From: Haliotis rubra
Lineage: Eukaryota
Length of the DNA stretch: 64,000 bases
Direction of reading: 5' to 3'
NCBI RefSeq assembly: GCF_003918875.1
Contig: NW_025765400.1
Coordinates: 1 to 64,000 of the forward strand
Position 1 is the stretch's first letter, and each line of letters opens with the position of its first letter. The notes beneath the pieces are model-generated. The model searched no databases, had not been told where the DNA came from, and saw only the letters and a program-made list of their open reading frames with translations. Shown in pieces: positions 1 through 64,000 of the stretch. The position numbers were made by a program, and so were the translations under genes.

Positions 1-153
1 CTATCAATCTTATCATTGATGCCTTATGGATGTTACCATTTGTCCGAAAACAGAGCAGAAATTTAAATACACATCTGTACTGAAAGTAAGTACACGGTAA
101 ATTAAAGTTCTGCATCAAACCGGAAGACTTGGTCCTTATGGCACATTAATATA

Positions 154-1214
154 CTAAGTATTTGATGAATGCAAACAATAATCCCTATCTGAAATAACAT
201 ACCACACCAGAAAGAGCACAGATAAAGTATCATGAAGCCAGTTGCGCTGTCCTGCTGGTGGTCTCAGGTGAAGCCCATCGCAGGCAATGAACTCCTGCCT
301 TACTACACTCCCGGAAGACATGAAGTTAGGGTGGGCCGACATAGGTCAATCCATTCTCACCGCAAAGGTGTTTCACTGCACTTTCTCGTTGAGGGAATCC
401 TGATTTCCGGCCTTGTCGCCGTCTATTCCAATATCAAATCTTTGGGTGACACCGGAAAGGAGTACCACAGCTCTGTGTAACATAAAGCATTACAAAAACA
501 TTAATATGTGCGCATCCGACCAGATCGTTTTTCCCACCCGCTGAAATCTGAAAAAAATGGAAATTTATCTAAAAAATAATCTGTGGTCGGATACTGCCTT
601 GGACGTTTGACCTCACTTTTGGCAAACCGCTCGTATAAGTAAATGTCACGCATCGAGATGAAAGCTGTTATCCATAAAACGTAACATGTATTCAATGTAT
701 TCAAATGTTCGATTGAGCTTCCGACAGTTTTAAATGGGTGCATAAAACTAGGTGACATACCGTGGGTTCTGTTTCTAGTTATAATGTCAACCAGTTTCGC
801 GAAGTTGTCCAACTACCCGCCCAGGCATCCTAGGCATAGTGTTACGCCAAGGTCATTGATCCCAATGTGGAGCGATAATGAACTGGAAACAATGTTGAAT
901 TAAAACTCACTTCAGAAATGAGGATTGAGCTGGGCGATCAAAACATAAGATACGAATGCTTTTTAGCATCCGGTATCCACAAAGATGTGGGTATATTACG
1001 ACTACACGCGTGAAATAATTCCTCATTCTGTGCACAATCCGACATTCTTCAACTGTTTCCTACTTAAAGTCTCTCCATGTCCCAAAAAGAGATCAGGAAA
1101 ACACAGCCAGCCACCTTGGCTCCGGACAGACACACCTTGTCACGATCCCTTCTTTCGGCGTTTATAACGTCCAACATACTTCAGCAACGATTCGCCAACC
1201 AGTAATGCAGACAT
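154..1214 (-). pseudogene. SGNH/GDSL-type esterase gene, 3 predicted exons (1214-1064, 882-761, 472-154), frameshifted
   Basis: All four SGNH blocks occur in order on the minus strand: MSALLVGESLLKYV (block I, GDS read as GES), CLSGAKV (II), LHIGINDLG (III), AVVLLSGV...LNEKV...LCGENGLTYVG...DGLHL (V, DxxH). Intron 473-760 has GTATGT...TTACACAG and joins KQNPR|AVVLLSG. Intron 883-1063 is weaker (GTAGGA...TTCCAG). Several 1-nt frameshifts are needed. Confidence 0.7.
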
Positions 1215-2547
1215 TTTCAGTTCAGATGATTCTGAAAATAGGCTGCTACTGATGATGATGATGATTTAAGGTTACAGATCTTAAGATTATTTAACGTCGG
1301 CTTTGGCTGTAGCCAATGTCGCCGACGGCAGGTAGGTGGGAGTAAGATAATAATAAATAGGTTAAAATAAGGAGTAAACCACCATATATCTCAAAAATAT
1401 AAATGCTGGGGCATTAACCTAAGTGGAATGCTTTGCAGCCGAAAACTTTGAAAACATGAGAAAAATAAATAAAAAGCCGATGTTATGAAGGAAAGGAAAA
1501 AAATACACCTTGAGTTTATTAGTGATAGGAAATGAGAGTTATTGTTAAAATAGTAATGATGAAATATTAAATCATTGGGCCTATGGTGGAGGAGGGGAGA
1601 TATCCATAAGGAAGTATAGACCTCATAGTAGGGCCTGGTATAGGAAATGCAGGTAAGCCGCATAACCATCATCAAAGACTGATTTAGAAAAATCATCAAC
1701 ATTCAATTGTTCTGAATTAGTTAGAGATTACGGTCTACAGCATTCTCCGGGTGAAAGGATTAGTGCAGCCTTCAAAAGCTAGGAAACAAGTGTGCTATCA
1801 CTGTGAAGGCACTGCCTAAAAGATATAAACCGTCATGTTGCATTCTTGTAACTTTGGTCATCAAGATCGTCGTTCATGCTTACCAGATGACCTTGCGTTA
1901 GAGGGATTGAGGCTACTTTGTTTAACGTTTTAGTGGAGATGTGATTAATTAAGGAATGGATAGGCGCAGACCTAGCAGCAGATTTAAACACTGCATAGAT
2001 AAATTGAAATCCACTCCCAAGTCTAATCAGTGAATTTGTGACATGTGGCCCTTGCTGAGCATATTAATGATAATCATGCAGCGATAAGTGTCATAAATTT
2101 TGACGCCTGATCTAATCAAATATACTAAGCTAGTAAGTCATGATGGTAGTATAAGAAGGTTTGTTGGAAGTTCCAACCTTCCCTAAATTTTGGAGTAAGT
2201 TAGAGTTTTGTAGGAAAGTAGCTATAGCATGGAGAATGATATTGTAGGCAAGATCCTAAATAGGAGGTTGAGAATGTTGAGAGTGTATGTTATTGTGGTA
2301 TTTCGTTCTGGGAATGTTGTTGTGTAATTGCTTAATGTTTGTTTGGTTGCAACTGGCAATGTGTGAATATGTGGCCTTTATGTCTTCTTAGGAGTTATTG
2401 AGGAGCTGTAATGTGTGCATCAGGCAATCCATCCGGGTGTCTGTTTTGTTTATAGAGTGTGGTAATTTAAGTTTGTAATGCCTGTGATTATCCTTAGCAG
2501 TTTGGTTATTGCTGTGTCTATGTTTTGATATTTGACCACTATCCATT

Positions 2548-3182
2548 TGTGGCAAGAAACACATTAGTCTGATACACTCTCACCAAAGTTTATTTCCGTT
2601 TTCGTTATGTCTATCGTTGTTGTAGCGTTGCATTAAGAACATACGTTGTATCGTTGTATACAAACAGTTGACGAGAGGTTCAGAGAAACTATAAAGGAGA
2701 AACAAAATACGTGTTTAGTATACAAGCCAAACCTGAACCTAATAAAGTGTACAAATATTCAAAATCCATATTTTCTAAATAAGCATTAATTGAATCAAAT
2801 GTATTTTCTCTTAACTCATTTTGGACATAAAGCAGCATAAATTCAAGAAATAACTCACATCTGTGTTCTGCCATAACTCAATGTGTGCTGCTGTCAACAT
2901 GCAGGCCTTCTGTCTGACTGAGCCCATGTGCTCCTGATCATGTGATCAGATTGCCAGGATGTGAATTAAGTTTTAAATTTGCAAAAGTTTAGGCAGCAAC
3001 CTGGCTTTGAACTTTGCAACCTGTGTGTTCATGAATATTAACATAAGCGGTTCCAGTGAACAATCCTTTACACCACAAGCACTTGTACAGATGTGTTGAC
3101 AATTTTAAAATATTAAAATTAACTTTTACTTTAAATTAAATAAACTAAATTGAGAGGTTAAACTTAGTGTTCTGCACGTACA
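2548..3182 (-). repeat. 3' LTR of BEL/Pao element
   Basis: Direct repeat of 9694-10328. About 12 substitutions and 2 single-base indels counted by eye (about 98% identity). Confidence 0.95.
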
Positions 3183-3306
3183 CACTCGGCCTCTTAAACA
3201 TACACCTGTTTAACTAAACTTAAAACGTGCAGAATTAACACAATATGTCACTGCAAAACTTCTGGTATGAGACCAGTGTGTAACACTATTGTTCAATACA
3301 TGTCAC

Positions 3307-6300
3307 TCATTCACTTGAAGTGAGAAGTAGCACAAGTTTGTGTACTGGTCTACGTAGTTCACCTTTTAGTGTTCTCAACACTACACTTCTCACATGTCCT
3401 CGTTTGTCTGATTCAGTTGCAATCACTCGACCCATAGGCCACTGCAGTCTTGGTATGTTTTGGTCCATGATCAGAACAATATCATCTACTTGCATGTTGC
3501 GTTTCGATTCATTCCATTTTTGCCGCACTTGTAAGTTCAACAGATATTCTCTCCGCCACCGAGACCAGAATACATTCGCAAGATACTGGATCCTGCGCCA
3601 TCTCCGCCTCATGTAGACATCGTTGCGCTGAAAATGACCTGGGGGTGGAATAGACACATTTGACTTCATCATCAACAGATGATTAGGTGATAAAGGATTC
3701 AGATCATCAGGACTGTCAGATACAGTGGTGAGGGGTCGGGAGTTTATAATAGCTTCAACTTCGCACAATAGTGTCCGATATGACTCATCATTCAAACGTT
3801 CACCAAACTCGTTGAGAAGAGGAGAAAGTACTTGTCGCACGGACCTGATGAGTCGCTCCCACACGCCACCCATGTGACTTGCTGATGGAGGATTGAATTT
3901 CCATTCAATATTACTTTTCAGCAGATAAGACTGAATGCGTTCCTGACTCATTTCTGCTACTGCCTGTCTCAGTTCTTTAGCTGCACTGGTGAAGTTAGTA
4001 CTATTGTCACACCAAATGACATGGATAGGTCCTCTTCGAGCTATGAACCGACGTAAAGCATGAAGGAACGAGTCTGTATCAAGAGAATTTGCTGTCTCAA
4101 TATGGACTCCTCTGCTCACAAGACATGTAAACAATGCCCCGTAACGTTTGGCATATTTCCGTCCTTCCTTGATAACGTGAGGGCCAAAGAAATCTACCCC
4201 TGTGTAGGTGAATGGTGGAGTAGGTTTGACTCGAATGGACGGCAGATCAGCCATCTTCTGTTCACAAGCTGGTACTCTCAATTTTCGACATGTGACACAG
4301 CGAGACAATATGGTACGAACAGCAGAATTAGCTTTAATGACCCAGTACTTCTCTCTTAGTGCAGATAGGACGTGATTCCGTCCAGCATGCCCAAGTCTCA
4401 GATGTATGTCAGTGATGATCAGTGATGTGACAACACTTTTGTATGGTAGTAAAACTGGGTATTTCATCTCCTCTGGAATCTCTGCTCTGCTGAGTCGACC
4501 GCCAACTTTGAGTAGTCCATTGTCTAAGAAGAGGTCTAGTCTGTACACTGAGCTACTCTTGGGTACTCGGCACCGTTTGCTACTTGAATCCATTTCCTTG
4601 TCGAAATGCTGTAACTGTATGAACTTGAGAATAACATTCTCTGCTCTGTCTAGTTCCTGTACTGTGAAAGGCTGATTGAATCGTCCGCATGAAGACTTGT
4701 TAGTTTGCAGTTTTCGACTGTGGAGAATGTCAAATAATCTGTGATATATCACTACAGCTCGCTTCAAACGATACCAACTAGAGTAATGATCCATCAGTTG
4801 ACACATAGTGTCTTGGGTATTCTTTGATAGTGTTTCTGTTGCAGTGACTACTTCTTCAAAAGTACAATCTTTCAGAACAGCTGGCTGTTGCAAGGACCAC
4901 TCGGATTCAGGTTTCATAAGAAACTGGGACCTTTGAACCAGTCATTGCACCCAATCAACTGTGAAGGAGTCACGCCACGAGATGCAACATCTGCAGGATT
5001 GGTCTTAGAATCAATGTAGTTCCACTGACCAGGCTCTGAAAAATCTCTGATTACTTTCACACGATTGGCAACAAACACTGGGAGCCTTTTCCGTTCACTG
5101 TTAATATAGTGCAGAACAGTTGTTGAGTCAGTATAGTAAGTTACACTGTCAGGTTTGGTGTCAAGCTGGAGTTGACCAATGTGTACTGCTACAGTTGCAG
5201 CTGTTAACTCTAAGCGAGGAATGGTGACTGTTTTAACTGGTGCAAGTCTGGATTTTCCCATAAGAAATGCTGTATGGATGTTGTCCTTATCATCACAAAG
5301 ACGAAGGTATGCTACACACCATACCCCATGGTACTTGCATCTGAAAACACATGAAGCTGTTTAGACACTCCAAACAGATTTCCAGCCTCAACACGAGGCA
5401 CTGGAGTCTCTTAGACATCAGATGAGTTCTGCAGGTATTTTGTTCCAAGCTGCTTGTTAGTACATAGATCTTGTAAGACTTTCTTGGCTGGCAGCATGAC
5501 AGGAGCCACAATACCTAAGGGATCATATAATGAAGACATTGTTGAGAGTAGTCCTCTTCGAGTAAATGGTTTTTCTTTCAAGTCAACCGTGAACCCAAAC
5601 ATATCTGTATTGATATGCCACTGCATCCCAAGATCTCTTTCAATAAGGAGATCGTAATTCAAGTCATGAGTTTGAATATGTTTTGAGTGATGCTCCGATG
5701 GAATCGAATTGAGAACATTTCTGTTATTAGATGTGAACTTGGTCAGCTGAAATCCACCTTCTTCACATGCAGACCTCAAATTGTCAACTAATTTCACAGC
5801 AGTGTCCTCAGTGCTGACTGATTTGAGGCAATCATCAACATAGAAATTGTTCCGAATAGTGTCAGCAACAGGGAGTCCATAAACATCCTCCGCTCTGTCA
5901 GCTGTAGCCTTCAAAACAAAGTTAGATATACTGGGTGAAGACACTGCTCCAAAGATATGAACTGTCATGCTTTATTCTTGTAGTTCTGTACTTAAATCGC
6001 CATTGGGCCACCACAGAAACCTCAGGAGATCATGCTGCTGGGGAGGAACCTTTACTTGATAGAACATGGCTTCGATATCAGCCATGAATGCCACAGGCTT
6101 CGCTCTAAATCTGGTCAGCACTCCAATCAGTGAATTTGTGACATCTGGCCCTTGAAGGAGCATATCATTCAGCGATGTCCCGTCATACTTGGCACTACAA
6201 TCAAATACTACACGTATCTTCGTCGGTTTCTTTGGATGGTAAACACCATGGTGGGGTAAATACCACACCTTCCCTGTTTCTGTTGTCAACTTATTGTTGG

Positions 6301-9300
6301 GGATCTTATAGGCGTAGCCTTTCAAGATAAGGTTGTCCATGAATGTTGTGTAGTCCTGATGATATTGTTCGTTCTGACACATTTTCTTTTTCTGCCACTT
6401 TGCTCTTTTTTTCAGCTTGTTCTCTGTTATTGGAGAATGTTGCATTGGGATCTCTAAGGGGCAATGGTAACTCATAATGGCCATCAACTTGCTTCACGTT
6501 GGTCTTTGCAATCTCCATGAACTTCTCATCCTCTCTGGAGTAGCCTTGTTCACCCGGTACTGTTCCAATGTCACGCTCACTAAAGTCCATTTCAAACATC
6601 TTCAGAATGGCGTCTCGAGTACGATATTCTTGGACTGCATGGACTTCTTGGAAAATTGCATGATTGCAGGTAAGGGAGTTATCAGATCGGTTGTACTTAA
6701 TATGGAGTGGTCCACTAACTGTCCATCCATGTTTATAGCGTACCGCAAAGGGGCCATTACCTTGTGATGGAATGACTTCCTGTGGCTGCAGGGCAAGAGG
6801 GCAGTTGCTTCCAATTAGCAACCCCTTTATCAAGATCAGGCTGGTACTCTGGTAGCTTGCTTGCCATATCACTAAGATGAGGGAATGTTAACAAAACATC
6901 GGGATTAGGTATCTGACTGTGACCAACTGGTATCTCTTCCTTAGTAAATGTCCTTGGTAATAAGACTGCATTTTCCTCAGTTATATCTGACATGATGAGA
7001 TCCTCCACTGCTAAGGTTTCTACTGTACTAACGCCATGCATCGTTCGAAGCTTGAGCATTGATTTGGTAGACTTTGCTGCAAGTTCATGTTTCAGATCTT
7101 CTGTGATGAAGCAACCGGTACTGCCATTGTCCCACAGTGCATATGTCTTTACTGATTTCTCGTTGCCTCTCTGTTGCACAATAACAGGGATGATAGGTTG
7201 CAGCACCGTATCCATTGTGTCCGATTTTGTATGACTGCAAGATGTGTTAACAGAGTCAGCTGTGGCATGCGTTGTGCCATGCCCATCTGCCTTTGACATG
7301 ATGCTACCTGTATCTGTTAATCCCTCCTGTCTATTCCGTACTGGACGAAAGTCGTCATCATCATGTAAAGCTGTTGGATGGCACTTGCCACACCGTTTAC
7401 AGGTCCGCTTCTTCATACAACCTTTAACAGCATGGTTGTAACCATAGCAACCGTAACACATTTTATTGTCCCTCAGGTATGCTCGCTTATCTGTTAGAGA
7501 CTTCTGCGCAAATTGTTTGCAGTCATCCATATCATGTTGCTCTTTGCAGAAGTAACAGGCAAGCCTTCTGCCTTTATTGTGACGATCTGTCGAATCTGGG
7601 TAGTTGCTACTTATCACAATACTGTTTGACTTGAGTTTGTGGACAGTCTGTTTATCCCTCTTGGCATCTTTGCCTTGCCTTCGTAAGTGGACCTCATTTT
7701 TAGACATTGCATCCTTACTGTAAACCGGCTCGTTTGCAGACTTGGATGCAAACTCAATGAACTGTACAATATCCTCAAAGGCAATAACAATATCCCTTTG
7801 AAGCCGAGCTTTAGTGACGTGATCTCGCCATTTATTCTGCAGATAGATTGGCAGCTTCAGAACAACAGCTTGCATGTTTGGAGCATGATTCAGCACATTC
7901 ATGTGAGACATACTTTTCATGGCATGGAGGCATTTGATGAGGAAGTAGGAAAACTGCTTTAATCCATGAGAGTCATCATATTTGATCTCTGGCCAAGCAA
8001 GAACCTTGTTGACATAGGCTGTTGATACTGTGTAAGGATTTCCATATTCTGTGATCAACAAATCTCTGGCCTTTTGATAACCATCAGCAGAATTCATATA
8101 CAGACAACCCGCTATCAAATCTTTAGGTTCTCCTTCCAGCTGTTGATCAAGATAATACAATCTATCTGTATTATTGGTAGTATGGGGAACGACGCGTGCA
8201 TCAAAGGACATCATGAAAGTACTAAATGCCATGGGATCGCCTTTAAATGTTGGTACCTTTGGTTGTGGCAAAAGCATCGCTGTGGCCATCTGTTTATGCG
8301 TTTGAAGAATTAGTTCATTCTGTCTTTGCATAGATGGAGATTATTATGAGCAGGCATCGTGGCATCCTCAGGTGAGGCTAAGTGTGAAGGCTTAAAGTCT
8401 TTAACATTGGGATTCAGCTGCCGAGATGAAACATTTTGGTTAAAGCCACTTTCATATGGAATATTCCCTCGTGGTCTACCATTACCTGGATTATCAAGCA
8501 TGGAAGAATGAACATTGGGGACAGTAGCATTACGAGGCATATTAACTTCAACGCCAAAGCTATCTGGTACCTCATGTACACGGGGTTTAACATCAAATAC
8601 ATCTGAAATTCCAAGGACACTAGGTTTTGCATAAAATTCACCTGGAATTCCAGAAACATTGGGTTTAACATCAGAAATTGGCTCAGGGATGTATCTGTGC
8701 CTCAGGGTTGCATCTTCTACATCAGCATATGCCCTTTCTCTTGCTTGCATTTTGGTAATTTCAATGTCAAGCTTAAGTTCCTGAACTTTCTTAGATTGTT
8801 CTAGCAAAGATTTCTCAGCATAAAGTTCTGCTAACCTTGCCCGTTCCTTTGCATAAGCAGATCTAGTTGAACGCATGGAGTTCCGAGATGACTGCGAGTT
8901 CCTGTGGGATCCATTGTCTCCGATGTCCATCAGTTGATTCTCCACCCGTTTCATCCATTGTTCTACCTCATTTCGGAAATGCAAGATTGAAATTTCTTTA
9001 TCTTCATGTCGCTTATTCTCAACATCTCTTGTCTGCTGTGAAACAATCTCATCATAATATGAAGTGAAACATTTTTCATACTGTTGGCACAAATCAGTAA
9101 AGTCAACATAACTAAATTTCACCAAGTGTAAACTTTCACTAGTACTACTTAACATTAGCCTATAAAGTTCATTTCTCTTCCTTGTGATGGCTCCAAGTAC
9201 ACCTGCTTGTCTATTCTTTAACATTCGTATTCGCTCAGCTTGTCCCTTTTCAGTTTGTGTCCTAGTACGAACTGACCTTGTATTTCCAGCATCAACACCT

Positions 9301-9560
9301 GACCCCAGTTGCTGTTCACTATCAGGAAACTGCTGGCCTGGTGTTGTATCAGATGTGCTTCTCGTCTCTGTTGCTTCACTGTTACTTTCTGTCAAAGGGT
9401 GTCCCTCCGTTTCTGTTACAGGCTGTTCCTCCGTTTCTGTTACAGGCTGTTCCTCCGTTTCTGTTACAGGCTGTTCCTCCGTTTCTGTAACTGTCTGGTC
9501 ATCTGTTTCTGCAACACTATACTCAGCCAAGTATCTGGATAAAGAATCCTGAGAAGCCAT
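3307..9560 (-). pseudogene. BEL/Pao gag-pol polyprotein, broken by several frameshifts/stops
   Basis: Gag zinc knuckles CYFCKEQHDMDDC / CYGCYGYNHAVKGC / CKRCGKCHPTALH. Protease ALWDNGS. RT YLPHHGV, RVVFDCSA, ADIEAMF, FYVDD. RNase H TIPRLEL, YTDS, NPADVASRG. Integrase HLRLGH...CVTC, GVDFFGP, CDNSTNF, GVWERL, C-terminal WPMGRV. Confidence 0.95.
9400..9510 (-). repeat. 24-bp coding tandem repeat (TETEEQPV, about 4.5 copies) in BEL gag N-terminus
   Basis: Unit ccgtttctgttacaggctgttcct repeated in frame within ORF 8310-9560. Confidence 0.9.
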
Positions 9561-9693
9561 ATTACATTCAGCACATAACAGTCAACAGTGTTCCAAGTGT
9601 GCTGTCAGTTTCCAGTTAAACACACACAAACTATCTAGTATTGAGAGCCTCCAGTATTCTTCATATGTATGAAGATTTTCTCTGAACTAATGT

Positions 9694-10328
9694 TGTGGCA
9701 AGAAACACATTAGTCTGATACACTCTCACCAAAGTTTATTTCCGTTTTCGTTATGTCTATCGTTGTTGTAGCTTTGCATTAAGTACATACGTTGTATCGT
9801 TGTATACAAACAGTTGACGAGAGGTTCAGAGAAACTATAAAGGAGAAACAAAATACGTGTTTAGTATACAATCCAAACCTGAACCTAATAAAGTGTACAA
9901 ATATTCAAAATCCATATTTTCTAAATAAGCATTAATTGAATCAAATGTATTTTCTCTTAACTCGTTTTGGACATAGAAGCAACATAAATTCAAGAAATAA
10001 CTCACATCTGTGTTCTGCCATAACTCAATGTGTGCTGCTGTCAACATGGAGGCCTTCTGTCTGACTGAGCCCATGTGCTTCTGATCATGTGATCAGATTG
10101 CCAGGATGTGAATTATGTTTTAAATTTGCAAAAGTTTAGGCAGCAACCTGGCTTTGAACTTGCAACCTGTGTGTTCATGAATATTAGCATAAGCGGTTCC
10201 AGTGAACAATCCTTTACACCACAAGCACTTGTACAGATGTGTTGACAATTTTAAAATATTAAAGTTAACTTTTACTTTAAATTAAATAAATTAAATTGAG
10301 AGGCTAAACTTAGTGTTCTGCACGTACA
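9694..10328 (-). repeat. 5' LTR of BEL/Pao element
   Basis: Direct repeat of 2548-3182. Minus strand reads TGTACGTGCAG...CTTGCCACA. Confidence 0.95.
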
Positions 10329-13300
10329 GAGTATGTGGGGATTTTTTTAATTGGAGATTTAATAATGGAGGTGACCCAGGTTGATTTGTTTGTGTTGATG
10401 TTGTGTTGGAAGCTTGAATTTGATATGTTAGTTTTGATGAGTTTTTTTATTTCTGATTTGGATGTGTGGAAATTGAGATTTGGTGATATATGGGATGTGG
10501 CGAGTTTGGCTGCGGTGTCTGCGGTGTCGTTTCCTGTGATGTTTGAGTGGCTGGGTATCCAAGTGAATGTGATATTTTTGTTTGAGCGTGCGAGCGAGTC
10601 TGTTTGGATTACTATATTGTGTATGAGGTCTGGACGAGATTTAGAGTGCATGTTGTGAAGTTGTTTGATAGAATTGAGTGAATCAGTTAAGATGAGGAAG
10701 TTTGTTTGGGGGAGGGTGGGTATTAGGTGAAGTGCAGTGAGGATGGCAGTGAGTTCAGCAGTGTTTATTGTGGTGTGGTTGGTATAGTGGAAATGAGTTG
10801 TGATGGGAGGGGTTTGTTGAACATGTATGCCTAGGCCTGTGGTTTTGTTTGTGTTGATTGATGCATCTGTATATATGTGAGTGTGGGTGGGGTAGTTTGT
10901 ATTTATGTAGTTTTTTTGTGATATTAGTTATGTTGGTTTGATGGGTGTCTTTGGGTAGTTGTTTGAGGATTGTGTCAAGGGACATGTCTGTGGTGGGTGG
11001 GGGTTTGTCGTGAATGTAGCTTGTAATGGGAGGTGTGTGTTGAATGGTGTTTAGCTGTTGTGCATGTAGCAGACTGTATAAGTGAGTAAGGCATGATGCT
11101 TTAAATGGGTTTGATTTGAACTTTTTAAGTGTAGATTTCTTAATGTTTTTATATTTGTTTGTGATTAGTTTAAATATTGGGTTGTGTTGGGCCCCAGCCC
11201 AGTAAGTGAGTGTGGTTTGGTTTATTCTTTGTGTGATTGAAGAGGTGCCTGTGAGTAGAAGTAATGTGTTAAGAGAGGTACCACTCCTCGCGCCGAGAGC
11301 TAATTTGAGGGCTTTAAATTGAATGGAATTAAGTTTTTGAAGATTATGGGAGGTGAGGTTGTGGAGAATCGGGGCGGCGTAGTCCAATCTCGATAATATG
11401 AGAGTTTTATATATGTTGATGAGGGTATGTTTGTCGGCACCCCAGTTTGTGCCGCTGATGGCTCTCATTAAGTTTAGATCTTTTTGACATGAATTGACCA
11501 AGTTATTAATATGGGGTGTCCATGTCAGATGGCGGTCGAAAGTTACTCCTAGAAATTTGGCTTCTTTTTTTAATTCAATTTCTTGGTTATTTAGGTGGAG
11601 TTTGGGGGTATAATTTTGCATATACTGTGTTTTGAATAATATGCCCACGGTTTTTTTAACGTTGATGTGAAACCCCCAATTTTGGGCCCAGTTTTGAATG
11701 GAGTTTAGCATTTTTTGAATTTTGAGTGATGCCTGTTTAACTGAGGTGGAGGAGGTCCAAAATGAAATATCGTCTGCAAATTTGGCAGTTGTGATTTCTG
11801 GCCATTTATCTGGAAAAATGTCATTAATCATGAAGTTGAATAAAGTTGGGGATAATATGCTCCCCTGGGGGGTTCCATTTTCTAGGGGGTATGGGTCCGA
11901 GATGGTGTTGTGAGATTTGATTGTTATTTGTCTGTCGTTTAGGAAAGAGTGAATGAAATTTAAAATTCGACCGTGTATGGCATGTTTTTGAAGTTTTTGT
12001 AGTAGGCCGTTGTGCCAAACCATGTCGAATGCCTTACTGAAATCAATAAAAATGGCCATAGTGTATTGTTTCTGAGCTTGTGCTACTTTGATATCTTGTT
12101 CTAAATGTAGAATGTGGTCTAAAGTTTGTCGATTTGGAGTAAAGTCGCTCTGGTCCTCCTTAAGTAAGTTGTTTGTTAAAATAAGGTGTTTGAGCCTGTT
12201 GTTTACAATTGTCTCTAGGGTTTTACAGAGGTGGGAGGTAAGAGAGATGGGGCGGTATGAGTCAGGCTCGCTGTTGGGTTTCCCTGGTTTGAGGATTGGT
12301 ACCACTCTGGCTGTTTTCCTAGTGTTGGGGATAGTTCCTGTGGTCCAGATATGGTTAAAGAGGGTAAGTGTGAGGTTATGCATGTTGGGGGGTAGTTTAT
12401 TTAGTATTGTGTATGTAATGGTATCTGGACCTGGGGCTGAGGCTGATTGTTTGTTTTTTAGTGCGGATTTGAGTTCATGTATGTTGATAATTTTATTTAT
12501 GGGTTGGTCAGTGTGAGGAGGTTGTGGGGTGTAGGGGTGGTGGTTTTTGATAGTGTTTTGGAAGGTGGGTGAGTAGTTGGTGGAGCTGCTTGTAGTCGAG
12601 AATTGGGCAGCAAATGCATTTGCTTTATCTTTGTTTGTGGTTAGGTCTTTAAAGTTGGGTGAAATGGGTTTTTTAGAAATGCCCTTTATGGCTTTAAATT
12701 TATTCCACATGGTCCTGGGATTTCGATGCGATTGCCTGAGGGTAGAACAGAATTTCCTCCAATGGGTGATTTTTGCTGCCTTGATAATTTGTTTAGTTTT
12801 GTTACGTAGTTGTTTAGCTAAATGTAATTTGGAACGGTCCCTTTTTGATTGATTAAGGGCCTTTTTTCTAGCCTTTCTGGCATTTATAATTTCATGGCTC
12901 CACCACGGGACTGTTTTTTGTGCGGGGTTAAACCGAAAAGTGGGAATGCATTTATCTGTGATATTTAGGATAGTGTTTGTAAGATTACTGTTAAATGTGT
13001 TTATATCGGGGCTGTAGATGGATGAGGTGTTTACTTGGTTGCATAGTATTGTGAATTTTTCCAATCTGCTTTATTAATGTTGTATCTAGTTTCTGTGGGT
13101 GTGGGTGGAGGAGTGGTGGTTGGTGAGGTGGGGATGTGTGAAGTTATAGTGATTTTAATGGGGCAGTGGTCGCTGCCCCAGGTGTCGATGTGTACCTCCC
13201 ATATGCAAGCTTGTGTTAGTTTGGGTGTGGTGAAGGTGAGGTCTATGGCTGTGGGTGAGAGGAGGTGGGAAAGAGGGTAACGGGTGGGCTGGTTGTCATT

Positions 13301-13836
13301 AAGTGAAGTGAGGTTGTGTTGGCCTAGCCAGTCGGCGAGGCGGGTTCCGTTAATATCTGTGTGGGGTCTTGTGCCCCACAGTGGGTGATGTGCATTGAAG
13401 TCTCCGAGTAAAATGGTATTGGGGGCTATGAATGTGGAGAGAATTGCCAAATCTTGGGGAGTGATTTTGATATTAGGCCTTCTGTAGACATTAATAATGG
13501 TGATTTCTTTGTCGTTTAGTTTAGTGTTTATAGCCAGGACTTCGAGGTTGGTAACAGGAATTTGCAAAATGGTATAATTAAACTTTTCTGCAATGTAAAT
13601 GCCCACACACACACACACACACACACACCCCCGCCAGGGGGGCCTGGGTGATTAGGTGGCCGAGGTCTATCCTTCCGAATGAAATTGTAGCCTGGTATTT
13701 TGAAGGCGTTTTTGGGTGATAATCTGGTTTCTTGGAGAGCTATAACATCGGGGGAAATTTTGTTATGGGCTATGAGTGCCTTAAGCTCATGCCCATGAAC
13801 TCGGAGACTATTACAATTCCACTGAATGAGTGCCAT
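10329..13836 (-). pseudogene. LINE ORF2: AP endonuclease + reverse transcriptase + RNase H (C-terminus continues at about 2547-2183)
   Basis: APE: MALIQWNCNS, LQET, LGDFNAHH, GSDHCPI. RT: YRPISLTS, FIDFSKAFD, PQGSILSP, KFADD. RNase H: FTWIPSHSNITGNDTADTAAK. Frameshifts at about 13610, 13050 and 10900. Confidence 0.92.
13604..13628. repeat. (CA)n microsatellite inside the LINE endonuclease
   Basis: cacaca... run between the GGG and GIYI codons. The run is absent at the equivalent site of copy B (about 20241-20255). Confidence 0.9.
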
Positions 13837-13907
13837 GGTAACTGTAATTTGAAATAAAATTTGAATAAATACCATGGTGTGGGGCATGAATTTGGAAAAA
13901 AGGGGAT

Positions 13908-15470
13908 TTAGTGCTTTAGTAGAGGTTGTTGGTGTTTAAAAGGTGTTTTGATGGCAATAAGGAGACTGGCTAGGCTTTTTATGGTACAGTTTGGCTTTGT
14001 GGGCGAGAGTGTGTAGTTTTTGCTGTGGGTTTGTCCATGAGTGTGGCTGCGGTGATGAATTCCACTATTATCTTGATTTTGGTTTTGTGGTGTGAGTGTT
14101 AGTGTGGTGTGAGGGCTGGTGGTGGGTTTGGGGGTGGGGGCTGGGTGTGTTTGGACAGTGGGGAGGGAGGTTGGTGATTTGTGTTTGGATGTGGGGAGTT
14201 TGTGTTGGGGAGGGTTGGGGAGGGGGCGCAGTTTTAGGGCGTGTTTGTTTGGGGGCAGTTGGGATGGGTGTGGGGAGGAGGGTTGTTTTGAGGGTTTTGT
14301 GGATTGGGGTGGGCGGGTTTGGGTGGGTTGGTGGGCGGTAGGTTTTGCGAGTTGGGGGGCGGTGTTTGTTGGGTTTAGGTGGGGAGGGGTGAATAGAATG
14401 ACGAGTTGGGGAGGAGGAGGTGTAGGGGAAGATGATGATGCTGAGAGGATGGAGTTGTATGCGAGTATTGGGCGTGCTGGTTTGGGCAGGTCGGTGTTTT
14501 TAATGTGTTTGTTGAGCCTGAGTATGTGCTTTTGTTTAATGGGACATGTAGCGGTGTGGCCGGGTGTGTTGCAGTGAATGCAATATTTTTGTTGGCGACA
14601 TTCATCTAGTGTATGAGTGTCCGACCCGCATTTTGGGCATAACATGGGGAGTTCTGCATGAATCTGAGATGTGTGAATATGAAAAGCAGTATTTACATTG
14701 TTGTGGGTTTTTCGTGTTGGGTGAACTTTGTAAGAGAGGCGCCAAATATAATGTGGGTGGGAAGAGTGGTGGTTTCGAATGTAAGAAAGGTTGTTTGTGT
14801 GTTAGGGTTATAGGTGGTGGGTTGTCTGTTGTTGATGGCTCTGAAGTTGGTGATTTTTGGTTGGTTGGGGATGGTGTTTGCGATGTCAATGTATTGTTTG
14901 ATGTCTGTTTCCGTTTCTCTTGTGTCTATGTAGATGACTCCTTGTATAGATGTTTGCCAGCGTGGATATTGCCAATTTATCTGTTTGCCGTCAATCAGGG
15001 TGTGTTTAAGTGTGTGTTTTAGTGCTTGTTGGTCAGTGAATGTGATTTTAAAGCCCCAGCCACAATTGTTTATGTTTAGTATCTGTATTGTATGTTGTGC
15101 TGTTTGAGGCAAAGGGCGAATTTGTTAATAGAGTATGTGTGATTGAGCGGAGTGTGTGTGTTGGTGGCGAAGGCTAATAGTATGAGCTTGGGTTCTTGGG
15201 CTTGGGGTGGGGGTGGCTTGGTCGCATGGTTTTTGTTAGATTGTGTGTGTTTTCAGAGGGGAGAGATGTGTAGGGCTTAGTGGATTTGGTTTTGGGGCTT
15301 GAGGGTTGTGGCGCTGGGGTGGTGGTTTTGGATGGTTGTTGAGTTTGAGAAGGGAATCAATATCGACACAGAAATTGATGGGGATAGGGTCGATTTGGTT
15401 TGGGAGGTGAGGGTGGGAAGTCTTTGGTGGGAGTAGAGAAAAAGCGAGGCCGAGGGGCTGGGGAGGCCAT
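13908..15470 (-). pseudogene. LINE ORF1 (gag-like, three CCHC zinc knuckles, Pro/Thr-rich tail), frameshifted
   Basis: Starts MASPAPRPRFF at 15470. Knuckles CKYCFSYSHISDSC, CPKCGSDTHTLDEC and CIHCNTPGHTATC are spread across ORF-track pieces 14693-15112, 14602-14889 and 13908-14645. Confidence 0.8.
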
Positions 15471-15872
15471 GGTGAAATGAGGGGGCGGGGAGGGAAAGTG
15501 GGCTGGGGTAAAATATACAATACACAAATGATAATACAAACAAATTTAAGAAAGAGAGCATATATACAAAATGAAATGAAAGAAAAGGTATGATATAGTA
15601 GCGAGCTACAGTTCGAATGATTTTTTTGAGTCAATGATGGTCAGTATAGCACAAGTAACACTTGCGTGTATTCCAGACCCCGGGGGGCCACGGTGCGGCG
15701 ACCAGCAGGGAGAGTTGGGTTGATTTGTGGTCAGTGGCTGGTGTCGGTAGAGAGGAGGAGGATAGATAGGGCGAAGCCAGCTTTGTGGTGTGAGTTTGGG
15801 ATGGCGATCGGTGCGAGGCGTCAGATAAGTCCAGCTCCAAGCGCAGATCAAGAACGAACGATGGGAAGATAC

Positions 15873-18800
15873 ATGATGCGATGATTTGGAGTTTAACGTC
15901 GGCTTTTGGCTGAGCCAATGTCGCCGACGGGGTAGGTGGTAGGTAAGATAATAATAAATAGGTTTAAAATAGGGAGTAAAGCACCATACCCAAAAAAATA
16001 TAAATGATGGGGCATTAACCTAAGTGGGAATTTGGAATGAAAAACTTTAAAAACACGAGAAAAAATAAATAAAAAGCCGATGTTAAGGAGGGAATGGGAG
16101 AGAAAAAGAAAAAGCAATATAATTGAATTTATTAGTGGTAAGAGATAGGATTATAGCTGAGTAGTAGTGGTAGTGAAAATGTTGGACCTATGGAGTTGGG
16201 GTAGTGAGGGGGAGGAGATGAAAAGGAAGTATAGCATAGTGGGGCATGTATAAGACTGCAGGTAAGCTGCATAATTAGTATAGGGGGATTTAATAAAGAA
16301 AGAAAAATGGGTTAAGTTGGTGGGGGTGGGGATTGGGGGTGAGGGAGCCAAGAAGGCTGTGGGTGACGGGCCGAGGCTGTAAAATGAAGGTTGGAGGTAA
16401 GCTGGCTTGGGTGGATGGCATTGACCTTACGTAAGAGAGGTTGGGCTGGTTTGTTTATGTTTTAGTGGGCTGTGATTGGCTAGGGATGGGCCGGACCTCG
16501 CAGCAGATTTAGAAGCACTATTGATGAATGAAATTGACCCCAGGTCTAAATGTGTAGGCTTGTGCTGGTGATAAGTGATAGTATGATTGAATTAAATTTT
16601 GACGCCTGGTCTAAAATATATAGGCTGGAAGTGAGTGGAAAAAGAGAGGGTTTGTTCGGGAGGTCCTAAATTTTTTGGAGTAAGTTGGAGTTTACAAGGA
16701 AGGTGGCTATGGCTTGGAATATATTGGGCGGGTTGTTGGGGGTTGAGAAGGAGGTGGATGTTATTGTGGTATTTGGTGGGAATGTTGTTATGTAATTGCT
16801 TAATGTTTGTTTGTTGCAGCTGGCAGTGTGTGAATATGTGGTTTATGTCTTCTTGTGTGTTGCAGTGAGTGCATAATCCGTCCAGGATGTCTGTTTTGTT
16901 TATACAGTGTGTAGTTTAAGTTAGTGATGCCTGTGATTAATTAGTCTGGTAATTGCCCTGTGTCAATGATTTTTGATGTTGGAATATGTGGGAATTTTTC
17001 TTATTGGGGATTTGATAATGGATGTGGACCCAGGTTGATTTGTTTGTGTTGATGTTGTGTTGAAAGTTGGTATTTGATATGTTTGTTTTAATGAGTTGTT
17101 TTATTTCTGCCTTGGAAGTGTGGAAGTTGAGGTTTGGTGATGTATGGGATGTGGCGAGTTTAGCTGCTGTATCGGCGATGACATTTCCTGTGATGTTTGA
17201 GTGACTGGGTATCCATGTGAATGTGATATTTTTGTTTGAGCCGCATGTGAGTGAGTCGGTTTGAATAATTATATTGTGTATGAGGTCTGGGCTGATTTAG
17301 AATGCATGTTGTGGAAGTTGTTTGATAGAGTTGAGTGAATCGGATAGAATAAGGAAGTTTGTTTGGGGAGGGAGGGTATTAGGTGTAATGCAGAGAGAAT
17401 GGCAGTGAGTTCGGCAGTGTTTATTGTGGTGTAGTTGGTATAATGAAAATTTGTTGTGATGGGAGGGGTTTGTTGAACGTGTATGCCTAGGCCTGTGGGT
17501 TTGTTAGTGCTGACTGATGCATCTGTATATATATGAGTGTGTTTGGGGTAGTTTGTATTTAAGTAGTTGTTTATGATATTAGTTAAGGTGGATTGTGGGG
17601 TGTTTTTAGGTAGTTGTTTGAGGATTGTGTCAAGGGAGATGTCTGTGATGGGTGGGGGTTTGTAAGTGAATGTAGCTTGTAATGGGAGGTGTGTGTTGTA
17701 TGGTGTTTAGTTGTTGTGCATGTAACAGACTGAATAGGTGGGTAAGGCATGATGCTTTGAGTGGGTTTGATTTGAATTTTTTAAGTGTAGATTTTTTGAT
17801 GTTTTTATATTTGTTTGTGATTAATTTGAATATGGGGTTGTGTTGGGCCCCAGCCCAGTAGAAGTGAGTGTGGTTTGGCTAATTCTTTGTGTGATTGAAG
17901 AGGTGCCTGTAAGAAGAAGTAGTGTGTTCAGAGAGGTATCCTCCCTCGCCAAGGGCTAGTTTAAGGGCTTTATATTGGATAGAATTAAGTTTTTTGAAGG
18001 TTATGGGAGAGGAGGTTATGGAGAACCGTCTTAGCGTAGTCCAATCTCGATAATATGAGAGTTTTATAAATATTAATGAGGGTATGTTTGTCGGCACCCC
18101 AGTTTGTGCAGCTGATGGCTCGTGATTAGGTTTAGATCTTTTGACATGAATTGACCAAGTTATTAACGTGGGGTGTCCATGTCAAGTGGTGGTCAAAAGT
18201 TACTCCTAGAAATTTTGCTTCTTTTTGAATTCAATTTCCTGGTTGTTTAAGAGTAGTTTGGGGGTATAATTTTGCATATGCTGAGTTTTGAATAATATGC
18301 CCACGGTTTTAACGTTAATGAGGAACACCCATTTTGGGCCCAGATTTGAATGGAGTTTAGCATTTTTGAATTTTGAGTGATGCTTGTTTAACTGAGGTTG
18401 AGGAAGTCCAAAATGAAATATCATCTGAATTTGGCTGTAGTGATTTCAGGCCATTTATTAGGAAAAAAATGTCATTAATCATAAAAGTTGAATAAAGTTA
18501 GGGGATAATATGCTCCCTGGGGGTTCCATTTTCTAGAGGGTATGGATCCGAGGTGGTGTTGTGAGATTTGATTGTTATTTGTTCGGTCGTTTAGAAAAAG
18601 AGTGAATGAAATTTAGTATTCGACCGTGAATGGCATGATTTTGAAGTTTTTGAAGAAGGCCGTTATGCCAAACCATGTCGAATGCCTTGCTGAAGTCAAT
18701 GAAAATGGCCATGGTGTATTGTTTCTGTGCTTGTGCTACTTTGATATCTTGTTCTAAATGTAGAATGTGGTCTAAAGTTTGTCGATTTGGAGTAAAGCCG

Positions 18801-21307
18801 CCTGGTCCTCCTTAAGTAGGTTGTTGGTTAAAATGAGGTGTTTGAGCCTGTTGTTTATAATTGTTCAAGGGTTTTACAGAGGTGGGAGGTAAGTGAGATG
18901 GGGCTGTATGAAGTCAGGCTCGTTATTGGGTTTCCTGGTTTGAGGATTGGTACCACTCTGGCTGATTTTCCAGTCCCAGTGTTGGGATAGTTCCTGAGGT
19001 CCAGATATGGTTGAAGAGTGTATGTGTGTGATGTTAAGCATGTTGGGAGGTAATTTGTTTAATATTGTGTATGTGATGGTATCTGGACCTGGGGCTGAGG
19101 CTGTTTGTTTGTTTTGAGTGCAGATTTGAGTTCGTGAATGTTGATTATTTTATTTATGGGTTTGTCTGTGTGGGGAGGTTGTGGGGTGTAGGGGGTTTTT
19201 TATAGTGTTTTGGAAGGTGGGTGGGTAGTTGGTGGAGCTGCTTGTGGGTCGAGAAGTGGGCAGCAAATGCATTTGCTTTATCTTTATTTGTGGTTTGGTC
19301 CGGGAAATTAGGTGAAATGGTTTTTAGAATGCCCTTTATGGCTTTGAATTTATTCCACATGTTCCGAGGATTCGATGAGATTGCCTGAGGGTTGAACAAA
19401 AATTTCTCCAGTGGGTGATTTTGCCTGCCTTGATAATTTGTTTAGTTTTGTTTTCACGTAGTTGTTTAGCTAAATGTAATTTTGATCGGTCCCTTTTGAT
19501 TGGTTAAGGGCCTTTTTTCTAGCCTTTCTGGCATTAGTAATTTCTTGGCTCCACCACGGGACTTTTTAGTCTTGGGTTGGGCGAAAAGTAGGAATGCATT
19601 TGTCTGAGATATTAAGAATATGTTTGTAAGATTACTGTTAAATGTGTTTATGTCGGGGCTGTAGATGGTTGAGGTATTTACTTGTTTGCATAATGTTGAG
19701 AATTTTTTCCAGTCTGCTTTGTTAATATTGTATCTGGCTTCTGTGGGTGTGGGTGGGGAGAGGTGGTTGCACGGTGGGAATGTGTGAGGTAATGGTGATT
19801 TTGATGGGGCAGTGGTCACTGCCCCAGGTGTCTGTGTACCTCCCAGATACAAGCTTGAGTTAGGTTGGGGTGGTGAATGTGAGGTCTATGGCTGTGGGGG
19901 TTTGAAGGTGGGAGAGGGGTAACGTGTGGGTTGATTTCATCGTTGGAGGCAAGTTAGGGAGTGTTGGTCTAGCCAGTCGGTGGAATGGTACGTTAATGTC
20001 AGTGTGGGGTCTTGTGCCCCACAGTGGGTGATGTGCTAAAGTCTCCGAGTAAAATGGTGCTGGGAGCTATGAATTTAGACAGTATTTCCAAATCTTGGGG
20101 GTGATTTTGATAGCGGGGCTTCTGTAGAGCGTTAATAATTGTGATTTCTTTGTTATTTAGTTTGGTGTTGATAGCCAGGACTTCTAAGTTGGTTACAGGA
20201 ATTTGCAAGATGGTATAGTTTAACTTTTCTGAGATATAGATGCCCACTTACGCCGGGGCCAGGGTAATTATGTGGCGAGGTCTATCTTTCCGAATGTAAT
20301 TGTAGCCTGGTATTTTGAAGGCGAATTTTGGTGATAGTCTAGTTTCTTGCAGAGTTATAATGTCGGGGCAATTTTGTTATGGGCTTATGAGTGCCTTGAG
20401 CTCATGCCCATGCCGGAAACTGTTGCAATTCCACTGTATAAGTGCCATGGTTACTGTAATTTGAAATAAGAGTGTACTAAATGCCATGTAAGCGTGGGGC
20501 ATGAATTTGGAAGAGAAGTAGATTTGGTGCTTTAGTGGTTTAGTGATTGGTGTTTAAAAAGGGTTTTGATGGCTATGAGAAGACTGGCTAGACTTTTGCG
20601 GTATAGTTTGGATTTGTGTGCTAGTGTATGTAGTTTTTGCTGTGGGTTTGTCCATGAGTGTGGCCATGATGATAAATTCCACTAACTTGTTTAGGTTATG
20701 GTTGAGTTTTTGTATGGAGTGTTAGTGTGGGATTATGGGCTGGTGATGTGTTTTTTATTGCCGGGGTTGTGTTTTGTTTGTGGGAAGTGGGATTGGTGGC
20801 TTGTGTTGGGAGGGGGTTTGGGGTGGGGAGGGTTGGTGGGTTTGGATGGGGGTGCAGTTTTTGGGGGCGTGTTTGTTTGGGTGGGGCAGTTGGGATGGGT
20901 GTGGGGAGGAGGGTTGTTTGGGCAGGAGGGGTTTAGGGCGGATTGGGGTGGGTATGGTTTGTGTGGGTTGGTGGAGCCGAGTAGGTTTGGTGGTTGGTTG
21001 GGGGGGTGTTTGCTGGGTTTAGGTGAGGGTGGGGGTGAGTAGAGTGATGAGTTGGGGGTAGAGGAAGTGTAGGGCGATGATGAGGAAGCTGAGAGGAGGG
21101 AGTGGTATGCGAGTTGGGGGAGCTGGTTTGGGCAGGTCGGTGTTTTAATATGTTTGTTTAGCCTGAGAATGTGTTTTTGTTTGATAGGGCATGTGTTTTG
21201 TGTAGCGGTGTGTCCGGGTGTGTTGCAGTGAATGCAGTATTACTGTTGTCGACATTCGATCTATTGTGTGAGTGTCCGACCCGCATTTGGGGCATAGCAT
21301 GGGGAGT
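15873..21307 (-). mobile_element. I/Nimb-type LINE copy B, 5'-truncated within ORF1, head-to-tail with copy A
   Basis: Collinear with copy A throughout (17030-21307 ~ 10370-14652; 15893-16980 ~ 1291-2535). Many small indels. Its (ATC)-like tail abuts the 5' end of copy A. Confidence 0.9.
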
Positions 21308-21649
21308 TTACAGTGGACGACATACATATTTTTTCCCTCTGTTTTATATGATAGCATTTGTGTTAAATTAACAAGCATTTTTTCCAATTGATCTTATTCC
21401 GATTTTACTTGTCATGTGACCATAATGGCGGCCTGCTTCATGTCATTGACAATGTAAACTGGATAAACTCACTGTCATTGCTGATTGGTCTCTGTTACTC
21501 CCAAGCTACATAAAACAATGAACAACTTATCAGGGCTGGCCTCCAGTTGTCAGTGTATTGTCAACTGCATGCTGCCAGCGAGCTGAAAGTAGGATGTTTG
21601 TTTGACTGGAGACTGACACGTGCCCCTCATGTCGGATTATGTGGTGATC

Positions 21650-21861
21650 GCTAATTTAGTTATCCGGTCTCTTTTGTTAAGGAATTTACTTCCAGGGATT
21701 GTGAAAAAACCTTTAGTTAAGCGGTATTGTTTACTTATCCGAAGTTTAGTTAACCGGACCCTAATAATGATAATTAATGAAGAAATTTGCGGGACCAAAG
21801 AATAGTGTTTACTTATCCGGTATGTTTAGTTAAGCGGTCTTTACTTAGCGGTTTCACTGTA
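21650..21861. mobile_element. Tc1/mariner (pogo/Tigger-like) terminal remnant
   Basis: Ends ...gcggtttcactg|ta (CAGTG terminus plus TA) with repeated subterminal ttatccg/ttaagcgg motifs. No matching long partner TIR found. Confidence 0.45.
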
Positions 21862-22039
21862 TATATAAATAAATATACAGTCCCGATATGACATAGGTGG
21901 CCACTTATAACGCTCTTCAGGTTCCAACTATATCTACATATTTTACTCTCGTACACGTATTCAGTATTGTAAAATTGACAATGATTCTATTCATGGTAAC
22001 ATCAGCTTTAACATCTGGAACATTTTGTTTAATGCAAAA

Positions 22040-22178
22040 GTCGCTGTGGCTGAACGGGTTAGGCGACTGACTTTTGTGTGGCTGGCGATTAGGTGCCTGA
22101 GGGTGTGGTTCGAACTTACTATAATCTGTAACAGATGTCACATTTAATCACTTTCTAAATGGCATTGTGTAATCAATT
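22040..22178 (+). mobile_element. Internally deleted tRNA-headed retroposon (same family as 45277-45586)
   Basis: A-box TGGCTGAACGG, B-box GGTTCGAAC, and a tail actttctaaatggcattgtgtaatca shared with 45561-45586. Confidence 0.6.
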
Positions 22179-22326
22179 AAGTGTTTTAGCCGAGTATCAA
22201 AACCAGGCTAGCAGAAGAAAAAGGATTTATTCCCCACATTGTATTTGTTTTGACATTTGAATTAGAAAGACGATCTGTTGTTCTGCGCATGATGTTTCTC
22301 TCTCGCCGTCTTCTCATCATTCCCTG

Positions 22327-25300
22327 TCATGCAAGTACAGCTCCTCCCATTTTCTTTCTCAACAATAGTGATAAACCCCCGTCAAAACCAGCCGGCGGCC
22401 GAAGATCCCACGTTGATCTTGATAACCTTCGTAAGCCTCCAATCTTTGCTGTGTGTCATATAAAAGCATTATCAAATTTTGTAAAAATACTTTTACATAA
22501 TTACACATCATGCATTATCAGAAATGTCTTAGCCATAAAAGCATGTTAAATTAAGTACACTCCGAAAGAAATGGTAATATTTATCTAACAGTGAATAATA
22601 CACCACAGATTAGATATAATCGATTTAGATTAATGAAGGCAAATTATGGATGATGGATGTTTTGATCATAACAGAATAAGACGTCGACATACATATAAGT
22701 ATCTTCCCTTAACAGATTATATATGATACAAAATAGAATTTAAGAGTCGCTATATAACATATTCACTACTTTTATACATTAGGAGTAATTAAAACTGGTT
22801 AATAAAATGGAACATTTAATGACATCGGCATGGTGAATGTCCAAAAGTTCCACCAGTTGAGAAATGTGAATCAAAAGTATTTCTGTTTGCTGCTTAGGAC
22901 CAGTCAGTTCCTATTCGTAACGCCAATGTGTGATTTTACATCAAACTGTAATTCTGATTGTGTAGTGAATTTAATTAGACGTGGATGTCCAGCTTTGGCA
23001 CAGACACATGATGCTCGGTTGTTTTATTATCGCTTTCGTCTTTCTTGTGTCCACACTTCCTAGATTTTAGTGTTCACCCCGCTAGTGCATGCTCATGTCG
23101 CACTACATGTACAGTGACGAGGAAGGACGAAAAATCTATGCCGAGTGAATTGAACTTTGTGAACTCACGAGGGACAGATAATCCGGTCCTTCCTCGACGC
23201 AGTACATTTAGTTTATTGCTTTTATGAACCATCGTCAAATTAAAACATGAGAGGCTAAAACGATCTTAACACAAATCCTTTATGTGAAAGGCGAAAGCGT
23301 ATTTTGCCATTTTTCTAAGCGCGTGAAATAGCAAAATTTCGAGGAATGTCAGCTGAGCACAGAGCAACTACAAAGTGATTCTAGGATAGTCAAATTGATC
23401 AATTGGAACGCATTGATTTCTAAGAATATGAGAAACAGTTTTCCAATTTAAGGATTCAGCATTAATTTGGTATCAAAATTAAATGTTTGGAAGTAAAGGA
23501 TACAGGGTATCTGGTAAGTAGTCAGACATGTTAAAATTGTTCACTGGCCAATTTAGCCATTGCCATTGCACCAGGTTAGATTGTTTGAAAAAATGCTGAA
23601 AAATTAGCAAGTACACAAAATTACACAACGTCAACCAAACGTAATGGCACAAGCTGATTAGAGAAGTGGAACTGATTGACAGATGATGTAAATACTGGTA
23701 GTGGAAGGGTTAGACAGATGATGACAGAATACTGGTAGTGGAAGGGTTAGACAGATGATGACAGAATACTGGTAGTGGAAGGGCTAGACAGATGATGATA
23801 GAATACTGGTAGTGGAAGGGCTAGACAGATGATGACAAAATACTAGTAGTGGAAGGGCTAGACAGATGATGACAGAATACTGGTAGTGGCAGGGTTAGAC
23901 AGATGATGACAGAATACTGGTAGTGGAAGGGCTAGACAGATGATGACAGAATACTGGTAGTGGAAGGGCTAGACAGATGATGACAGAATACTGGTAGTGG
24001 AAGGGTTGACAGATGATGACAGAATACTGGTAGTGGAAGGGCTAGACAGATGATGACAGAATACTGGTAGTGGAAGGGCTAGACAGATGATGACAGAATA
24101 CTGGTAGTGGAAGGGGTTGACAGAATACTGGTAGTGGAAGGGTTTGACAGATGATTTGAAATACAGGTACCGGAAGGGTTAGAGACGGTTTGGAAGACTG
24201 GTAGTGGAAGGGCGAGACAGGTGATTCGTAATACATAAAGTGGAAGGGTTAACGGTAGTGGCAGGGCTAGACAGATGTTTGGGGATACTGGGAGTGGAAG
24301 CGCTTGAGAAATGTTTGATAGTGGCTGTGGAAATCTTAAACAGATGGTTGGGAATTCTATCAGAGGATGGGCCAATCCGACGATTGGGAAGGGGTGAACG
24401 ATGCTAGCCTTATTAGCCAGATTTTCAGTGTCGCTTACCAGGCCGTTCCGTTCTGCCATGTCTCCTTCGTGCAGTGACAGATTGAGCGGTCAACAGGCCG
24501 ACTGAAATTGAACAATATCAAGCCTATAAGCGATACTAAATACTGCAGTTCAATACTAAACGCCTGTGTCACGGCCGCTTGTGTCAGTCACGTTAAGTTC
24601 GAATCCCCACATGGGCACAATGTGTGAAGCCCATTTCTGGTGTCCCCGCCGTGATGTTGCTGGAATATTGCTAAAAGCGGCGTAAAACCAAACTCAGTCA
24701 GTCAGTCAGTCAGTCAGTCACGTTACACCCAAATACACCTAATATACTACTGCCTTAAAGTTACCATGCACGTGTTGAGAACGCATGAAAAACGTATGTG
24801 ATACGCGTGCTAACGGGGTTGCACACGAAGTGATCATCCATTGAACATGCGTGTGCCACGGATGTTGGGCTTGGCTGTAAATGCAGCAATAGTGCCCTAG
24901 TGTTTCCGGAGCACCTTGCGGTCGTTTCACTCTGTGAAACAAGAGAAAGGGGGACGCCTTGGAGTATTAAAGTCTCTGTGTCTGAGTGGGGTTGACATTT
25001 TAAAGGGCAAGTTTACACGAAAATATACCATTTTGACTTCATTTTGTCAACAATAAAAGCATTTTTCTAGTGGGTTCAAAGCCAAAAGAGTATAGATATC
25101 ATGAGTAACAAATTTAGTTTCTACATTATATCGATTCAAAGCTCTATTTTACACATATTTTCATGCTATTAATTTCACTATGTATTTCTCTGGCATTGGA
25201 ACTAGGCACGAGACCAATCTGAATCATTTGGGACCAATTACGTCATAATCTAAGGGGTAACTCTGACCTTTTTAGCCTGAAAGCAAAAGCTTCATAATGG

Positions 25301-25778
25301 CATAACATTTCAACACGTCAGCGTATTTCAACTTTCAACATTTCAGTGTATAGCTTCTAACATTGATAGTAATTACATGTAATTCTAAAATTCCCTATGA
25401 TTTCACACAGGAAAAGGAGTTATTTTTCGTGTACACTTCCCCTTTATCTTGCGGCATGGAATCATCATTGGCTGGCACTAAACAGAGAGTATATACACCT
25501 ACGAGAGATGAGATATAAGGCATGTAAAACCACCGTGATCATGATCAACAGTATGAAATTGATTTTTGTTAAATCAGTTGCCTCCTTCAGTTGTTCGGTT
25601 TGGACCCTATGACATAATTTCTATTGTCATGACATGCTCAAATCTGCTGCAAAGGCCAACAGACTAAATCAAATAGATGCGTATCGCACAATGATACCAC
25701 TGTACTAGACACTGCACTGTACACATATATACAAAAGTCTTAGTACTTACCCAGAACCATCACAAGAAACAACTTCAT
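22327..25778 (-). CDS. Secreted prepropeptide, copy 1 (70 aa; buccalin/allatostatin-A-like core). Exons 25778-25751, 24501-24439, 22448-22327
   Basis: MKLFLVMVL|VGLLTAQSVTA-RRRHGRTERP|AKIGGLRRLSR-STWDLRPPAGFDGGL-SLLLRKKMGGAVLA*. Donors GTAAGT/GTAAGC, acceptors TTTCAG/CACACAG. Both introns phase 1; coding exons of 28 and 63 nt, identical in size to the other three copies. Confidence 0.85.
23678..24370. repeat. 37-bp minisatellite in intron 2 of peptide gene copy 1
   Basis: Unit acagatgatgacagaatactggtagtggaagggctag, about 12 well-conserved copies, then progressively degenerate copies towards 24370. Confidence 0.95.
24593..24720 (+). mobile_element. 5'-truncated tRNA-derived SINE with (AGTC)n tail
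   Basis: B-box GTTCGAATCCC, body ...cccatttctggtgtccccgccgtgat..., tail gctaaaagcggcgtaaaaccaaactc(agtc)n. Related copies at 30037 and 36037. Confidence 0.8.
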
Positions 25779-25820
25779 GTTTGTCAACGAGATGTCGCAA
25801 ACCAAATCTACAATCCGGCT

Positions 25821-25856
25821 GGAAGTGATTGCTGTGTAACAACCTCGCACTAAATA
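25821..25856 (-). promoter_or_regulatory. Core promoter of peptide gene copy 1 (TATA-like + Inr)
   Basis: TATTTAGT (25856-25849) about 30 nt upstream of Inr-like TCACTT (A at 25826). Same position as in the other copies. Confidence 0.55.
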
Positions 25857-27480
25857 TCCATTCCAGTTACAGAGGATGTTTGAATGGTAGCAGCTTTAAT
25901 TCGTATAAAGGAGATTTATTTTCATATTATTTTTTCCATAATGGAAACTGTATTCGGATTTCTTAATAAACTGATTCACACTTTATCATGTTACATGTTA
26001 TTACACTGTATAATAAGGTTGAGTGAGACATCGGCTTGTCAACTCACAATTCTACCATGGCTACATGAAATGCTCGAATTTGATTGGTCAAGCCATAAAA
26101 TCAGACGGTATCAATTTGGACTGAAAATGCGTCTGATTTCACGGCGCTTCACTGCGCACGTATACAACACTGCCGCACTACTTCAGCTTGGCGACCAACA
26201 TGACTAATATCAACACAACAGACATGATGGAAATGCTGATGAAACATTTATTAAAACTCGAAAAATACAATTATACGATTTCTCCTCCACGATTATTAGG
26301 GAACCTCACTATCATAATTATTACCTTCTATTATAAAAATATTCAAACTCAATTACAATATACACAGCCCCAAACATAAACAAACAATATCTAACATATA
26401 AATCAGAAAACCTTGTAAAAATACATCCCTGTCTATCCCTATTTGTGCGGCAAAACGTTCGTAAACATTTACCTACCTGGTAAATGGTATATTTGTTTCC
26501 GTTTAGAATGGGAAATTCGAAAGATAACCGTCAGGCGAAACAACATTTGCCACTCATACTCCATCATGTTCCGTTGCATCGTTCAAAAATGTCAAAAACT
26601 AAACCATGAGAATTCAGTTCTCTGCCAACTTCCCTGAAGGCTGTCACTGCTATGTTCGTACACTTTGAAAAGCTTGGCCACAATCCAGTCCAAAATGATG
26701 AGAACAATGTTCCAAGGAATCCCAAGTTAGTCACATGTACATAAAGCAGCACTGTCACTCTTTTGTCGCATGTCATGATCGACACTCGCCGGTCATAAAA
26801 ATCAAGTCTTTGATGAGTTACAGGTCATAGGTCGATCAGAAAAGGATCTATTCCTCGATTCTGCAGGGTTCAGGTCTGACAGTCAGTCAAGTATTTTCCA
26901 CTGTCACTTCGAATTTCAACCTTTCGCAAAATGTAAATACTGGCTTAATTACAAAGACGCTTCAGATATAGTATCAGGGTCCTTTTGTTATATTCATTTA
27001 AGATAATGGTTAGGTTATACCCAGCATTTGCACTCTGTATAATTGGACGGATTCCAAATAATCTAACATATGTGTTTTATATACATATAGATTGGGAAGT
27101 TAAGTATGTCTGTTACTGAGAAGGTTCAGTTAACCACAAAATTACCACAATGCAAAGCTGTACTTACAAAAACGAATCCACACATAAAATGTCTAGGGGA
27201 TGTGCATGTAAGTTAGTTAGTTCTTATCACGAAGACCGGGATTCAATACATACCACGTTGATATGATAAATATTTTAAAGAAAATAATCAGTGATAACCT
27301 ACTTGAAATGAAAGTTTTGACAAAACATATAGACCATACTCACTTAAAGTGTGTACTCATGGTGCCACGTGCAGAAACAACTGGCTTCATCAGAACACCC
27401 TAATCGTAACGTTTAACGTTTAATCACATACAATTAGTTGCAGCAGAGTTGTAAGAAATGGAAATTGTCCTACTCCAAGT

Positions 27481-27889
27481 CGTAGGCGTGCGACCAATTA
27501 AATCGCTCAGATCCACCTCACCGCAGGCCCGCAACCAATTAAATCGCTTAGATCCACCTCACTGTAGGCCCACGACCAATTAAATTGCTAAGATACACCT
27601 CACCATAGGCTCGCGACCATTTAAATGGCTTAGATCCACCTCACCATAGGCCCGCGACCAATTAAATCGCTTAGATCCACCTCACCGTAGGCCTGCGACC
27701 AATTAAATCGCTTTGATCCACCTCACCGTAGGCCCGCGACCAATTAAATCACTTAGATCCACCTCACCATAGGCCCGCGACCAATTAAATCGCTAAGATC
27801 CACCTCACCATAGGCCCGCGACCAATTAAATCGCTCAGATCCACCTCACCGCAGGCCCACGACCAATTAAATCACTAAGATCCATCTCA
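27481..27889. repeat. 41-bp tandem repeat, about 10 copies
   Basis: Unit cgaccaattaaatcgcttagatccacctcaccataggcccg. Confidence 0.95.
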
Positions 27890-28187
27890 AAGTCACGTCC
27901 CTTTGTTTGTGTCCACATGATGTCGGAGACGTGCCTGAAGAAGAAGAAACTGCACGGGGTTCGCCTGAGGATCTAGCTGCGAACCCAGTTTAGGCTTTCT
28001 TTTTTCCTTTTGTAGTGACTGTGATGTGTGTGCTGTCATTACGCCAACGTATTTTCTTCATTTGACAAATCCATGTAGACAAGTCAGGGAAGACAATACT
28101 GCAAGATGCGAGTTGTATGCGACTTAAAACTACTCAAAAAACAAATTCGATACGATATTTATTGTCACTATAAGTCTTGTTGCTAGA

Positions 28188-28241
28188 GTGAGTGAGTGAG
28201 TTAATATTTAACGTCACATCGGCAATATCTCAGCCATATCA
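28188..28241 (-). mobile_element. Very short 3'-end insertion of the (ACTC)n-tailed LINE family
   Basis: Matches the terminus of the LINE at 57090-57150. 13-bp TSD tcttgttgctaga. Confidence 0.85.
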
Positions 28242-29144
28242 TCTTGTTGCTAGAACTTTTAAAGTGCAGCTTAAATAAGTCCCCACTTTAGTACAAACCT
28301 GACATTGTTGCGAAAGACTTCGTTCTGTGATCTTAACAATGTACATGACTGTTTGAATATAAAACAAATTCAAGCATTTAAAATTGACTTCATCATTTGT
28401 GGCACGCAACTGAAACTTGTCTAGAAGTGATTGTCATGAACACAAGTCATTTGCGCAAGTTGTTCTGTGTATGTGCGAAAGTAGTTTTTTCTTTACCTGA
28501 AACTTCTCATAGACAAGATTGGGGTCTCACAAAGGATTACATATGTATTTACAATAATGATAATACTAAAATGTACATAGAGGTAAATCCAATAGTACTA
28601 TTACCACTATTTGCCAACTCAAACCTGAAATCATAAACACCACGCCAAACGTGTCAACGTATTCTCCAAGGATATCCAATTTGCCCACCGTAACCGTTCG
28701 CTGAGAGTACAAACACCACAACTATCACAAGCAGGACGTGAAACATCGCTTTGTGAAACACCTTTGTCATCGATGACTTACAGCATTTCTTTTCATATAA
28801 TGTCCACCTCCGCTTGCCCTTTACTTCCAATGGAATCTTTCCATTGTTAAAACAAGACTAAACATACTCTGGCGTTGACGTTCAAACTTACAAAATTCAA
28901 TGCTTCAGTTTTGAAGCTGAAGTCTTTGTGTTTCATTAAAACCCATCAGTGGCATTATCTAAGCTGTAGGAACTGGCAACAGTGGTCATTGATAAACTGA
29001 AACTCCCCTCCCAACGTCATATAAAAAGAATATGTGTCTTGTATTCCAGTTCTAAGTAGCAAAACTCTTACAAAGAAGACGTAATTAAAAAATAATATAT
29101 TTGCCATTGTCACGAATACCCGGGGTCATCGTAAATGTTCAATA

Positions 29145-29340
29145 GTCCGTACATATCATATCCGACGCTATTTTATCTTTAGCGGTCCGTACATATATAT
29201 CTACCGCTATTTTATCCTTAGCGGTCCGTACATATCATATCTACCGGTATTTTATCTTTAGCGGTCAGTACAGATCATATCAACAGCTATTTTATCTTCA
29301 GCGGTCCGTACATATCATATCCACCGCTATTTTATCTTTG
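29145..29340. repeat. About 40-bp tandem repeat, 5 copies
   Basis: Unit gtccgtacatatcatatctaccgctattttatctttagcg. A single unit is present in the paralogous segment at 34856-34894. Confidence 0.9.
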
Positions 29341-29699
29341 CACTCAATGAAACCTGGAATTTTATTTGTGGGCGTTCAGGATAACGATTCACATGTTCTT
29401 CTTTGAAGTATGAGTTTAAATCTGAGGAAATTTCAAACACTTCAAATTTGTCACTACGAGGCCCTTTGTTAAATATCTTAAATTAGGATCAAATGAATTT
29501 CCAATGTCCCTAACTTTATGTTACCTGCAAACCCTTCGAAAATACCAAAGTAATAAAGAAATGGTCACATGTATAACCCAGTAGACATATAACAATCTGA
29601 AGTGGGATTGATGTGACTGAGACATTAAACCTGACCACAACTTTGATGTAAAACAAATCTATTTCCGAAATGCGTTAGTAAAAGCAAAGGAATATCTGA

Positions 29700-29936
29700 G
29701 TGAGTGAGTTAATATTTAACGTCACATCGGTAATGTTATCCACGTTTCAGACATATTTTAGTCGTTGATAAAGAATCTGTGCATATTATAAAATCTGTCG
29801 TCAAAGGACAGTAAAACAACTAGATTATCCCACTTAGAATTAAAAACAACTAAACTAAAAAACAAATGACATTTTTTTAGACAATACAATATAAAAACAG
29901 GCTAAAGATTGCCAACAAGCGAAGGTAGATCACAAT
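29700..29936 (-). mobile_element. 5'-truncated LINE 3' end
   Basis: gtgagtgagttaatatttaacgtcacatcgg... with TSD aaggaat(a/g)tctga. Empty site in the paralog at about 35267-35285. Confidence 0.85.
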
Positions 29937-30036
29937 AAGGAATGTCTGAACTTCTATGCACCAGTCATTATTCATAATTCAAACAAGTGGCTTTTTTGGT
30001 TCATCGAAGACTTTGATGGTCTGGTTTATAACAGTG

Positions 30037-30186
30037 GCGATGTGGGTAACCTTGCAGTTAAAGCGTTTTCTCGACCCAAGTTCAAATCCCCTACATGGGT
30101 GAAAAGTGTAAGGTCCATTTATGGTGTCCTCCGCCGTGGCAAAGTTGGAATGTTGGTTAAAGCGGCTAAAAACATACTCACGCACT
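30037..30186 (+). mobile_element. Degenerate tRNA-derived SINE (duplicated at 36037-36180)
   Basis: A/B-box remnants (gttcaaatccc); body and tail similar to 24593-24720. Confidence 0.65.
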
Positions 30187-31413
30187 GGGTTGTCCATAGA
30201 CCGTCGTCGTAATGGCAGGAGTACTGCTGTAAGGCGTCAGATTGTAAACACTTACATATCTTCGTGAATGAATGTCATGAATGAAGGGTGCTACCAGCAT
30301 GGCCGGACATGCTTACCTCTTTATACGGACACATGGTGTCACCACCCATGTTCAGTGGACCATCCATATGATTTTCTACAGTTATATTCCCATTCACACC
30401 AAAATAGATTTGTTTAAGGATAGTCGAAAAATGGGCATTTTTTAAACTGACTATGTATATTTTCAACACCAGAGAAACATATAGCGTCGTTTGTTGTCTT
30501 GGAGTTTTTTTCGTCGGGTAATTTTTAATATTCTTGAACAAGTCCCTCCATATATGACGATTCGTCATGTTTCTTAAATTATACTCTTCACTATTTAGGG
30601 TTGTTTATATTTTGTTAATTTAAAAGATCGATTTGAGGCGAAGGAACCAACTTCCAGTCCCTGCAAATGAGTGTAACTCCATTGTCACAGTCCTTAATAT
30701 TGCTGTATTGTGTGTTTTAAAAGGCACTGCCATCTGTATAATAACTGTATACATTACATAGGACCTTCAATAGTTGATTATTTTACATTGTATTTTCTTT
30801 TGTCTTATCCACTTTGTACCGAAGTGGTTTCAAAATTATTGTTATGTGGAATGGCCACTCCTTTGCATTAGCTTATTTCGGGCAAATATACTTTGCGATC
30901 CCCTACATTAACGACATCTGTTTTGCAAATTTCATTATTTTGTTTCTGATTACAAAACCTTTACAGTATCCAATGTCACAATTTCAATTTGTAATCTGTT
31001 GTGTACGGTATGGGGTTCTAGCGTCTAAACATAATCTATATTGGTTTTGGCTCTCTTTGACTCTCTAACGAGAATTATCTCACTATTTCCCAGATAATTA
31101 TATTTGTTTTGGTATGCTTCCAGTGTATATGAGTTATACATGAGTATGCAGTAAATACGTACGTCCGTTCTTGGCCATGAAAAGATGTGGAAAATAAAGA
31201 GCCACGTGTAAATAAGCCAGCTGTCAGAGTGCGTCATCGACACCTTTTACCGCCTACAGCAGCAAAATGTTTTATCGATATTCTAGCAGTTGGTGAGTCA
31301 ATAATAAAGCATACATCTCAAATGATAACGCGCTTAGCGTGATACAGGTGCAAGAATCTAAAATTGTGTGTTGAAGATGACATTTTACTAGGGTTTGTGT
31401 ACATCCCACTTAG

Positions 31414-31664
31414 TGAGTGAGGAGTGAGTTATTATTTAACGTATTTGACATTGAAATGGAATATATGGTATATTATAAAAACGTGTCGACGAAGGACAGT
31501 AAAACAACTAGAATATCCCAATTAGAATTAACACTAGCGTCGAAAGTTAAAACTAATAGCACTATTTGGACAATACAATATAAAACAGGCTATAGATCGC
31601 CAACAACTGAAGGTAGATCACCAAACTAGGAACCATGGGGACTTACATTACTTTGCTACCTGCA
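31414..31664 (-). mobile_element. 5'-truncated LINE 3' end
   Basis: Homologous to the reverse complement of 56870-57150. TSD tacatcccacttag. Confidence 0.8.
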
Positions 31665-31917
31665 TACATCCCACTTAGATATGCACCCATTTGTGATGAC
31701 AATGCTAATACTAACGGCATAATTGTTTTGGAAGAAACTCTTTGGATATTTTACAGCAGCTTAAATCAGTCCCCTCAACTATATTATGTGGTGACTTCAA
31801 CTCAGGGACTGGTAACCTACCGGATTATATTGAACCAAACAGACATGTGGATGGAGATGATATTTTCTATGATGGATTTTAACACCGAGAACTAATCAGG
31901 ACAATCATGTCAACCAG

Positions 31918-32031
31918 GGCTCCTTTCACGAAGCAACCTTTACTAAGGTTAGCCTTAACTCCCATTCTTTAACATTGCACTAAGGTTAACTTAGTGACTT
32001 ACGATCACCTTAGTGCTTTGTGAAAGGAGGC
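31918..32031. mobile_element. Harbinger-type MITE (about 115 bp)
   Basis: TIR ggctcctttcacgaagca / tgctttgtgaaaggaggcc, flanked by cag. Second copy at 36604-36725. Confidence 0.8.
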
Positions 32032-32654
32032 CCAGGTTGGTAATTCTCTTTGAGCTGTGCCAATATCTAAATATATCCACTCTGACTGGTCGGGTATCTT
32101 CCCCGGTTATTCATTTCACTCGATTATATGACGGCGCTGGTAGTGGGTCAGCTAATACTGACATCCTTGTAGAGAATCGCGGGTTTAGTTTAGATACGGT
32201 GATAGTGATGACTAGTGTGAGCGGCTTGATTGTCCTATAGTTAAGGATGAGGTCATTCAGTCCTTGACTCGCTTGAAGTTGGGTAAATCAGCAAGTATTG
32301 ATAAACTTTGGCGGAAATATTTTATATGGTAATCCATTTCTCATTGATAATATGGTTAAGCTGTTCAATACTATATATGAATCGTGTTTTTCCTTCACAG
32401 TGGTCAGAAGGTATCATATTCCCGTCGCACAAAAGGTAGACATTGTGTTTGTCCAGAGAATTATAGAGGCATAACACTGTTGTCAATCTTTTAGTAAAGT
32501 ATGTATTGGTATTCTTAACAGTAGAATAATAAACTGGGTTTAATGATGAATCGCCTATTTCGCAGTTTCAGGCTGGGTTCAGAGACAGATATTCTACGGC
32601 TAATAATCTTTTACTTTGGGCACATTGTAAAAAATATCTACCAAAGCGGGAAAA

Positions 32655-33605
32655 GTGAGTGAGTGAGTTATTATTTAACGTCACATCGGCAATATTTCAG
32701 CCATATCGTGACGAGAACATAATATGTGACATTGAAATGGAATATATGTATATTATAAAACCTGTCGACGAAGGACAGTAAAACAACTAGAATATCACAG
32801 ATATGTATGTAAAACTAGTAATTAAATCTAAAACGTTTTAACTATAGGGGAAAACAATACAGTATAAAATGGGCTGTAAATCGCCAATAACTGAAGGTAG
32901 ATCATCATACCAGGGACCATGGGGACTGACATTACTTAAACCTACCCATAAACCATATCGTGACGAGAACATATGTGACATTGAAATGGAATATATGTAC
33001 GTTATAAACACCTATCGACGAAGGACAGTAAAACAACTAGAATATCACAATTACAACAACTTAAGCTAGCGTGGAAACTTAAAACTGGTAGCACTATTTG
33101 GACAATACAATATAAAACAGGCTATAGATCGCCAACAACTGAAGGTAGATCACCATACCAGGGACCATGGGGACTTACAGTACCTTTGCTACCTGCATGG
33201 GCCCTAGTTGGATTTACACCATCCCTTCAGCTGTTGGCGATTGTAAATAAAAATTTAGCCAAAATTAATATAACAAGAATATTACGTTTAAAATTCCTGG
33301 TAAGTTTGAATTGACTTACCCTCTTAGGAGGACAATAATTTTACGCTACTTCAACCCTTTGAGGATAGAGCCACTAACAATCTAAGTTGATAATCTGAAC
33401 TACCAATTATAAAACTTTATCTATTTACAACACATATATGAAAAATTCATTTAACAAATCTATCTCTTTTAAAAATCAATGATTAAATGATAATTAACTT
33501 TATTAAAAAAGTTCATTTACAGTAATTGATATTGAAATATTTATCCCTAATGATGCAGAGATTCAACGCAGTCAAGCAGGACATGCTTGACCGTGGTCTC
33601 TTAAT
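32655..33605 (-). mobile_element. LINE 3' portion (two stacked 3' ends) of the 53-57 kb family
   Basis: Reverse-complement homology to 56455-57150. The terminal about 290 bp occurs twice (32655-32950, then again from 32953). Confidence 0.8.
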
Positions 33606-33839
33606 CAAACGAGGAGGAAAAGTAAAATTTATGTTGTCTTTGTTGATTTTTAAAAGGCGTTTCATAGTGTCAATAGAAATAAGACGTTGTTGCTTCTTAC
33701 AGTACAACCAGAAATTATTGAGAATTAAAGATTGTAATTTTTTAAAAAATTTCACTCATTACTCACGTATAAAATGTGAATATTAGCAGAACATAACTCC
33801 AGATTCAAAGACAGGTGAACAGTTAGTATTTTGTCAAGT

Positions 33840-34700
33840 CACCATGGGCAGCAATGCAGGCTTCAATGCGGCATGCAAGTCGTGGTCCATGCTGTCCAAA
33901 TATCGGACCACCTCTTCTTTCATTTCAGCAATATTTGTCAGATTTTTCTTATTGACACTTTCCTTCATAAGTCCCCAAACCTTTCTATTGGATGTAGGTC
34001 AGGGCTATAGCTTTGGCCAATTTAATAATGTCATATTTTGGTTCCGAAACCAGGCATGTGAATGCTTTGAACGATGTTTTGGTCGTTGTCCTGCTGGAAA
34101 ATCAAAAATTTCCATACAACGCGTGAGCAGATGGAAGTAAATGTCCCTCGAGAATATCTGTGTACCGCTCACAGTTTATATTCCCTTCAAATACACAGAG
34201 GGCGTTGTCCCTAACACAGATATGCCACCCAACACGTTAAATTTCGACTGTACTTTGGGCGCTGCTACAAAGGTTTTTCAGTTTGTTTGGTCCAGAATTT
34301 CAGTGTATTAGGAAACAGCCACACAGAACTTTCATCTGGAGAAAAATCACATTGTCCCAGTCAAACTTTCTATGCTGTAAGCACTAGTTCAACCTTCACT
34401 CCTTTGTTCAGGTTTCATGATCGGTGATGGAATTCCTCGACTTTTCTGCCAACCCATTGCATGCAGCTCAGTTCTAATTGTCTCCTTACAGACAGCCACA
34501 GTTCCTCTATCAATCATATCCAGCCTTAAGTTTTCTAAACTCCTTCGTTTGTTTTAGAAACAAGAATACCAAGCCACCTCCTGTCACCGACAGTCAATTG
34601 TCTGGGCCTACCTCCGCCTCCCTGGTGCTCAATGCCATATCCATTTGCAGTATTTTTCAAAACACGATAAACAGTGGACAAAGGTGCCTGTTCCCATTTT
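33840..34700 (-). pseudogene. Tc1-like DDE transposase remnant
   Basis: Minus-strand motifs WDNVIF..DESS (about 34360-34328), FQQDNDQ (about 34100-34080), WP...PDLHPIE (about 34018-33985). Many disablements. Confidence 0.75.
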
Positions 34701-35329
34701 GAAATCACTTTAGCTGATCTGATGTCCTACTCTTAAAATCAACATCCTCTTCTCTATATCATCGATACTGAGGATCACTGAAAATGTCGTCTACTAGCAA
34801 GTAAACGAAGGGGGTAACTCTTCACAAACTAATGAAAAGGATTAACGGAGTTGTCTCCGTACATACCATATCAACCGCTATTTTATCTTTAGCGCCTCAA
34901 GGGAACCTGGAATTCTATTTGTTAGCGTTCACGATAACGATTCACATGTTCTTCTTTGAAGTGTGAGTTTAAATTTGAGGGCATTTCAAATAACTCTCGC
35001 TTGTTACCACGAGGCCCGTGTGAAATATCTTAAATTAGACCAAATGGAAATGTTTTCAATTGTGTTGAATTCCCATTGTCCCTTTATCGTTAGGCTAACT
35101 GCAAACTCTTCGAAATACCAAAGTAATAAAGAAATGGTCAGCATGTTTAACCCAGTAGATTTACAACATTCTGAAGTTGATTGATGTGTTTGAGACATTA
35201 AACCTGCCCACAACTTTGATGTAAAACAAATAAATTTCCTTAAAATGTATTTCTTTACCTGTTAAGGCAAAGGAATGTCTGAACTCAACTGGATTTGGGG
35301 TTCTTCGAAGACTTGATGGTCTGGTTTAT

Positions 35330-36020
35330 GATCTGTTTGATTGGCATTTTAGAAGTTGATGGATAATAGAAAAAGTATTATACTTTATGGACAACTTCTT
35401 TATTTGTTATGATGTGAAGTGAGGGAGGAAGCCATTATATTGTATTATTGCCCCATCTGCTATGTATACCTTTTCCGCCTCCTCAATATTGGCTTCCTCT
35501 CATTGTTATTGTATTATTACCTACCCCATCTGCTATGTATACCCTTGTTCTGCCTCCCTCAACCTTGGCTTCCCCCATTGCTATTGTATATAACCTACCC
35601 AATCTGTAATGTATACCTTGTTCCGCCTCCTCAATCATTGGCTTCCTCCTATTGTTATTGTATTATTACCTACCCCATCTGCTATGTATACCTTGTTCTG
35701 CCTCCTCAACCTTGGCTTCCTCCCATTGCTCTTTGTATTATTACCTACCCAATCTGTTATGTATACCTTGTTCCGCCTCCCTCAACATTGGCCTCCTCCC
35801 ATTGTTATAGTATTATTACTTCCATCCCATTGTTGTTGTTGTTAATCTCTTTGATGTATTCCCTTATGTTGTCTTACTTAATCCTTGTTACATGTATATA
35901 AGTCGGTTCTGTGCTGTATTACTTTGCTCTTGCTGGACAACGATATAAGACGCTATACCGAAATGACCCATCATAACAAATAAAGAAGTTGTTATCCATA
36001 AAGTATTATACTTTTCTATC
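35330..36020. mobile_element. Penelope-like non-autonomous insertion with inverted terminal segment and internal 70-bp-scale tandem repeats
   Basis: 12-bp TSD ggtctggtttat (empty site at about 30018). About 50-bp inverted repeat 35366-35414 / 35970-36019. Internal repeats 35440-35820. ...cgaaa...aataaagaagttgttatccat terminus. Confidence 0.6.
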
Positions 36021-36603
36021 GGTCTGGTTTATAACAGCGGCGATGGGGTAAACTAGCGGTTAAAGCGTTTTCTGACCCAAGTTCAAATCCCTACATAAGC
36101 GAAAAAGTGTGAGGTCCATTTATGGTGCCCTCCGTCGTGATATTGTTGCTAAAGCGACATAAAATCATACTTCACTCATTTGTTTGACCATAGGCCGTCG
36201 CCGCATGGCAGGGGTACTGCTGTGAGGCCTCGGGTTGTAAATTCGTGCAAATATATACTACCCATTAAAAGTTAAGAGTCGCTTTAATCAATCGCTATAA
36301 GTTATGTATGTACATATGGTTACAACGAAGATGAATTTCTCCACTAACTTGGGGAAATATCTACAAACCTCATGCAGATTAATTGCACGAGGACCATGCA
36401 TCAAATTGCTGAAAAGCATGTGCATGTGAACCGCTGCGTTTTGGTGTAAAGTTTTGATAAAAACGCCATTTTTCACCCAGTTTCATTTATTGAACACATG
36501 ACAATAAACTTTTCAACGTTACGAATTTGTTTTACAATACACCAGCTCATGTATAAACAGTACCCTTTAAACTGTATGGATTATTTTACAAAGTCTAGTT
36601 CAG

Positions 36604-36725
36604 GGGCTCCTTTCACGAAGCAACCTTTACTAAGGTTTACCTTTTAACTCCTATTCTTTTTTTAACATTGCACTAATGTTACCTTAGTGACTTACGATCA
36701 CCTTAGTGCTTTGTGAAAGGAGGCC
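36604..36725. mobile_element. Harbinger-type MITE, second copy
   Basis: Near-identical to 31918-32031, flanked by cag. Confidence 0.8.
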
Positions 36726-37496
36726 CAGAACAGTTGACTGAAGTAAGTGGCTTCATTTGGCTACACTAGTGAGTCTAAACTGTTGATGGGGAGTATACTT
36801 TGCGACACCCACATTAACGACATCTTTTATGCAAATTTCATTATTTGTTTCTATTACCAAACTTCTACAGTATCCAATGTCAAATTTTCAGTTTGTCACC
36901 TGTTATGTTGTATACGGATATAGGTTCCTAGCGTTAAAATATAGTCAATATTGGTTTTGGCCCTACCTGAATCTAATGAGTGCCGAGCGAGACATATTTA
37001 CCCTTTCAAATACTTGTAATCTGTTTTGTATACTTCAGCGAATATGTTTTACACATGCGTAGGCTGTAAATATGTACCACCGTCCGTCCGAATCAAGGAT
37101 GGAAAAATGGAGATGCGCGTGTATATAAACCAGCTGTCATTGCGTGCGGCATCGACACTTCGGGGTTTTGACGCCTACAGCATAAACTTGTTTTATCGTC
37201 CTTCCAGCAGTTGGTGAAGCATGTACAACTCGATGGTCAACACACTTATCTTGATACCGGTGGAAGAATCTACATCGAAACGTCTTTCTATGCAATAAAG
37301 AGGAAGTTGTTATCCATTACAGATTAGAAGCTCTGAGTAAATGAAGCCTCGTTCAGGAGTCTGTGAAAACAGAACAAAAGCTAATGCAATCACTTTCATA
37401 GACCACAATTAATTAAATATTAATGCTACTGTATGCCAGACAGCCATTGGAGTTTTCTCACACTGAATTTGTACTGATGCTCCTTGTTGTAATAGA

Positions 37497-37830
37497 CTGC
37501 CTGCGTGGCGTAGTGGTTAGAACGTCCTCTCGGTGAGCGGAAGGTCGCAGGTTCGATCCCCGGCGCTGTCATTCCAAAAGATGTTAAATATGGTATGTGT
37601 TTGTCCCTGCTTGGCTCTCGGCATTAATGGATATAAGGCTCGGAGTCAGTATGAGGTGTTTGAGTGGGATATCCATGCTTAAGTGCAGCATGGCATCTCA
37701 GTGAGATAGCACCATCGGACCAGCTGAAGTCTGGGCTAGTAAAAGCGGCCACACACACACACCCATGTATGTCGTTATATGAGCGACATATTCTTTAAGT
37801 TCGACACTAAACCCCATTTAACCTCACCTA
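37497..37830 (+). mobile_element. Full-length tRNA-derived SINE with Meta/MESC-like central domain
   Basis: A-box TGGCGTAGTGG, B-box GGTTCGATCCC, core ...tggta...ccctgcttggctctcggcattaa..., LINE-like tail taaaccccatttaacctcacc. Older relatives at about 39450-39680 and 50228-50520. Confidence 0.8.
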
Positions 37831-37915
37831 AAATCACCTTGTTCTAATGCTTTTGTTATTGGTTTGTGGCAGTTCGGATTGATTTGTAAACTCAGTTTAT
37901 TTTATAATGCAATTG

Positions 37916-39895
37916 TTAATTGTATAACATTTCTTTGTCCTCATTGGTTTCACAGCGATTCTTTTGACTACAGAATTGAAGTAAACTTGCATATAATGTA
38001 GGAAACTGTATATCAGAACAAGTGTTGCAGAACAAAAATGATTTATTGCTCATTTTGTTTTGATGCACATTAGAATCGTAGCGCACGTGTTCCTTCCATC
38101 TCACCATTCCGTGCCAGAACGTGATACACTTCTGCCTTTTCAGACTGCCTACGAAACCAGACCAACCACGACGATCTGGTATGGATCTTGTGAACCGTGC
38201 TCTTGCATAGACTGTTTTTGCAAAGGAAAACAGAAGCAAAATGTAATTTATTAGACAATTGGAAAAATCCCTTTCATGGTTGCATATCATTCCACTATAA
38301 CAATAACAATTTATGAAATATACAAAATATTCCACATACATGTCAAATACTTTAACTTGACATAATCACAATTCATTTTCAAGACCAATTCAGTTTTGAT
38401 ATACAATGGACAAATTACTGATACTAAGAGCGATTAAAATAGGTTTACAAAGTGTTCTATAACACTGTCATTTGATTCTGAATGTACAGAATTTTGATCT
38501 AGTAGGAATTTGACAAAGGAAGAAAGCATGCCATTGTGACTATCTTAGAAGTACAGTGGACTCCTTCTAAACCGACATCTCTCTATCCGACATTCCCAGA
38601 AAACCGACATATATAGTTGGTTCCGAATTTGTCCCTATATAATATCATATAAGAAACTCCCTCTCATCGGACCTCTCTATCCCGAATTCCGACACTCAGA
38701 TCCCGTCCGAAAACATGTTTTTAGTGCAAATTGACACTCTCTATTTCTTTGTACCTGAAGTCAGTATGGCAAAACAATACAAAACATGAACTTGACAACT
38801 GTAGCCGCGAGGTTAATATCATAACTGTCTTTCTTTGCTGTCCACAATATTGTATTTGTACTGCCTCTGAACTTGTACAACTACTCCATTTTGAGCTGCT
38901 ATTGTAATCCCTTTGTAGTGAGATGTCGTGCTTTGTAAACTTCCTTATGTTTATGCAATTGCGGATTGTACATCCAGATTCTCGGTTAACTTATTGGTTT
39001 TGTCTTCGACTTACTGGTTGGGGCCAACTTGATTTTTTGCCTTTCTGCAACAACACATTCTGCAGTCAACAGAGTGGCTGAAAAAGAACAAAGTAAGCCT
39101 AAAATTCAACTCTAATATCCTATCTACGCATCTGTGTAACACTGTAGCCAGTACGATCACACCCAAAACACACAATAGTATCTGTCCGAGTGTAAGCAAT
39201 GATTAGCCTTAGGTCCAGTACTTTTATCATTAATATAGATGCTTAGGCTTCTACATTCAGATAATTGAATCGCATCGAATAATACTTGTATATGGAGCTT
39301 CGGGTCTACATATTTCTTTAAATGACTTGATATATTGCAACAAAAGATAAAAGTTTTCAATGTCTTCTCACATTGAGGTTGTGAAATTAGTTATGTTAAG
39401 CAACGAACAGAGGATGAAGCTCAAAGGAAGTAGCAGTATGTTACATATCTGGCCAAGACGAAACATGTAAAGAGTATATCACAAGATATGGTGTGTGGTT
39501 TTGCTTTGCCTGGCGATCGGCATTTAGGTTATACACCTAGGACGGGATGCATTGGAGTCCGTACAATGTGTCCGATTAGGATATCCTTTTTGCGCTGCGG
39601 CATGGTATCTCACTATGTTAGTATGAAGAGAGATTGTCAATCTGTAGGGCATTTGCAGCGGTATCATGATTAATGGTGGGTGGTCTGTGTAGATTTGACT
39701 TTGAACTCAATGTTTAATTAAGTGTCTAAATCTTTCAGAACCCTGTTACCTTTATCTATCATGACATACTACATCATGAACACATCAAAGCAAATGTACA
39801 TTGTACCAATTCTTAAAGTCTCGGCATTATACTGTGTTGATGTAAACAGAAGTGTAAGTATACATACCAAGAACCATCAGGAGAAACAGCTTCAT
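37916..39895 (-). CDS. Secreted prepropeptide, copy 2. Exons 39895-39868, 39077-39015, 38211-37916 (ancestral stop at 38101)
   Basis: MKLFLLMVL|ATLLTAECVVA-ERQKIKLAPT|IYARARFTR-SIPDRRGWSGFVGSL-KR... Donors GTATGT/GTAAGT, acceptors TTTCAG/AAACAG. One extra base at about 38133 shifts the tail after KR. AATAAA at 38047-38042 and 37901-37896. Confidence 0.88.
38554..38740. mobile_element. pogo/Tigger-like terminal fragment in intron 2 of copy 2 (shared with copy 4 at about 58500-58650)
   Basis: ta|cagtggactcc terminus with repeated ccgacat motifs. Absent at the equivalent site of copy 3 (about 48350). Confidence 0.6.
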
Positions 39896-39936
39896 GTTCG
39901 TTGATGAGATGTCGCAAAAAGATCTACAGCAAGCAT

Positions 39937-39974
39937 GGAAGTGATGCTCCTGGTCTCAACCACGACTTTAAATA
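39937..39974 (-). promoter_or_regulatory. Core promoter of peptide gene copy 2 (TATA + Inr)
   Basis: TATTTAAA at 39974-39967; Inr-like TCACTT with A at 39942 (32 nt downstream). Confidence 0.65.
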
Positions 39975-40679
39975 TGTTTTCCACACGCAGAGAAAGTGTT
40001 TATTGGTTGCAGCTGGTACTCAGTTTAATCATCATTATTTTCACATGATTATTTTACTGTTTACCTTAATTAAATACTGATGCAGGTTACATCATAGCAA
40101 ATAATGCTAAACTTGCTCCTTGTTAACTCCAATATGGTGAGTTCAGGTGATTTTTCCGTGTGCTGTAAACGCAAATACATGTAATTGAAAACTAGACAAA
40201 ATCATAAATTCGAAATTGGGCAGTTGTACGGAAAGACATATGTACATGGCAGTTTTGAAATGTGAATGTCAGTTGATGTATATGCAATGATCTTCAAATG
40301 ATATATGATGAATCTAGAAAACCATATTTGTGGTAAAATTACGAAGATCAAACTTATTATATACATGTAAATACAAGAGAGGGGGCAAAGTTACCAAATT
40401 GATATAGATGTATATGCAATTATTTTAATCAAGATGATTACCTAAACCTACAATTTACATAAGAACATACATCTACATGTGTATACAATTAATTTATACA
40501 AGAAACTTCCGAAAGTGGACATACATCATTATAAATCTGCAGAGATCAATCAGTGTAACATTGTAGGAGATGTCGTCTTATTCGGTAAACGTATAAAGAA
40601 ACACTTTCACCTTTAAATGGAAAAGAGAGCATATCGAGTTCATCCTGTGATTCAAAGGCAACATGGGTTTCCACATCAA

Positions 40680-41130
40680 GAATGTCAATCATAAACAAAC
40701 AAAATCGTTTCTCTCAGTGTGAAGTTGTTCATAATGTAGGAGTATATGAAAATCATAATGATAAGTATATTTTTCACACAGGTTACATTCTTTAGATATT
40801 TTGCCACGTGATGAGATTTTAATACATATTTGGAGGGCAGATTTATATTTGGGATGTAAGTATGCCAATTGCCAGAGGATATGATAGTTTAACTTGCAAT
40901 TGTCCCGTGCATAAAGCGTCATGTTTGTATTAATTGAGGTTTGCATAACCCATCTGTGTTCTTCATAGCTATGTACAGATGTATTTACAATTTTTCGCCG
41001 TTCGTACTTTGGAGGGAATACACCTTCTTTAATATATTTTTCTATATGTACATGTAAATTATATTTGTAGAGTACTGATAGTAGATCGTTGACCTTATCA
41101 AAATATTTTGCAACTACATATATAATTATT
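40680..41130 (-). pseudogene. Possible decayed LINE ORF2 C-terminus
   Basis: CNLCEKY...FHILLH...ERNDF resembles the CX2C...H...C finger at the end of LINE ORF2. No other support. Confidence 0.35.
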
Positions 41131-41614
41131 ATTGTCCACAGTTATAAATCATTATCTATGCATTCCATAACTTCTTATTTTATGACAATCGGTCATTCCA
41201 AATCAAAGTTATTGAATTAAACGATCCAGTTATCGGTTAAACTATTACTGCAACTGAAATGAAATGTTGCACCTTAAAAGGGCCCCTGTGCGGTAATCAC
41301 GCACTGGTAATTGATGTCAACCGGCCTAAAATCAAAGCTAAATCATTCCTGATTGTGAAAAATCACACACAATTCGGTTGCTAGAACTGCACCACGTTTT
41401 CTCCATTTTGGTGTTCTGTCTTCTTGATCATGGGCCGTATTTATCAAACAACTTAAGTCATTAAAAAACTGAAGTCTGTTAAAAAACTTAGTTTTTTCGA
41501 CTTCAGTTTTGTGGTAAAACTTAAGTCATATTTATAAACAGACTTAGACTTAAGTTTTGTCATTTTTTTACTTAACTATTAATACTCGTTTTGACTTAAG
41601 TCATGTGAAACAAA

Positions 41615-43900
41615 ATGGCTGCCACACGTATTCCAAGAGTATTTAATGAAAGAAGAGACGTTCTGCATACATTAGATGTTAATGAACTGTTACAAAGGTA
41701 CAGATTTGACAGAAACAGTATTGTTTACATTTGTGATTCACTCGAACACGAACTACAAGTAAGTCCCGTAACACATCGGAGTTGTGCCGTGTCCTGTGTT
41801 ACCAAAGTGCTCGTCACTTTGAGGTACCTTTGCAACAGGCACATTTCAGATGCTACTTAGCTAACCCACCACCCAACCCACGTACAAACGCTCGAAGAGT
41901 CATCCTACAAACGCTACGAATCGCTCAGTAGAAGTCAACGCATAGTACTCCGTAAGTTTTGCCACCTTTCCCACGTCAACGCATGGTCCGTAATAAGACG
42001 ACGCTTCCCACGCGTCGATTTTATCACAGCGTCAACTTTATCACACCAGGTGTAGTAGGTGTAATTGATGGCACTCACATTCAAATTCAGGCCCCATCGG
42101 TTAATGAGAATGAATTCATTAACAAGCATCACTACCACAGTATTAATACACAGATAGTGATTGACAGCGACGACCGGATCATGGTAGCACGTTGGCCTGG
42201 TTCAACACACGACTCCCGTATCTTGACAACAAGCGGGTTATGTCGGATGTTTGAGGGGAACCAGTTACCCGTAAGTTGTCATCTGCTTGGCGACAGCGGC
42301 TACCCATGTCGGAGGTGGATTGTAACACCATTTTTGCGTCCCCACCCTTGACCACAGACAAAGTACAACAGGTATTATATTATTATTTCTTCGAGTCAGC
42401 TTCGAGTACTAACCACAAGAGTGATTTCCCTTGGCTATGTGAAATACAATCTCCAACATAAAAACGAAATGGAAGAGTTACATATCTTTGCTAAATGCAT
42501 AACTCGGGTAACGTGTCGTACACTGTCTACTTCTTTTGTCGTAAATGCATCTTAGGTGACTTATCAAACAATACGTGTGGACAAATTATGTGCATCATCA
42601 TATCTCCATTTTGATGTCATACCGCCCATGTTTTTTATATGATGATCCAGTGATTCCAGTTGTATTTATTATTGCAAATTTTCAGATCCAATAAGAAAAC
42701 TAGAAACTGTGTGGAAAAAGGGATTGGGCAACTGAAGCGGCGGTTTCATGTACAGTATGTACTACATGGGGAAATCAGACTTTCCCCACAGAAGGCTTGC
42801 AAGGTATTGCATTACAAAAATGTTTTCTGTGACTTCTTTGAAGTAACAAAAATCATAATTTTTATAAAATTTAAATACACATACATGTTTCCCAATAATT
42901 CCCCCAGGAGTAAATATGCATCAGGTACATAAAGAAACCAAAACAATAAATAAGATTAACAATTCCTTTTATTTAATGAAGATATTAACATTTCTCAAAC
43001 ATAAATGTAAAAATGTCTACACTTTTTCAGTCAGTCCTAACATAAACAAGATGGACAAGTCAGAAATATGTGATCTTACTGTCAATAGGACCTCAGTCAA
43101 TATTGACAGATAGTTATTGTTATCTAAAGTTCAACTATAAAATAAATTAGTTATCTCAAAAATCATATTTAAGAAGAATCATCTTTATGAAGTTTAGACA
43201 GCAAATATGAGTATACTTGTACTGTGACCCTAGGTTTACGAACCTTAGAGAGGAACATTTACATGAAATGTTTAGTGAAATTAAAAAAATATATGTATTC
43301 AAATATCTGAATAGTGGCATTTTCTGTACAGCTACTAAATTAAAGTATAGAGATTGCCAGTATCAAATACTCTTAGAGTCAGATTAGTAAGGGTAGGGAT
43401 TTTACCAACAAAGTATTAGATGTGCACATTCGTGGAAAGATAATGATGCCAGAAATATAAGTGTAGAAAAATAACCTTTCTTAGATAAAGGCCTCATTAA
43501 TTGATGAATACCAGTGGTTAGGTATTAAACTAAAATAAGGTCCATGGAAGATTTTCTCACTAACATTACATAATACTGTTATTTGATGAGAAATGAACAT
43601 CTGTTCAAATAGAGTATCAAAACTAAAAATACATGTCAAAATACGCCCTCTACATCATACTTTATAATTAAATTGACAGAAATTTATTGACCAGTATACA
43701 TCATGTTTTTTTACCAAGGTAATAATTGCCTGTGCAGTGCTGCACAACATCAGCAAGGACAGGATTGTCCCAATGCCAGCTCCAAGTGGAAGCAACAGTC
43801 AACCTGGACAGCTGAGGGCACAGATTCAAGGTCTGCCAGCTATTGCTCCCACAGCAACAGGAACCAGATATAGGGAGCAGTTTGCGATCAGCTTCTTTTA
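41615..43900 (+). pseudogene. Harbinger (HARBI1-like) DDE transposase, intron-containing, frameshifted
   Basis: RYRFDR, VLVTLRYL, GVIDGTHI, YHSINTQIV, WPGSTHDSRIL, LLGDSGYP. Exon about 42686-42803 encodes TRNCVEKGIGQLKRRF; exon from 43719 encodes VIIACAVLHNI. GT-AG introns about 42372-42685 and 42804-43718. Confidence 0.9.
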
Positions 43901-44633
43901 ATGTACGTATTTCTAAAGTCATGGTATCATTGTAGACTGAGAAATTGAATTGATTATTAATTTCATTTTCCTAAGTGCAAGACATCTCATAATTGCAGTG
44001 TTAATTCAGATCACCCTATACTGTTGCCTGTAAATCAATTCTTCTTGTTTATTAATTCTTTTTGTAAGATACTCTCTTTTCAATTTCAAACATTCAATCT
44101 CTAATTCCAGTTTTTCTTTCTGTAATGCCTGCACAGAAGGCTGACGCTGGCACTGGCAGGCTGTCTGGCAGGTGGTATGCATTTACCATGTCCTGGACCT
44201 CGTCGCTGACCATGATTGGGCTACAACGGACGAAGCATGATTTGTAGAATATGTAACAGAATGAAATACATGTATATATAATTTCCATACCCTGAGCCTT
44301 TTGTTTTATGTTCATACAGAGTCATGGCAGTCATTTCAAACCAAGTGACCCTGACAGGCAGATTGGGAAAGAATGAATTTTAATCACAAATTACAATTTC
44401 CCCAAAACTTTAGGACATCATGTAATTCATGCAGGGCAAGATGAAGTACTAAGTGACACATGTTCAGTGTTGTTTGCTTAACAAAAGTGGAGGCCTGAGT
44501 AAGTTCAGTATTTTCAGATAGCTGAACCTTACTAATTGGGGCCTAATTCTTACCTGTGATCAGTGTACTGATTGACCTCACACAAGCTACATTTAATGTG
44601 GAAAGTCAGTATTTGATTTATTAAATGTGAGGT

Positions 44634-44911
44634 GAGTGAATGAGTGAGTGAGTTAAAATTTATCGTCACATCGGCAATATTTCAACCATATCGTGACGAG
44701 AAGAATTAATTTTATACATAGTAATTAATGGCAAATTGTAAAAACCTATCAACGAAGGACAGTAAAATAACCAGATTATCACAGATTCGAATTTAAAACT
44801 AGTAATTTAATCTAAAACAGTTTAACTATAGATGACAATACAAGGTAAAAACAGGCTATATATTGCCAATAACTGAAGGTAGATCACCATACTAGGGACC
44901 ACGGGGACTTA
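44634..44911 (-). mobile_element. 5'-truncated LINE 3' end nested in Harbinger
   Basis: 15-bp TSD tattaaatgtgaggt (44619-44633, 44912-44926). Confidence 0.9.
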
Positions 44912-45276
44912 TATTAAATGTGAGGTCATTCTGAGAAAAAATATTGCAGTCTTTTTAGTGCTGTATAGAACAGATTAACATTAAAATGTATATCGCATGT
45001 ACCTTTCTCTTGAAGTGATGTCATCAAGCAGTTGAAGGGCAGTGGAATCATATGAGTCAGAGATACCTGTAAGACTTAAGTTGTCCCTCCCAATGGCCTC
45101 AACAACAGCATCTGTTACTGGACTGACTGGAGTTGGAGGTCCGCCTCCTGTAAATGCAAAAATAAAACATAGATTAATTGCTTCAATATGATTATTTTAT
45201 GTAGAAACATATCACAAACCCAGGAGGTAAGTACTCACTTTATCCTGAAACACTGGAATAGAGTAGGTTTATGTTG

Positions 45277-45586
45277 TAACATATGTTATGTTTGGGATTA
45301 CACTTTCTTAGTAAAGTACAGATTCAAGTACTTTTGTTGGGTTTCAGTGTCCCATCCGGGATTCGAACCAAAACCCTCAGAGTGAGGCACCTAATCGCCA
45401 GCACACAAAGTCAGCCGCCTGACCCGCTCAGCTGGCGTTTGGGTGCCTGACTCTTAGGGCGTGGGTTCGAGTCTCGGATGGAACTCAACCCAACTAAAGT
45501 ACTAGAATCCACTTTACTAAGAAAGTGTAATCCCAAATATAACATATGTTACATTTGACAACTTTCTCAATGGCATTGTGTAATCA
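45277..45586. mobile_element. Fold-back tRNA-headed retroposon in a Myb-gene intron
   Basis: 13-bp TSD taggtttatgttg. Arms 45277-45400 and 45432-45551 are imperfect inverted repeats, each carrying a Pol III B-box. Confidence 0.8.
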
Positions 45587-47014
45587 TAGGTTTATGTTGC
45601 TAGAAAATATACAGTATATACAAGAACTTACAATGTAGGTCTGAAAATATTGTGTGTGAAACTAATTTTTTCCACTTTCTGACATTTATCACATCATTTA
45701 TGTAACCTTTTATGATACTTATATTTTGATAACCAATAATAATAATACTGTAACCATAATCATGTTTACCAGTGGCAATTGTTTGCTGCCTGAACTTGGA
45801 ATAAGTCTCCTTGGATGAACTCTTTAAGTTCTTCCAATTTTTTCCCAACTCATCCCTGGTCCTCTTGAGGGTCAGACTTCAATTGAGGGTGTCTGTAATC
45901 ATCTACAATGTAAACAGAATAAATCAAATGGGGAAAATTCCCTTCAAAATTACATTAAGATATTTATCAGTGTATAAAAATTTGACCTTTTACATGTGAA
46001 CTAGTTATCAAGTGCATGTATGCTCATATTTACACAATAACTGAAAAAAAGAAGATGGGTATCCATTTCCAAAATATTTCATTCTTTCCTGATAATTTTA
46101 GTATGCCACAATTGCCAGTAAAATTACGTATAGGAATTAGTACCAAACTAAAACACAACAGATGACCACGACATGTGTATGTAAATATAATTTTACCAGC
46201 CAGGTAAAGTCAAGGGAATTTGTTAGAACACTCATATCACTACCGCAAAACTAAAACACGTACCTGCCACGCCTCCTGTCGCTTCATGCAGGTGATGCCA
46301 GGCCCCAACCTGCCCTCAAGCACCACTCTGTTGGCTGCAACTAGCTCAGCTAGCAACAGAGACTCTTCTTTCGTAAAATTAGGCCGCCCCTTTTTCGTTT
46401 CGTCCGCCATGGTATCTATTCGATGCTGTTCGTGTATCGTCTGCGCTGTCCGGGAATTTCCCCCGATGATGTTTTTCTGTCTCTCAGTAAAAAATAATTC
46501 CACTGGTAGGCTAAAAATAACCTGGATAGTCCCTAGCGACCACGTGATTGCGTTCGGCGAAATCGACTTAGTTTTTGCCGGCGGACTTATCTAAGTTTCA
46601 GACTAAGCCCCTTTGTGAATACCAACTTTTGACTTGGCCAAGGCTATTTGTAGAAACTTAAGTTTTTTCTTAAGTCAAAACTTAGTTGTTTGATAAATAC
46701 GCCCCCATGTCTTAGCTACACTTTTGACGGCGATTAAGTTGGACTTGCATTAATCTTTTGAACACCTCCAGTAGATTTTCTCTCCCTTCTTGCTTCCAAC
46801 ACAAATCTTGCACCCATCGAAATATAAATTAATACTAACACGGTTTGGTGGTAGTACCCTTATGTATCAAGTGTTTTACTTAAATATGGTGACAATGGAA
46901 TAATAAAGGAGGATGTGCAATTACTGCGTACTAATTAACCCTTTTCTTAATATACTAGCCTTATATAAATATTTACCTAAATTACATAATATTCTAATAT
47001 TGTTAATACTAAAG

Positions 47015-47145
47015 GTGAGTGAGTGAGTTCAGTTCTACGCCGCACTCAGCAATATTCTAGATATATGGTGGCTGTCTGTAAATACTCGAGTCTGGACCAG
47101 ACAATCCAGTGATCAACAGCATGAACATCGTTCTACGCAATTGGG
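47015..47145 (-). mobile_element. 3' fragment of a second (ACTC)n-tailed SINE
   Basis: gtgagtgagtgagttcagttctacgccgcactcagcaatattc... The tail is related to the SINE at 24593 but the body differs. Confidence 0.65.
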
Positions 47146-47885
47146 ATACTAAGAAGTTGAATAAGCTTAAACACTGATTTATAATAATATGCTTTAATAT
47201 ACATTATTCAATAATTAACATACGATGGGCATTTTGATATTAAATTTAATTCATCTTCAATGTCATCTTTACACATTAAACATTTACGATCAGCAATGTT
47301 TTCGTATCTGCCAGTTTCTATCGCAAAGTTATGTCAGCTGAGTCGGAAGTTTGATAAATACTAGTATTTGGAATAGATTTACGTAAATAATATTCAAGCG
47401 AACATTGATTGACAACATTTTTATTAATTACGCAACCTCAACGTTTAATTTATAGTTGCAATGAAACACGCAATTGAATAATTCAAAACTCCCAGATAAA
47501 ATGAAAACACAAACTCAACGTTTAATGATAAATGTTATGTGTAAACACAACATATGTTGCGATTTATAACCAGTTCAGCGATTGAATTATGTGTTTTACT
47601 TAGAAATGAAAACATAAAGTCGAACCAGTATTTTTATTACTGTAACCAGTTCAGCGTTAACTGCATTAACACGTATTTTAAATATGTGTTTTACTTTGAA
47701 ATGAAACCACAAAGTGGAACCAATGTTGTTGTTACCTTAACCAGTCCAGCGTGAATTTTCAAGCATGCAATTGAATTATTCACTACTGATAAGTAAAATA
47801 TGTATCAGAACTAGTATAGCAGAACAAGAATGATTTATTGCGCATTTTTGGTTTTGATGCACATTGCGCGTTCCTCACCATCTCA

Positions 47886-50735
47886 TCATTCAGTGCCAGA
47901 ACTTGATACACTTCGCCTCCTCAGACCGCTTGCGAAACCAAACTTATGAGAATCTGTTACTGATGCTGTTGCATACACTGTGTCAAACAGAAAATAGAAG
48001 CAAGGTGTAATTTGTTAGACAATTGGAAAGGGAAAAAGTCACTTTCATAATTACTTATCATGTGTGATCAGAAACAATATTCCACTATGACAATTAAAAT
48101 ATATGAAGTATATTCCAATACAAAATGACACCATGACTACAATGATACAACATATTTAACATATATGTCAAACACTTAACATATTCACAGTTTATTTTAA
48201 AGCTAAATTCAATCTCGATATACATTGGTAAATGATGTCAGATTCAAAACACATGTATGGATGCAATAGTGGCTGAATGTACAGAATTTGGATTTGGTAG
48301 GAAAAGTAAACTATGAAAAAGCATGTCACTGCGACTATTGTGACTATCGGGAAAGTATTTCTTTGCACCTGAAGTCATTATGGCAAGTAAATACAAATCA
48401 TGAACTTGACAACTGTAGCCGCAAAGGTAATCGCTGTCTTCCATTGATGTCAGCAATATTGTATTTGTACTGTCTCTGAACTTGTACTGCTATTCTATTT
48501 TGGGCTGCTATCGTAATTAATTTGTAGTGAGATGTCGTGCTTTGTAAAGTTCCTTATGTTCCTTGTGTGATTGCTGATTGTATAAAATCCCTTTCTTTGT
48601 CGATATCACACCGAATTCCCTTACATCCAGAGTTTGGGTTAACCTAAAAGTTTAACATGGGAATCGACACGTTACACCATCAACATTTGCCTTCGACTTA
48701 CCGGTAGGGGCCAGATTCATATTTCCCAAGTTTGCAACGACACATTCTGTAGTCAACAGAGTGACTGAAAAAGAAGAAATTCAGCATATAAGCGAAACGG
48801 AATTCAATTCTGATATCTTATCTAAGCATCCGTGTTACACTATAACCTTTAAAGGTCACATGCAACGTAAAACACAACTCGCAGATTCTGTATGGACGTA
48901 CCGAAACAAATCATCAAAAATGCAAATTCAATTATAAAGATGAAAAATAACGCGATGAAAAAAACCGCGCGAAATCGTAGTTCAAACGATTCACTAATTT
49001 TCCCCCAGCGCTTGGGGGAATTCAAGTGGTTTCAACAGCTGGGCTGCGCTCATAGCACATGCGCAGTGAAATAAGTTCGCGGAGCTTGGAAGCGGGTTGT
49101 CCGGTGAATACTCGGTGAAGGCTTTGGTGTGAGCTATTTTCTAATGTTTTGTTGATATTTCGCCGGCGCGAGCTTTTTATGTGTTATTACAGTAGATTAC
49201 CGATTTAACTGTTTATATAATTTCATTTGTCTATTTCACCACACGTTCTTCTTACCGAGTCACTTTCTCAGTTCAATACTTAAAAGCAATGTCATTATTT
49301 AGCGTTGACAGAATTTCTAATTGTGATATAGATATGTCGTTGTCACAGACAAAACTTAATGTCTGTTTTATTGACACCGATGTGTCTGCCTGCCCGTCTG
49401 CTAATGACAATATACAATACACAACTTCGATCACTGACCACATGCAATTTGAACTTAACACCTATCAGGCTATACACCATAAACAAACGCATTGATTTAT
49501 GGCCCGAGTTAGGTCTCTGTCACATTATGTAATCACACAGACAGGCAGGTGTGATACTTGTACACATGACATGTTATGATGTCTGTTGATTACAAAATGT
49601 TATAAACAAAAAATGAGCATGTATTTACAAAACCCAACATCTCTACATATACACACACAATGAGCCGTGAGCGCTTCTGCAAATGAACCAGCCGTTACAC
49701 TTGAGTGCACATCCACCCGCTCTGACTGGGTTCGGTATTCCGGCTGCTTCGTTTCTTGGGAAGTAAACCCAAGTACAAAATATTGCACTTTTGATTTGCG
49801 ATTGTACGGTTGCAATTTTGTTGATATGTTTTTTCATAACCAGCAATGTATATTATATGTCATGAATAAGTGATAATTGTGTTTTAATTATGTTTGATTT
49901 TTTGGTTGCATGTGACCTTTAAGATCACATCCAAAAACACAGTATTGCCTGTCCGAGTAATAGCCATAATTATCAGGAAGTCAAATTACTTACAGTTGAT
50001 AGAGATGCTCGGGCTTCTACATGCAGATAGTTTAATCGCATAGAATAACACATATACACATGTACGTATATGGATCTTCGGATCTACATGTTTCTTTAAA
50101 TGAATCAATGTTAGGCAACAAAAGATAAAAGTCACCAATGTCTTCTCATATTGAGGTTATCAATTTAGGTATGTTAAGCAACAAATAGAGGATGAAGCTC
50201 AAATGAAGTAGCAGTCTTTTACATCTCTGGCCAGGCCGAAACATGTGAAGTGTATACCATAAGATTGTGCGTGGTGTTCTCCCGCCTGGTGCTCGGCATT
50301 TAGGTGATGTACTAGAGACTGGATGCTTTGGAGTCGGTATAATGTGTCTGAGTAGGCTATCTGTGTAGCGTCGTCACGATATGGCTGAGATATTGCCGAT
50401 GTGATGTTAAATATTAACTCACTCACTATCTGTGTAGCGCCGCGGCATGGTATCTCACTATGTTAGCGCGGAACAGAGAATGCTTTCTGTAGGGTATTTT
50501 CAGCAGTATCATGAGTAATGTGGTCTCTGCGCACTGTAGATTTGACTTTGAACCGAAACTAAGACTCAGTCCAAAGAACCATGTTACTTTCATCAACTGT
50601 GCGTGCAGAAGCCAAACAACCCAAATCAAATGCATGCACATTTTACTGCTACCAATACTCTCGGCATTACACTGTACTACTGTGAACACAAGTGTAAGTA
50701 TACATACCAAGAACAATCAGGAGAAACAGCTTCAT
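47886..50735 (-). CDS. Secreted prepropeptide, copy 3 (60 aa). Exons 50735-50708, 48764-48702, 47977-47886
   Basis: MKLFLLIVL|VTLLTTECVVA-NLGNMNLAPT|VYATASVTDSHKFGFASGL-RRRSVSSSGTE*. Canonical GT-AG phase-1 introns and intact frame. AATAAA about 47 nt past the stop. Confidence 0.9.
48853..49918. mobile_element. Kolobok-type non-autonomous DNA transposon in intron 1 of copy 3
   Basis: TTAA TSD (48849-48852, 49919-49922). TIR aggtcacatgcaac / gttgcatgtgacct (purine termini, unlike the CC termini of piggyBac). Empty site in copies 2 (about 39150) and 4 (about 59305). Confidence 0.85.
50371..50425 (+). mobile_element. Very short LINE 3'-end insertion nested in an old SINE
   Basis: 14-bp TSD ctatctgtgtagcg; (ACTC) tail. 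Confidence 0.9.
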
Positions 50736-50776
50736 GTTCGTTGATGAGATGCCGCAACAAAATCTACAGCAAGGGT

Positions 50777-50814
50777 GGAAATGTTGCTCCTGGTCTCTAC
50801 CATGGCTTTAAATA
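50777..50814 (-). promoter_or_regulatory. Core promoter of peptide gene copy 3
   Basis: TATTTAAA at 50814-50807; Inr variant ACATTT at the homologous position. Confidence 0.6.
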
Positions 50815-51179
50815 TGTTTTCCACCCACCGAGAAATTGTATATTGGTTTTCAGAGGGATTGTTTTACTGTTTGCCATAATTACATACCGATTCAGCTTTC
50901 ACCATAAAATTAATCATTTGGGAGTTTTAGTGTGGTAGCTCATTAGGAAAAGCATTGATTCGCCATTGCTCACGTCAAGCACATGTCGTGTTCGCTGTTT
51001 TAGGTTGGGGATATTGCTAAACCTGGTCCTCAACAGCTCAATATAAATCATTCATTTTTGCCGACTCTTTCAAACGCGAACATCCATTATTGCAAACTGT
51101 ACAAAAGACTAAATATATATATACTCGAAATTTCTGCTGAAATACACATGACATTTCCGTAATGCAAATGTGAAGTATT

Positions 51180-51950
51180 TTAGCTTATGCTTACAATGAA
51201 TGACAGGTGAAGGTTAAATCGTGTTTTTATCGTATTCATTTCAGTTATTTTATAGAGCATAAACGTGCTAATAAAAAAAGATTAATGCTTTTATGCTGAT
51301 ATCTAGGAAAACATATGGGGAGGTTTATTGGCTTGTCTAATATTTCGAAGCTTCGATTACCAAGTCGTACGAGCAGCAATTTAACAAAATGCATTCATAA
51401 TAGGTTTATGTCTTTTGTATGATTATTAGAGCTAAAATTTGAATTGTGACTCAAAAGTATATAACTGAATATCTGACGTCAAATACGACCCTCTGCATGA
51501 TATATTGTTATGTAACAAGTTTATGCAACCAGGAAGAGTGTTTATAGTTTAGTATGGTGTTTCTATTGACAGTTAGGAGGGGTTAGTGCTGTGCCATATC
51601 TAGACTTGTGCTGCATGTAGATCTTTGGAGGTACCACGTAGTACTACAATCGACCATCCCAGCATAGACCATCCCAGCATAGTCTTACCAAAATTATTAT
51701 GGATGGAGAGATCCCGAACGGCTACGCAATATGTAAGAGGTTTTCTTCTGCCTTCTTCATATCTCATTACACCACGCAAATACCAAATTCATTTACGGAC
51801 TGAAAATCAGAGGAATTTGATACTAACTGAGGGCTGTTGCCGGAGTCGACAAACAATGATGAAAGCTCTTGTCATTAACTCACTCAACACGCCTGTATTA
51901 TTCCGTGAGGAGATACCATCTTCAACAAAAGTAATTTACAAGAAATAAAG
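51180..51950. repeat. Duplicated upstream flank of the peptide genes (paralog at about 62330-63050)
   Basis: Collinear blocks, e.g. tttcgaagcttcgattacca, caaccaggaagagtgtt, aactcactcaacacgcctgtattattccgtgagg. Confidence 0.85.
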
Positions 51951-53309
51951 TGGTGAATATAAGTCACAGCACTCCTTTCACATCCAGAGGAAAGCGATTA
52001 GATATACTTAATGCATCTTGCATGTGACATATTTTTACATGCGAACTGCAGGGACAAGCTGTATTTTTATATTACTGCATCTGACGCGTGAAGAGATACA
52101 TTTTTAAAAGTTGGGATCATGTTTAAAGTATTTCTATTCGCCATCCTCGGCAGTCGACCAGGAACAAATTCTATATATCAATATAACTTCACTCATCTGC
52201 ATCCTTCTTGTTCTATGAGTCAAACATTGATATTGACTGTTATATTTACCGCAAGTATTGCTAGCATTTTCAAAAAAAAATACGGTTTTAAGTGTATGTT
52301 TCAGTTGAACATTATCCACAAAAGCGCAAATATGTTTTCTTTTTTCCCCTGTCACTGTCCGTATGAATACAAATTACATACGCCCACTTTACATGATTAA
52401 AAAGTTTACCAGACACACTGAGGGTTTATTATATGTCATAAAAGTGAACCCTGCCAGGGCATAATATGCCTATTGTAGTAGTAGAATACATTCTCTAATT
52501 AACACCTGCCACAAGGGCCATTCCTTTTCAGTTTGTCATGCAGTTGGTGTATTCACGAAAACTTCATGAACTTGTCAACAGGCAATTGGTTGTGTTGTCC
52601 AAACACGGGCGGATTGAGGCAATTAATACATAAATTCCCTGTTTAATAAATCATAGGGTGACTAGATTAATTTGATCATTTACAAGAAGTAAGTGACAGA
52701 ATTCTTTAAGTCATCATCATTTTAGATCACGTTAAATCATTTCTAGAGAAACCAGTACACAAGCCCACACCATAGATGTTTCCATAAAGATACATATGAA
52801 CGATTCCAGTCTAACAAAAGCATTAAATCCCTAATAAGCAAGTCGACGTGATCTCTAATGCCCAGGATTTATAACCACTTATTATCACAATAGTTTAGGA
52901 AAAATGTTCAAATCTGGAGTCACCTGCTATTTACTGAGGGTCTCAAAAGGCTTGAAACGACGTCTGCACATTTATCTCTGTATGTATCAATATGAAATGT
53001 GTCTGTCACTGTTGTGACACCCGACATTAAGGAAATTATATGTTAAGAAAATACTAAAACCTGTATTGAGAACAAGACGCCAATTGTAACCCAATGCTTG
53101 TTTGGTCGGCATTCTTGAAGTACGACTTTACATATACCAATTTACTGTTGACGTATAGAGGGGCGTTCCCGTGTATATTCTTACATCATTATCAGGCACA
53201 GTGAAAGAACCCCAAAAGGGGCGAATAACCACATCCACATTTTTAATAAGTTTTGATCCCTTGATGACATGGATGTGTCCGAGAAAAGCCATGGTAGGAC
53301 TCATAGCTT

Positions 53310-56300
53310 GTCGCCATCAAGGATGGCCAAACATTCTTCCTCATCTAATTATGTACCTGAATTCCAAAAATATCAAAAACAGCAAGAAAAGAAAGCTATT
53401 AATTTCAAATCAGATATTAGGGAAGACTACAATGAAACCTTTTCGATGCATGAGCTTCATACGTCTCTAGATCAGGCTCATGATATTGCATCAGGAGCTG
53501 ATAACATACATTATCAACTCCTGAAGCACTTACCAGAATCATCTTTTGAGACGCTCTTACATATTTTTTTATGACATTTGGACATCTGGAAACTTTCCTT
53601 CGTCGTGGCGTGATGCTATAATTGTTCCCATCCCTAAACCTCGACGTGATCATACTGATCCTTCCAATTATAGGCCAATTTCACTTACTAGCTGCGTTTG
53701 CAAGACCATGGAACGCATGATAAATAATCCACTTGTTTGGTACTTGGAAACCAATAACCTAATATCAGATATATAATGTGGTATCCGCAAAAACAGAAGT
53801 ACCATCGATCATTTAGTGCGTTTGGAATCTTTTGTTAAGAATGCCATAATTATTAAACAACATGCAGTGTCGATCTTTTTCGATCTAGAAAAAGCATATG
53901 ACACCACATGGAAACGAATCTGCAAAAACCACCCGGACAAAATCCACCCGGACAAAATCCACCCCAAAATTGCAACCTAGGACAAAATCCACCCGGAAAA
54001 AAACCCCCGGACAAAATCCACCCTATGAAAAAAAAACTAATGACATGTTTAGTCACAGAAATGAATTATATTCATATCAGTCATTCATAATCGATAACAA
54101 ACACAACCAAAATATATATGTAAGCACATTTTTGCATTTATAAATATGACAAGATCACATTTTCACATTTCACATTTATGAATTATTCATGCATCAATAC
54201 ATATATAAATATGAGAACAGCATATATTTTCACACATTCAGACATATCTATGACTTAACATCTTGCCACATTTCAACAACGCATTTCAACAACGCTCTAA
54301 CTTCTGCTGGATGGGAAGTAGCGGAGTCTAGAAGAACCTGGTTTGGTGTCTCTCGGGATGTACTGGCCTTCTGCTTCATTTCTGATCAAAGTGTGAGACT
54401 ACTTAATGATACATGAAAGAGGATTAAGTAGTGATCAAAATGTGACAAATGGAGAAACCTTTAATGTTTGAAACAACATCTAGGAACAACAGCCAATTAG
54501 GAAAATGCTATCAAAACAATGCTTGCAATGCTTGAGAAAAACAACTTGATCAAAGATCAGGACACACTAAAACTTTTAACAATAGCAATTTGAGAAGGGT
54601 GGATTTTGTCCATTTTTTTGTTAAGAAGAGGTGGATTTTGTCCGGGGTGGCAATTTTGGGGTGGATTTTGTCCGGGTGGATTTTGTCCGGTCACCCATGG
54701 AAACATGGTATTTTAAAAGACTTACATGACTTTGGATTACGAGGCCGTTTGCCTCAATTTATATCCAACTCTTTAAATGACAGACAATTTCAAGTCCGAG
54801 TTGGTTCAACCCTGTCTGATCATTACAATCAGGATCAGGGTGTAGCACAAGGCAGTATTTTGTCTGTCACTTTGTTTAGCATCAAGATCAACAGTTTATC
54901 CAAGGTGTTAAATGATTCAATTGATGGATCACTTTTTGTGGATCATTTTAATATTTCTTGTCGTGGTAAAAATATGCATACTATTGAACGGCAACTGCAA
55001 TTGTGTTTAAACAAAATAAATAAATGCATATGGTGTCTTGAAAACGGCTTTAAATTTTCTAAATCAAAAACTTATTGTATACATATCTGCCGTACGTACC
55101 CACCTCATAAACTATTTATTAAATGGCACTCCCATCAAAGTCGTCAAGGAGGCGAAGTTCTTGGGTCTAATTTTTGACTCCCATTTAACGTTTCTGCCAT
55201 ATGTTAAATCCCTTAAAGCTAAATGTCTGAAGGCACTTGACTTATTAAAAGTCGTTTCCAATTCTAAGTGGGGAAGGGATCAAACTGCTCTCCTACACCT
55301 GTATCGATCACTGGTCCGTTACAAACTTGATTATAGCTCCATCGTTTATGGTGGAGCCTGCAAAAGCAACCTTAAACTATTAGATTCTGTCCACCACCAA
55401 GGTCTGAGACTTTGTATTCGGTCATTCAGAACTTCTCCTGTTGACATTCTCTACGTCGAGGTCGATGAGCCGTCTCTTACACAACGCCATATCAAATTAT
55501 CTTTACAATATATTACCCAACTATATTCTAACGAGTCTAACCCTGCATTCAACTGTGTTTTCAACCCTCTTTACGAGGATCTGTACAACAAAAAGTCTTC
55601 TCTTGCTCCGCCTCTGGGACTAAGAGTCAAACCTTTCCTTTCTGCTACTGGCATTGAGCTACAAAATATAGCTCCTTCCCGTCTTCTTTCTCCTCCTCCT
55701 TGGCAATTAGTGAGGCCACAAGTTGACCTAACACTGACAACATTTAAAAAATCAGAAACTAATGAATTACAATATTAACACGAATATAACTAATTAAAAA
55801 CTAAATATAATACATACAAATCATTATTTACACATGGGTCCAAGGATGGTGGCGCTGTTTGTTGTGCCACTGTCATTGGATCCAGAGCAATATCTTCTCG
55901 ACTACCAGATAACGGTTCTATTTTCACAGCAGAAGCAAATGCCATATTAACAGATTTAAAATATATTCAAGAACACCCTAAAAATAAACAATATATAAAC
56001 TATTCGTGCCTTCAGGCTATAAAAATCTTTCTTGCAAACATCCACTTTTAATTCAAATTATAGAATTATGTAATGATCTTGCTACTGGCCAATACGACAT
56101 CATCCTCTGTTGGTTACCCAGCCACGTTGGTATTTCTGGGAACACAAAGGCCGATCTTGCTACTAAGGCAGCACTCAACAAATCTGTGACACCACTTCTT
56201 ATTCCATACTCTGATTATAAAGCTGTCATCAAATCTTATATCCGTGATCTAATGCAGAAGAAGTGGGACACCCAAGTAGGTATCAATAAATTACATGCAA

Positions 56301-57150
56301 TAAAACCTTATATTTTGGTTATACCTACTTGGGTTGTCAGTCCAGATTTGAAGAAGTCATCATACGACGATGTCGTATTGGCCACACAAGATATACTCAT
56401 GAATACCTACTGAGGATCCTAGATGAGGATCCTCCGTTTTACATCCCTTGTGATGAAAGAATCACGGTCAAGCTGTCTTGCTTGACTGTGTTGAATATTC
56501 CATCAAAAGTGATAACTATTTCAAATCACGAACTACGAAGGATCATTTTAATAATATCAGTTCTCAGTTAATTATTGCATTTTTGAAAGAATTAGATTTG
56601 TTAACTTATTTGTAAATAGAATATTATTTTATGATTGGGAGTTTAAATTAGTAACCCAGATTTTTAGTGGCTGTATCCTCAAAAAAGGGTTTAAGTACTG
56701 TAAAATTATTGTCCCCCCGAGAGGGTACGTAAGTCCACAAGCATTCAAAGTAAATTAGAACTCTCCACTATTTTTAATCGTAGAATATGTGTACTCTTAA
56801 ATGTATGGCTAGATCTGTCTTAGTTGCTAATGGCTGAAGGGATGGTATAAATCCAGCTAGGGTCCATGTAGGAAGCAAATGTACTGTAAGTCCCCATGGT
56901 CCCTGGTATGGTGATCTAACTTCAGTTGTTGGCAAGATATACCCTGTTTTTACACTTGTCATTTATAGTTAACATGTTTTAGATTTAATTACTGGTTTTA
57001 AATTTATATTTGTGATAAACTAGTAGTTTTACTGTTCTTCGTCAACACTGTTATTTCTAATTTTATTGATCAATAATATAATTATTAATTGTTCTCGTCA
57101 CGATATGGCTGAAATATTGCCGATGGGACGATATATATTAACTCACTCAC
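53310..57150 (+). mobile_element. 5'-truncated I/Nimb-type LINE (RT + RNase H + 3' UTR, (ACTC)n tail), degenerate
   Basis: NYRPISLTSCVCK, FFDLEKAYDTTWK|HGIL, QGSILSVTLF, KFLGLIFD, WLPSHVGISGNTKAD, RCRIGHTRYTH. Ends ...gccgatgggacgatatatattaactcactcac. Confidence 0.92.
53916..54695. mobile_element. Mutator-like non-autonomous element with tandem-repeat TIRs, inserted in the LINE RT
   Basis: 9-bp TSD catggaaac. Inverted arrays of the 15-bp unit ccggacaaaatccac at both ends. Removing the element restores ...DTTWKHGIL... Confidence 0.85.
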
Positions 57151-58083
57151 TGACTCAAAAGCGGTTTCAAAATTATTGTCAATATGTGGAATAGCCACTC
57201 CTTTGCACTAGGTTATTTGGGCAAACATCCCAACATTAACTTCCATTTCTGCAAATTCCATTATTTGTTCCGATTACCAAACCTCTACAGTATCTAATGT
57301 CACTATTTCAATGTGTAATCTGTTATGTGGTATACGGTAGGCATTTCTAGTGTTAAACAAAATCAACTGTTTTGGGCCATATTTGACTCCAATGAGTTGC
57401 GAGAATTATTCACTTTTTCAAATAATTGTATACTTCAGGTACCACAGTCCACCTGAATCAAAGACTTAAAAATAGAGATGCGTGTATATAAACCAGCTGT
57501 TAAATGTGCGGCTTCATCACTTCAGGGTTTTACCGCCTACAGCAGACATTGTTTTATCGCCATTCTAGCAGTGAGTCAATAATGAAGAACACAACTTGAT
57601 GGATAGCTTCATACCGGTGTAAGAATCGACACCAAAACGTCTTTCTATGCAATATACAAGGAGTTATCATCCATTACAGAATAAAAGCTCTTAGTAAATG
57701 ATGAGTCTGTGGAAGCAGAACAAAAACTATTACAATCATTTTCACAGCACAAATAAATAAATGTTAATGCGACAGCGTGTCACACGGTCTTTGTACTCTC
57801 ATTTGATTTGTACTGACGCTTCTTGTCATGCTTTTGTTATTAATCTGTAGCAGTTCGGATTGATATGTAAATCTAGTTTATATTATAATGCAATTGTTGA
57901 TGATATAACATTTCTTTGTCCTCATTGGTTTCACAGAGATTCCTTTACCTACAGAATTGAAGACAACTGAAGACACCGACAAGTAAAACATGTATCAGAA
58001 CTAGTGTTGCAGAACAAAATTGATTTATTGCTCATTTCGTTCTGATGCACATTGGGATCTTAGTGAACGCGTTCCTCTCCATC

Positions 58084-59618
58084 TCATCTTTCAGTGCCAG
58101 AACTTGACACACTTCGCCTTCTCAGACCGCCGGCGAAACCAAACCGACGACGATAATTTGTAATTGATCTTGTGAACCGTGCTCTTGCATACCCTGTTTT
58201 GAAAAAGGAAAATAGAAGAATGATGTAATTTGTTAGACAATTGGAAAAGCCCCTTTCATGGTGACTTATCATTCCACCATAACAATCACATTATATGAAG
58301 TAAATTCCAATGCCAAATGACACCATGACCATAAAATGTAGAATATAACAGATTAAATAAATATACAAAATATTCAACATATATATCAAATACTTTAACT
58401 GAACATTATTCTTCACAATATATTTTAAAAGTCAATTCAGTTTTGACATGCATTAGACAGATTAATCATAATAATAGTGATTAAAAGTGGTTCTCAATCC
58501 CTGTAAACTGACAGATATATTTGGTCCCGAAGTTGTCCCTATGTAATATCATATTAGAAACTGTCCCCCTCTTCCGACATCTCTCTATTCCGAATTCCGG
58601 TACTCAGATCAGGTTCCAAAGCATGTTTTTTAGTGCAAATTGACTCTCTCTATTTCTTTGTACCTGAACTCATAATAGCAGGACAATACAAAACATGAAC
58701 TTGACAGCTGTAGCCGCGCGGTTGATTAATATCTTGTCTTTCATTGCTGTCAGCAATATTGTATTTGCCTTGCCCTTGAACTTGAACAACTACTCTGTTT
58801 TGAGCTGATATTGTAATTCCTTTGTAATGAGATGTCGTGCTTTTTATTCTTCATAATGTTTATGTGATTCTCTAGTATTTTTACTGTCCATCGTCGACAT
58901 GTTTTAATCTTCCAAATGATTTCACTTTTTATTGTATAAATTGTTTTCGTCACTATATGGCTGAGATATTGCCAATGTGACGTTAAATATTAACTCACTC
59001 ACTCCTAATGTTTATGTAATCGCTGATTGTACAGAACTTTTTTTTTGTCGGTTTTACATGGAATTACCGTATTTCCAGATTCTGGGTTAACTTATTGGGT
59101 TCACTATTGGATAACTTCAGAATCGACACCTAACACAATCAACATTTGACTTCGACTTACTAGTTGGGACCAGCTTGATTTGTTGCCGTTCTGCAACAAC
59201 ACATTCTTCAGTCAACAGTGTGGCTGCAAAAAGAACAAAGTACGCCTAAAGTGAAATTCAACTCTGATATCCTATCAAAAAATATGTGTAACACCAAAGC
59301 CAGTAAGATCACATCCAAAACACACAATAGTATCTGTCCGCGTGTTAGCCATGATTAGCAGGAAGTCCAATATTTTCATCATTGTGATAGATGCTTAGGC
59401 TTCTACATTCAGATAACTGAATCGCAAGGAATAACACTTAAGTGTCCCAATCTTTCAGAACCATCTTTTCTTTATCTACCATGACCTACTAGATCATAAA
59501 CAGATACAAGCAAATTATGTACATTGTACCAGTTCTTATAGTTTCGGTATTATACTGTGCTGGTGTAAACACAAGTGTAACTATACATACCAAGAACCAT
59601 CAGGAGAAGCAGCTTCAT
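58084..59618 (-). CDS. Secreted prepropeptide, copy 4 (66 aa). Exons 59618-59591, 59223-59161, 58193-58084
   Basis: MKLLLLMVL|ATLLTEECVVA-ERQQIKLVPT|RYARARFTR-SITNYRRRFGFAGGL-RRRSVSSSGTER*. Donors GTATGT/GTAAGT, acceptors TTGCAG/AAACAG. Intact frame. AATAAA at 58029-58024. Confidence 0.9.
58866..59005 (+). mobile_element. 5'-truncated LINE 3' end in intron 2 of copy 4
   Basis: TSD taatgtttatgt; (ACTC) tail. Empty site in copy 2 (about 38945). Confidence 0.85.
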
Positions 59619-59659
59619 GTTCGTTAATAATATGTCGCAACACAATCTACAGCAAGGAT

Positions 59660-59697
59660 AGAAGTGATGCTACTTGTCGCAACAATGACTATAAATA
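59660..59697 (-). promoter_or_regulatory. Core promoter of peptide gene copy 4
   Basis: TATTTATA at 59697-59690; Inr-like TCACTT with A at 59665. Confidence 0.65.
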
Positions 59698-60254
59698 TGT
59701 TTTCCACCCCCAGAGAAATTGTTCATTGGTTGCAGCTGGTACTCAAGTAGATCATAATTATTTTCACATTAATTAATTAAATACTGATTCAGGTTACATC
59801 ATAACAAATGTGGTGTAGCCCAGTATGGCATTGATTCGTTATAACTCATGTGGGTTCTGTTTCTGGTTCTCTCTCACAAGTCAGGGATAATGCTAAACTT
59901 GATCCTTAACTCAATATCCAATATGGATCATTCAGATGATATTTTTCCCTGTGCTGTAAACGCAAATATATGTAATTGCAAAATGGACAAAATCATAATT
60001 TCGAAATTGTGTTTTTAATTCGAAAATGGGCATTTGTATGGTAGTACATATGTGCATGCCAGCTTTTTAATGTAAATGGCAATTGGCTTAAAAAACGTAA
60101 TTCTAAATTGGCCTAGTAATGATAATCTGAGAACTGATTGCATTCTGGTAGAGCGAGAGTGTTTAATCCTAAGGAAAGACAAAAGTGTTCAGAGAAGTGT
60201 GAGTAGACTCGAATAACAAACACACACACAGACACACACATACACGTACACATA

Positions 60255-61992
60255 TATACATAATTCCTGATGTTCAAGAAACAACATTATACATATTTAC
60301 TGAAATCATTTGAATGACTGAAATATTGATATTACTCTTAAAGTCAGTCTGGTTTTCATAGATATGTCTTCATTTTAGGAACAAGGTACAGCACATTGAT
60401 TTTCATGAATTTTATTGGATTGTGTTCATGAATTTTTATTTGAACATGGGAGTGTTCAGTGACACCTAGAACTACATTGAATCGTTGCCTTGTAACACTT
60501 GCAGCGATTGATCTGACAACACTTTGAGCCAGCATTGTTGCATTTAGTGAAACCTTGTCCACTACACTACAGTAAGAGTGTTGGTGAACAGCTTGCCGAA
60601 GGGAAATGGTTTTCTCAATGTTGAAGTCATCTGCAGAGTACAGTCTCGTAACACACATGTCGAATTGGTTACGAGCATACTTCCTATCGAGCTCACCACT
60701 TTTCACTGCCATAGTACACATTTCGATGTCACTGCACTCAATCACAACACCTGAATGGTTTCTTGGTTGGATGAAATGACATCTAGTTGACTGTTCTCTT
60801 CAGGAGTCTTCAGGATGTCAGTCGGCAAGCTAGTTGATTTCAATCCAGTGCGAGCGTCAGACCCTAACAGCGCCGCAAATGGAGATCTCCTGACTTTAGT
60901 CCCACAATCCAATTACTTGTATCATTATCACCAATCCAAGCAATAAGCATATCCTTGATGTCACAATTTGCCCTTTCTACTGAACCTTCACTTTGGCGGT
61001 ATCTTGGTTTTCCATGTACCATCACCAAAAATCTTCAGCTCAGAAATAACCTGGGCAGTAAATCCAGATCCATTATCACTTTGAAGAACGGATGGGGCAC
61101 CTAGGAGGAGGAAGATGTCAAGAAGCTGATACGCCACTTCTACTGCGCGTTTAGAACTCAGTGGCCGCAATACACAAAACTTAGTCAGATGGTCTGGATA
61201 CGCCATGATCCATTTGAACTGTCCTTGAGTTATGGATTGCATGTCGATAAGATCGACTTGTGCTCTGGAGTCTTTGGAGATGATTGGCTTTACTACGGTC
61301 CCTTTTGTTGTAGCTCTCTTACGCTTCCGCTGACATTCAACACACAAGTTCTTGAAAAGGGGTCAATGCTTCAATGGTTATGTCTGCGTAGTTCTTGGCC
61401 AGTTCATGAACCATTTTGTCCCGTCCCCCATGGCCCGTCGCAACGTGACCCTGTTTGACAACTTCATAGGTCTCTTCTATGGAAATGAAGTACAGGGGTG
61501 TTTCTTCTTCATGCTGACGTCTTCTTATCAGTCTGTTAATGTCACCACACTGGAGAACTTCATACTTCTTAAGAAGATAATACTGATGAGGAGTCTTCTT
61601 GGAGGTCTTGGATGCTTCTGGGAGGTCGCTGATGATTTTATAGTATTCTTCCATTGGTATCAGAACACGTTTGTTCGTCTCATAAATCTTGAAAAGTCCT
61701 TCTTTGTTGTGACTGAACTACACTAAGCCTTTGATCCTGCTGTATTTTATATACCATAAGAAGATATATCTATGAAAATCTGACTGACTTTCAATGTAAT
61801 ATCAGTATTTCAGTAATTGAAATGATTTCAGGAAATATGTATAATTTTGTTTCTTAACTTTCAGGAATTATGTATAATTACTAAAAATTTCAGTAAATAT
61901 GCCTAATTCCTGAGTGAATCAGACATTATATATAATTACTGAAATTTTCAGAAATTATACATATTTACTGATTTTACATATTTCTTGTAACA
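60255..61992 (-). mobile_element. Ginger-group (KRBA2/SCAND3-like integrase) DNA transposon, degenerate
   Basis: HVATGHGGRDKM...CVECQ (HHCC), RAQVDLIDMQ, DHLTKFCVLRPL, LQSDNGSGF. About 80-bp inverted repeat 60255-60336 / 61796-61876. TGT terminus at 61992; left end truncated. Flanked by CA-rich microsatellites. Confidence 0.8.
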
Positions 61993-63464
61993 TATACACG
62001 TACACGTACACGTACACTTGCACTTACACACACACACACATATGCACATATGGAAGAGATCCTTTAGGGAATCATAAATGAACTTCTACATACATGTCAT
62101 AATGAATTTTGTTTACAGAAAACCAACAGAACTGCGTTGGGCTTTTTAAGATCATAGACCAAAGGTCCCTTGAATACTCAGTGCAAGTTCTTTTCTGGTT
62201 AGGGACATCATAGACTGAAAGTTCCTACACCAATAATTTTCAAATTTAGTTTACGTATGACAAATAAATGGGACGAAGTTGTCAGCGAGTTTTGTCGTAT
62301 ACATTTCAGGGTCATTTTACGGAGTATTAACATGTTAATAATTACGCCGATGCTTTTATGATGATATCTGAGACAAACTGAGGACTAGATTTATTAGCTT
62401 GTCTATTATTTCGAAGCTTCGATTACCATGTCGTACTAGCAGCAACTTCATCAAATGCAATCATAATCAGTTTATGTCTTTTGCATGATTACTTGGGTAA
62501 AATTGTGATTTTGATTCAAAAGTACATACTTGAATACCTGACCTCAAAATCGACTCTCAGCACAATATATCGTTGTGTGGCAAGTTTATTCAACCAGGAA
62601 GAGTGTTCATAATGCAATATGCTGTTTCTGTTGACAGTCGGGATGGGGTAATGATATACCATATCTCGACTTGTGCTACGTTTGGATGGAGAGTTCGTGG
62701 AGGTACCATGTAGTACTGAAAGTGCATGGACAATCCCAACATTTCCTTACCAAGGTTATTATGGATGGAGAGATCCCGAACATCAAGGCAATATATAAGG
62801 GGCGTTCTTCTGCCTTGTTCATATCAAATTCCATCACGCAAATACGAATATTTGTTTTCCGGATTGAAAATCAGGGATATTTAACTGATAAATTTGGGAA
62901 CCAACGTCTGGCAATATCTAAATGATACTGAAGTCAAGTCAAGGTTCGACAACCGACGTTGAAAGCTGTTGTCTTATAAACTCACTCAACACGCCTGTAT
63001 TATTCCGTGAGGGGATACCATTTTCAAGAAAAGTATTTTACATGAAATAAAAGCTATTGTAGAATTCCGACTATATCATGGGCACATGTATCATTACCTT
63101 CCACCGATATAGACTGTTAATCTAGCAGGATCAGATACCTTACATCGTCTTAATCCAAGCAAACTGATTTAAAAAATCTATCCAAAAAGATCCTTCCATG
63201 AAACTGGGATGACAAGGATCACTTCAGGTTTTGCTGAGGAATACTTAGATTTTAAAATCCATCAGAACCTTTTGATATGATTATTGAAGAGAGCGTCATG
63301 CGTCGAATGTTAAAAAAAAGGTTACTGGTTACTGCACTTAAAGGAAGGTTCGGCTTACGTTTGCAAGTCGCCCATGTGACGTTTAATACTCAGTAACTCT
63401 ATCACTCACGCCATCACGCACACACTCACATTTGCAAAAGTCAGTGACTGGTACCACTGGCTCA

Positions 63465-63586
63465 TTATCCCCCGTCGCGCAAAGCGGGGGACAAAGTATT
63501 AAGTTTCGTCCGTCCGTCCGTGCAAATTGGAATATCTTAAGAACCGTTGACTAGAATCTGTCCATACTTGGTACCTAAGTTCATCA
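63465..63586 (+). mobile_element. Helentron/HINE-like non-autonomous element 5' part
   Basis: ttatcccccg...cggggga hairpin followed by a (GTCC)n microsatellite, the layout of DINE-1/HINE-type elements. Confidence 0.5.
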
Positions 63587-63587
63587 G

Positions 63588-63670
63588 TGAGTGAGTGAGT
63601 TAAAATTTAACGTCACATCGGCAATATTTCAGCCATATCGTGACGAAAACCCATGTTTTGTGAGTGAGTG
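63588..63670 (-). mobile_element. Short LINE 3'-end insertion
   Basis: 14-bp TSD cctaagttcatcag. Confidence 0.85.
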
Positions 63671-64000
63671 CCTAAGTTCATCAGACAACCTGCTGTCAAT
63701 TGATACGTTGGCTGGATTCCCTGTTTCAGTGTCAATCCATTGGACCCTCAATTCTAGTAAAGGCATTGTCAGAGATAGAGATCATCTTTTAGAGGACATG
63801 ACAGAACGTGAAACGATTTACGAGGCGTCAGAACTCAGAAGTGGTTCCAAACAACACGTACCTGTTCTCATTTGTGTCTCCATCGGCACCAAGATCAATA
63901 AAAGCAGGATATTGTAATCTTCAAGTTGAACTGTATATAATCCGTTGTAAATCCAAAAGTTTGGTCGGATAAATTCATGCTCAAACCTCAATAAAAGCAG

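Follow-up and report, generated by a model that had tools for sequence, protein, structure and literature searches.

A tandem cluster of transcribed, spliced genes in Haliotis rubra that may encode short secreted peptides

The window analysed here, a 64,000-nucleotide stretch of Haliotis rubra DNA, carries four minus-strand loci in a row, each consisting of three small exons that encode a short precursor of the secreted type when the predicted coordinates are spliced by script. We interpret these loci as a tandem family of transcribed, spliced genes for prepropeptides of 60-70 residues, most likely giving rise to an extracellular signalling peptide (probability about 0.6). For at least one copy type the predicted splicing is borne out exactly, with abundant transcript in a single RNA sample.

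Architecture, duplication and transcription of the loci

Splicing exactly reproduced the exon sizes and intron phases proposed in a preliminary description of this DNA. The coding part of exon 1 comprises 28 nt and exon 2 comprises 63 nt in all four loci, and both introns are phase 1 and bounded by GT-AG (4/4), with donors GTAAGT, GTATGT or GTAAGC and acceptors of the form (Y)nCAG. The coding parts of exon 3 range from 92 to 122 nt, the mRNA exons measure ~85, 63 and ~190 nt, and the introns span 0.37-2 kb. The spliced products of copies 1 to 4 consist of 70, 128, 60 and 66 amino acids, respectively, and all begin with MKL[FL]L[VL][MI]VL. As only three exons are present, with 28, 63 and 92-122 coding nucleotides, the earlier label of micro-exon genes does not fit and was overstated. 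The micro-exon genes of schistosomes are built for the most part from many symmetric micro-exons of 6-36 nt; the likeness lies in the small secreted products and in a 5' end that encodes the signal peptide.

In alignments of all four copies, a TATA-like and a CCAAT-like box, the borders of exon 2 and the surroundings of AATAAA fall in register (Table 1), in agreement with the matching TATA positions noted before. The AATAAA signal, previously ascribed to copies 2-4, is present there and in copy 1 as well. Exon 2 of copy 1 aligns without gaps to that of copies 2-4, acceptor tract and donor included. The leader of copy 2 contains an upstream ATG at -41. No fifth copy was found in the window, where nhmmer returned the four copies only; this count, together with a DNA depth of only ~3-6x that of the flanks, ruled out the promoter and exon 1 as a transposon. 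A SINE in intron 2 reaches a DNA depth of roughly 10,000x the flanks.

Table 1. Positions of the features of the four loci in the window; a slash marks a predicted cleavage site.
Feature	Position	Strand	Remarks
Copy 1 TATA-like box (ATATTTA)	25851..25857	-	~75 nt upstream of ATG; in register with TATTTAAA/TATTTATA boxes of copies 2-4
Copy 1 exon 1, coding, 28 nt	25751..25778	-	MKLFLVMVL + 1 nt; donor GTAAGT; splicing
Copy 1 exon 2, 63 nt	24439..24501	-	remaining signal peptide and beginning of basic pro-region
Copy 1 exon 3, coding + stop	22327..22448	-	KIGGL-RR, RLSR/S, core ending GFDGGL, SLLLRKK
Copy 1 AATAAA	22226-22231	-	
Copy 2 TATA box	39967-39974	-	promoter alignment
Copy 2 exon 1, coding, 28 nt	39868..39895	-	
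Copy 2 exon 2, 63 nt	39015..39077	-	splicing, exon 2 alignment
Copy 2 exon 3	37916..38211	-	core RFTR/SIPDRRGWSGFVGSL-KR, end at 38135
Copy 2 AATAAA	38042-38047	-	
Copy 3 TATA box	50807-50814	-	promoter alignment
Copy 3 exon 1, coding, 28 nt	50708..50735	-	
Copy 3 exon 2, 63 nt	48702..48764	-	
Copy 3 exon 3, coding + stop	47886..47977	-	core HKFGFASGL-RRR
Copy 3 AATAAA	47834-47839	-	
Copy 4 TATA box	59690-59697	-	promoter alignment
Copy 4 exon 1, coding, 28 nt	59591..59618	-	
Copy 4 exon 2, 63 nt	59161..59223	-	
Copy 4 exon 3, coding + stop	58084..58193	-	RFTR/SITNYRRRFGFAGGL-RRR-SVSSSGTER
Copy 4 AATAAA	58024-58029	-	

Judged from alignment, copies 2-4 are whole-locus tandem duplicates. With blastn they share 72-85% identity over the whole locus, and because the introns align too, their likeness reflects gene duplication and not chance. 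For intron identities we took the blastn values, as global-alignment values were inflated by gaps. Copy 1 is, on the same grounds, an old paralogue, alignable only in the promoter, the exons and the poly(A) context. The sole block that blastn aligns between it and copies 2-4 is the promoter with exon 1 (71-77%); its introns are left unaligned, as the preliminary description had noted.

RNA contigs were obtained from three runs carrying the same species label (X4-X6), with a DNA run (X1) as comparison. Repeats aside, RNA depth in X4-X6 is confined to the three exons, and the contigs carry both predicted junctions, linking exon 2 with both exon 1 and exon 3. The junction check by which the preliminary description could have been refuted thus turned out in its favour. 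The joint across intron 1 is exact (59223->59591), and at the intron 2 joint the four bridging letters are those expected for copy 2's own junction. The joints in X5 are 59223->59591 and 58191->59163 (+GATG), at a depth of 624, and those in X6 are 59218->59591 and 58185->59171; in X1, by comparison, the introns are covered and no such joints occur. The X5 contig is of the copy 2 type, sharing 7/7 of the listed copy 2 substitutions and 15/15 by count. Its depth of ~500-620 compares with 8-45 for other contigs of that run, and the depth of the family is very uneven across samples (4, 620 and 28). This abundant transcript is odd in its 3' part, where a wrap-around contig of 85 nt occurs and the 3'UTR shows no depth. 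A second run contains at least one further expressed paralogue, which matches none of the four copies of the window, and a transcript of copy 4 at near-identity was not found in X4-X6. Peptides rebuilt for the X6 and X4 paralogues from an incomplete set of substitutions proved unreliable and were left aside.

Predicted precursors and their possible products

We infer secretion, processing, the peptide product and its function from the sequence. The N-terminal 20 residues would form a signal peptide cleaved after V-x-A; they fit simple signal-peptide rules, with a hydrophobic core of mean Kyte-Doolittle value 3.0-3.4, V at -3 and A at -1. A furin/PC-type convertase may then remove the basic pro-region at R-x-x-R/S, the putative site being RARFTR/S in copies 2 and 4 and RRLSR/S in copy 1. 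The downstream basic site (RRR, KR or RKK) would be cleaved in turn and trimmed by a carboxypeptidase. The product would be a linear, Cys-free peptide of ~15 residues ending in G-F-x-G-x-L with a free carboxyl; cleavage at internal RR/RRR could leave 7-9 residues. The prepropeptide layout described earlier holds in part: its V-x-A signal fits, copy 3 is devoid of the convertase site, and in reference copy 2 the frame shifts behind the core. The RxxR/S site and its 15-residue spacing to G-F-x-G-x-L, first pointed out for copy 1, are kept there and likewise in copies 2 and 4, not in copy 3.

Each 60-70-residue precursor contains one G-F-x-G-x-L core, copy 1 having an additional KIGGL-RR. The cores of copies 1, 3 and 4 end in FDGGL, FASGL and FAGGL, that is F-x-x-G-L, directly before the basic site or tail, and the core of copy 2 ends in FVGSL, where the Gly of F-x-x-G-L is absent. 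The residues right after the core Leu are RRR, KR, RRR or SLLLRKK, none of them an amidation glycine, and behind the basic site lie non-acidic tails 7-10 residues long (SVSSSGTE(R), MGGAVLA). No cysteine follows the signal peptide in any of the four copies.

On the signalling-peptide reading, which we consider most likely, the product would have an ending like that of buccalin and allatostatin-A and be diversifying by tandem duplication, with the role as the weakest step. Buccalin B ends in YGFVGGL-amide, close to FGFAGGL of copy 4. The likeness to buccalin/allatostatin-A extends to the predicted signal peptide and basic-site processing, and active buccalins carry the C-terminal motif F-X-X-G-L/I (PMC12509031). 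However, mollusc buccalin precursors hold 7-29 peptides with an L/I-amide (PMC8514136) on ~500 amino acids, and amidation is reported to be critical for activation of the Aplysia buccalin receptor (PMC12509031). Here, in contrast, no glycine follows the Leu and therefore no amide can form, one core is found per 60-70 residues, several tandem genes exist instead of one or two, and the pro-region is strongly basic. Lacking an amidation glycine and having one core per precursor, the family is therefore not a member of the buccalins. A match to a buccalin precursor was absent in the protein libraries, where the length window and short queries would miss a 500-residue precursor.

Searches for other relatives also gave no homologue. 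A word-index search of protein libraries, queried with copy 4 or the alignment of all four proteins, a Pfam search of the exon-3 peptides and an Rfam search of the whole window returned no match, nor did core and signal-peptide strings in the literature, which covered an abalone ganglia peptidome. A HMMER profile of the four exon-3 translations retrieved only two 88-residue metagenomic ORFs (E ~1e-4), which we set aside as chance or uninformative: they are internally repeated, lie on a 514-nt scaffold and resemble only the DLRxPxGFDxGL of copy 1. Neither the protein libraries nor Pfam yielded a larger or already described family that claims these exons, which the preliminary description had named as a refuting result. 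The family therefore appears to be lineage-specific, with no detectable relatives in the libraries.

The exon organization is shared in part with the conotoxin superfamilies (PMC3862624), in which the three exons roughly match the signal, the pro-region and the mature peptide, the first intron has phase 1, conservation is far higher in the signal exon than in the mature exon, and diversification proceeds through duplication and trinucleotide indels. In contrast to conotoxins, no cysteine framework is present here, the introns are 0.37-2 kb instead of >3 kb, and the second intron too has phase 1, which among conotoxins is confined to the T and I2 superfamilies (PMC3862624). Nothing here points to a venom context.

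A host-defence role is the foremost alternative, which we regard as rather unlikely. The whole Arg-rich, Cys-free mature region would then be active as an antimicrobial peptide, like mussel myticalins, and G-F-x-G-x-L with its basic site would do no more than show where the mature peptide ends. The composition of copies 1, 2 and 4 suits this reading (net charge +8 to +11, pI ~12, Arg+Lys 26-28%), but copy 3 reaches a net charge of no more than +2. The tandem multigene cluster with a frameshifted member, the very uneven abundance among samples, and the conserved signal beside a fast-changing mature region (dS 0.065 versus 0.26) also accord with it. Myticalins comprise a signal, a cationic variable peptide, a dibasic site as well as an extension at the C-terminal end, with a phase-1 intron and accompanying pseudogenes (PMC5577615), and together with modiocalins they resemble the present family in being multigene, in combining a conserved signal with a hypervariable Arg-rich, Cys-free peptide ahead of a basic site and extension, and in the phase-1 intron and the pseudogenes among the copies. 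Their exon layout differs, however: exon 1 is non-coding, signal and mature peptide lie in exon 2, and the extension is anionic and 35-75 residues long (PMC5577615), whereas here the ATG lies in exon 1, intron 1 splits the signal peptide, intron 2 splits the mature region, and the tail is short and not anionic. Pro-Arg-Tyr repeats and sequence similarity to myticalins are likewise absent, and in the protein libraries searched no antimicrobial peptide proved similar in sequence. Moreover, the old copy 1 has kept a specific motif and a fixed spacing of 15 residues, which would suit receptor recognition better than membrane activity.

Selection and decay among the copies

The preliminary description argued for selection on a peptide product. 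Such selection is not visible among copies 2-4, and the case for it would rest on copy 1 and on the in-frame indels. Among copies 2-4 dN/dS is ~0.8 (likewise ~0.8 for copies 2 versus 4, from small counts), so the young copies do not point to purifying selection on the core. Every indel in the coding part has a length divisible by three: copy 1 has +6, exon 3 of copy 3, where the RxxR site is missing, has -15, and the X6 paralogue has -6.

Reference copy 2 has one extra base right after the KR site relative to copies 3 and 4, a +1 frameshift; the reference ORF therefore runs through 128 codons, past its own AATAAA, to 37916, with no in-frame stop ahead of that signal. The X5 contig spans this site without a gap, and the extra base is therefore absent from the RNA contig.

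Another reading, that the loci are decaying duplicates or non-coding spliced transcripts and owe their open frames solely to the recency of the duplications, strikes us as improbable. It would account for the dN/dS of copies 2-4, exons hardly more alike than introns, the frameshift of reference copy 2, the RxxR site lost in copy 3, the absence of homologues outside the window in the libraries searched and the odd 3' part of the X5 transcript. Against it, copy 1, old enough for its introns no longer to align, retains the promoter boxes, start codon, 28- and 63-nt exons and both phases, and its product retains a signal peptide, R-x-x-R-S and, 15 residues apart, G-F-x-G-G-L. None of the three coding indels breaks the frame, the frameshifting base is missing from the RNA contig, and the transcript is far deeper than other contigs of its run.

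Implications

Small secreted peptides on short exons, among them hormones, pheromones, defence peptides and toxins, are routinely missed by annotation based on ORFs and homology. In the present case, RNA bore out at the junction level the gene models that had been deduced from nothing but the sequence. The conserved core resembles the receptor-binding end of buccalin/allatostatin-A, yet it cannot be amidated. As a distinctly speculative extension, the family might derive from, or convergently copy, the animal's own buccalin/allatostatin-A. Its fast-evolving, single-copy, non-amidated F-x-x-G-L peptides, abundant in one tissue, would then have a function other than that of classical neuropeptides; they could, for instance, be secreted modulators, antagonists or mimics of receptors of the Buc/AstA type, in the same animal or in another, or serve as a pheromone-like signal. 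Active peptides would constitute a new lineage-specific signalling or defence system; if they are inactive, the cluster would still offer a clean case of how a young group of peptide genes arises, diversifies and decays.

Gene models and their transcripts

The four loci (copies 1 to 4) lie on the minus strand at a spacing of 10–14 kb and are surrounded by transposon remains. Spliced by script, each opens with 28 coding nucleotides starting at the ATG and closed by a GT donor, continues with a 63-nt exon 2 between a pyrimidine-tract CAG acceptor (5') and a GTAAG donor (3'), and enters the terminal exon through CAG, both introns being in phase 1 (4/4 loci in every respect). This reproduces in full the architecture proposed in the preliminary description; its term "micro-exon genes" is unsuitable, as the genes have just three exons. 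The spliced products of copies 1 to 4 comprise 70, 128, 60, and 66 amino acids, respectively. A profile search with the promoter/exon-1 and exon-3 alignments revealed no further family member within the window.

Three DNA-like and six small RNA-labelled runs were found under the same species label. Three RNA runs (X4, X5, X6) and one DNA run (X1) were aligned to copy 4 at 80% likeness, which lets paralogues land too. RNA depth was limited to exons 1, 2, and 3, plus two repeat-derived stretches of intron 2; the DNA run covered introns and exons alike and contained no exon-exon joints. One X5 contig (depth 624) skips exactly from 59223 to 59591, corresponding to intron 1, and again from 58191 to 59163, bridged by GATG, the four bases expected on the plus strand when exon 2 of copy 2 (ending in CA) is spliced to its exon 3 (starting with TC). 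Transcripts of the copy-2 type thus make use of both predicted junctions. The seven substitutions listed for this contig all correspond to differences between copies 2 and 4, as does its overall mismatch count of 15. Spliced transcripts across the predicted junctions, on which the preliminary description had staked its proposal, are thus present in X5, and for the copy-2 type they confirm the gene models down to the junctions.

Copy-2-type depth reaches 500–620 in X5, compared to 8–45 for the other contigs aligned in this run, and family contigs have a depth of 4 in X4 and 28 in X6; the family is therefore strongly expressed, in a sample-specific manner. The substitutions of a spliced X6 contig fit none of the four copies (best 4/16), and it is 6 nt shorter around the exon 2/exon 3 junction, showing that at least one further paralogue or divergent allele is expressed. 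No near-identical copy 4 transcript was seen in the three RNA runs aligned to that copy.

The reference copy 2 carries one extra base (38134/38135) directly after the core-terminal KR (alignment of exon 3 and poly(A) context); the resulting frameshift leaves its ORF without a stop ahead of AATAAA. The X5 contig crosses this site gapless (89 letters on 89 positions), and the extra base therefore seems to be missing from the expressed allele. In this abundant copy-2-type contig (115 nt; 58094–58182 on copy 4) the first 30 letters recur at the end, implying an 85-nt cycle whose joint, GCACGG, is found at two sites of exon 3 (copy 2: 38200 and 38114). The cycle could stem from an expressed allele with a tandem duplication, from template switching, or from an assembly artefact. 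No RNA depth was found over the 3'UTR in X5. An upstream ATG at -41 from the start codon (39934–39936) is specific to copy 2 and, if transcribed, opens a 14-codon uORF whose TGA overlaps the main ATG. The upstream ATG of copy 3, at -68 and directly 3' of the TATA box, is probably upstream of the transcription start.

Repeats and mobile elements of the window

Loci, repeats, and mobile elements by position
Feature	Position	Strand	Remarks
Exon 1, copies 1 to 4	25751-25778, 39868-39895, 50708-50735, 59591-59618	minus	
BEL/Pao-type LTR retroelement	3307-9560	minus	long gag-like, RT, and integrase ORFs (Integrase_H2C2, rve, DUF5641)
Non-LTR retrotransposon block	10001-22000		12 kb
RVT_1 ORF	10755-13064	minus	769 aa, inside non-LTR block
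Minisatellite	23678-24183		37-nt unit, 12 copies, 95% matches; intron 2 of copy 1
tRNA-like SINE fragment	~24590-24760		preceded by (GACT)n; intron 1 of copy 1
Tandem repeats, periods 41, 40, 75 nt	27481-27889, 29145-29339, 35451-35819		between copies 1 and 2
PIF/Harbinger-type DDE_Tnp_4 fragment	41959-42351		between copies 2 and 3
SINE-like repeat, starts GAGTGAGTGAGTT	58860-59051; near 28190, 29698, 32657, 44642, 50371, 57011-57151, 63589		

The coding strand of the non-LTR block contains just 9–11% G (A 35%, C 32%), with a plus-strand GC skew of +0.4 to +0.6, compared to ~19–21% G in the rest of the window; the element may be of unusual composition or bear the mark of G-to-A hypermutation. 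The BEL/Pao-type element harbors a 24-nt tandem repeat within its 5' ORF. One copy of the SINE-like repeat resides in intron 2 of copy 4 and another in intron 1 of copy 3; its DNA-run depth rises to ~8e5, compared to ~80 in the flanks, and it is found in many RNA contigs.

Relationship of the copies and coding constraint

Copies 2, 3, and 4 align by blastn at 72–85% across promoter, both introns, exons, and 3' flank, and are tandem duplicates of the whole locus. Their exon similarity barely exceeds that of the introns, and dN/dS between copies 2 and 4 is ~0.8 (7 synonymous, 16 non-synonymous changes), so these copies carry little information on constraint. The signal-peptide part is quieter at synonymous and non-synonymous sites (dS 0.065 vs 0.26 in the remainder); a quiet signal with a variable remainder has been reported for conotoxin and antimicrobial-peptide genes (PMC3862624, PMC5577615).

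Judged from the alignments, copy 1 is the informative copy. Its introns do not align with those of copies 2–4 by blastn, yet it remains in register with them over a stretch of ~170 nt that starts at the CCAAT-like and TATA-like boxes and includes exon 1, aligns gapless at exon 2 (acceptor tract, borders on either side, first half), and is again in register in the AATAAA context, and in patches only within exon 3. As the preliminary description had noted, copy 1 retains the exon sizes (28 nt and 63 nt), the phase of both introns, R-x-x-R-S, and 15 residues from this Ser to the Leu of G-F-x-G-G-L. It also keeps the signal peptide and a basic site after the core. The coding parts differ in length by +6 nt (copy 1), -15 nt (copy 3), and -6 nt (the further expressed paralogue), all multiples of three; with three events and a chance of ~1 in 27, these in-frame indels lend modest support to coding constraint. 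Selection on a peptide product, as originally claimed, is favored by copy 1 and the indels and is not visible among copies 2–4. Non-functional decay is a minor alternative reading of the cluster.

Predicted products and their likely role

Residues 1–20 contain a hydrophobic core (mean Kyte-Doolittle 3.0–3.4), V and A occupy positions -3 and -1, and the remainder is free of Cys in all four copies. In copies 1, 2, and 4 the remainder has a net charge of +8 to +11 (pI ~12) and a minimal furin-type site, R-x-x-R before Ser, with an additional Arg at P6 or P5. This site is lost in copy 3, whose net charge is just +2. At its C-terminal end the core reads G-F-x-G-x-L, after which come RRR, KR, or SLLL-RKK (copy 1). 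Copies 2 and 4 contain RR/RRR within the 15-mer, and cleavage there could trim it to GWSGFVGSL (copy 2) or FGFAGGL (copy 4). We infer both this processing scheme and the role of the precursors.

No protein relatives were detected in word-index searches with one protein and with the four-protein alignment, and Pfam, Rfam, and literature string searches gave no match. An exhaustive search with a profile of the exon-3 peptides matched only two repetitive metagenomic ORFs, set aside as their relevance is not evident. The core carries F-X-X-G-L, the defining motif of active buccalins, for which amidation is critical according to an Aplysia receptor study (PMC12509031). However, the present cores have no glycine after Leu, and each precursor holds one core, whereas mollusc buccalin precursors hold 7–29 L-amide peptides each (PMC8514136). 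Two defining features, the amidation glycine and the multi-peptide precursor, are therefore absent, and buccalin membership was rejected; the shared motif may stem from descent, convergence, or chance. The three-exon signal/pro/mature plan recalls conotoxin genes (PMC3862624), but the products lack a cysteine framework.

The main rival reading is a cationic defence peptide: the layout resembles that of myticalin-type linear cationic antimicrobial peptides, although the exon layout differs and the tail of the present genes is short and non-acidic (PMC5577615). We favor a signalling peptide with a buccalin-like yet unamidated ending. As a whole, the cluster consists of real, expressed, lineage-restricted genes for small peptide precursors that are predicted to be secreted.

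What the first reader, a model, noticed from the sequence alone, without database searches (positions are those of the whole stretch)
58120..58193. Cores resemble buccalin/allatostatin-A neuropeptides but are single-copy and non-amidated: possible co-opted neuropeptide mimics
Seen: the core C-termini are AGFDGGL, SGFVGSL, KFGFASGL and RFGFAGGL. Established: Aplysia buccalin A is GMDSLAFSGGL-amide and buccalin B is GLDRYGFVGGL-amide. Buccalins come from one polyprotein with many repeats, each followed by G-K/R for amidation. Here each gene has one core, and the Leu is followed directly by KR or RRR (SLLL-RKK in copy 1), so there is no amidating Gly. Inference: a neuropeptide-derived or convergent peptide redeployed as an exocrine signal (pheromone, gamete or settlement cue, defensive mimic), like the hormone-mimic peptides of venomous molluscs. 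An alternative is an Arg-rich antimicrobial peptide; the copy 4 core carries +3 charge and no acidic residue.
Basis: partly seen in the sequence, partly recalled or inferred. Interest (0 to 1): 0.85.

Follow-up and report, generated by a model that had tools for sequence, protein, structure and literature searches.

The report
Four tandem small secreted-peptide genes
Four neighbouring three-exon genes in a mollusc-like genome each encode a small secreted precursor with one conserved Gly/Phe-rich core followed by a basic cleavage site. They form an orphan peptide family with no known relatives, and the likeness to buccalin/allatostatin-A is only a loose short motif, not a shown neuropeptide mimic.

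Summary
The four cores lie on the minus strand at 22372-22392, 38141-38161, 47922-47945 and 58123-58146. Each sits in the last exon of a compact three-exon gene. All four copies share a TATA-like box at -78/-79, a 28-nt exon 1, a 63-nt exon 2, two phase-1 GT-AG introns and an AATAAA signal.

The shared motif G-F-x-[GS]-[GS]-L occurs only at these four places in about 128,000 six-frame codons. A di- or tribasic site follows it directly, or after four residues in copy 1. No Gly precedes that site. The reading frame is kept up to the basic site and not beyond it.

The buccalin/AstA reading fails the family's defining features:
- the strict Y/F-X-F-G-L/I motif is absent;
- there is no amidation signal;
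- each precursor has one core, not 7-29;
- there is no Pfam hit and no relative among 1.84 billion proteins.

The loose motif match is expected in about 3% of random 45-residue stretches.

Best reading: a fast-evolving (pN/pS about 1), lineage-specific family of convertase-processed secreted peptides that end in a free Leu. The function is unknown. A secreted signal fits better than an antimicrobial peptide, because copy 3 is not cationic. There is no expression evidence.

The parts
25851..25856 (-). copy 1: TATA-like box, 78 nt upstream of the ATG
25751..25778 (-). copy 1 exon 1 coding part (ATG plus 27 nt; first 9 residues of the signal peptide; ends in phase 1; donor GTAAGT)
24439..24501 (-). 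copy 1 exon 2 (63 nt; rest of the signal peptide plus the start of the pro-region; phase 1 to phase 1)
22327..22448 (-). copy 1 exon 3 coding part, including the stop codon at 22327-22329
22372..22392 (-). copy 1 core AGFDGGL, followed by SLLL and then RKK
22226..22231 (-). copy 1 AATAAA, 98 nt after the stop codon
39968..39974 (-). copy 2: TATA-like box at -79
39868..39895 (-). copy 2 exon 1 coding part
39015..39077 (-). copy 2 exon 2 (63 nt)
37916..38211 (-). copy 2 exon 3 open frame to its first stop codon. After the basic site the frame differs from copies 3 and 4, and it runs 129 nt past the conserved AATAAA at 38042-38047. A second AATAAA lies at 37896-37901.
38141..38161 (-). copy 2 core SGFVGSL, preceded by RR-GW and followed by KR
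50808..50814 (-). copy 3: TATA-like box at -79
50708..50735 (-). copy 3 exon 1 coding part
48702..48764 (-). copy 3 exon 2 (63 nt)
47886..47977 (-). copy 3 exon 3 coding part including the stop codon. It has a 15-nt in-frame length difference from copies 2 and 4, upstream of the core.
47922..47945 (-). copy 3 core KFGFASGL, followed by RRR
47834..47839 (-). copy 3 AATAAA, 49 nt after the stop codon
59691..59697 (-). copy 4: TATA-like box at -79
59591..59618 (-). copy 4 exon 1 coding part
59161..59223 (-). copy 4 exon 2 (63 nt)
58084..58193 (-). copy 4 exon 3 coding part including the stop codon at 58084-58086. The finding's span 58120-58193 lies inside it.
58123..58146 (-). copy 4 core RFGFAGGL. 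The 7-mer FGFAGGL is flanked by RRR on both sides.
58024..58029 (-). copy 4 AATAAA, 57 nt after the stop codon

Best explanation
The window holds a tandem array of four paralogous genes, all on the minus strand and 10-16 kb apart. Each has three coding exons and encodes a small prepropeptide of 60-70 residues (copy 2 is longer because its tail is read in another frame).

Shown by the sequence:
- a conserved TATA-like box;
- an ATG with A at -3;
- identical exon sizes (28 and 63 nt) and intron phases (1 and 1);
- canonical splice sites and a conserved poly(A) signal;
- a hydrophobic N-terminus ending in V-[VT]-A at residue 20;
- one conserved core, G-F-x-[GS]-[GS]-L, followed by a di- or tribasic site.

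Inferred:
- Signal peptidase removes the first 20 residues.
- A furin/prohormone-convertase-type enzyme cuts at the basic site after the core, and a carboxypeptidase trims the basic residues.
- This releases a peptide with a free, non-amidated C-terminal Leu (copy 1: ...GGLSLLL).
- In copies 2 and 4, upstream RR/RRR sites would give 9- and 7-residue peptides. Otherwise the product is the whole 29-36-residue stretch after the signal peptide.
- The tail after the basic site is dispensable.

The family is lineage-specific and fast-evolving: the signal peptide is conserved and the rest varies. It is not a member of the buccalin/AstA family. The most likely role is a secreted extracellular signal (hormone-, pheromone- or allohormone-like). 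I rank this above an antimicrobial role, but the function is not shown.
For: - Gene model: exon 1 was found in all copies. Exon 2 was found through its conservation with the divergent copy 1. Splice sites, phases, TATA-like box and Kozak context come, and the poly(A) signals.
- Copy 1 differs from the others at pS about 0.4-0.5, yet it keeps every gene feature and about 61 open codons. From the base composition I estimate a chance probability of about 0.016.
- The core motif is found only at the four cores in 127,996 six-frame codons.
- Length differences upstream of the core are multiples of 3 (15 nt in copy 3, 6 nt in copy 1). Just after the basic site the frame is not kept in copy 2.
- Basic sites flank the core.
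- Charge is not conserved: the net charge from the signal peptide to the core is +7, +6, 0 and +8. The core motif is conserved. This favours a specific short ligand over a charge-driven antimicrobial peptide.
- The signal-peptide exon is under constraint against copy 1 (pN/pS 0.1-0.2). The rest is at about 1. This is the pattern reported for conotoxin genes (PMC3862624); myticalin precursors share the signal-peptide / mature-peptide / dibasic-site layout and the tandem clustering (PMC12294457).
- The minus strand is the coding strand. The acceptor-like site on the plus strand in copy 4 is absent in copy 2.
Against: - No transcript, peptide or homologue evidence was found.
- pN/pS of about 1 over exon 2 and exon 3 also fits relaxed constraint, and the counts are small.
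- Copy 2's tail frame runs past the conserved poly(A) signal, so copy 2 may be defective.
- The N-terminal processing sites are not conserved among the copies.
- The signal peptide was judged by eye, because no predictor is among the tools.
- Multi-copy, fast-evolving arrays are more typical of defence or toxin genes than of neuropeptides (general knowledge).
Confidence: 0.55

Rival explanations
1. One reading: the cores derive from, or converge on, buccalin/allatostatin-A peptides and act as non-amidated mimics released as an exocrine signal.
For: - All four cores fit the union of the loose literature motifs: an aromatic residue at -4, Gly at -2 and/or -1, and a C-terminal Leu.
- The last five residues of copy 2 share 4 of 5 positions with the C-terminus of a scallop buccalin peptide printed in PMC5996578.
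- The cores are flanked by convertase-type sites.
- One buccalin precursor is reported to embed an allohormone, the love-dart allohormone. So exocrine use of such peptides has a precedent.
Against: - The strict motif is met by no core.
- There is no amidation Gly, and amidation is reported as critical for the Aplysia receptor.
- Each precursor has one core, against 7-29 in buccalin precursors, and there are four genes where one is usual.
- There was no Pfam hit and no precursor hit in the exhaustive search.
- The motif match is expected in about 3% of random 45-residue stretches, before correcting for the many motifs that could have been matched.
Confidence: 0.1
2. A linear, Arg-rich cationic antimicrobial (host-defence) peptide family, organised like the mussel myticalins: signal peptide, cationic mature peptide, dibasic site and discarded tail.
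For: - Copies 1, 2 and 4 carry 8-10 Lys+Arg and a net charge of +6 to +8 in the 34-36 residues between the signal peptide and the core.
- The genes form a tandem array with pN/pS of about 1 and a conserved signal peptide.
- Myticalins are also three-exon, clustered genes with a phase-1 intron and a dibasic site.
Against: - Copy 3 has net charge 0 and only one basic residue in that region. So cationicity is not the conserved feature.
- The conserved core is neutral and Gly-rich.
- The tail is short (11-14 residues) and not anionic.
- The coding sequence spans all three exons, whereas myticalin exon 1 is untranslated.
- No sequence relative was found.
Confidence: 0.15
3. The loci are young or decaying and have no peptide product. 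They would be transcribed non-coding or pseudogene copies whose open frames persist by descent and chance.
For: - pN/pS is about 1 over exons 2 and 3.
- The 3'UTR and promoter are better conserved than the coding part of exon 3.
- Copy 2's tail is in another frame and overruns the conserved poly(A) signal.
- No homologue was found anywhere.
Against: - Copy 1 is too diverged to align in its exon-3 coding DNA. It still keeps the ATG, both introns at identical positions and phases, an open frame, the core motif and a basic site.
- Length differences upstream of the core are all multiples of 3.
- Exon 1 shows pN/pS of 0.1-0.2 against copy 1.
Confidence: 0.12
4. A cysteine-poor venom or defensive-secretion peptide family of the conopeptide type.
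For: - The three exons correspond roughly to signal peptide, pro-region and mature peptide. Intron 1 is phase 1, the signal peptide is conserved, the last exon varies and it carries in-frame length differences. This matches the description of conotoxin genes.
Against: - There is no cysteine framework.
- Introns are 0.37-2.0 kb, against more than 3 kb in conotoxin genes.
- Nothing indicates that the source is a venomous animal. The transposon relatives point only to molluscs in general.
Confidence: 0.06

Closest known systems
Buccalin / allatostatin-A (Buc/AstA) neuropeptide precursors
   Same: Both are secreted precursors cut at basic sites. The peptide C-terminus has an aromatic residue four positions before a terminal Leu and Gly at -2 and/or -1 (loose F-X-X-G-L and mollusc-type G-x-L forms).
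   Different: The strict Y/F-X-F-G-L/I motif is absent. No Gly is available for amidation. There is one core per precursor instead of 7-29. There are four tandem genes instead of one, rarely two. The precursors are 60-70 residues, against about 500 in Aplysia. No sequence or profile similarity was found.
Myticalins (linear cationic antimicrobial peptides of Mytilus; PMC12294457)
   Same: Both are lineage-specific, tandemly clustered three-exon genes with a phase-1 intron. Both have a signal peptide, a variable mature peptide and a dibasic site followed by a discarded tail.
   Different: Here all three exons are coding and both introns are phase 1. The tail is short and not anionic. Cationicity is not conserved, since copy 3 is neutral. 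The conserved feature is a neutral Gly/Phe core.
Conotoxin/conopeptide gene superfamilies (PMC3862624)
   Same: Both have a three-exon signal / pro-region / mature-peptide layout with a phase-1 first intron. Both have a conserved signal-peptide exon and a fast-changing last exon with trinucleotide length changes.
   Different: There is no cysteine framework. The introns are much shorter. There is no evidence of a venomous source.
LASGLV/I-amide peptides (mollusc-specific, formerly called 'buccalin-like'; PMC8514136)
   Same: Copy 3's core contains the run A-S-G-L, which also occurs in that family's conserved sequence as printed in the paper.
   Different: That family is multi-copy and ends in V/I-amide. 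Here the peptide ends at Leu, has no amidation signal and has one core. The shared run is four residues in one copy only.

Membership tests
Buccalin / allatostatin-A | C-terminal Y/F-X-F-G-L/I motif (PMC12509031) | tested here: not met
   None of the four cores matches the regex [YF].FG[LI]. The loose form F..G[LI] fits copies 1, 3 and 4, and the mollusc-type G-x-L fits copies 1, 2 and 4.
Buccalin / allatostatin-A | C-terminal amidation (Gly donor before the basic cleavage site) | tested here: not met
   The Leu is followed by KR, RRR or RRR, and in copy 1 by SLLL-RKK. No Gly is in that position. The pattern F..G[LI]G[KR] occurs 0 times in the window.
Buccalin / allatostatin-A | Polyprotein with many peptide copies (7-29 in molluscs; PMC8514136) | tested here: not met
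   There is one core per gene. No stop-free stretch in the window has two or more [LI]G[KR][KR] sites.
Buccalin / allatostatin-A | Detectable sequence or profile similarity to known precursors | tested here: not met
   Pfam-A returned no family at E <= 10. The profile of the four exon-3 peptides, searched against 1.84 billion proteins, gave four weak hits, all to unrelated repeat proteins. Caveat: the queries are only 29-39 residues long.
Buccalin / allatostatin-A | One precursor gene per genome in most molluscs | tested here: not met
   There are four tandem paralogues in 37 kb.
Buccalin / allatostatin-A | Activates the Buc/AstA receptor | not testable with these tools
   The literature reports that the non-amidated peptides tested did not activate the Aplysia receptor.
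Myticalin-type linear cationic antimicrobial peptides | Consistently strongly cationic mature peptide plus an anionic C-terminal extension after a dibasic site | tested here: not met
   Net charges are +7, +6, 0 and +8. The tails are 11-14 residues and not acidic.
Myticalin-type linear cationic antimicrobial peptides | Gene structure: exon 1 untranslated, coding sequence in exons 2-3, second intron phase 1 | tested here: not met
   The coding sequence starts in exon 1 and spans three exons. Both introns are phase 1.
Myticalin-type linear cationic antimicrobial peptides | Sequence similarity, especially of the signal peptide, to myticalins or modiocalins | tested here: inconclusive
The exon-3 searches returned no such protein.
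Conotoxin-type gene superfamilies | Three exons roughly equal to signal / pro-region / mature peptide, intron 1 phase 1, conserved signal exon, variable mature exon | tested here: met
   This is architecture only and is shared by other secreted-peptide families.
Conotoxin-type gene superfamilies | Cysteine framework in the mature peptide; introns longer than 3 kb | tested here: not met
   There is no Cys between the signal peptide and the core in any copy. Introns are 367-1990 nt.
Convertase-processed secretory peptide precursors (generic kind) | N-terminal signal peptide | tested here: met
   By inspection only. The sequence starts M-K, has a hydrophobic run of about 11 residues and has small residues at -3/-1 (V-x-A) at residue 20 in all four copies. 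No signal-peptide predictor was available.
Convertase-processed secretory peptide precursors (generic kind) | Conserved short peptide bounded by di- or tribasic sites | tested here: met
   The contexts are RRR-core-RRR (copy 4), RR-core-KR (copy 2), K-core-RRR (copy 3) and core-SLLL-RKK (copy 1).

The most novel reading that the evidence does not exclude
This would be a lineage-specific family of non-amidated, single-core peptides that arose from, or converged on, the mollusc buccalin (G-x-L) pharmacophore. It would have been duplicated and diversified as externally released signals (allohormone, pheromone or settlement cue) acting on a Buc/AstA-type or related receptor.
Probability: 0.07. Interest if true: 0.7.

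Novelty: new member of a known kind. Interest (0 to 1): 0.3.

Why it matters
If these genes are expressed, the array adds an undescribed family to the set of small mollusc secreted peptides. It has a clearly defined conserved core and cleavage site, so it can be looked for directly in peptidomic data. It also shows how such families evolve: a fixed signal peptide and untranslated regions, a free-running pro-region and one short motif held constant. It does not, on present evidence, bear on buccalin/AstA signalling. Lineage-specific small secreted-peptide arrays are common in invertebrate genomes, so the finding is of modest interest.

Tried and rejected
1. Plus-strand reading. The ORF at 58020-58163 has an acceptor-like site, but that site is not conserved in copy 2. 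Rejected.
2. The other forward frame of exon 3. It is not phase-compatible with the 63-nt exon 2, and copy 3 has a stop in it (my reading). Rejected.
3. Two-exon model (exon 1 joined straight to exon 3). It is phase-compatible but leaves only a signal peptide of about 10-12 residues. It was superseded once exon 2 was found through copy 1.
4. Pfam on all exon-3 peptides and two exon-2 peptides: nothing at E <= 10.
5. Word-indexed protein search with the copy 4 exon-3 ORF: no candidate.
6. Exhaustive profile search: only spurious repeat proteins.
7. Exact look-ups of two window ORFs to find the source assembly: not on record.
8. Metagenome scans with the exon-1 DNA pattern and with the copy 4 ORF: no relative.
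9. Full-text literature search for the core and signal-peptide strings: no relevant paper.
10. Rfam and tRNA scans of the window: nothing.
11. Species identification through a LINE reverse-transcriptase ORF. The best named hits are Pinctada and Haliotis at 41-47% identity. This supports a mollusc-like source but gives no species.
12. Search with the joined three-exon protein, or with joined exons 1+2 (the conserved signal peptide).
Full report

**What the window is.** The window is 64 kb, 38.9% G+C and has no N. It is crowded with retroelement and transposon ORFs. A LINE-type reverse-transcriptase ORF finds its best named relatives in Pinctada imbricata, Haliotis asinina and Haliotis rubra at 41-47% identity. 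Nothing is near-identical. The source is therefore probably a mollusc whose sequences are not in the searched collections. The species remains undetermined.

**Checking the observation.**
- AGFDGGL at 22372-22392;
- SGFVGSL at 38141-38161;
- KFGFASGL at 47922-47945;
- RFGFAGGL at 58123-58146.

The finding's span 58120-58193 runs from the start of the last exon of copy 4 to just past the core Leu. The residues after the Leu are KR, RRR and RRR, and SLLL-RKK in copy 1. No Gly intervenes.

**Gene model.** A self-comparison shows that copies 2, 3 and 4 lie in duplicated segments of about 2-3 kb at 72-85% identity. The three exons are as follows.
- *Exon 1.* Upstream alignments show a conserved ATG followed by 27 nt and a GT donor. 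The divergent copy 1 has the same 28-nt exon with a GTAAGT donor.
- *Exon 2.* Comparing copy 1's intron with the others exposed a single conserved island. It is a 63-nt exon with AG and GT borders in all four copies.
- *Exon 3.* It starts at a ...CAG acceptor and carries the core.

Each copy has a TATA-like box at -78/-79, A at -3 of the ATG, canonical donors and acceptors, and an AATAAA 49-98 nt after the stop. The junction codons encode V/A and A/I/V/R. The precursors are 70, 128, 60 and 66 residues long. Only four copies exist in the window.

The first 20 residues are M-K, a hydrophobic run and then V-[VT]-A. By inspection this looks like a signal peptide.

The plus-strand ORF over the same DNA has an acceptor-like site only in copy 4, so I rejected it.

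**Is the core more than chance?** Copies 2-4 share it by recent descent. Copy 1 is the test case. Its synonymous divergence from the others is about 0.4-0.5. BLAST cannot align its exon-3 coding DNA to them. Only the promoter/exon 1 region, exon 2 and the poly(A) region align. Yet copy 1 keeps G-F-x-[GS]-[GS]-L at the same place in the exon, followed by a basic site. That motif occurs nowhere else in 127,996 six-frame codons.

Length differences upstream of the core are multiples of three (15 nt and 6 nt). Directly after the basic site copy 2 differs in length by one base, and its frame then departs from copies 3 and 4. So coding constraint reaches the core and its cleavage site and stops there. 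The stretch from the core to the poly(A) signal is nevertheless the best conserved DNA, at 86-92% among copies 2-4. This points to constraint at the RNA level in the 3'UTR.

**Mode of evolution.** Exon 1 is conserved, with pN/pS of 0.1-0.2 against copy 1. Most pairwise values for exons 2 and 3 (to the basic site) lie near 1, range 0.26-1.5; the low value is exon 2 of copies 2 and 4. The counts are small. A fixed signal peptide with a variable remainder is the pattern described for conotoxin genes (PMC3862624); myticalins (PMC12294457) share the tripartite precursor and the tandem clustering. It also fits relaxed constraint.

**How it most likely works.**
- *Shown:* a secretory-type N-terminus, and one conserved neutral Gly/Phe core bounded by basic sites. 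The contexts are RRR-core-RRR in copy 4, RR-core-KR in copy 2, K-core-RRR in copy 3 and core-SLLL-RKK in copy 1.
- *Inferred:* signal peptidase cleavage after residue 20, convertase cleavage after the core, trimming by a carboxypeptidase, and a product with a free C-terminal Leu.

Net charge between the signal peptide and the core is +7, +6, 0 and +8. Cationicity is therefore not the conserved property, while the core is. I rank a specific secreted ligand above an antimicrobial peptide for this reason, but neither is shown.

Copy 2 may be defective. Its open frame overruns the conserved poly(A) signal by 129 nt and ends 17 nt before a second AATAAA.

**Comparison with buccalin/AstA.** The literature describes the family as follows.
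- Peptides share Y/F-X-F-G-L/I-amide, loosely F-X-X-G-L/I-amide.
- C-terminal amidation is critical for the Aplysia receptor.
- The Aplysia precursor is 505 residues long and holds 29 peptides (PMC12509031).
- Mollusc precursors hold 7-29 peptides, usually from a single gene (PMC8514136).
- Molluscan forms end in G-x-L-amide (PMC5996578).

Against this, the cores here compare as follows.
- No core meets the strict motif.
- The loose form and the G-x-L form each fit 3 of 4 cores, and their union fits all four.
- That union is expected 0.03 times per 45 random residues of this window. It appears in 2-7% of composition-preserving shuffles of the exon-3 peptides.
- There is no amidation Gly, no repeat structure and no buccalin-type polyprotein in the window.
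- Pfam gives nothing at E <= 10.
- A profile of the four exon-3 peptides against 1.84 billion proteins gives four hits at E 1e-4 to 7e-4. All are unrelated repeat proteins.

The family therefore fails the membership test. That it might still act like a buccalin is not excluded, but the missing amide disfavours it.

**Other comparisons.**
- *Myticalins.* They share the tandem three-exon, dibasic-site design. But their exon 1 is untranslated, their mature peptide is consistently cationic and their tail is long and anionic.
- *Conotoxin genes.* They share the exon layout and the phase-1 first intron. But they have cysteine frameworks and introns longer than 3 kb.

**No relatives and no expression evidence.** All of the following were negative: the word-indexed search, the exhaustive search, the exact look-ups, the metagenome scans and the literature string searches. 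The most conserved handle, the signal peptide across exons 1 and 2, could not be searched because it needs the joined sequence.

**Verdict.**
- The neuropeptide-mimic inference is unsupported but not excluded.
- The object is a new, orphan member of a familiar kind, the small convertase-processed secreted peptide genes in a fast-evolving tandem array.
- Interest is modest.

Noticed in passing
window 2547-10328 (minus strand): An LTR retrotransposon of the BEL/Pao type. It has two 637-nt LTRs (2547-3182 and 9693-10328) that are 97.8% identical. The internal ORFs hit DUF1759 (gag-like), Peptidase_A17, the integrase zinc-binding and core domains, and DUF5641. The gag-pol region is read as several separate ORFs, so it is interrupted more than once. 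I did not analyse the breaks.
   Followed up: partly
window 1290-2535 plus 10329-14653, compared with 15892-21308: A segment of about 5.4 kb carries a LINE-type element (endonuclease, reverse transcriptase and RNase H domains). It is present twice at about 85% identity. The LTR element above sits exactly between the two halves of the first copy. The window therefore holds what look like a filled and an empty insertion site.
   Followed up: partly
window 41959-42932 (+): Fragments of a PIF/Harbinger-type transposase (DDE_Tnp_4, E 2.8e-20) lie between copies 2 and 3.
   Followed up: partly
window 53171-56413 (+) and 60356-61654 (-): A second LINE-like reverse-transcriptase remnant (RVT_1) and integrase-like ORF fragments (rve, Integrase_H2C2) flank copy 4.
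   Followed up: partly
window 23678-24225; 27481-27889; 29145-29339; 35451-35819: Minisatellites with units of 37, 41, 40 and 75 nt, in 5-12 copies each. The first lies inside intron 2 of copy 1 and accounts for much of that intron's extra length.
   Followed up: no
window 32654-32935, 44637-44922, 56876-57157, 58863-59004, and short pieces at 28187-28240, 50371-50427, 63586-63650: A dispersed repeat of about 280 nt occurs in both orientations at 77-98% identity. It is probably a SINE- or MITE-like element. One copy lies in intron 2 of copy 4 and a fragment lies in intron 1 of copy 3. There was no tRNA or Rfam match.
   Followed up: no
window 38042-38140, 47834-47921, 58024-58122, 22226-22371 (minus strand): The stretch from just after the core to the poly(A) signal is the best conserved part of the genes, at 86-92% among copies 2-4. 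It is conserved whatever the reading frame. This suggests a 3'UTR element under RNA-level constraint. I did not test it for structure.
   Followed up: no
window 22420-22440 (minus strand), copy 1 exon 3: Copy 1 carries a second, partial core-like run (I-G-G-L followed by RR) near the start of exon 3, upstream of the main core. It may be chance or the trace of an internal duplication.
   Followed up: no
window 51225-51949 and 62290-63051: Sequences 0.5-1.2 kb upstream of copy 3 and 2.7-3.4 kb upstream of copy 4 are 74% identical over about 775 nt. The duplicated unit therefore extends well beyond the genes. I did not examine its content.
   Followed up: no
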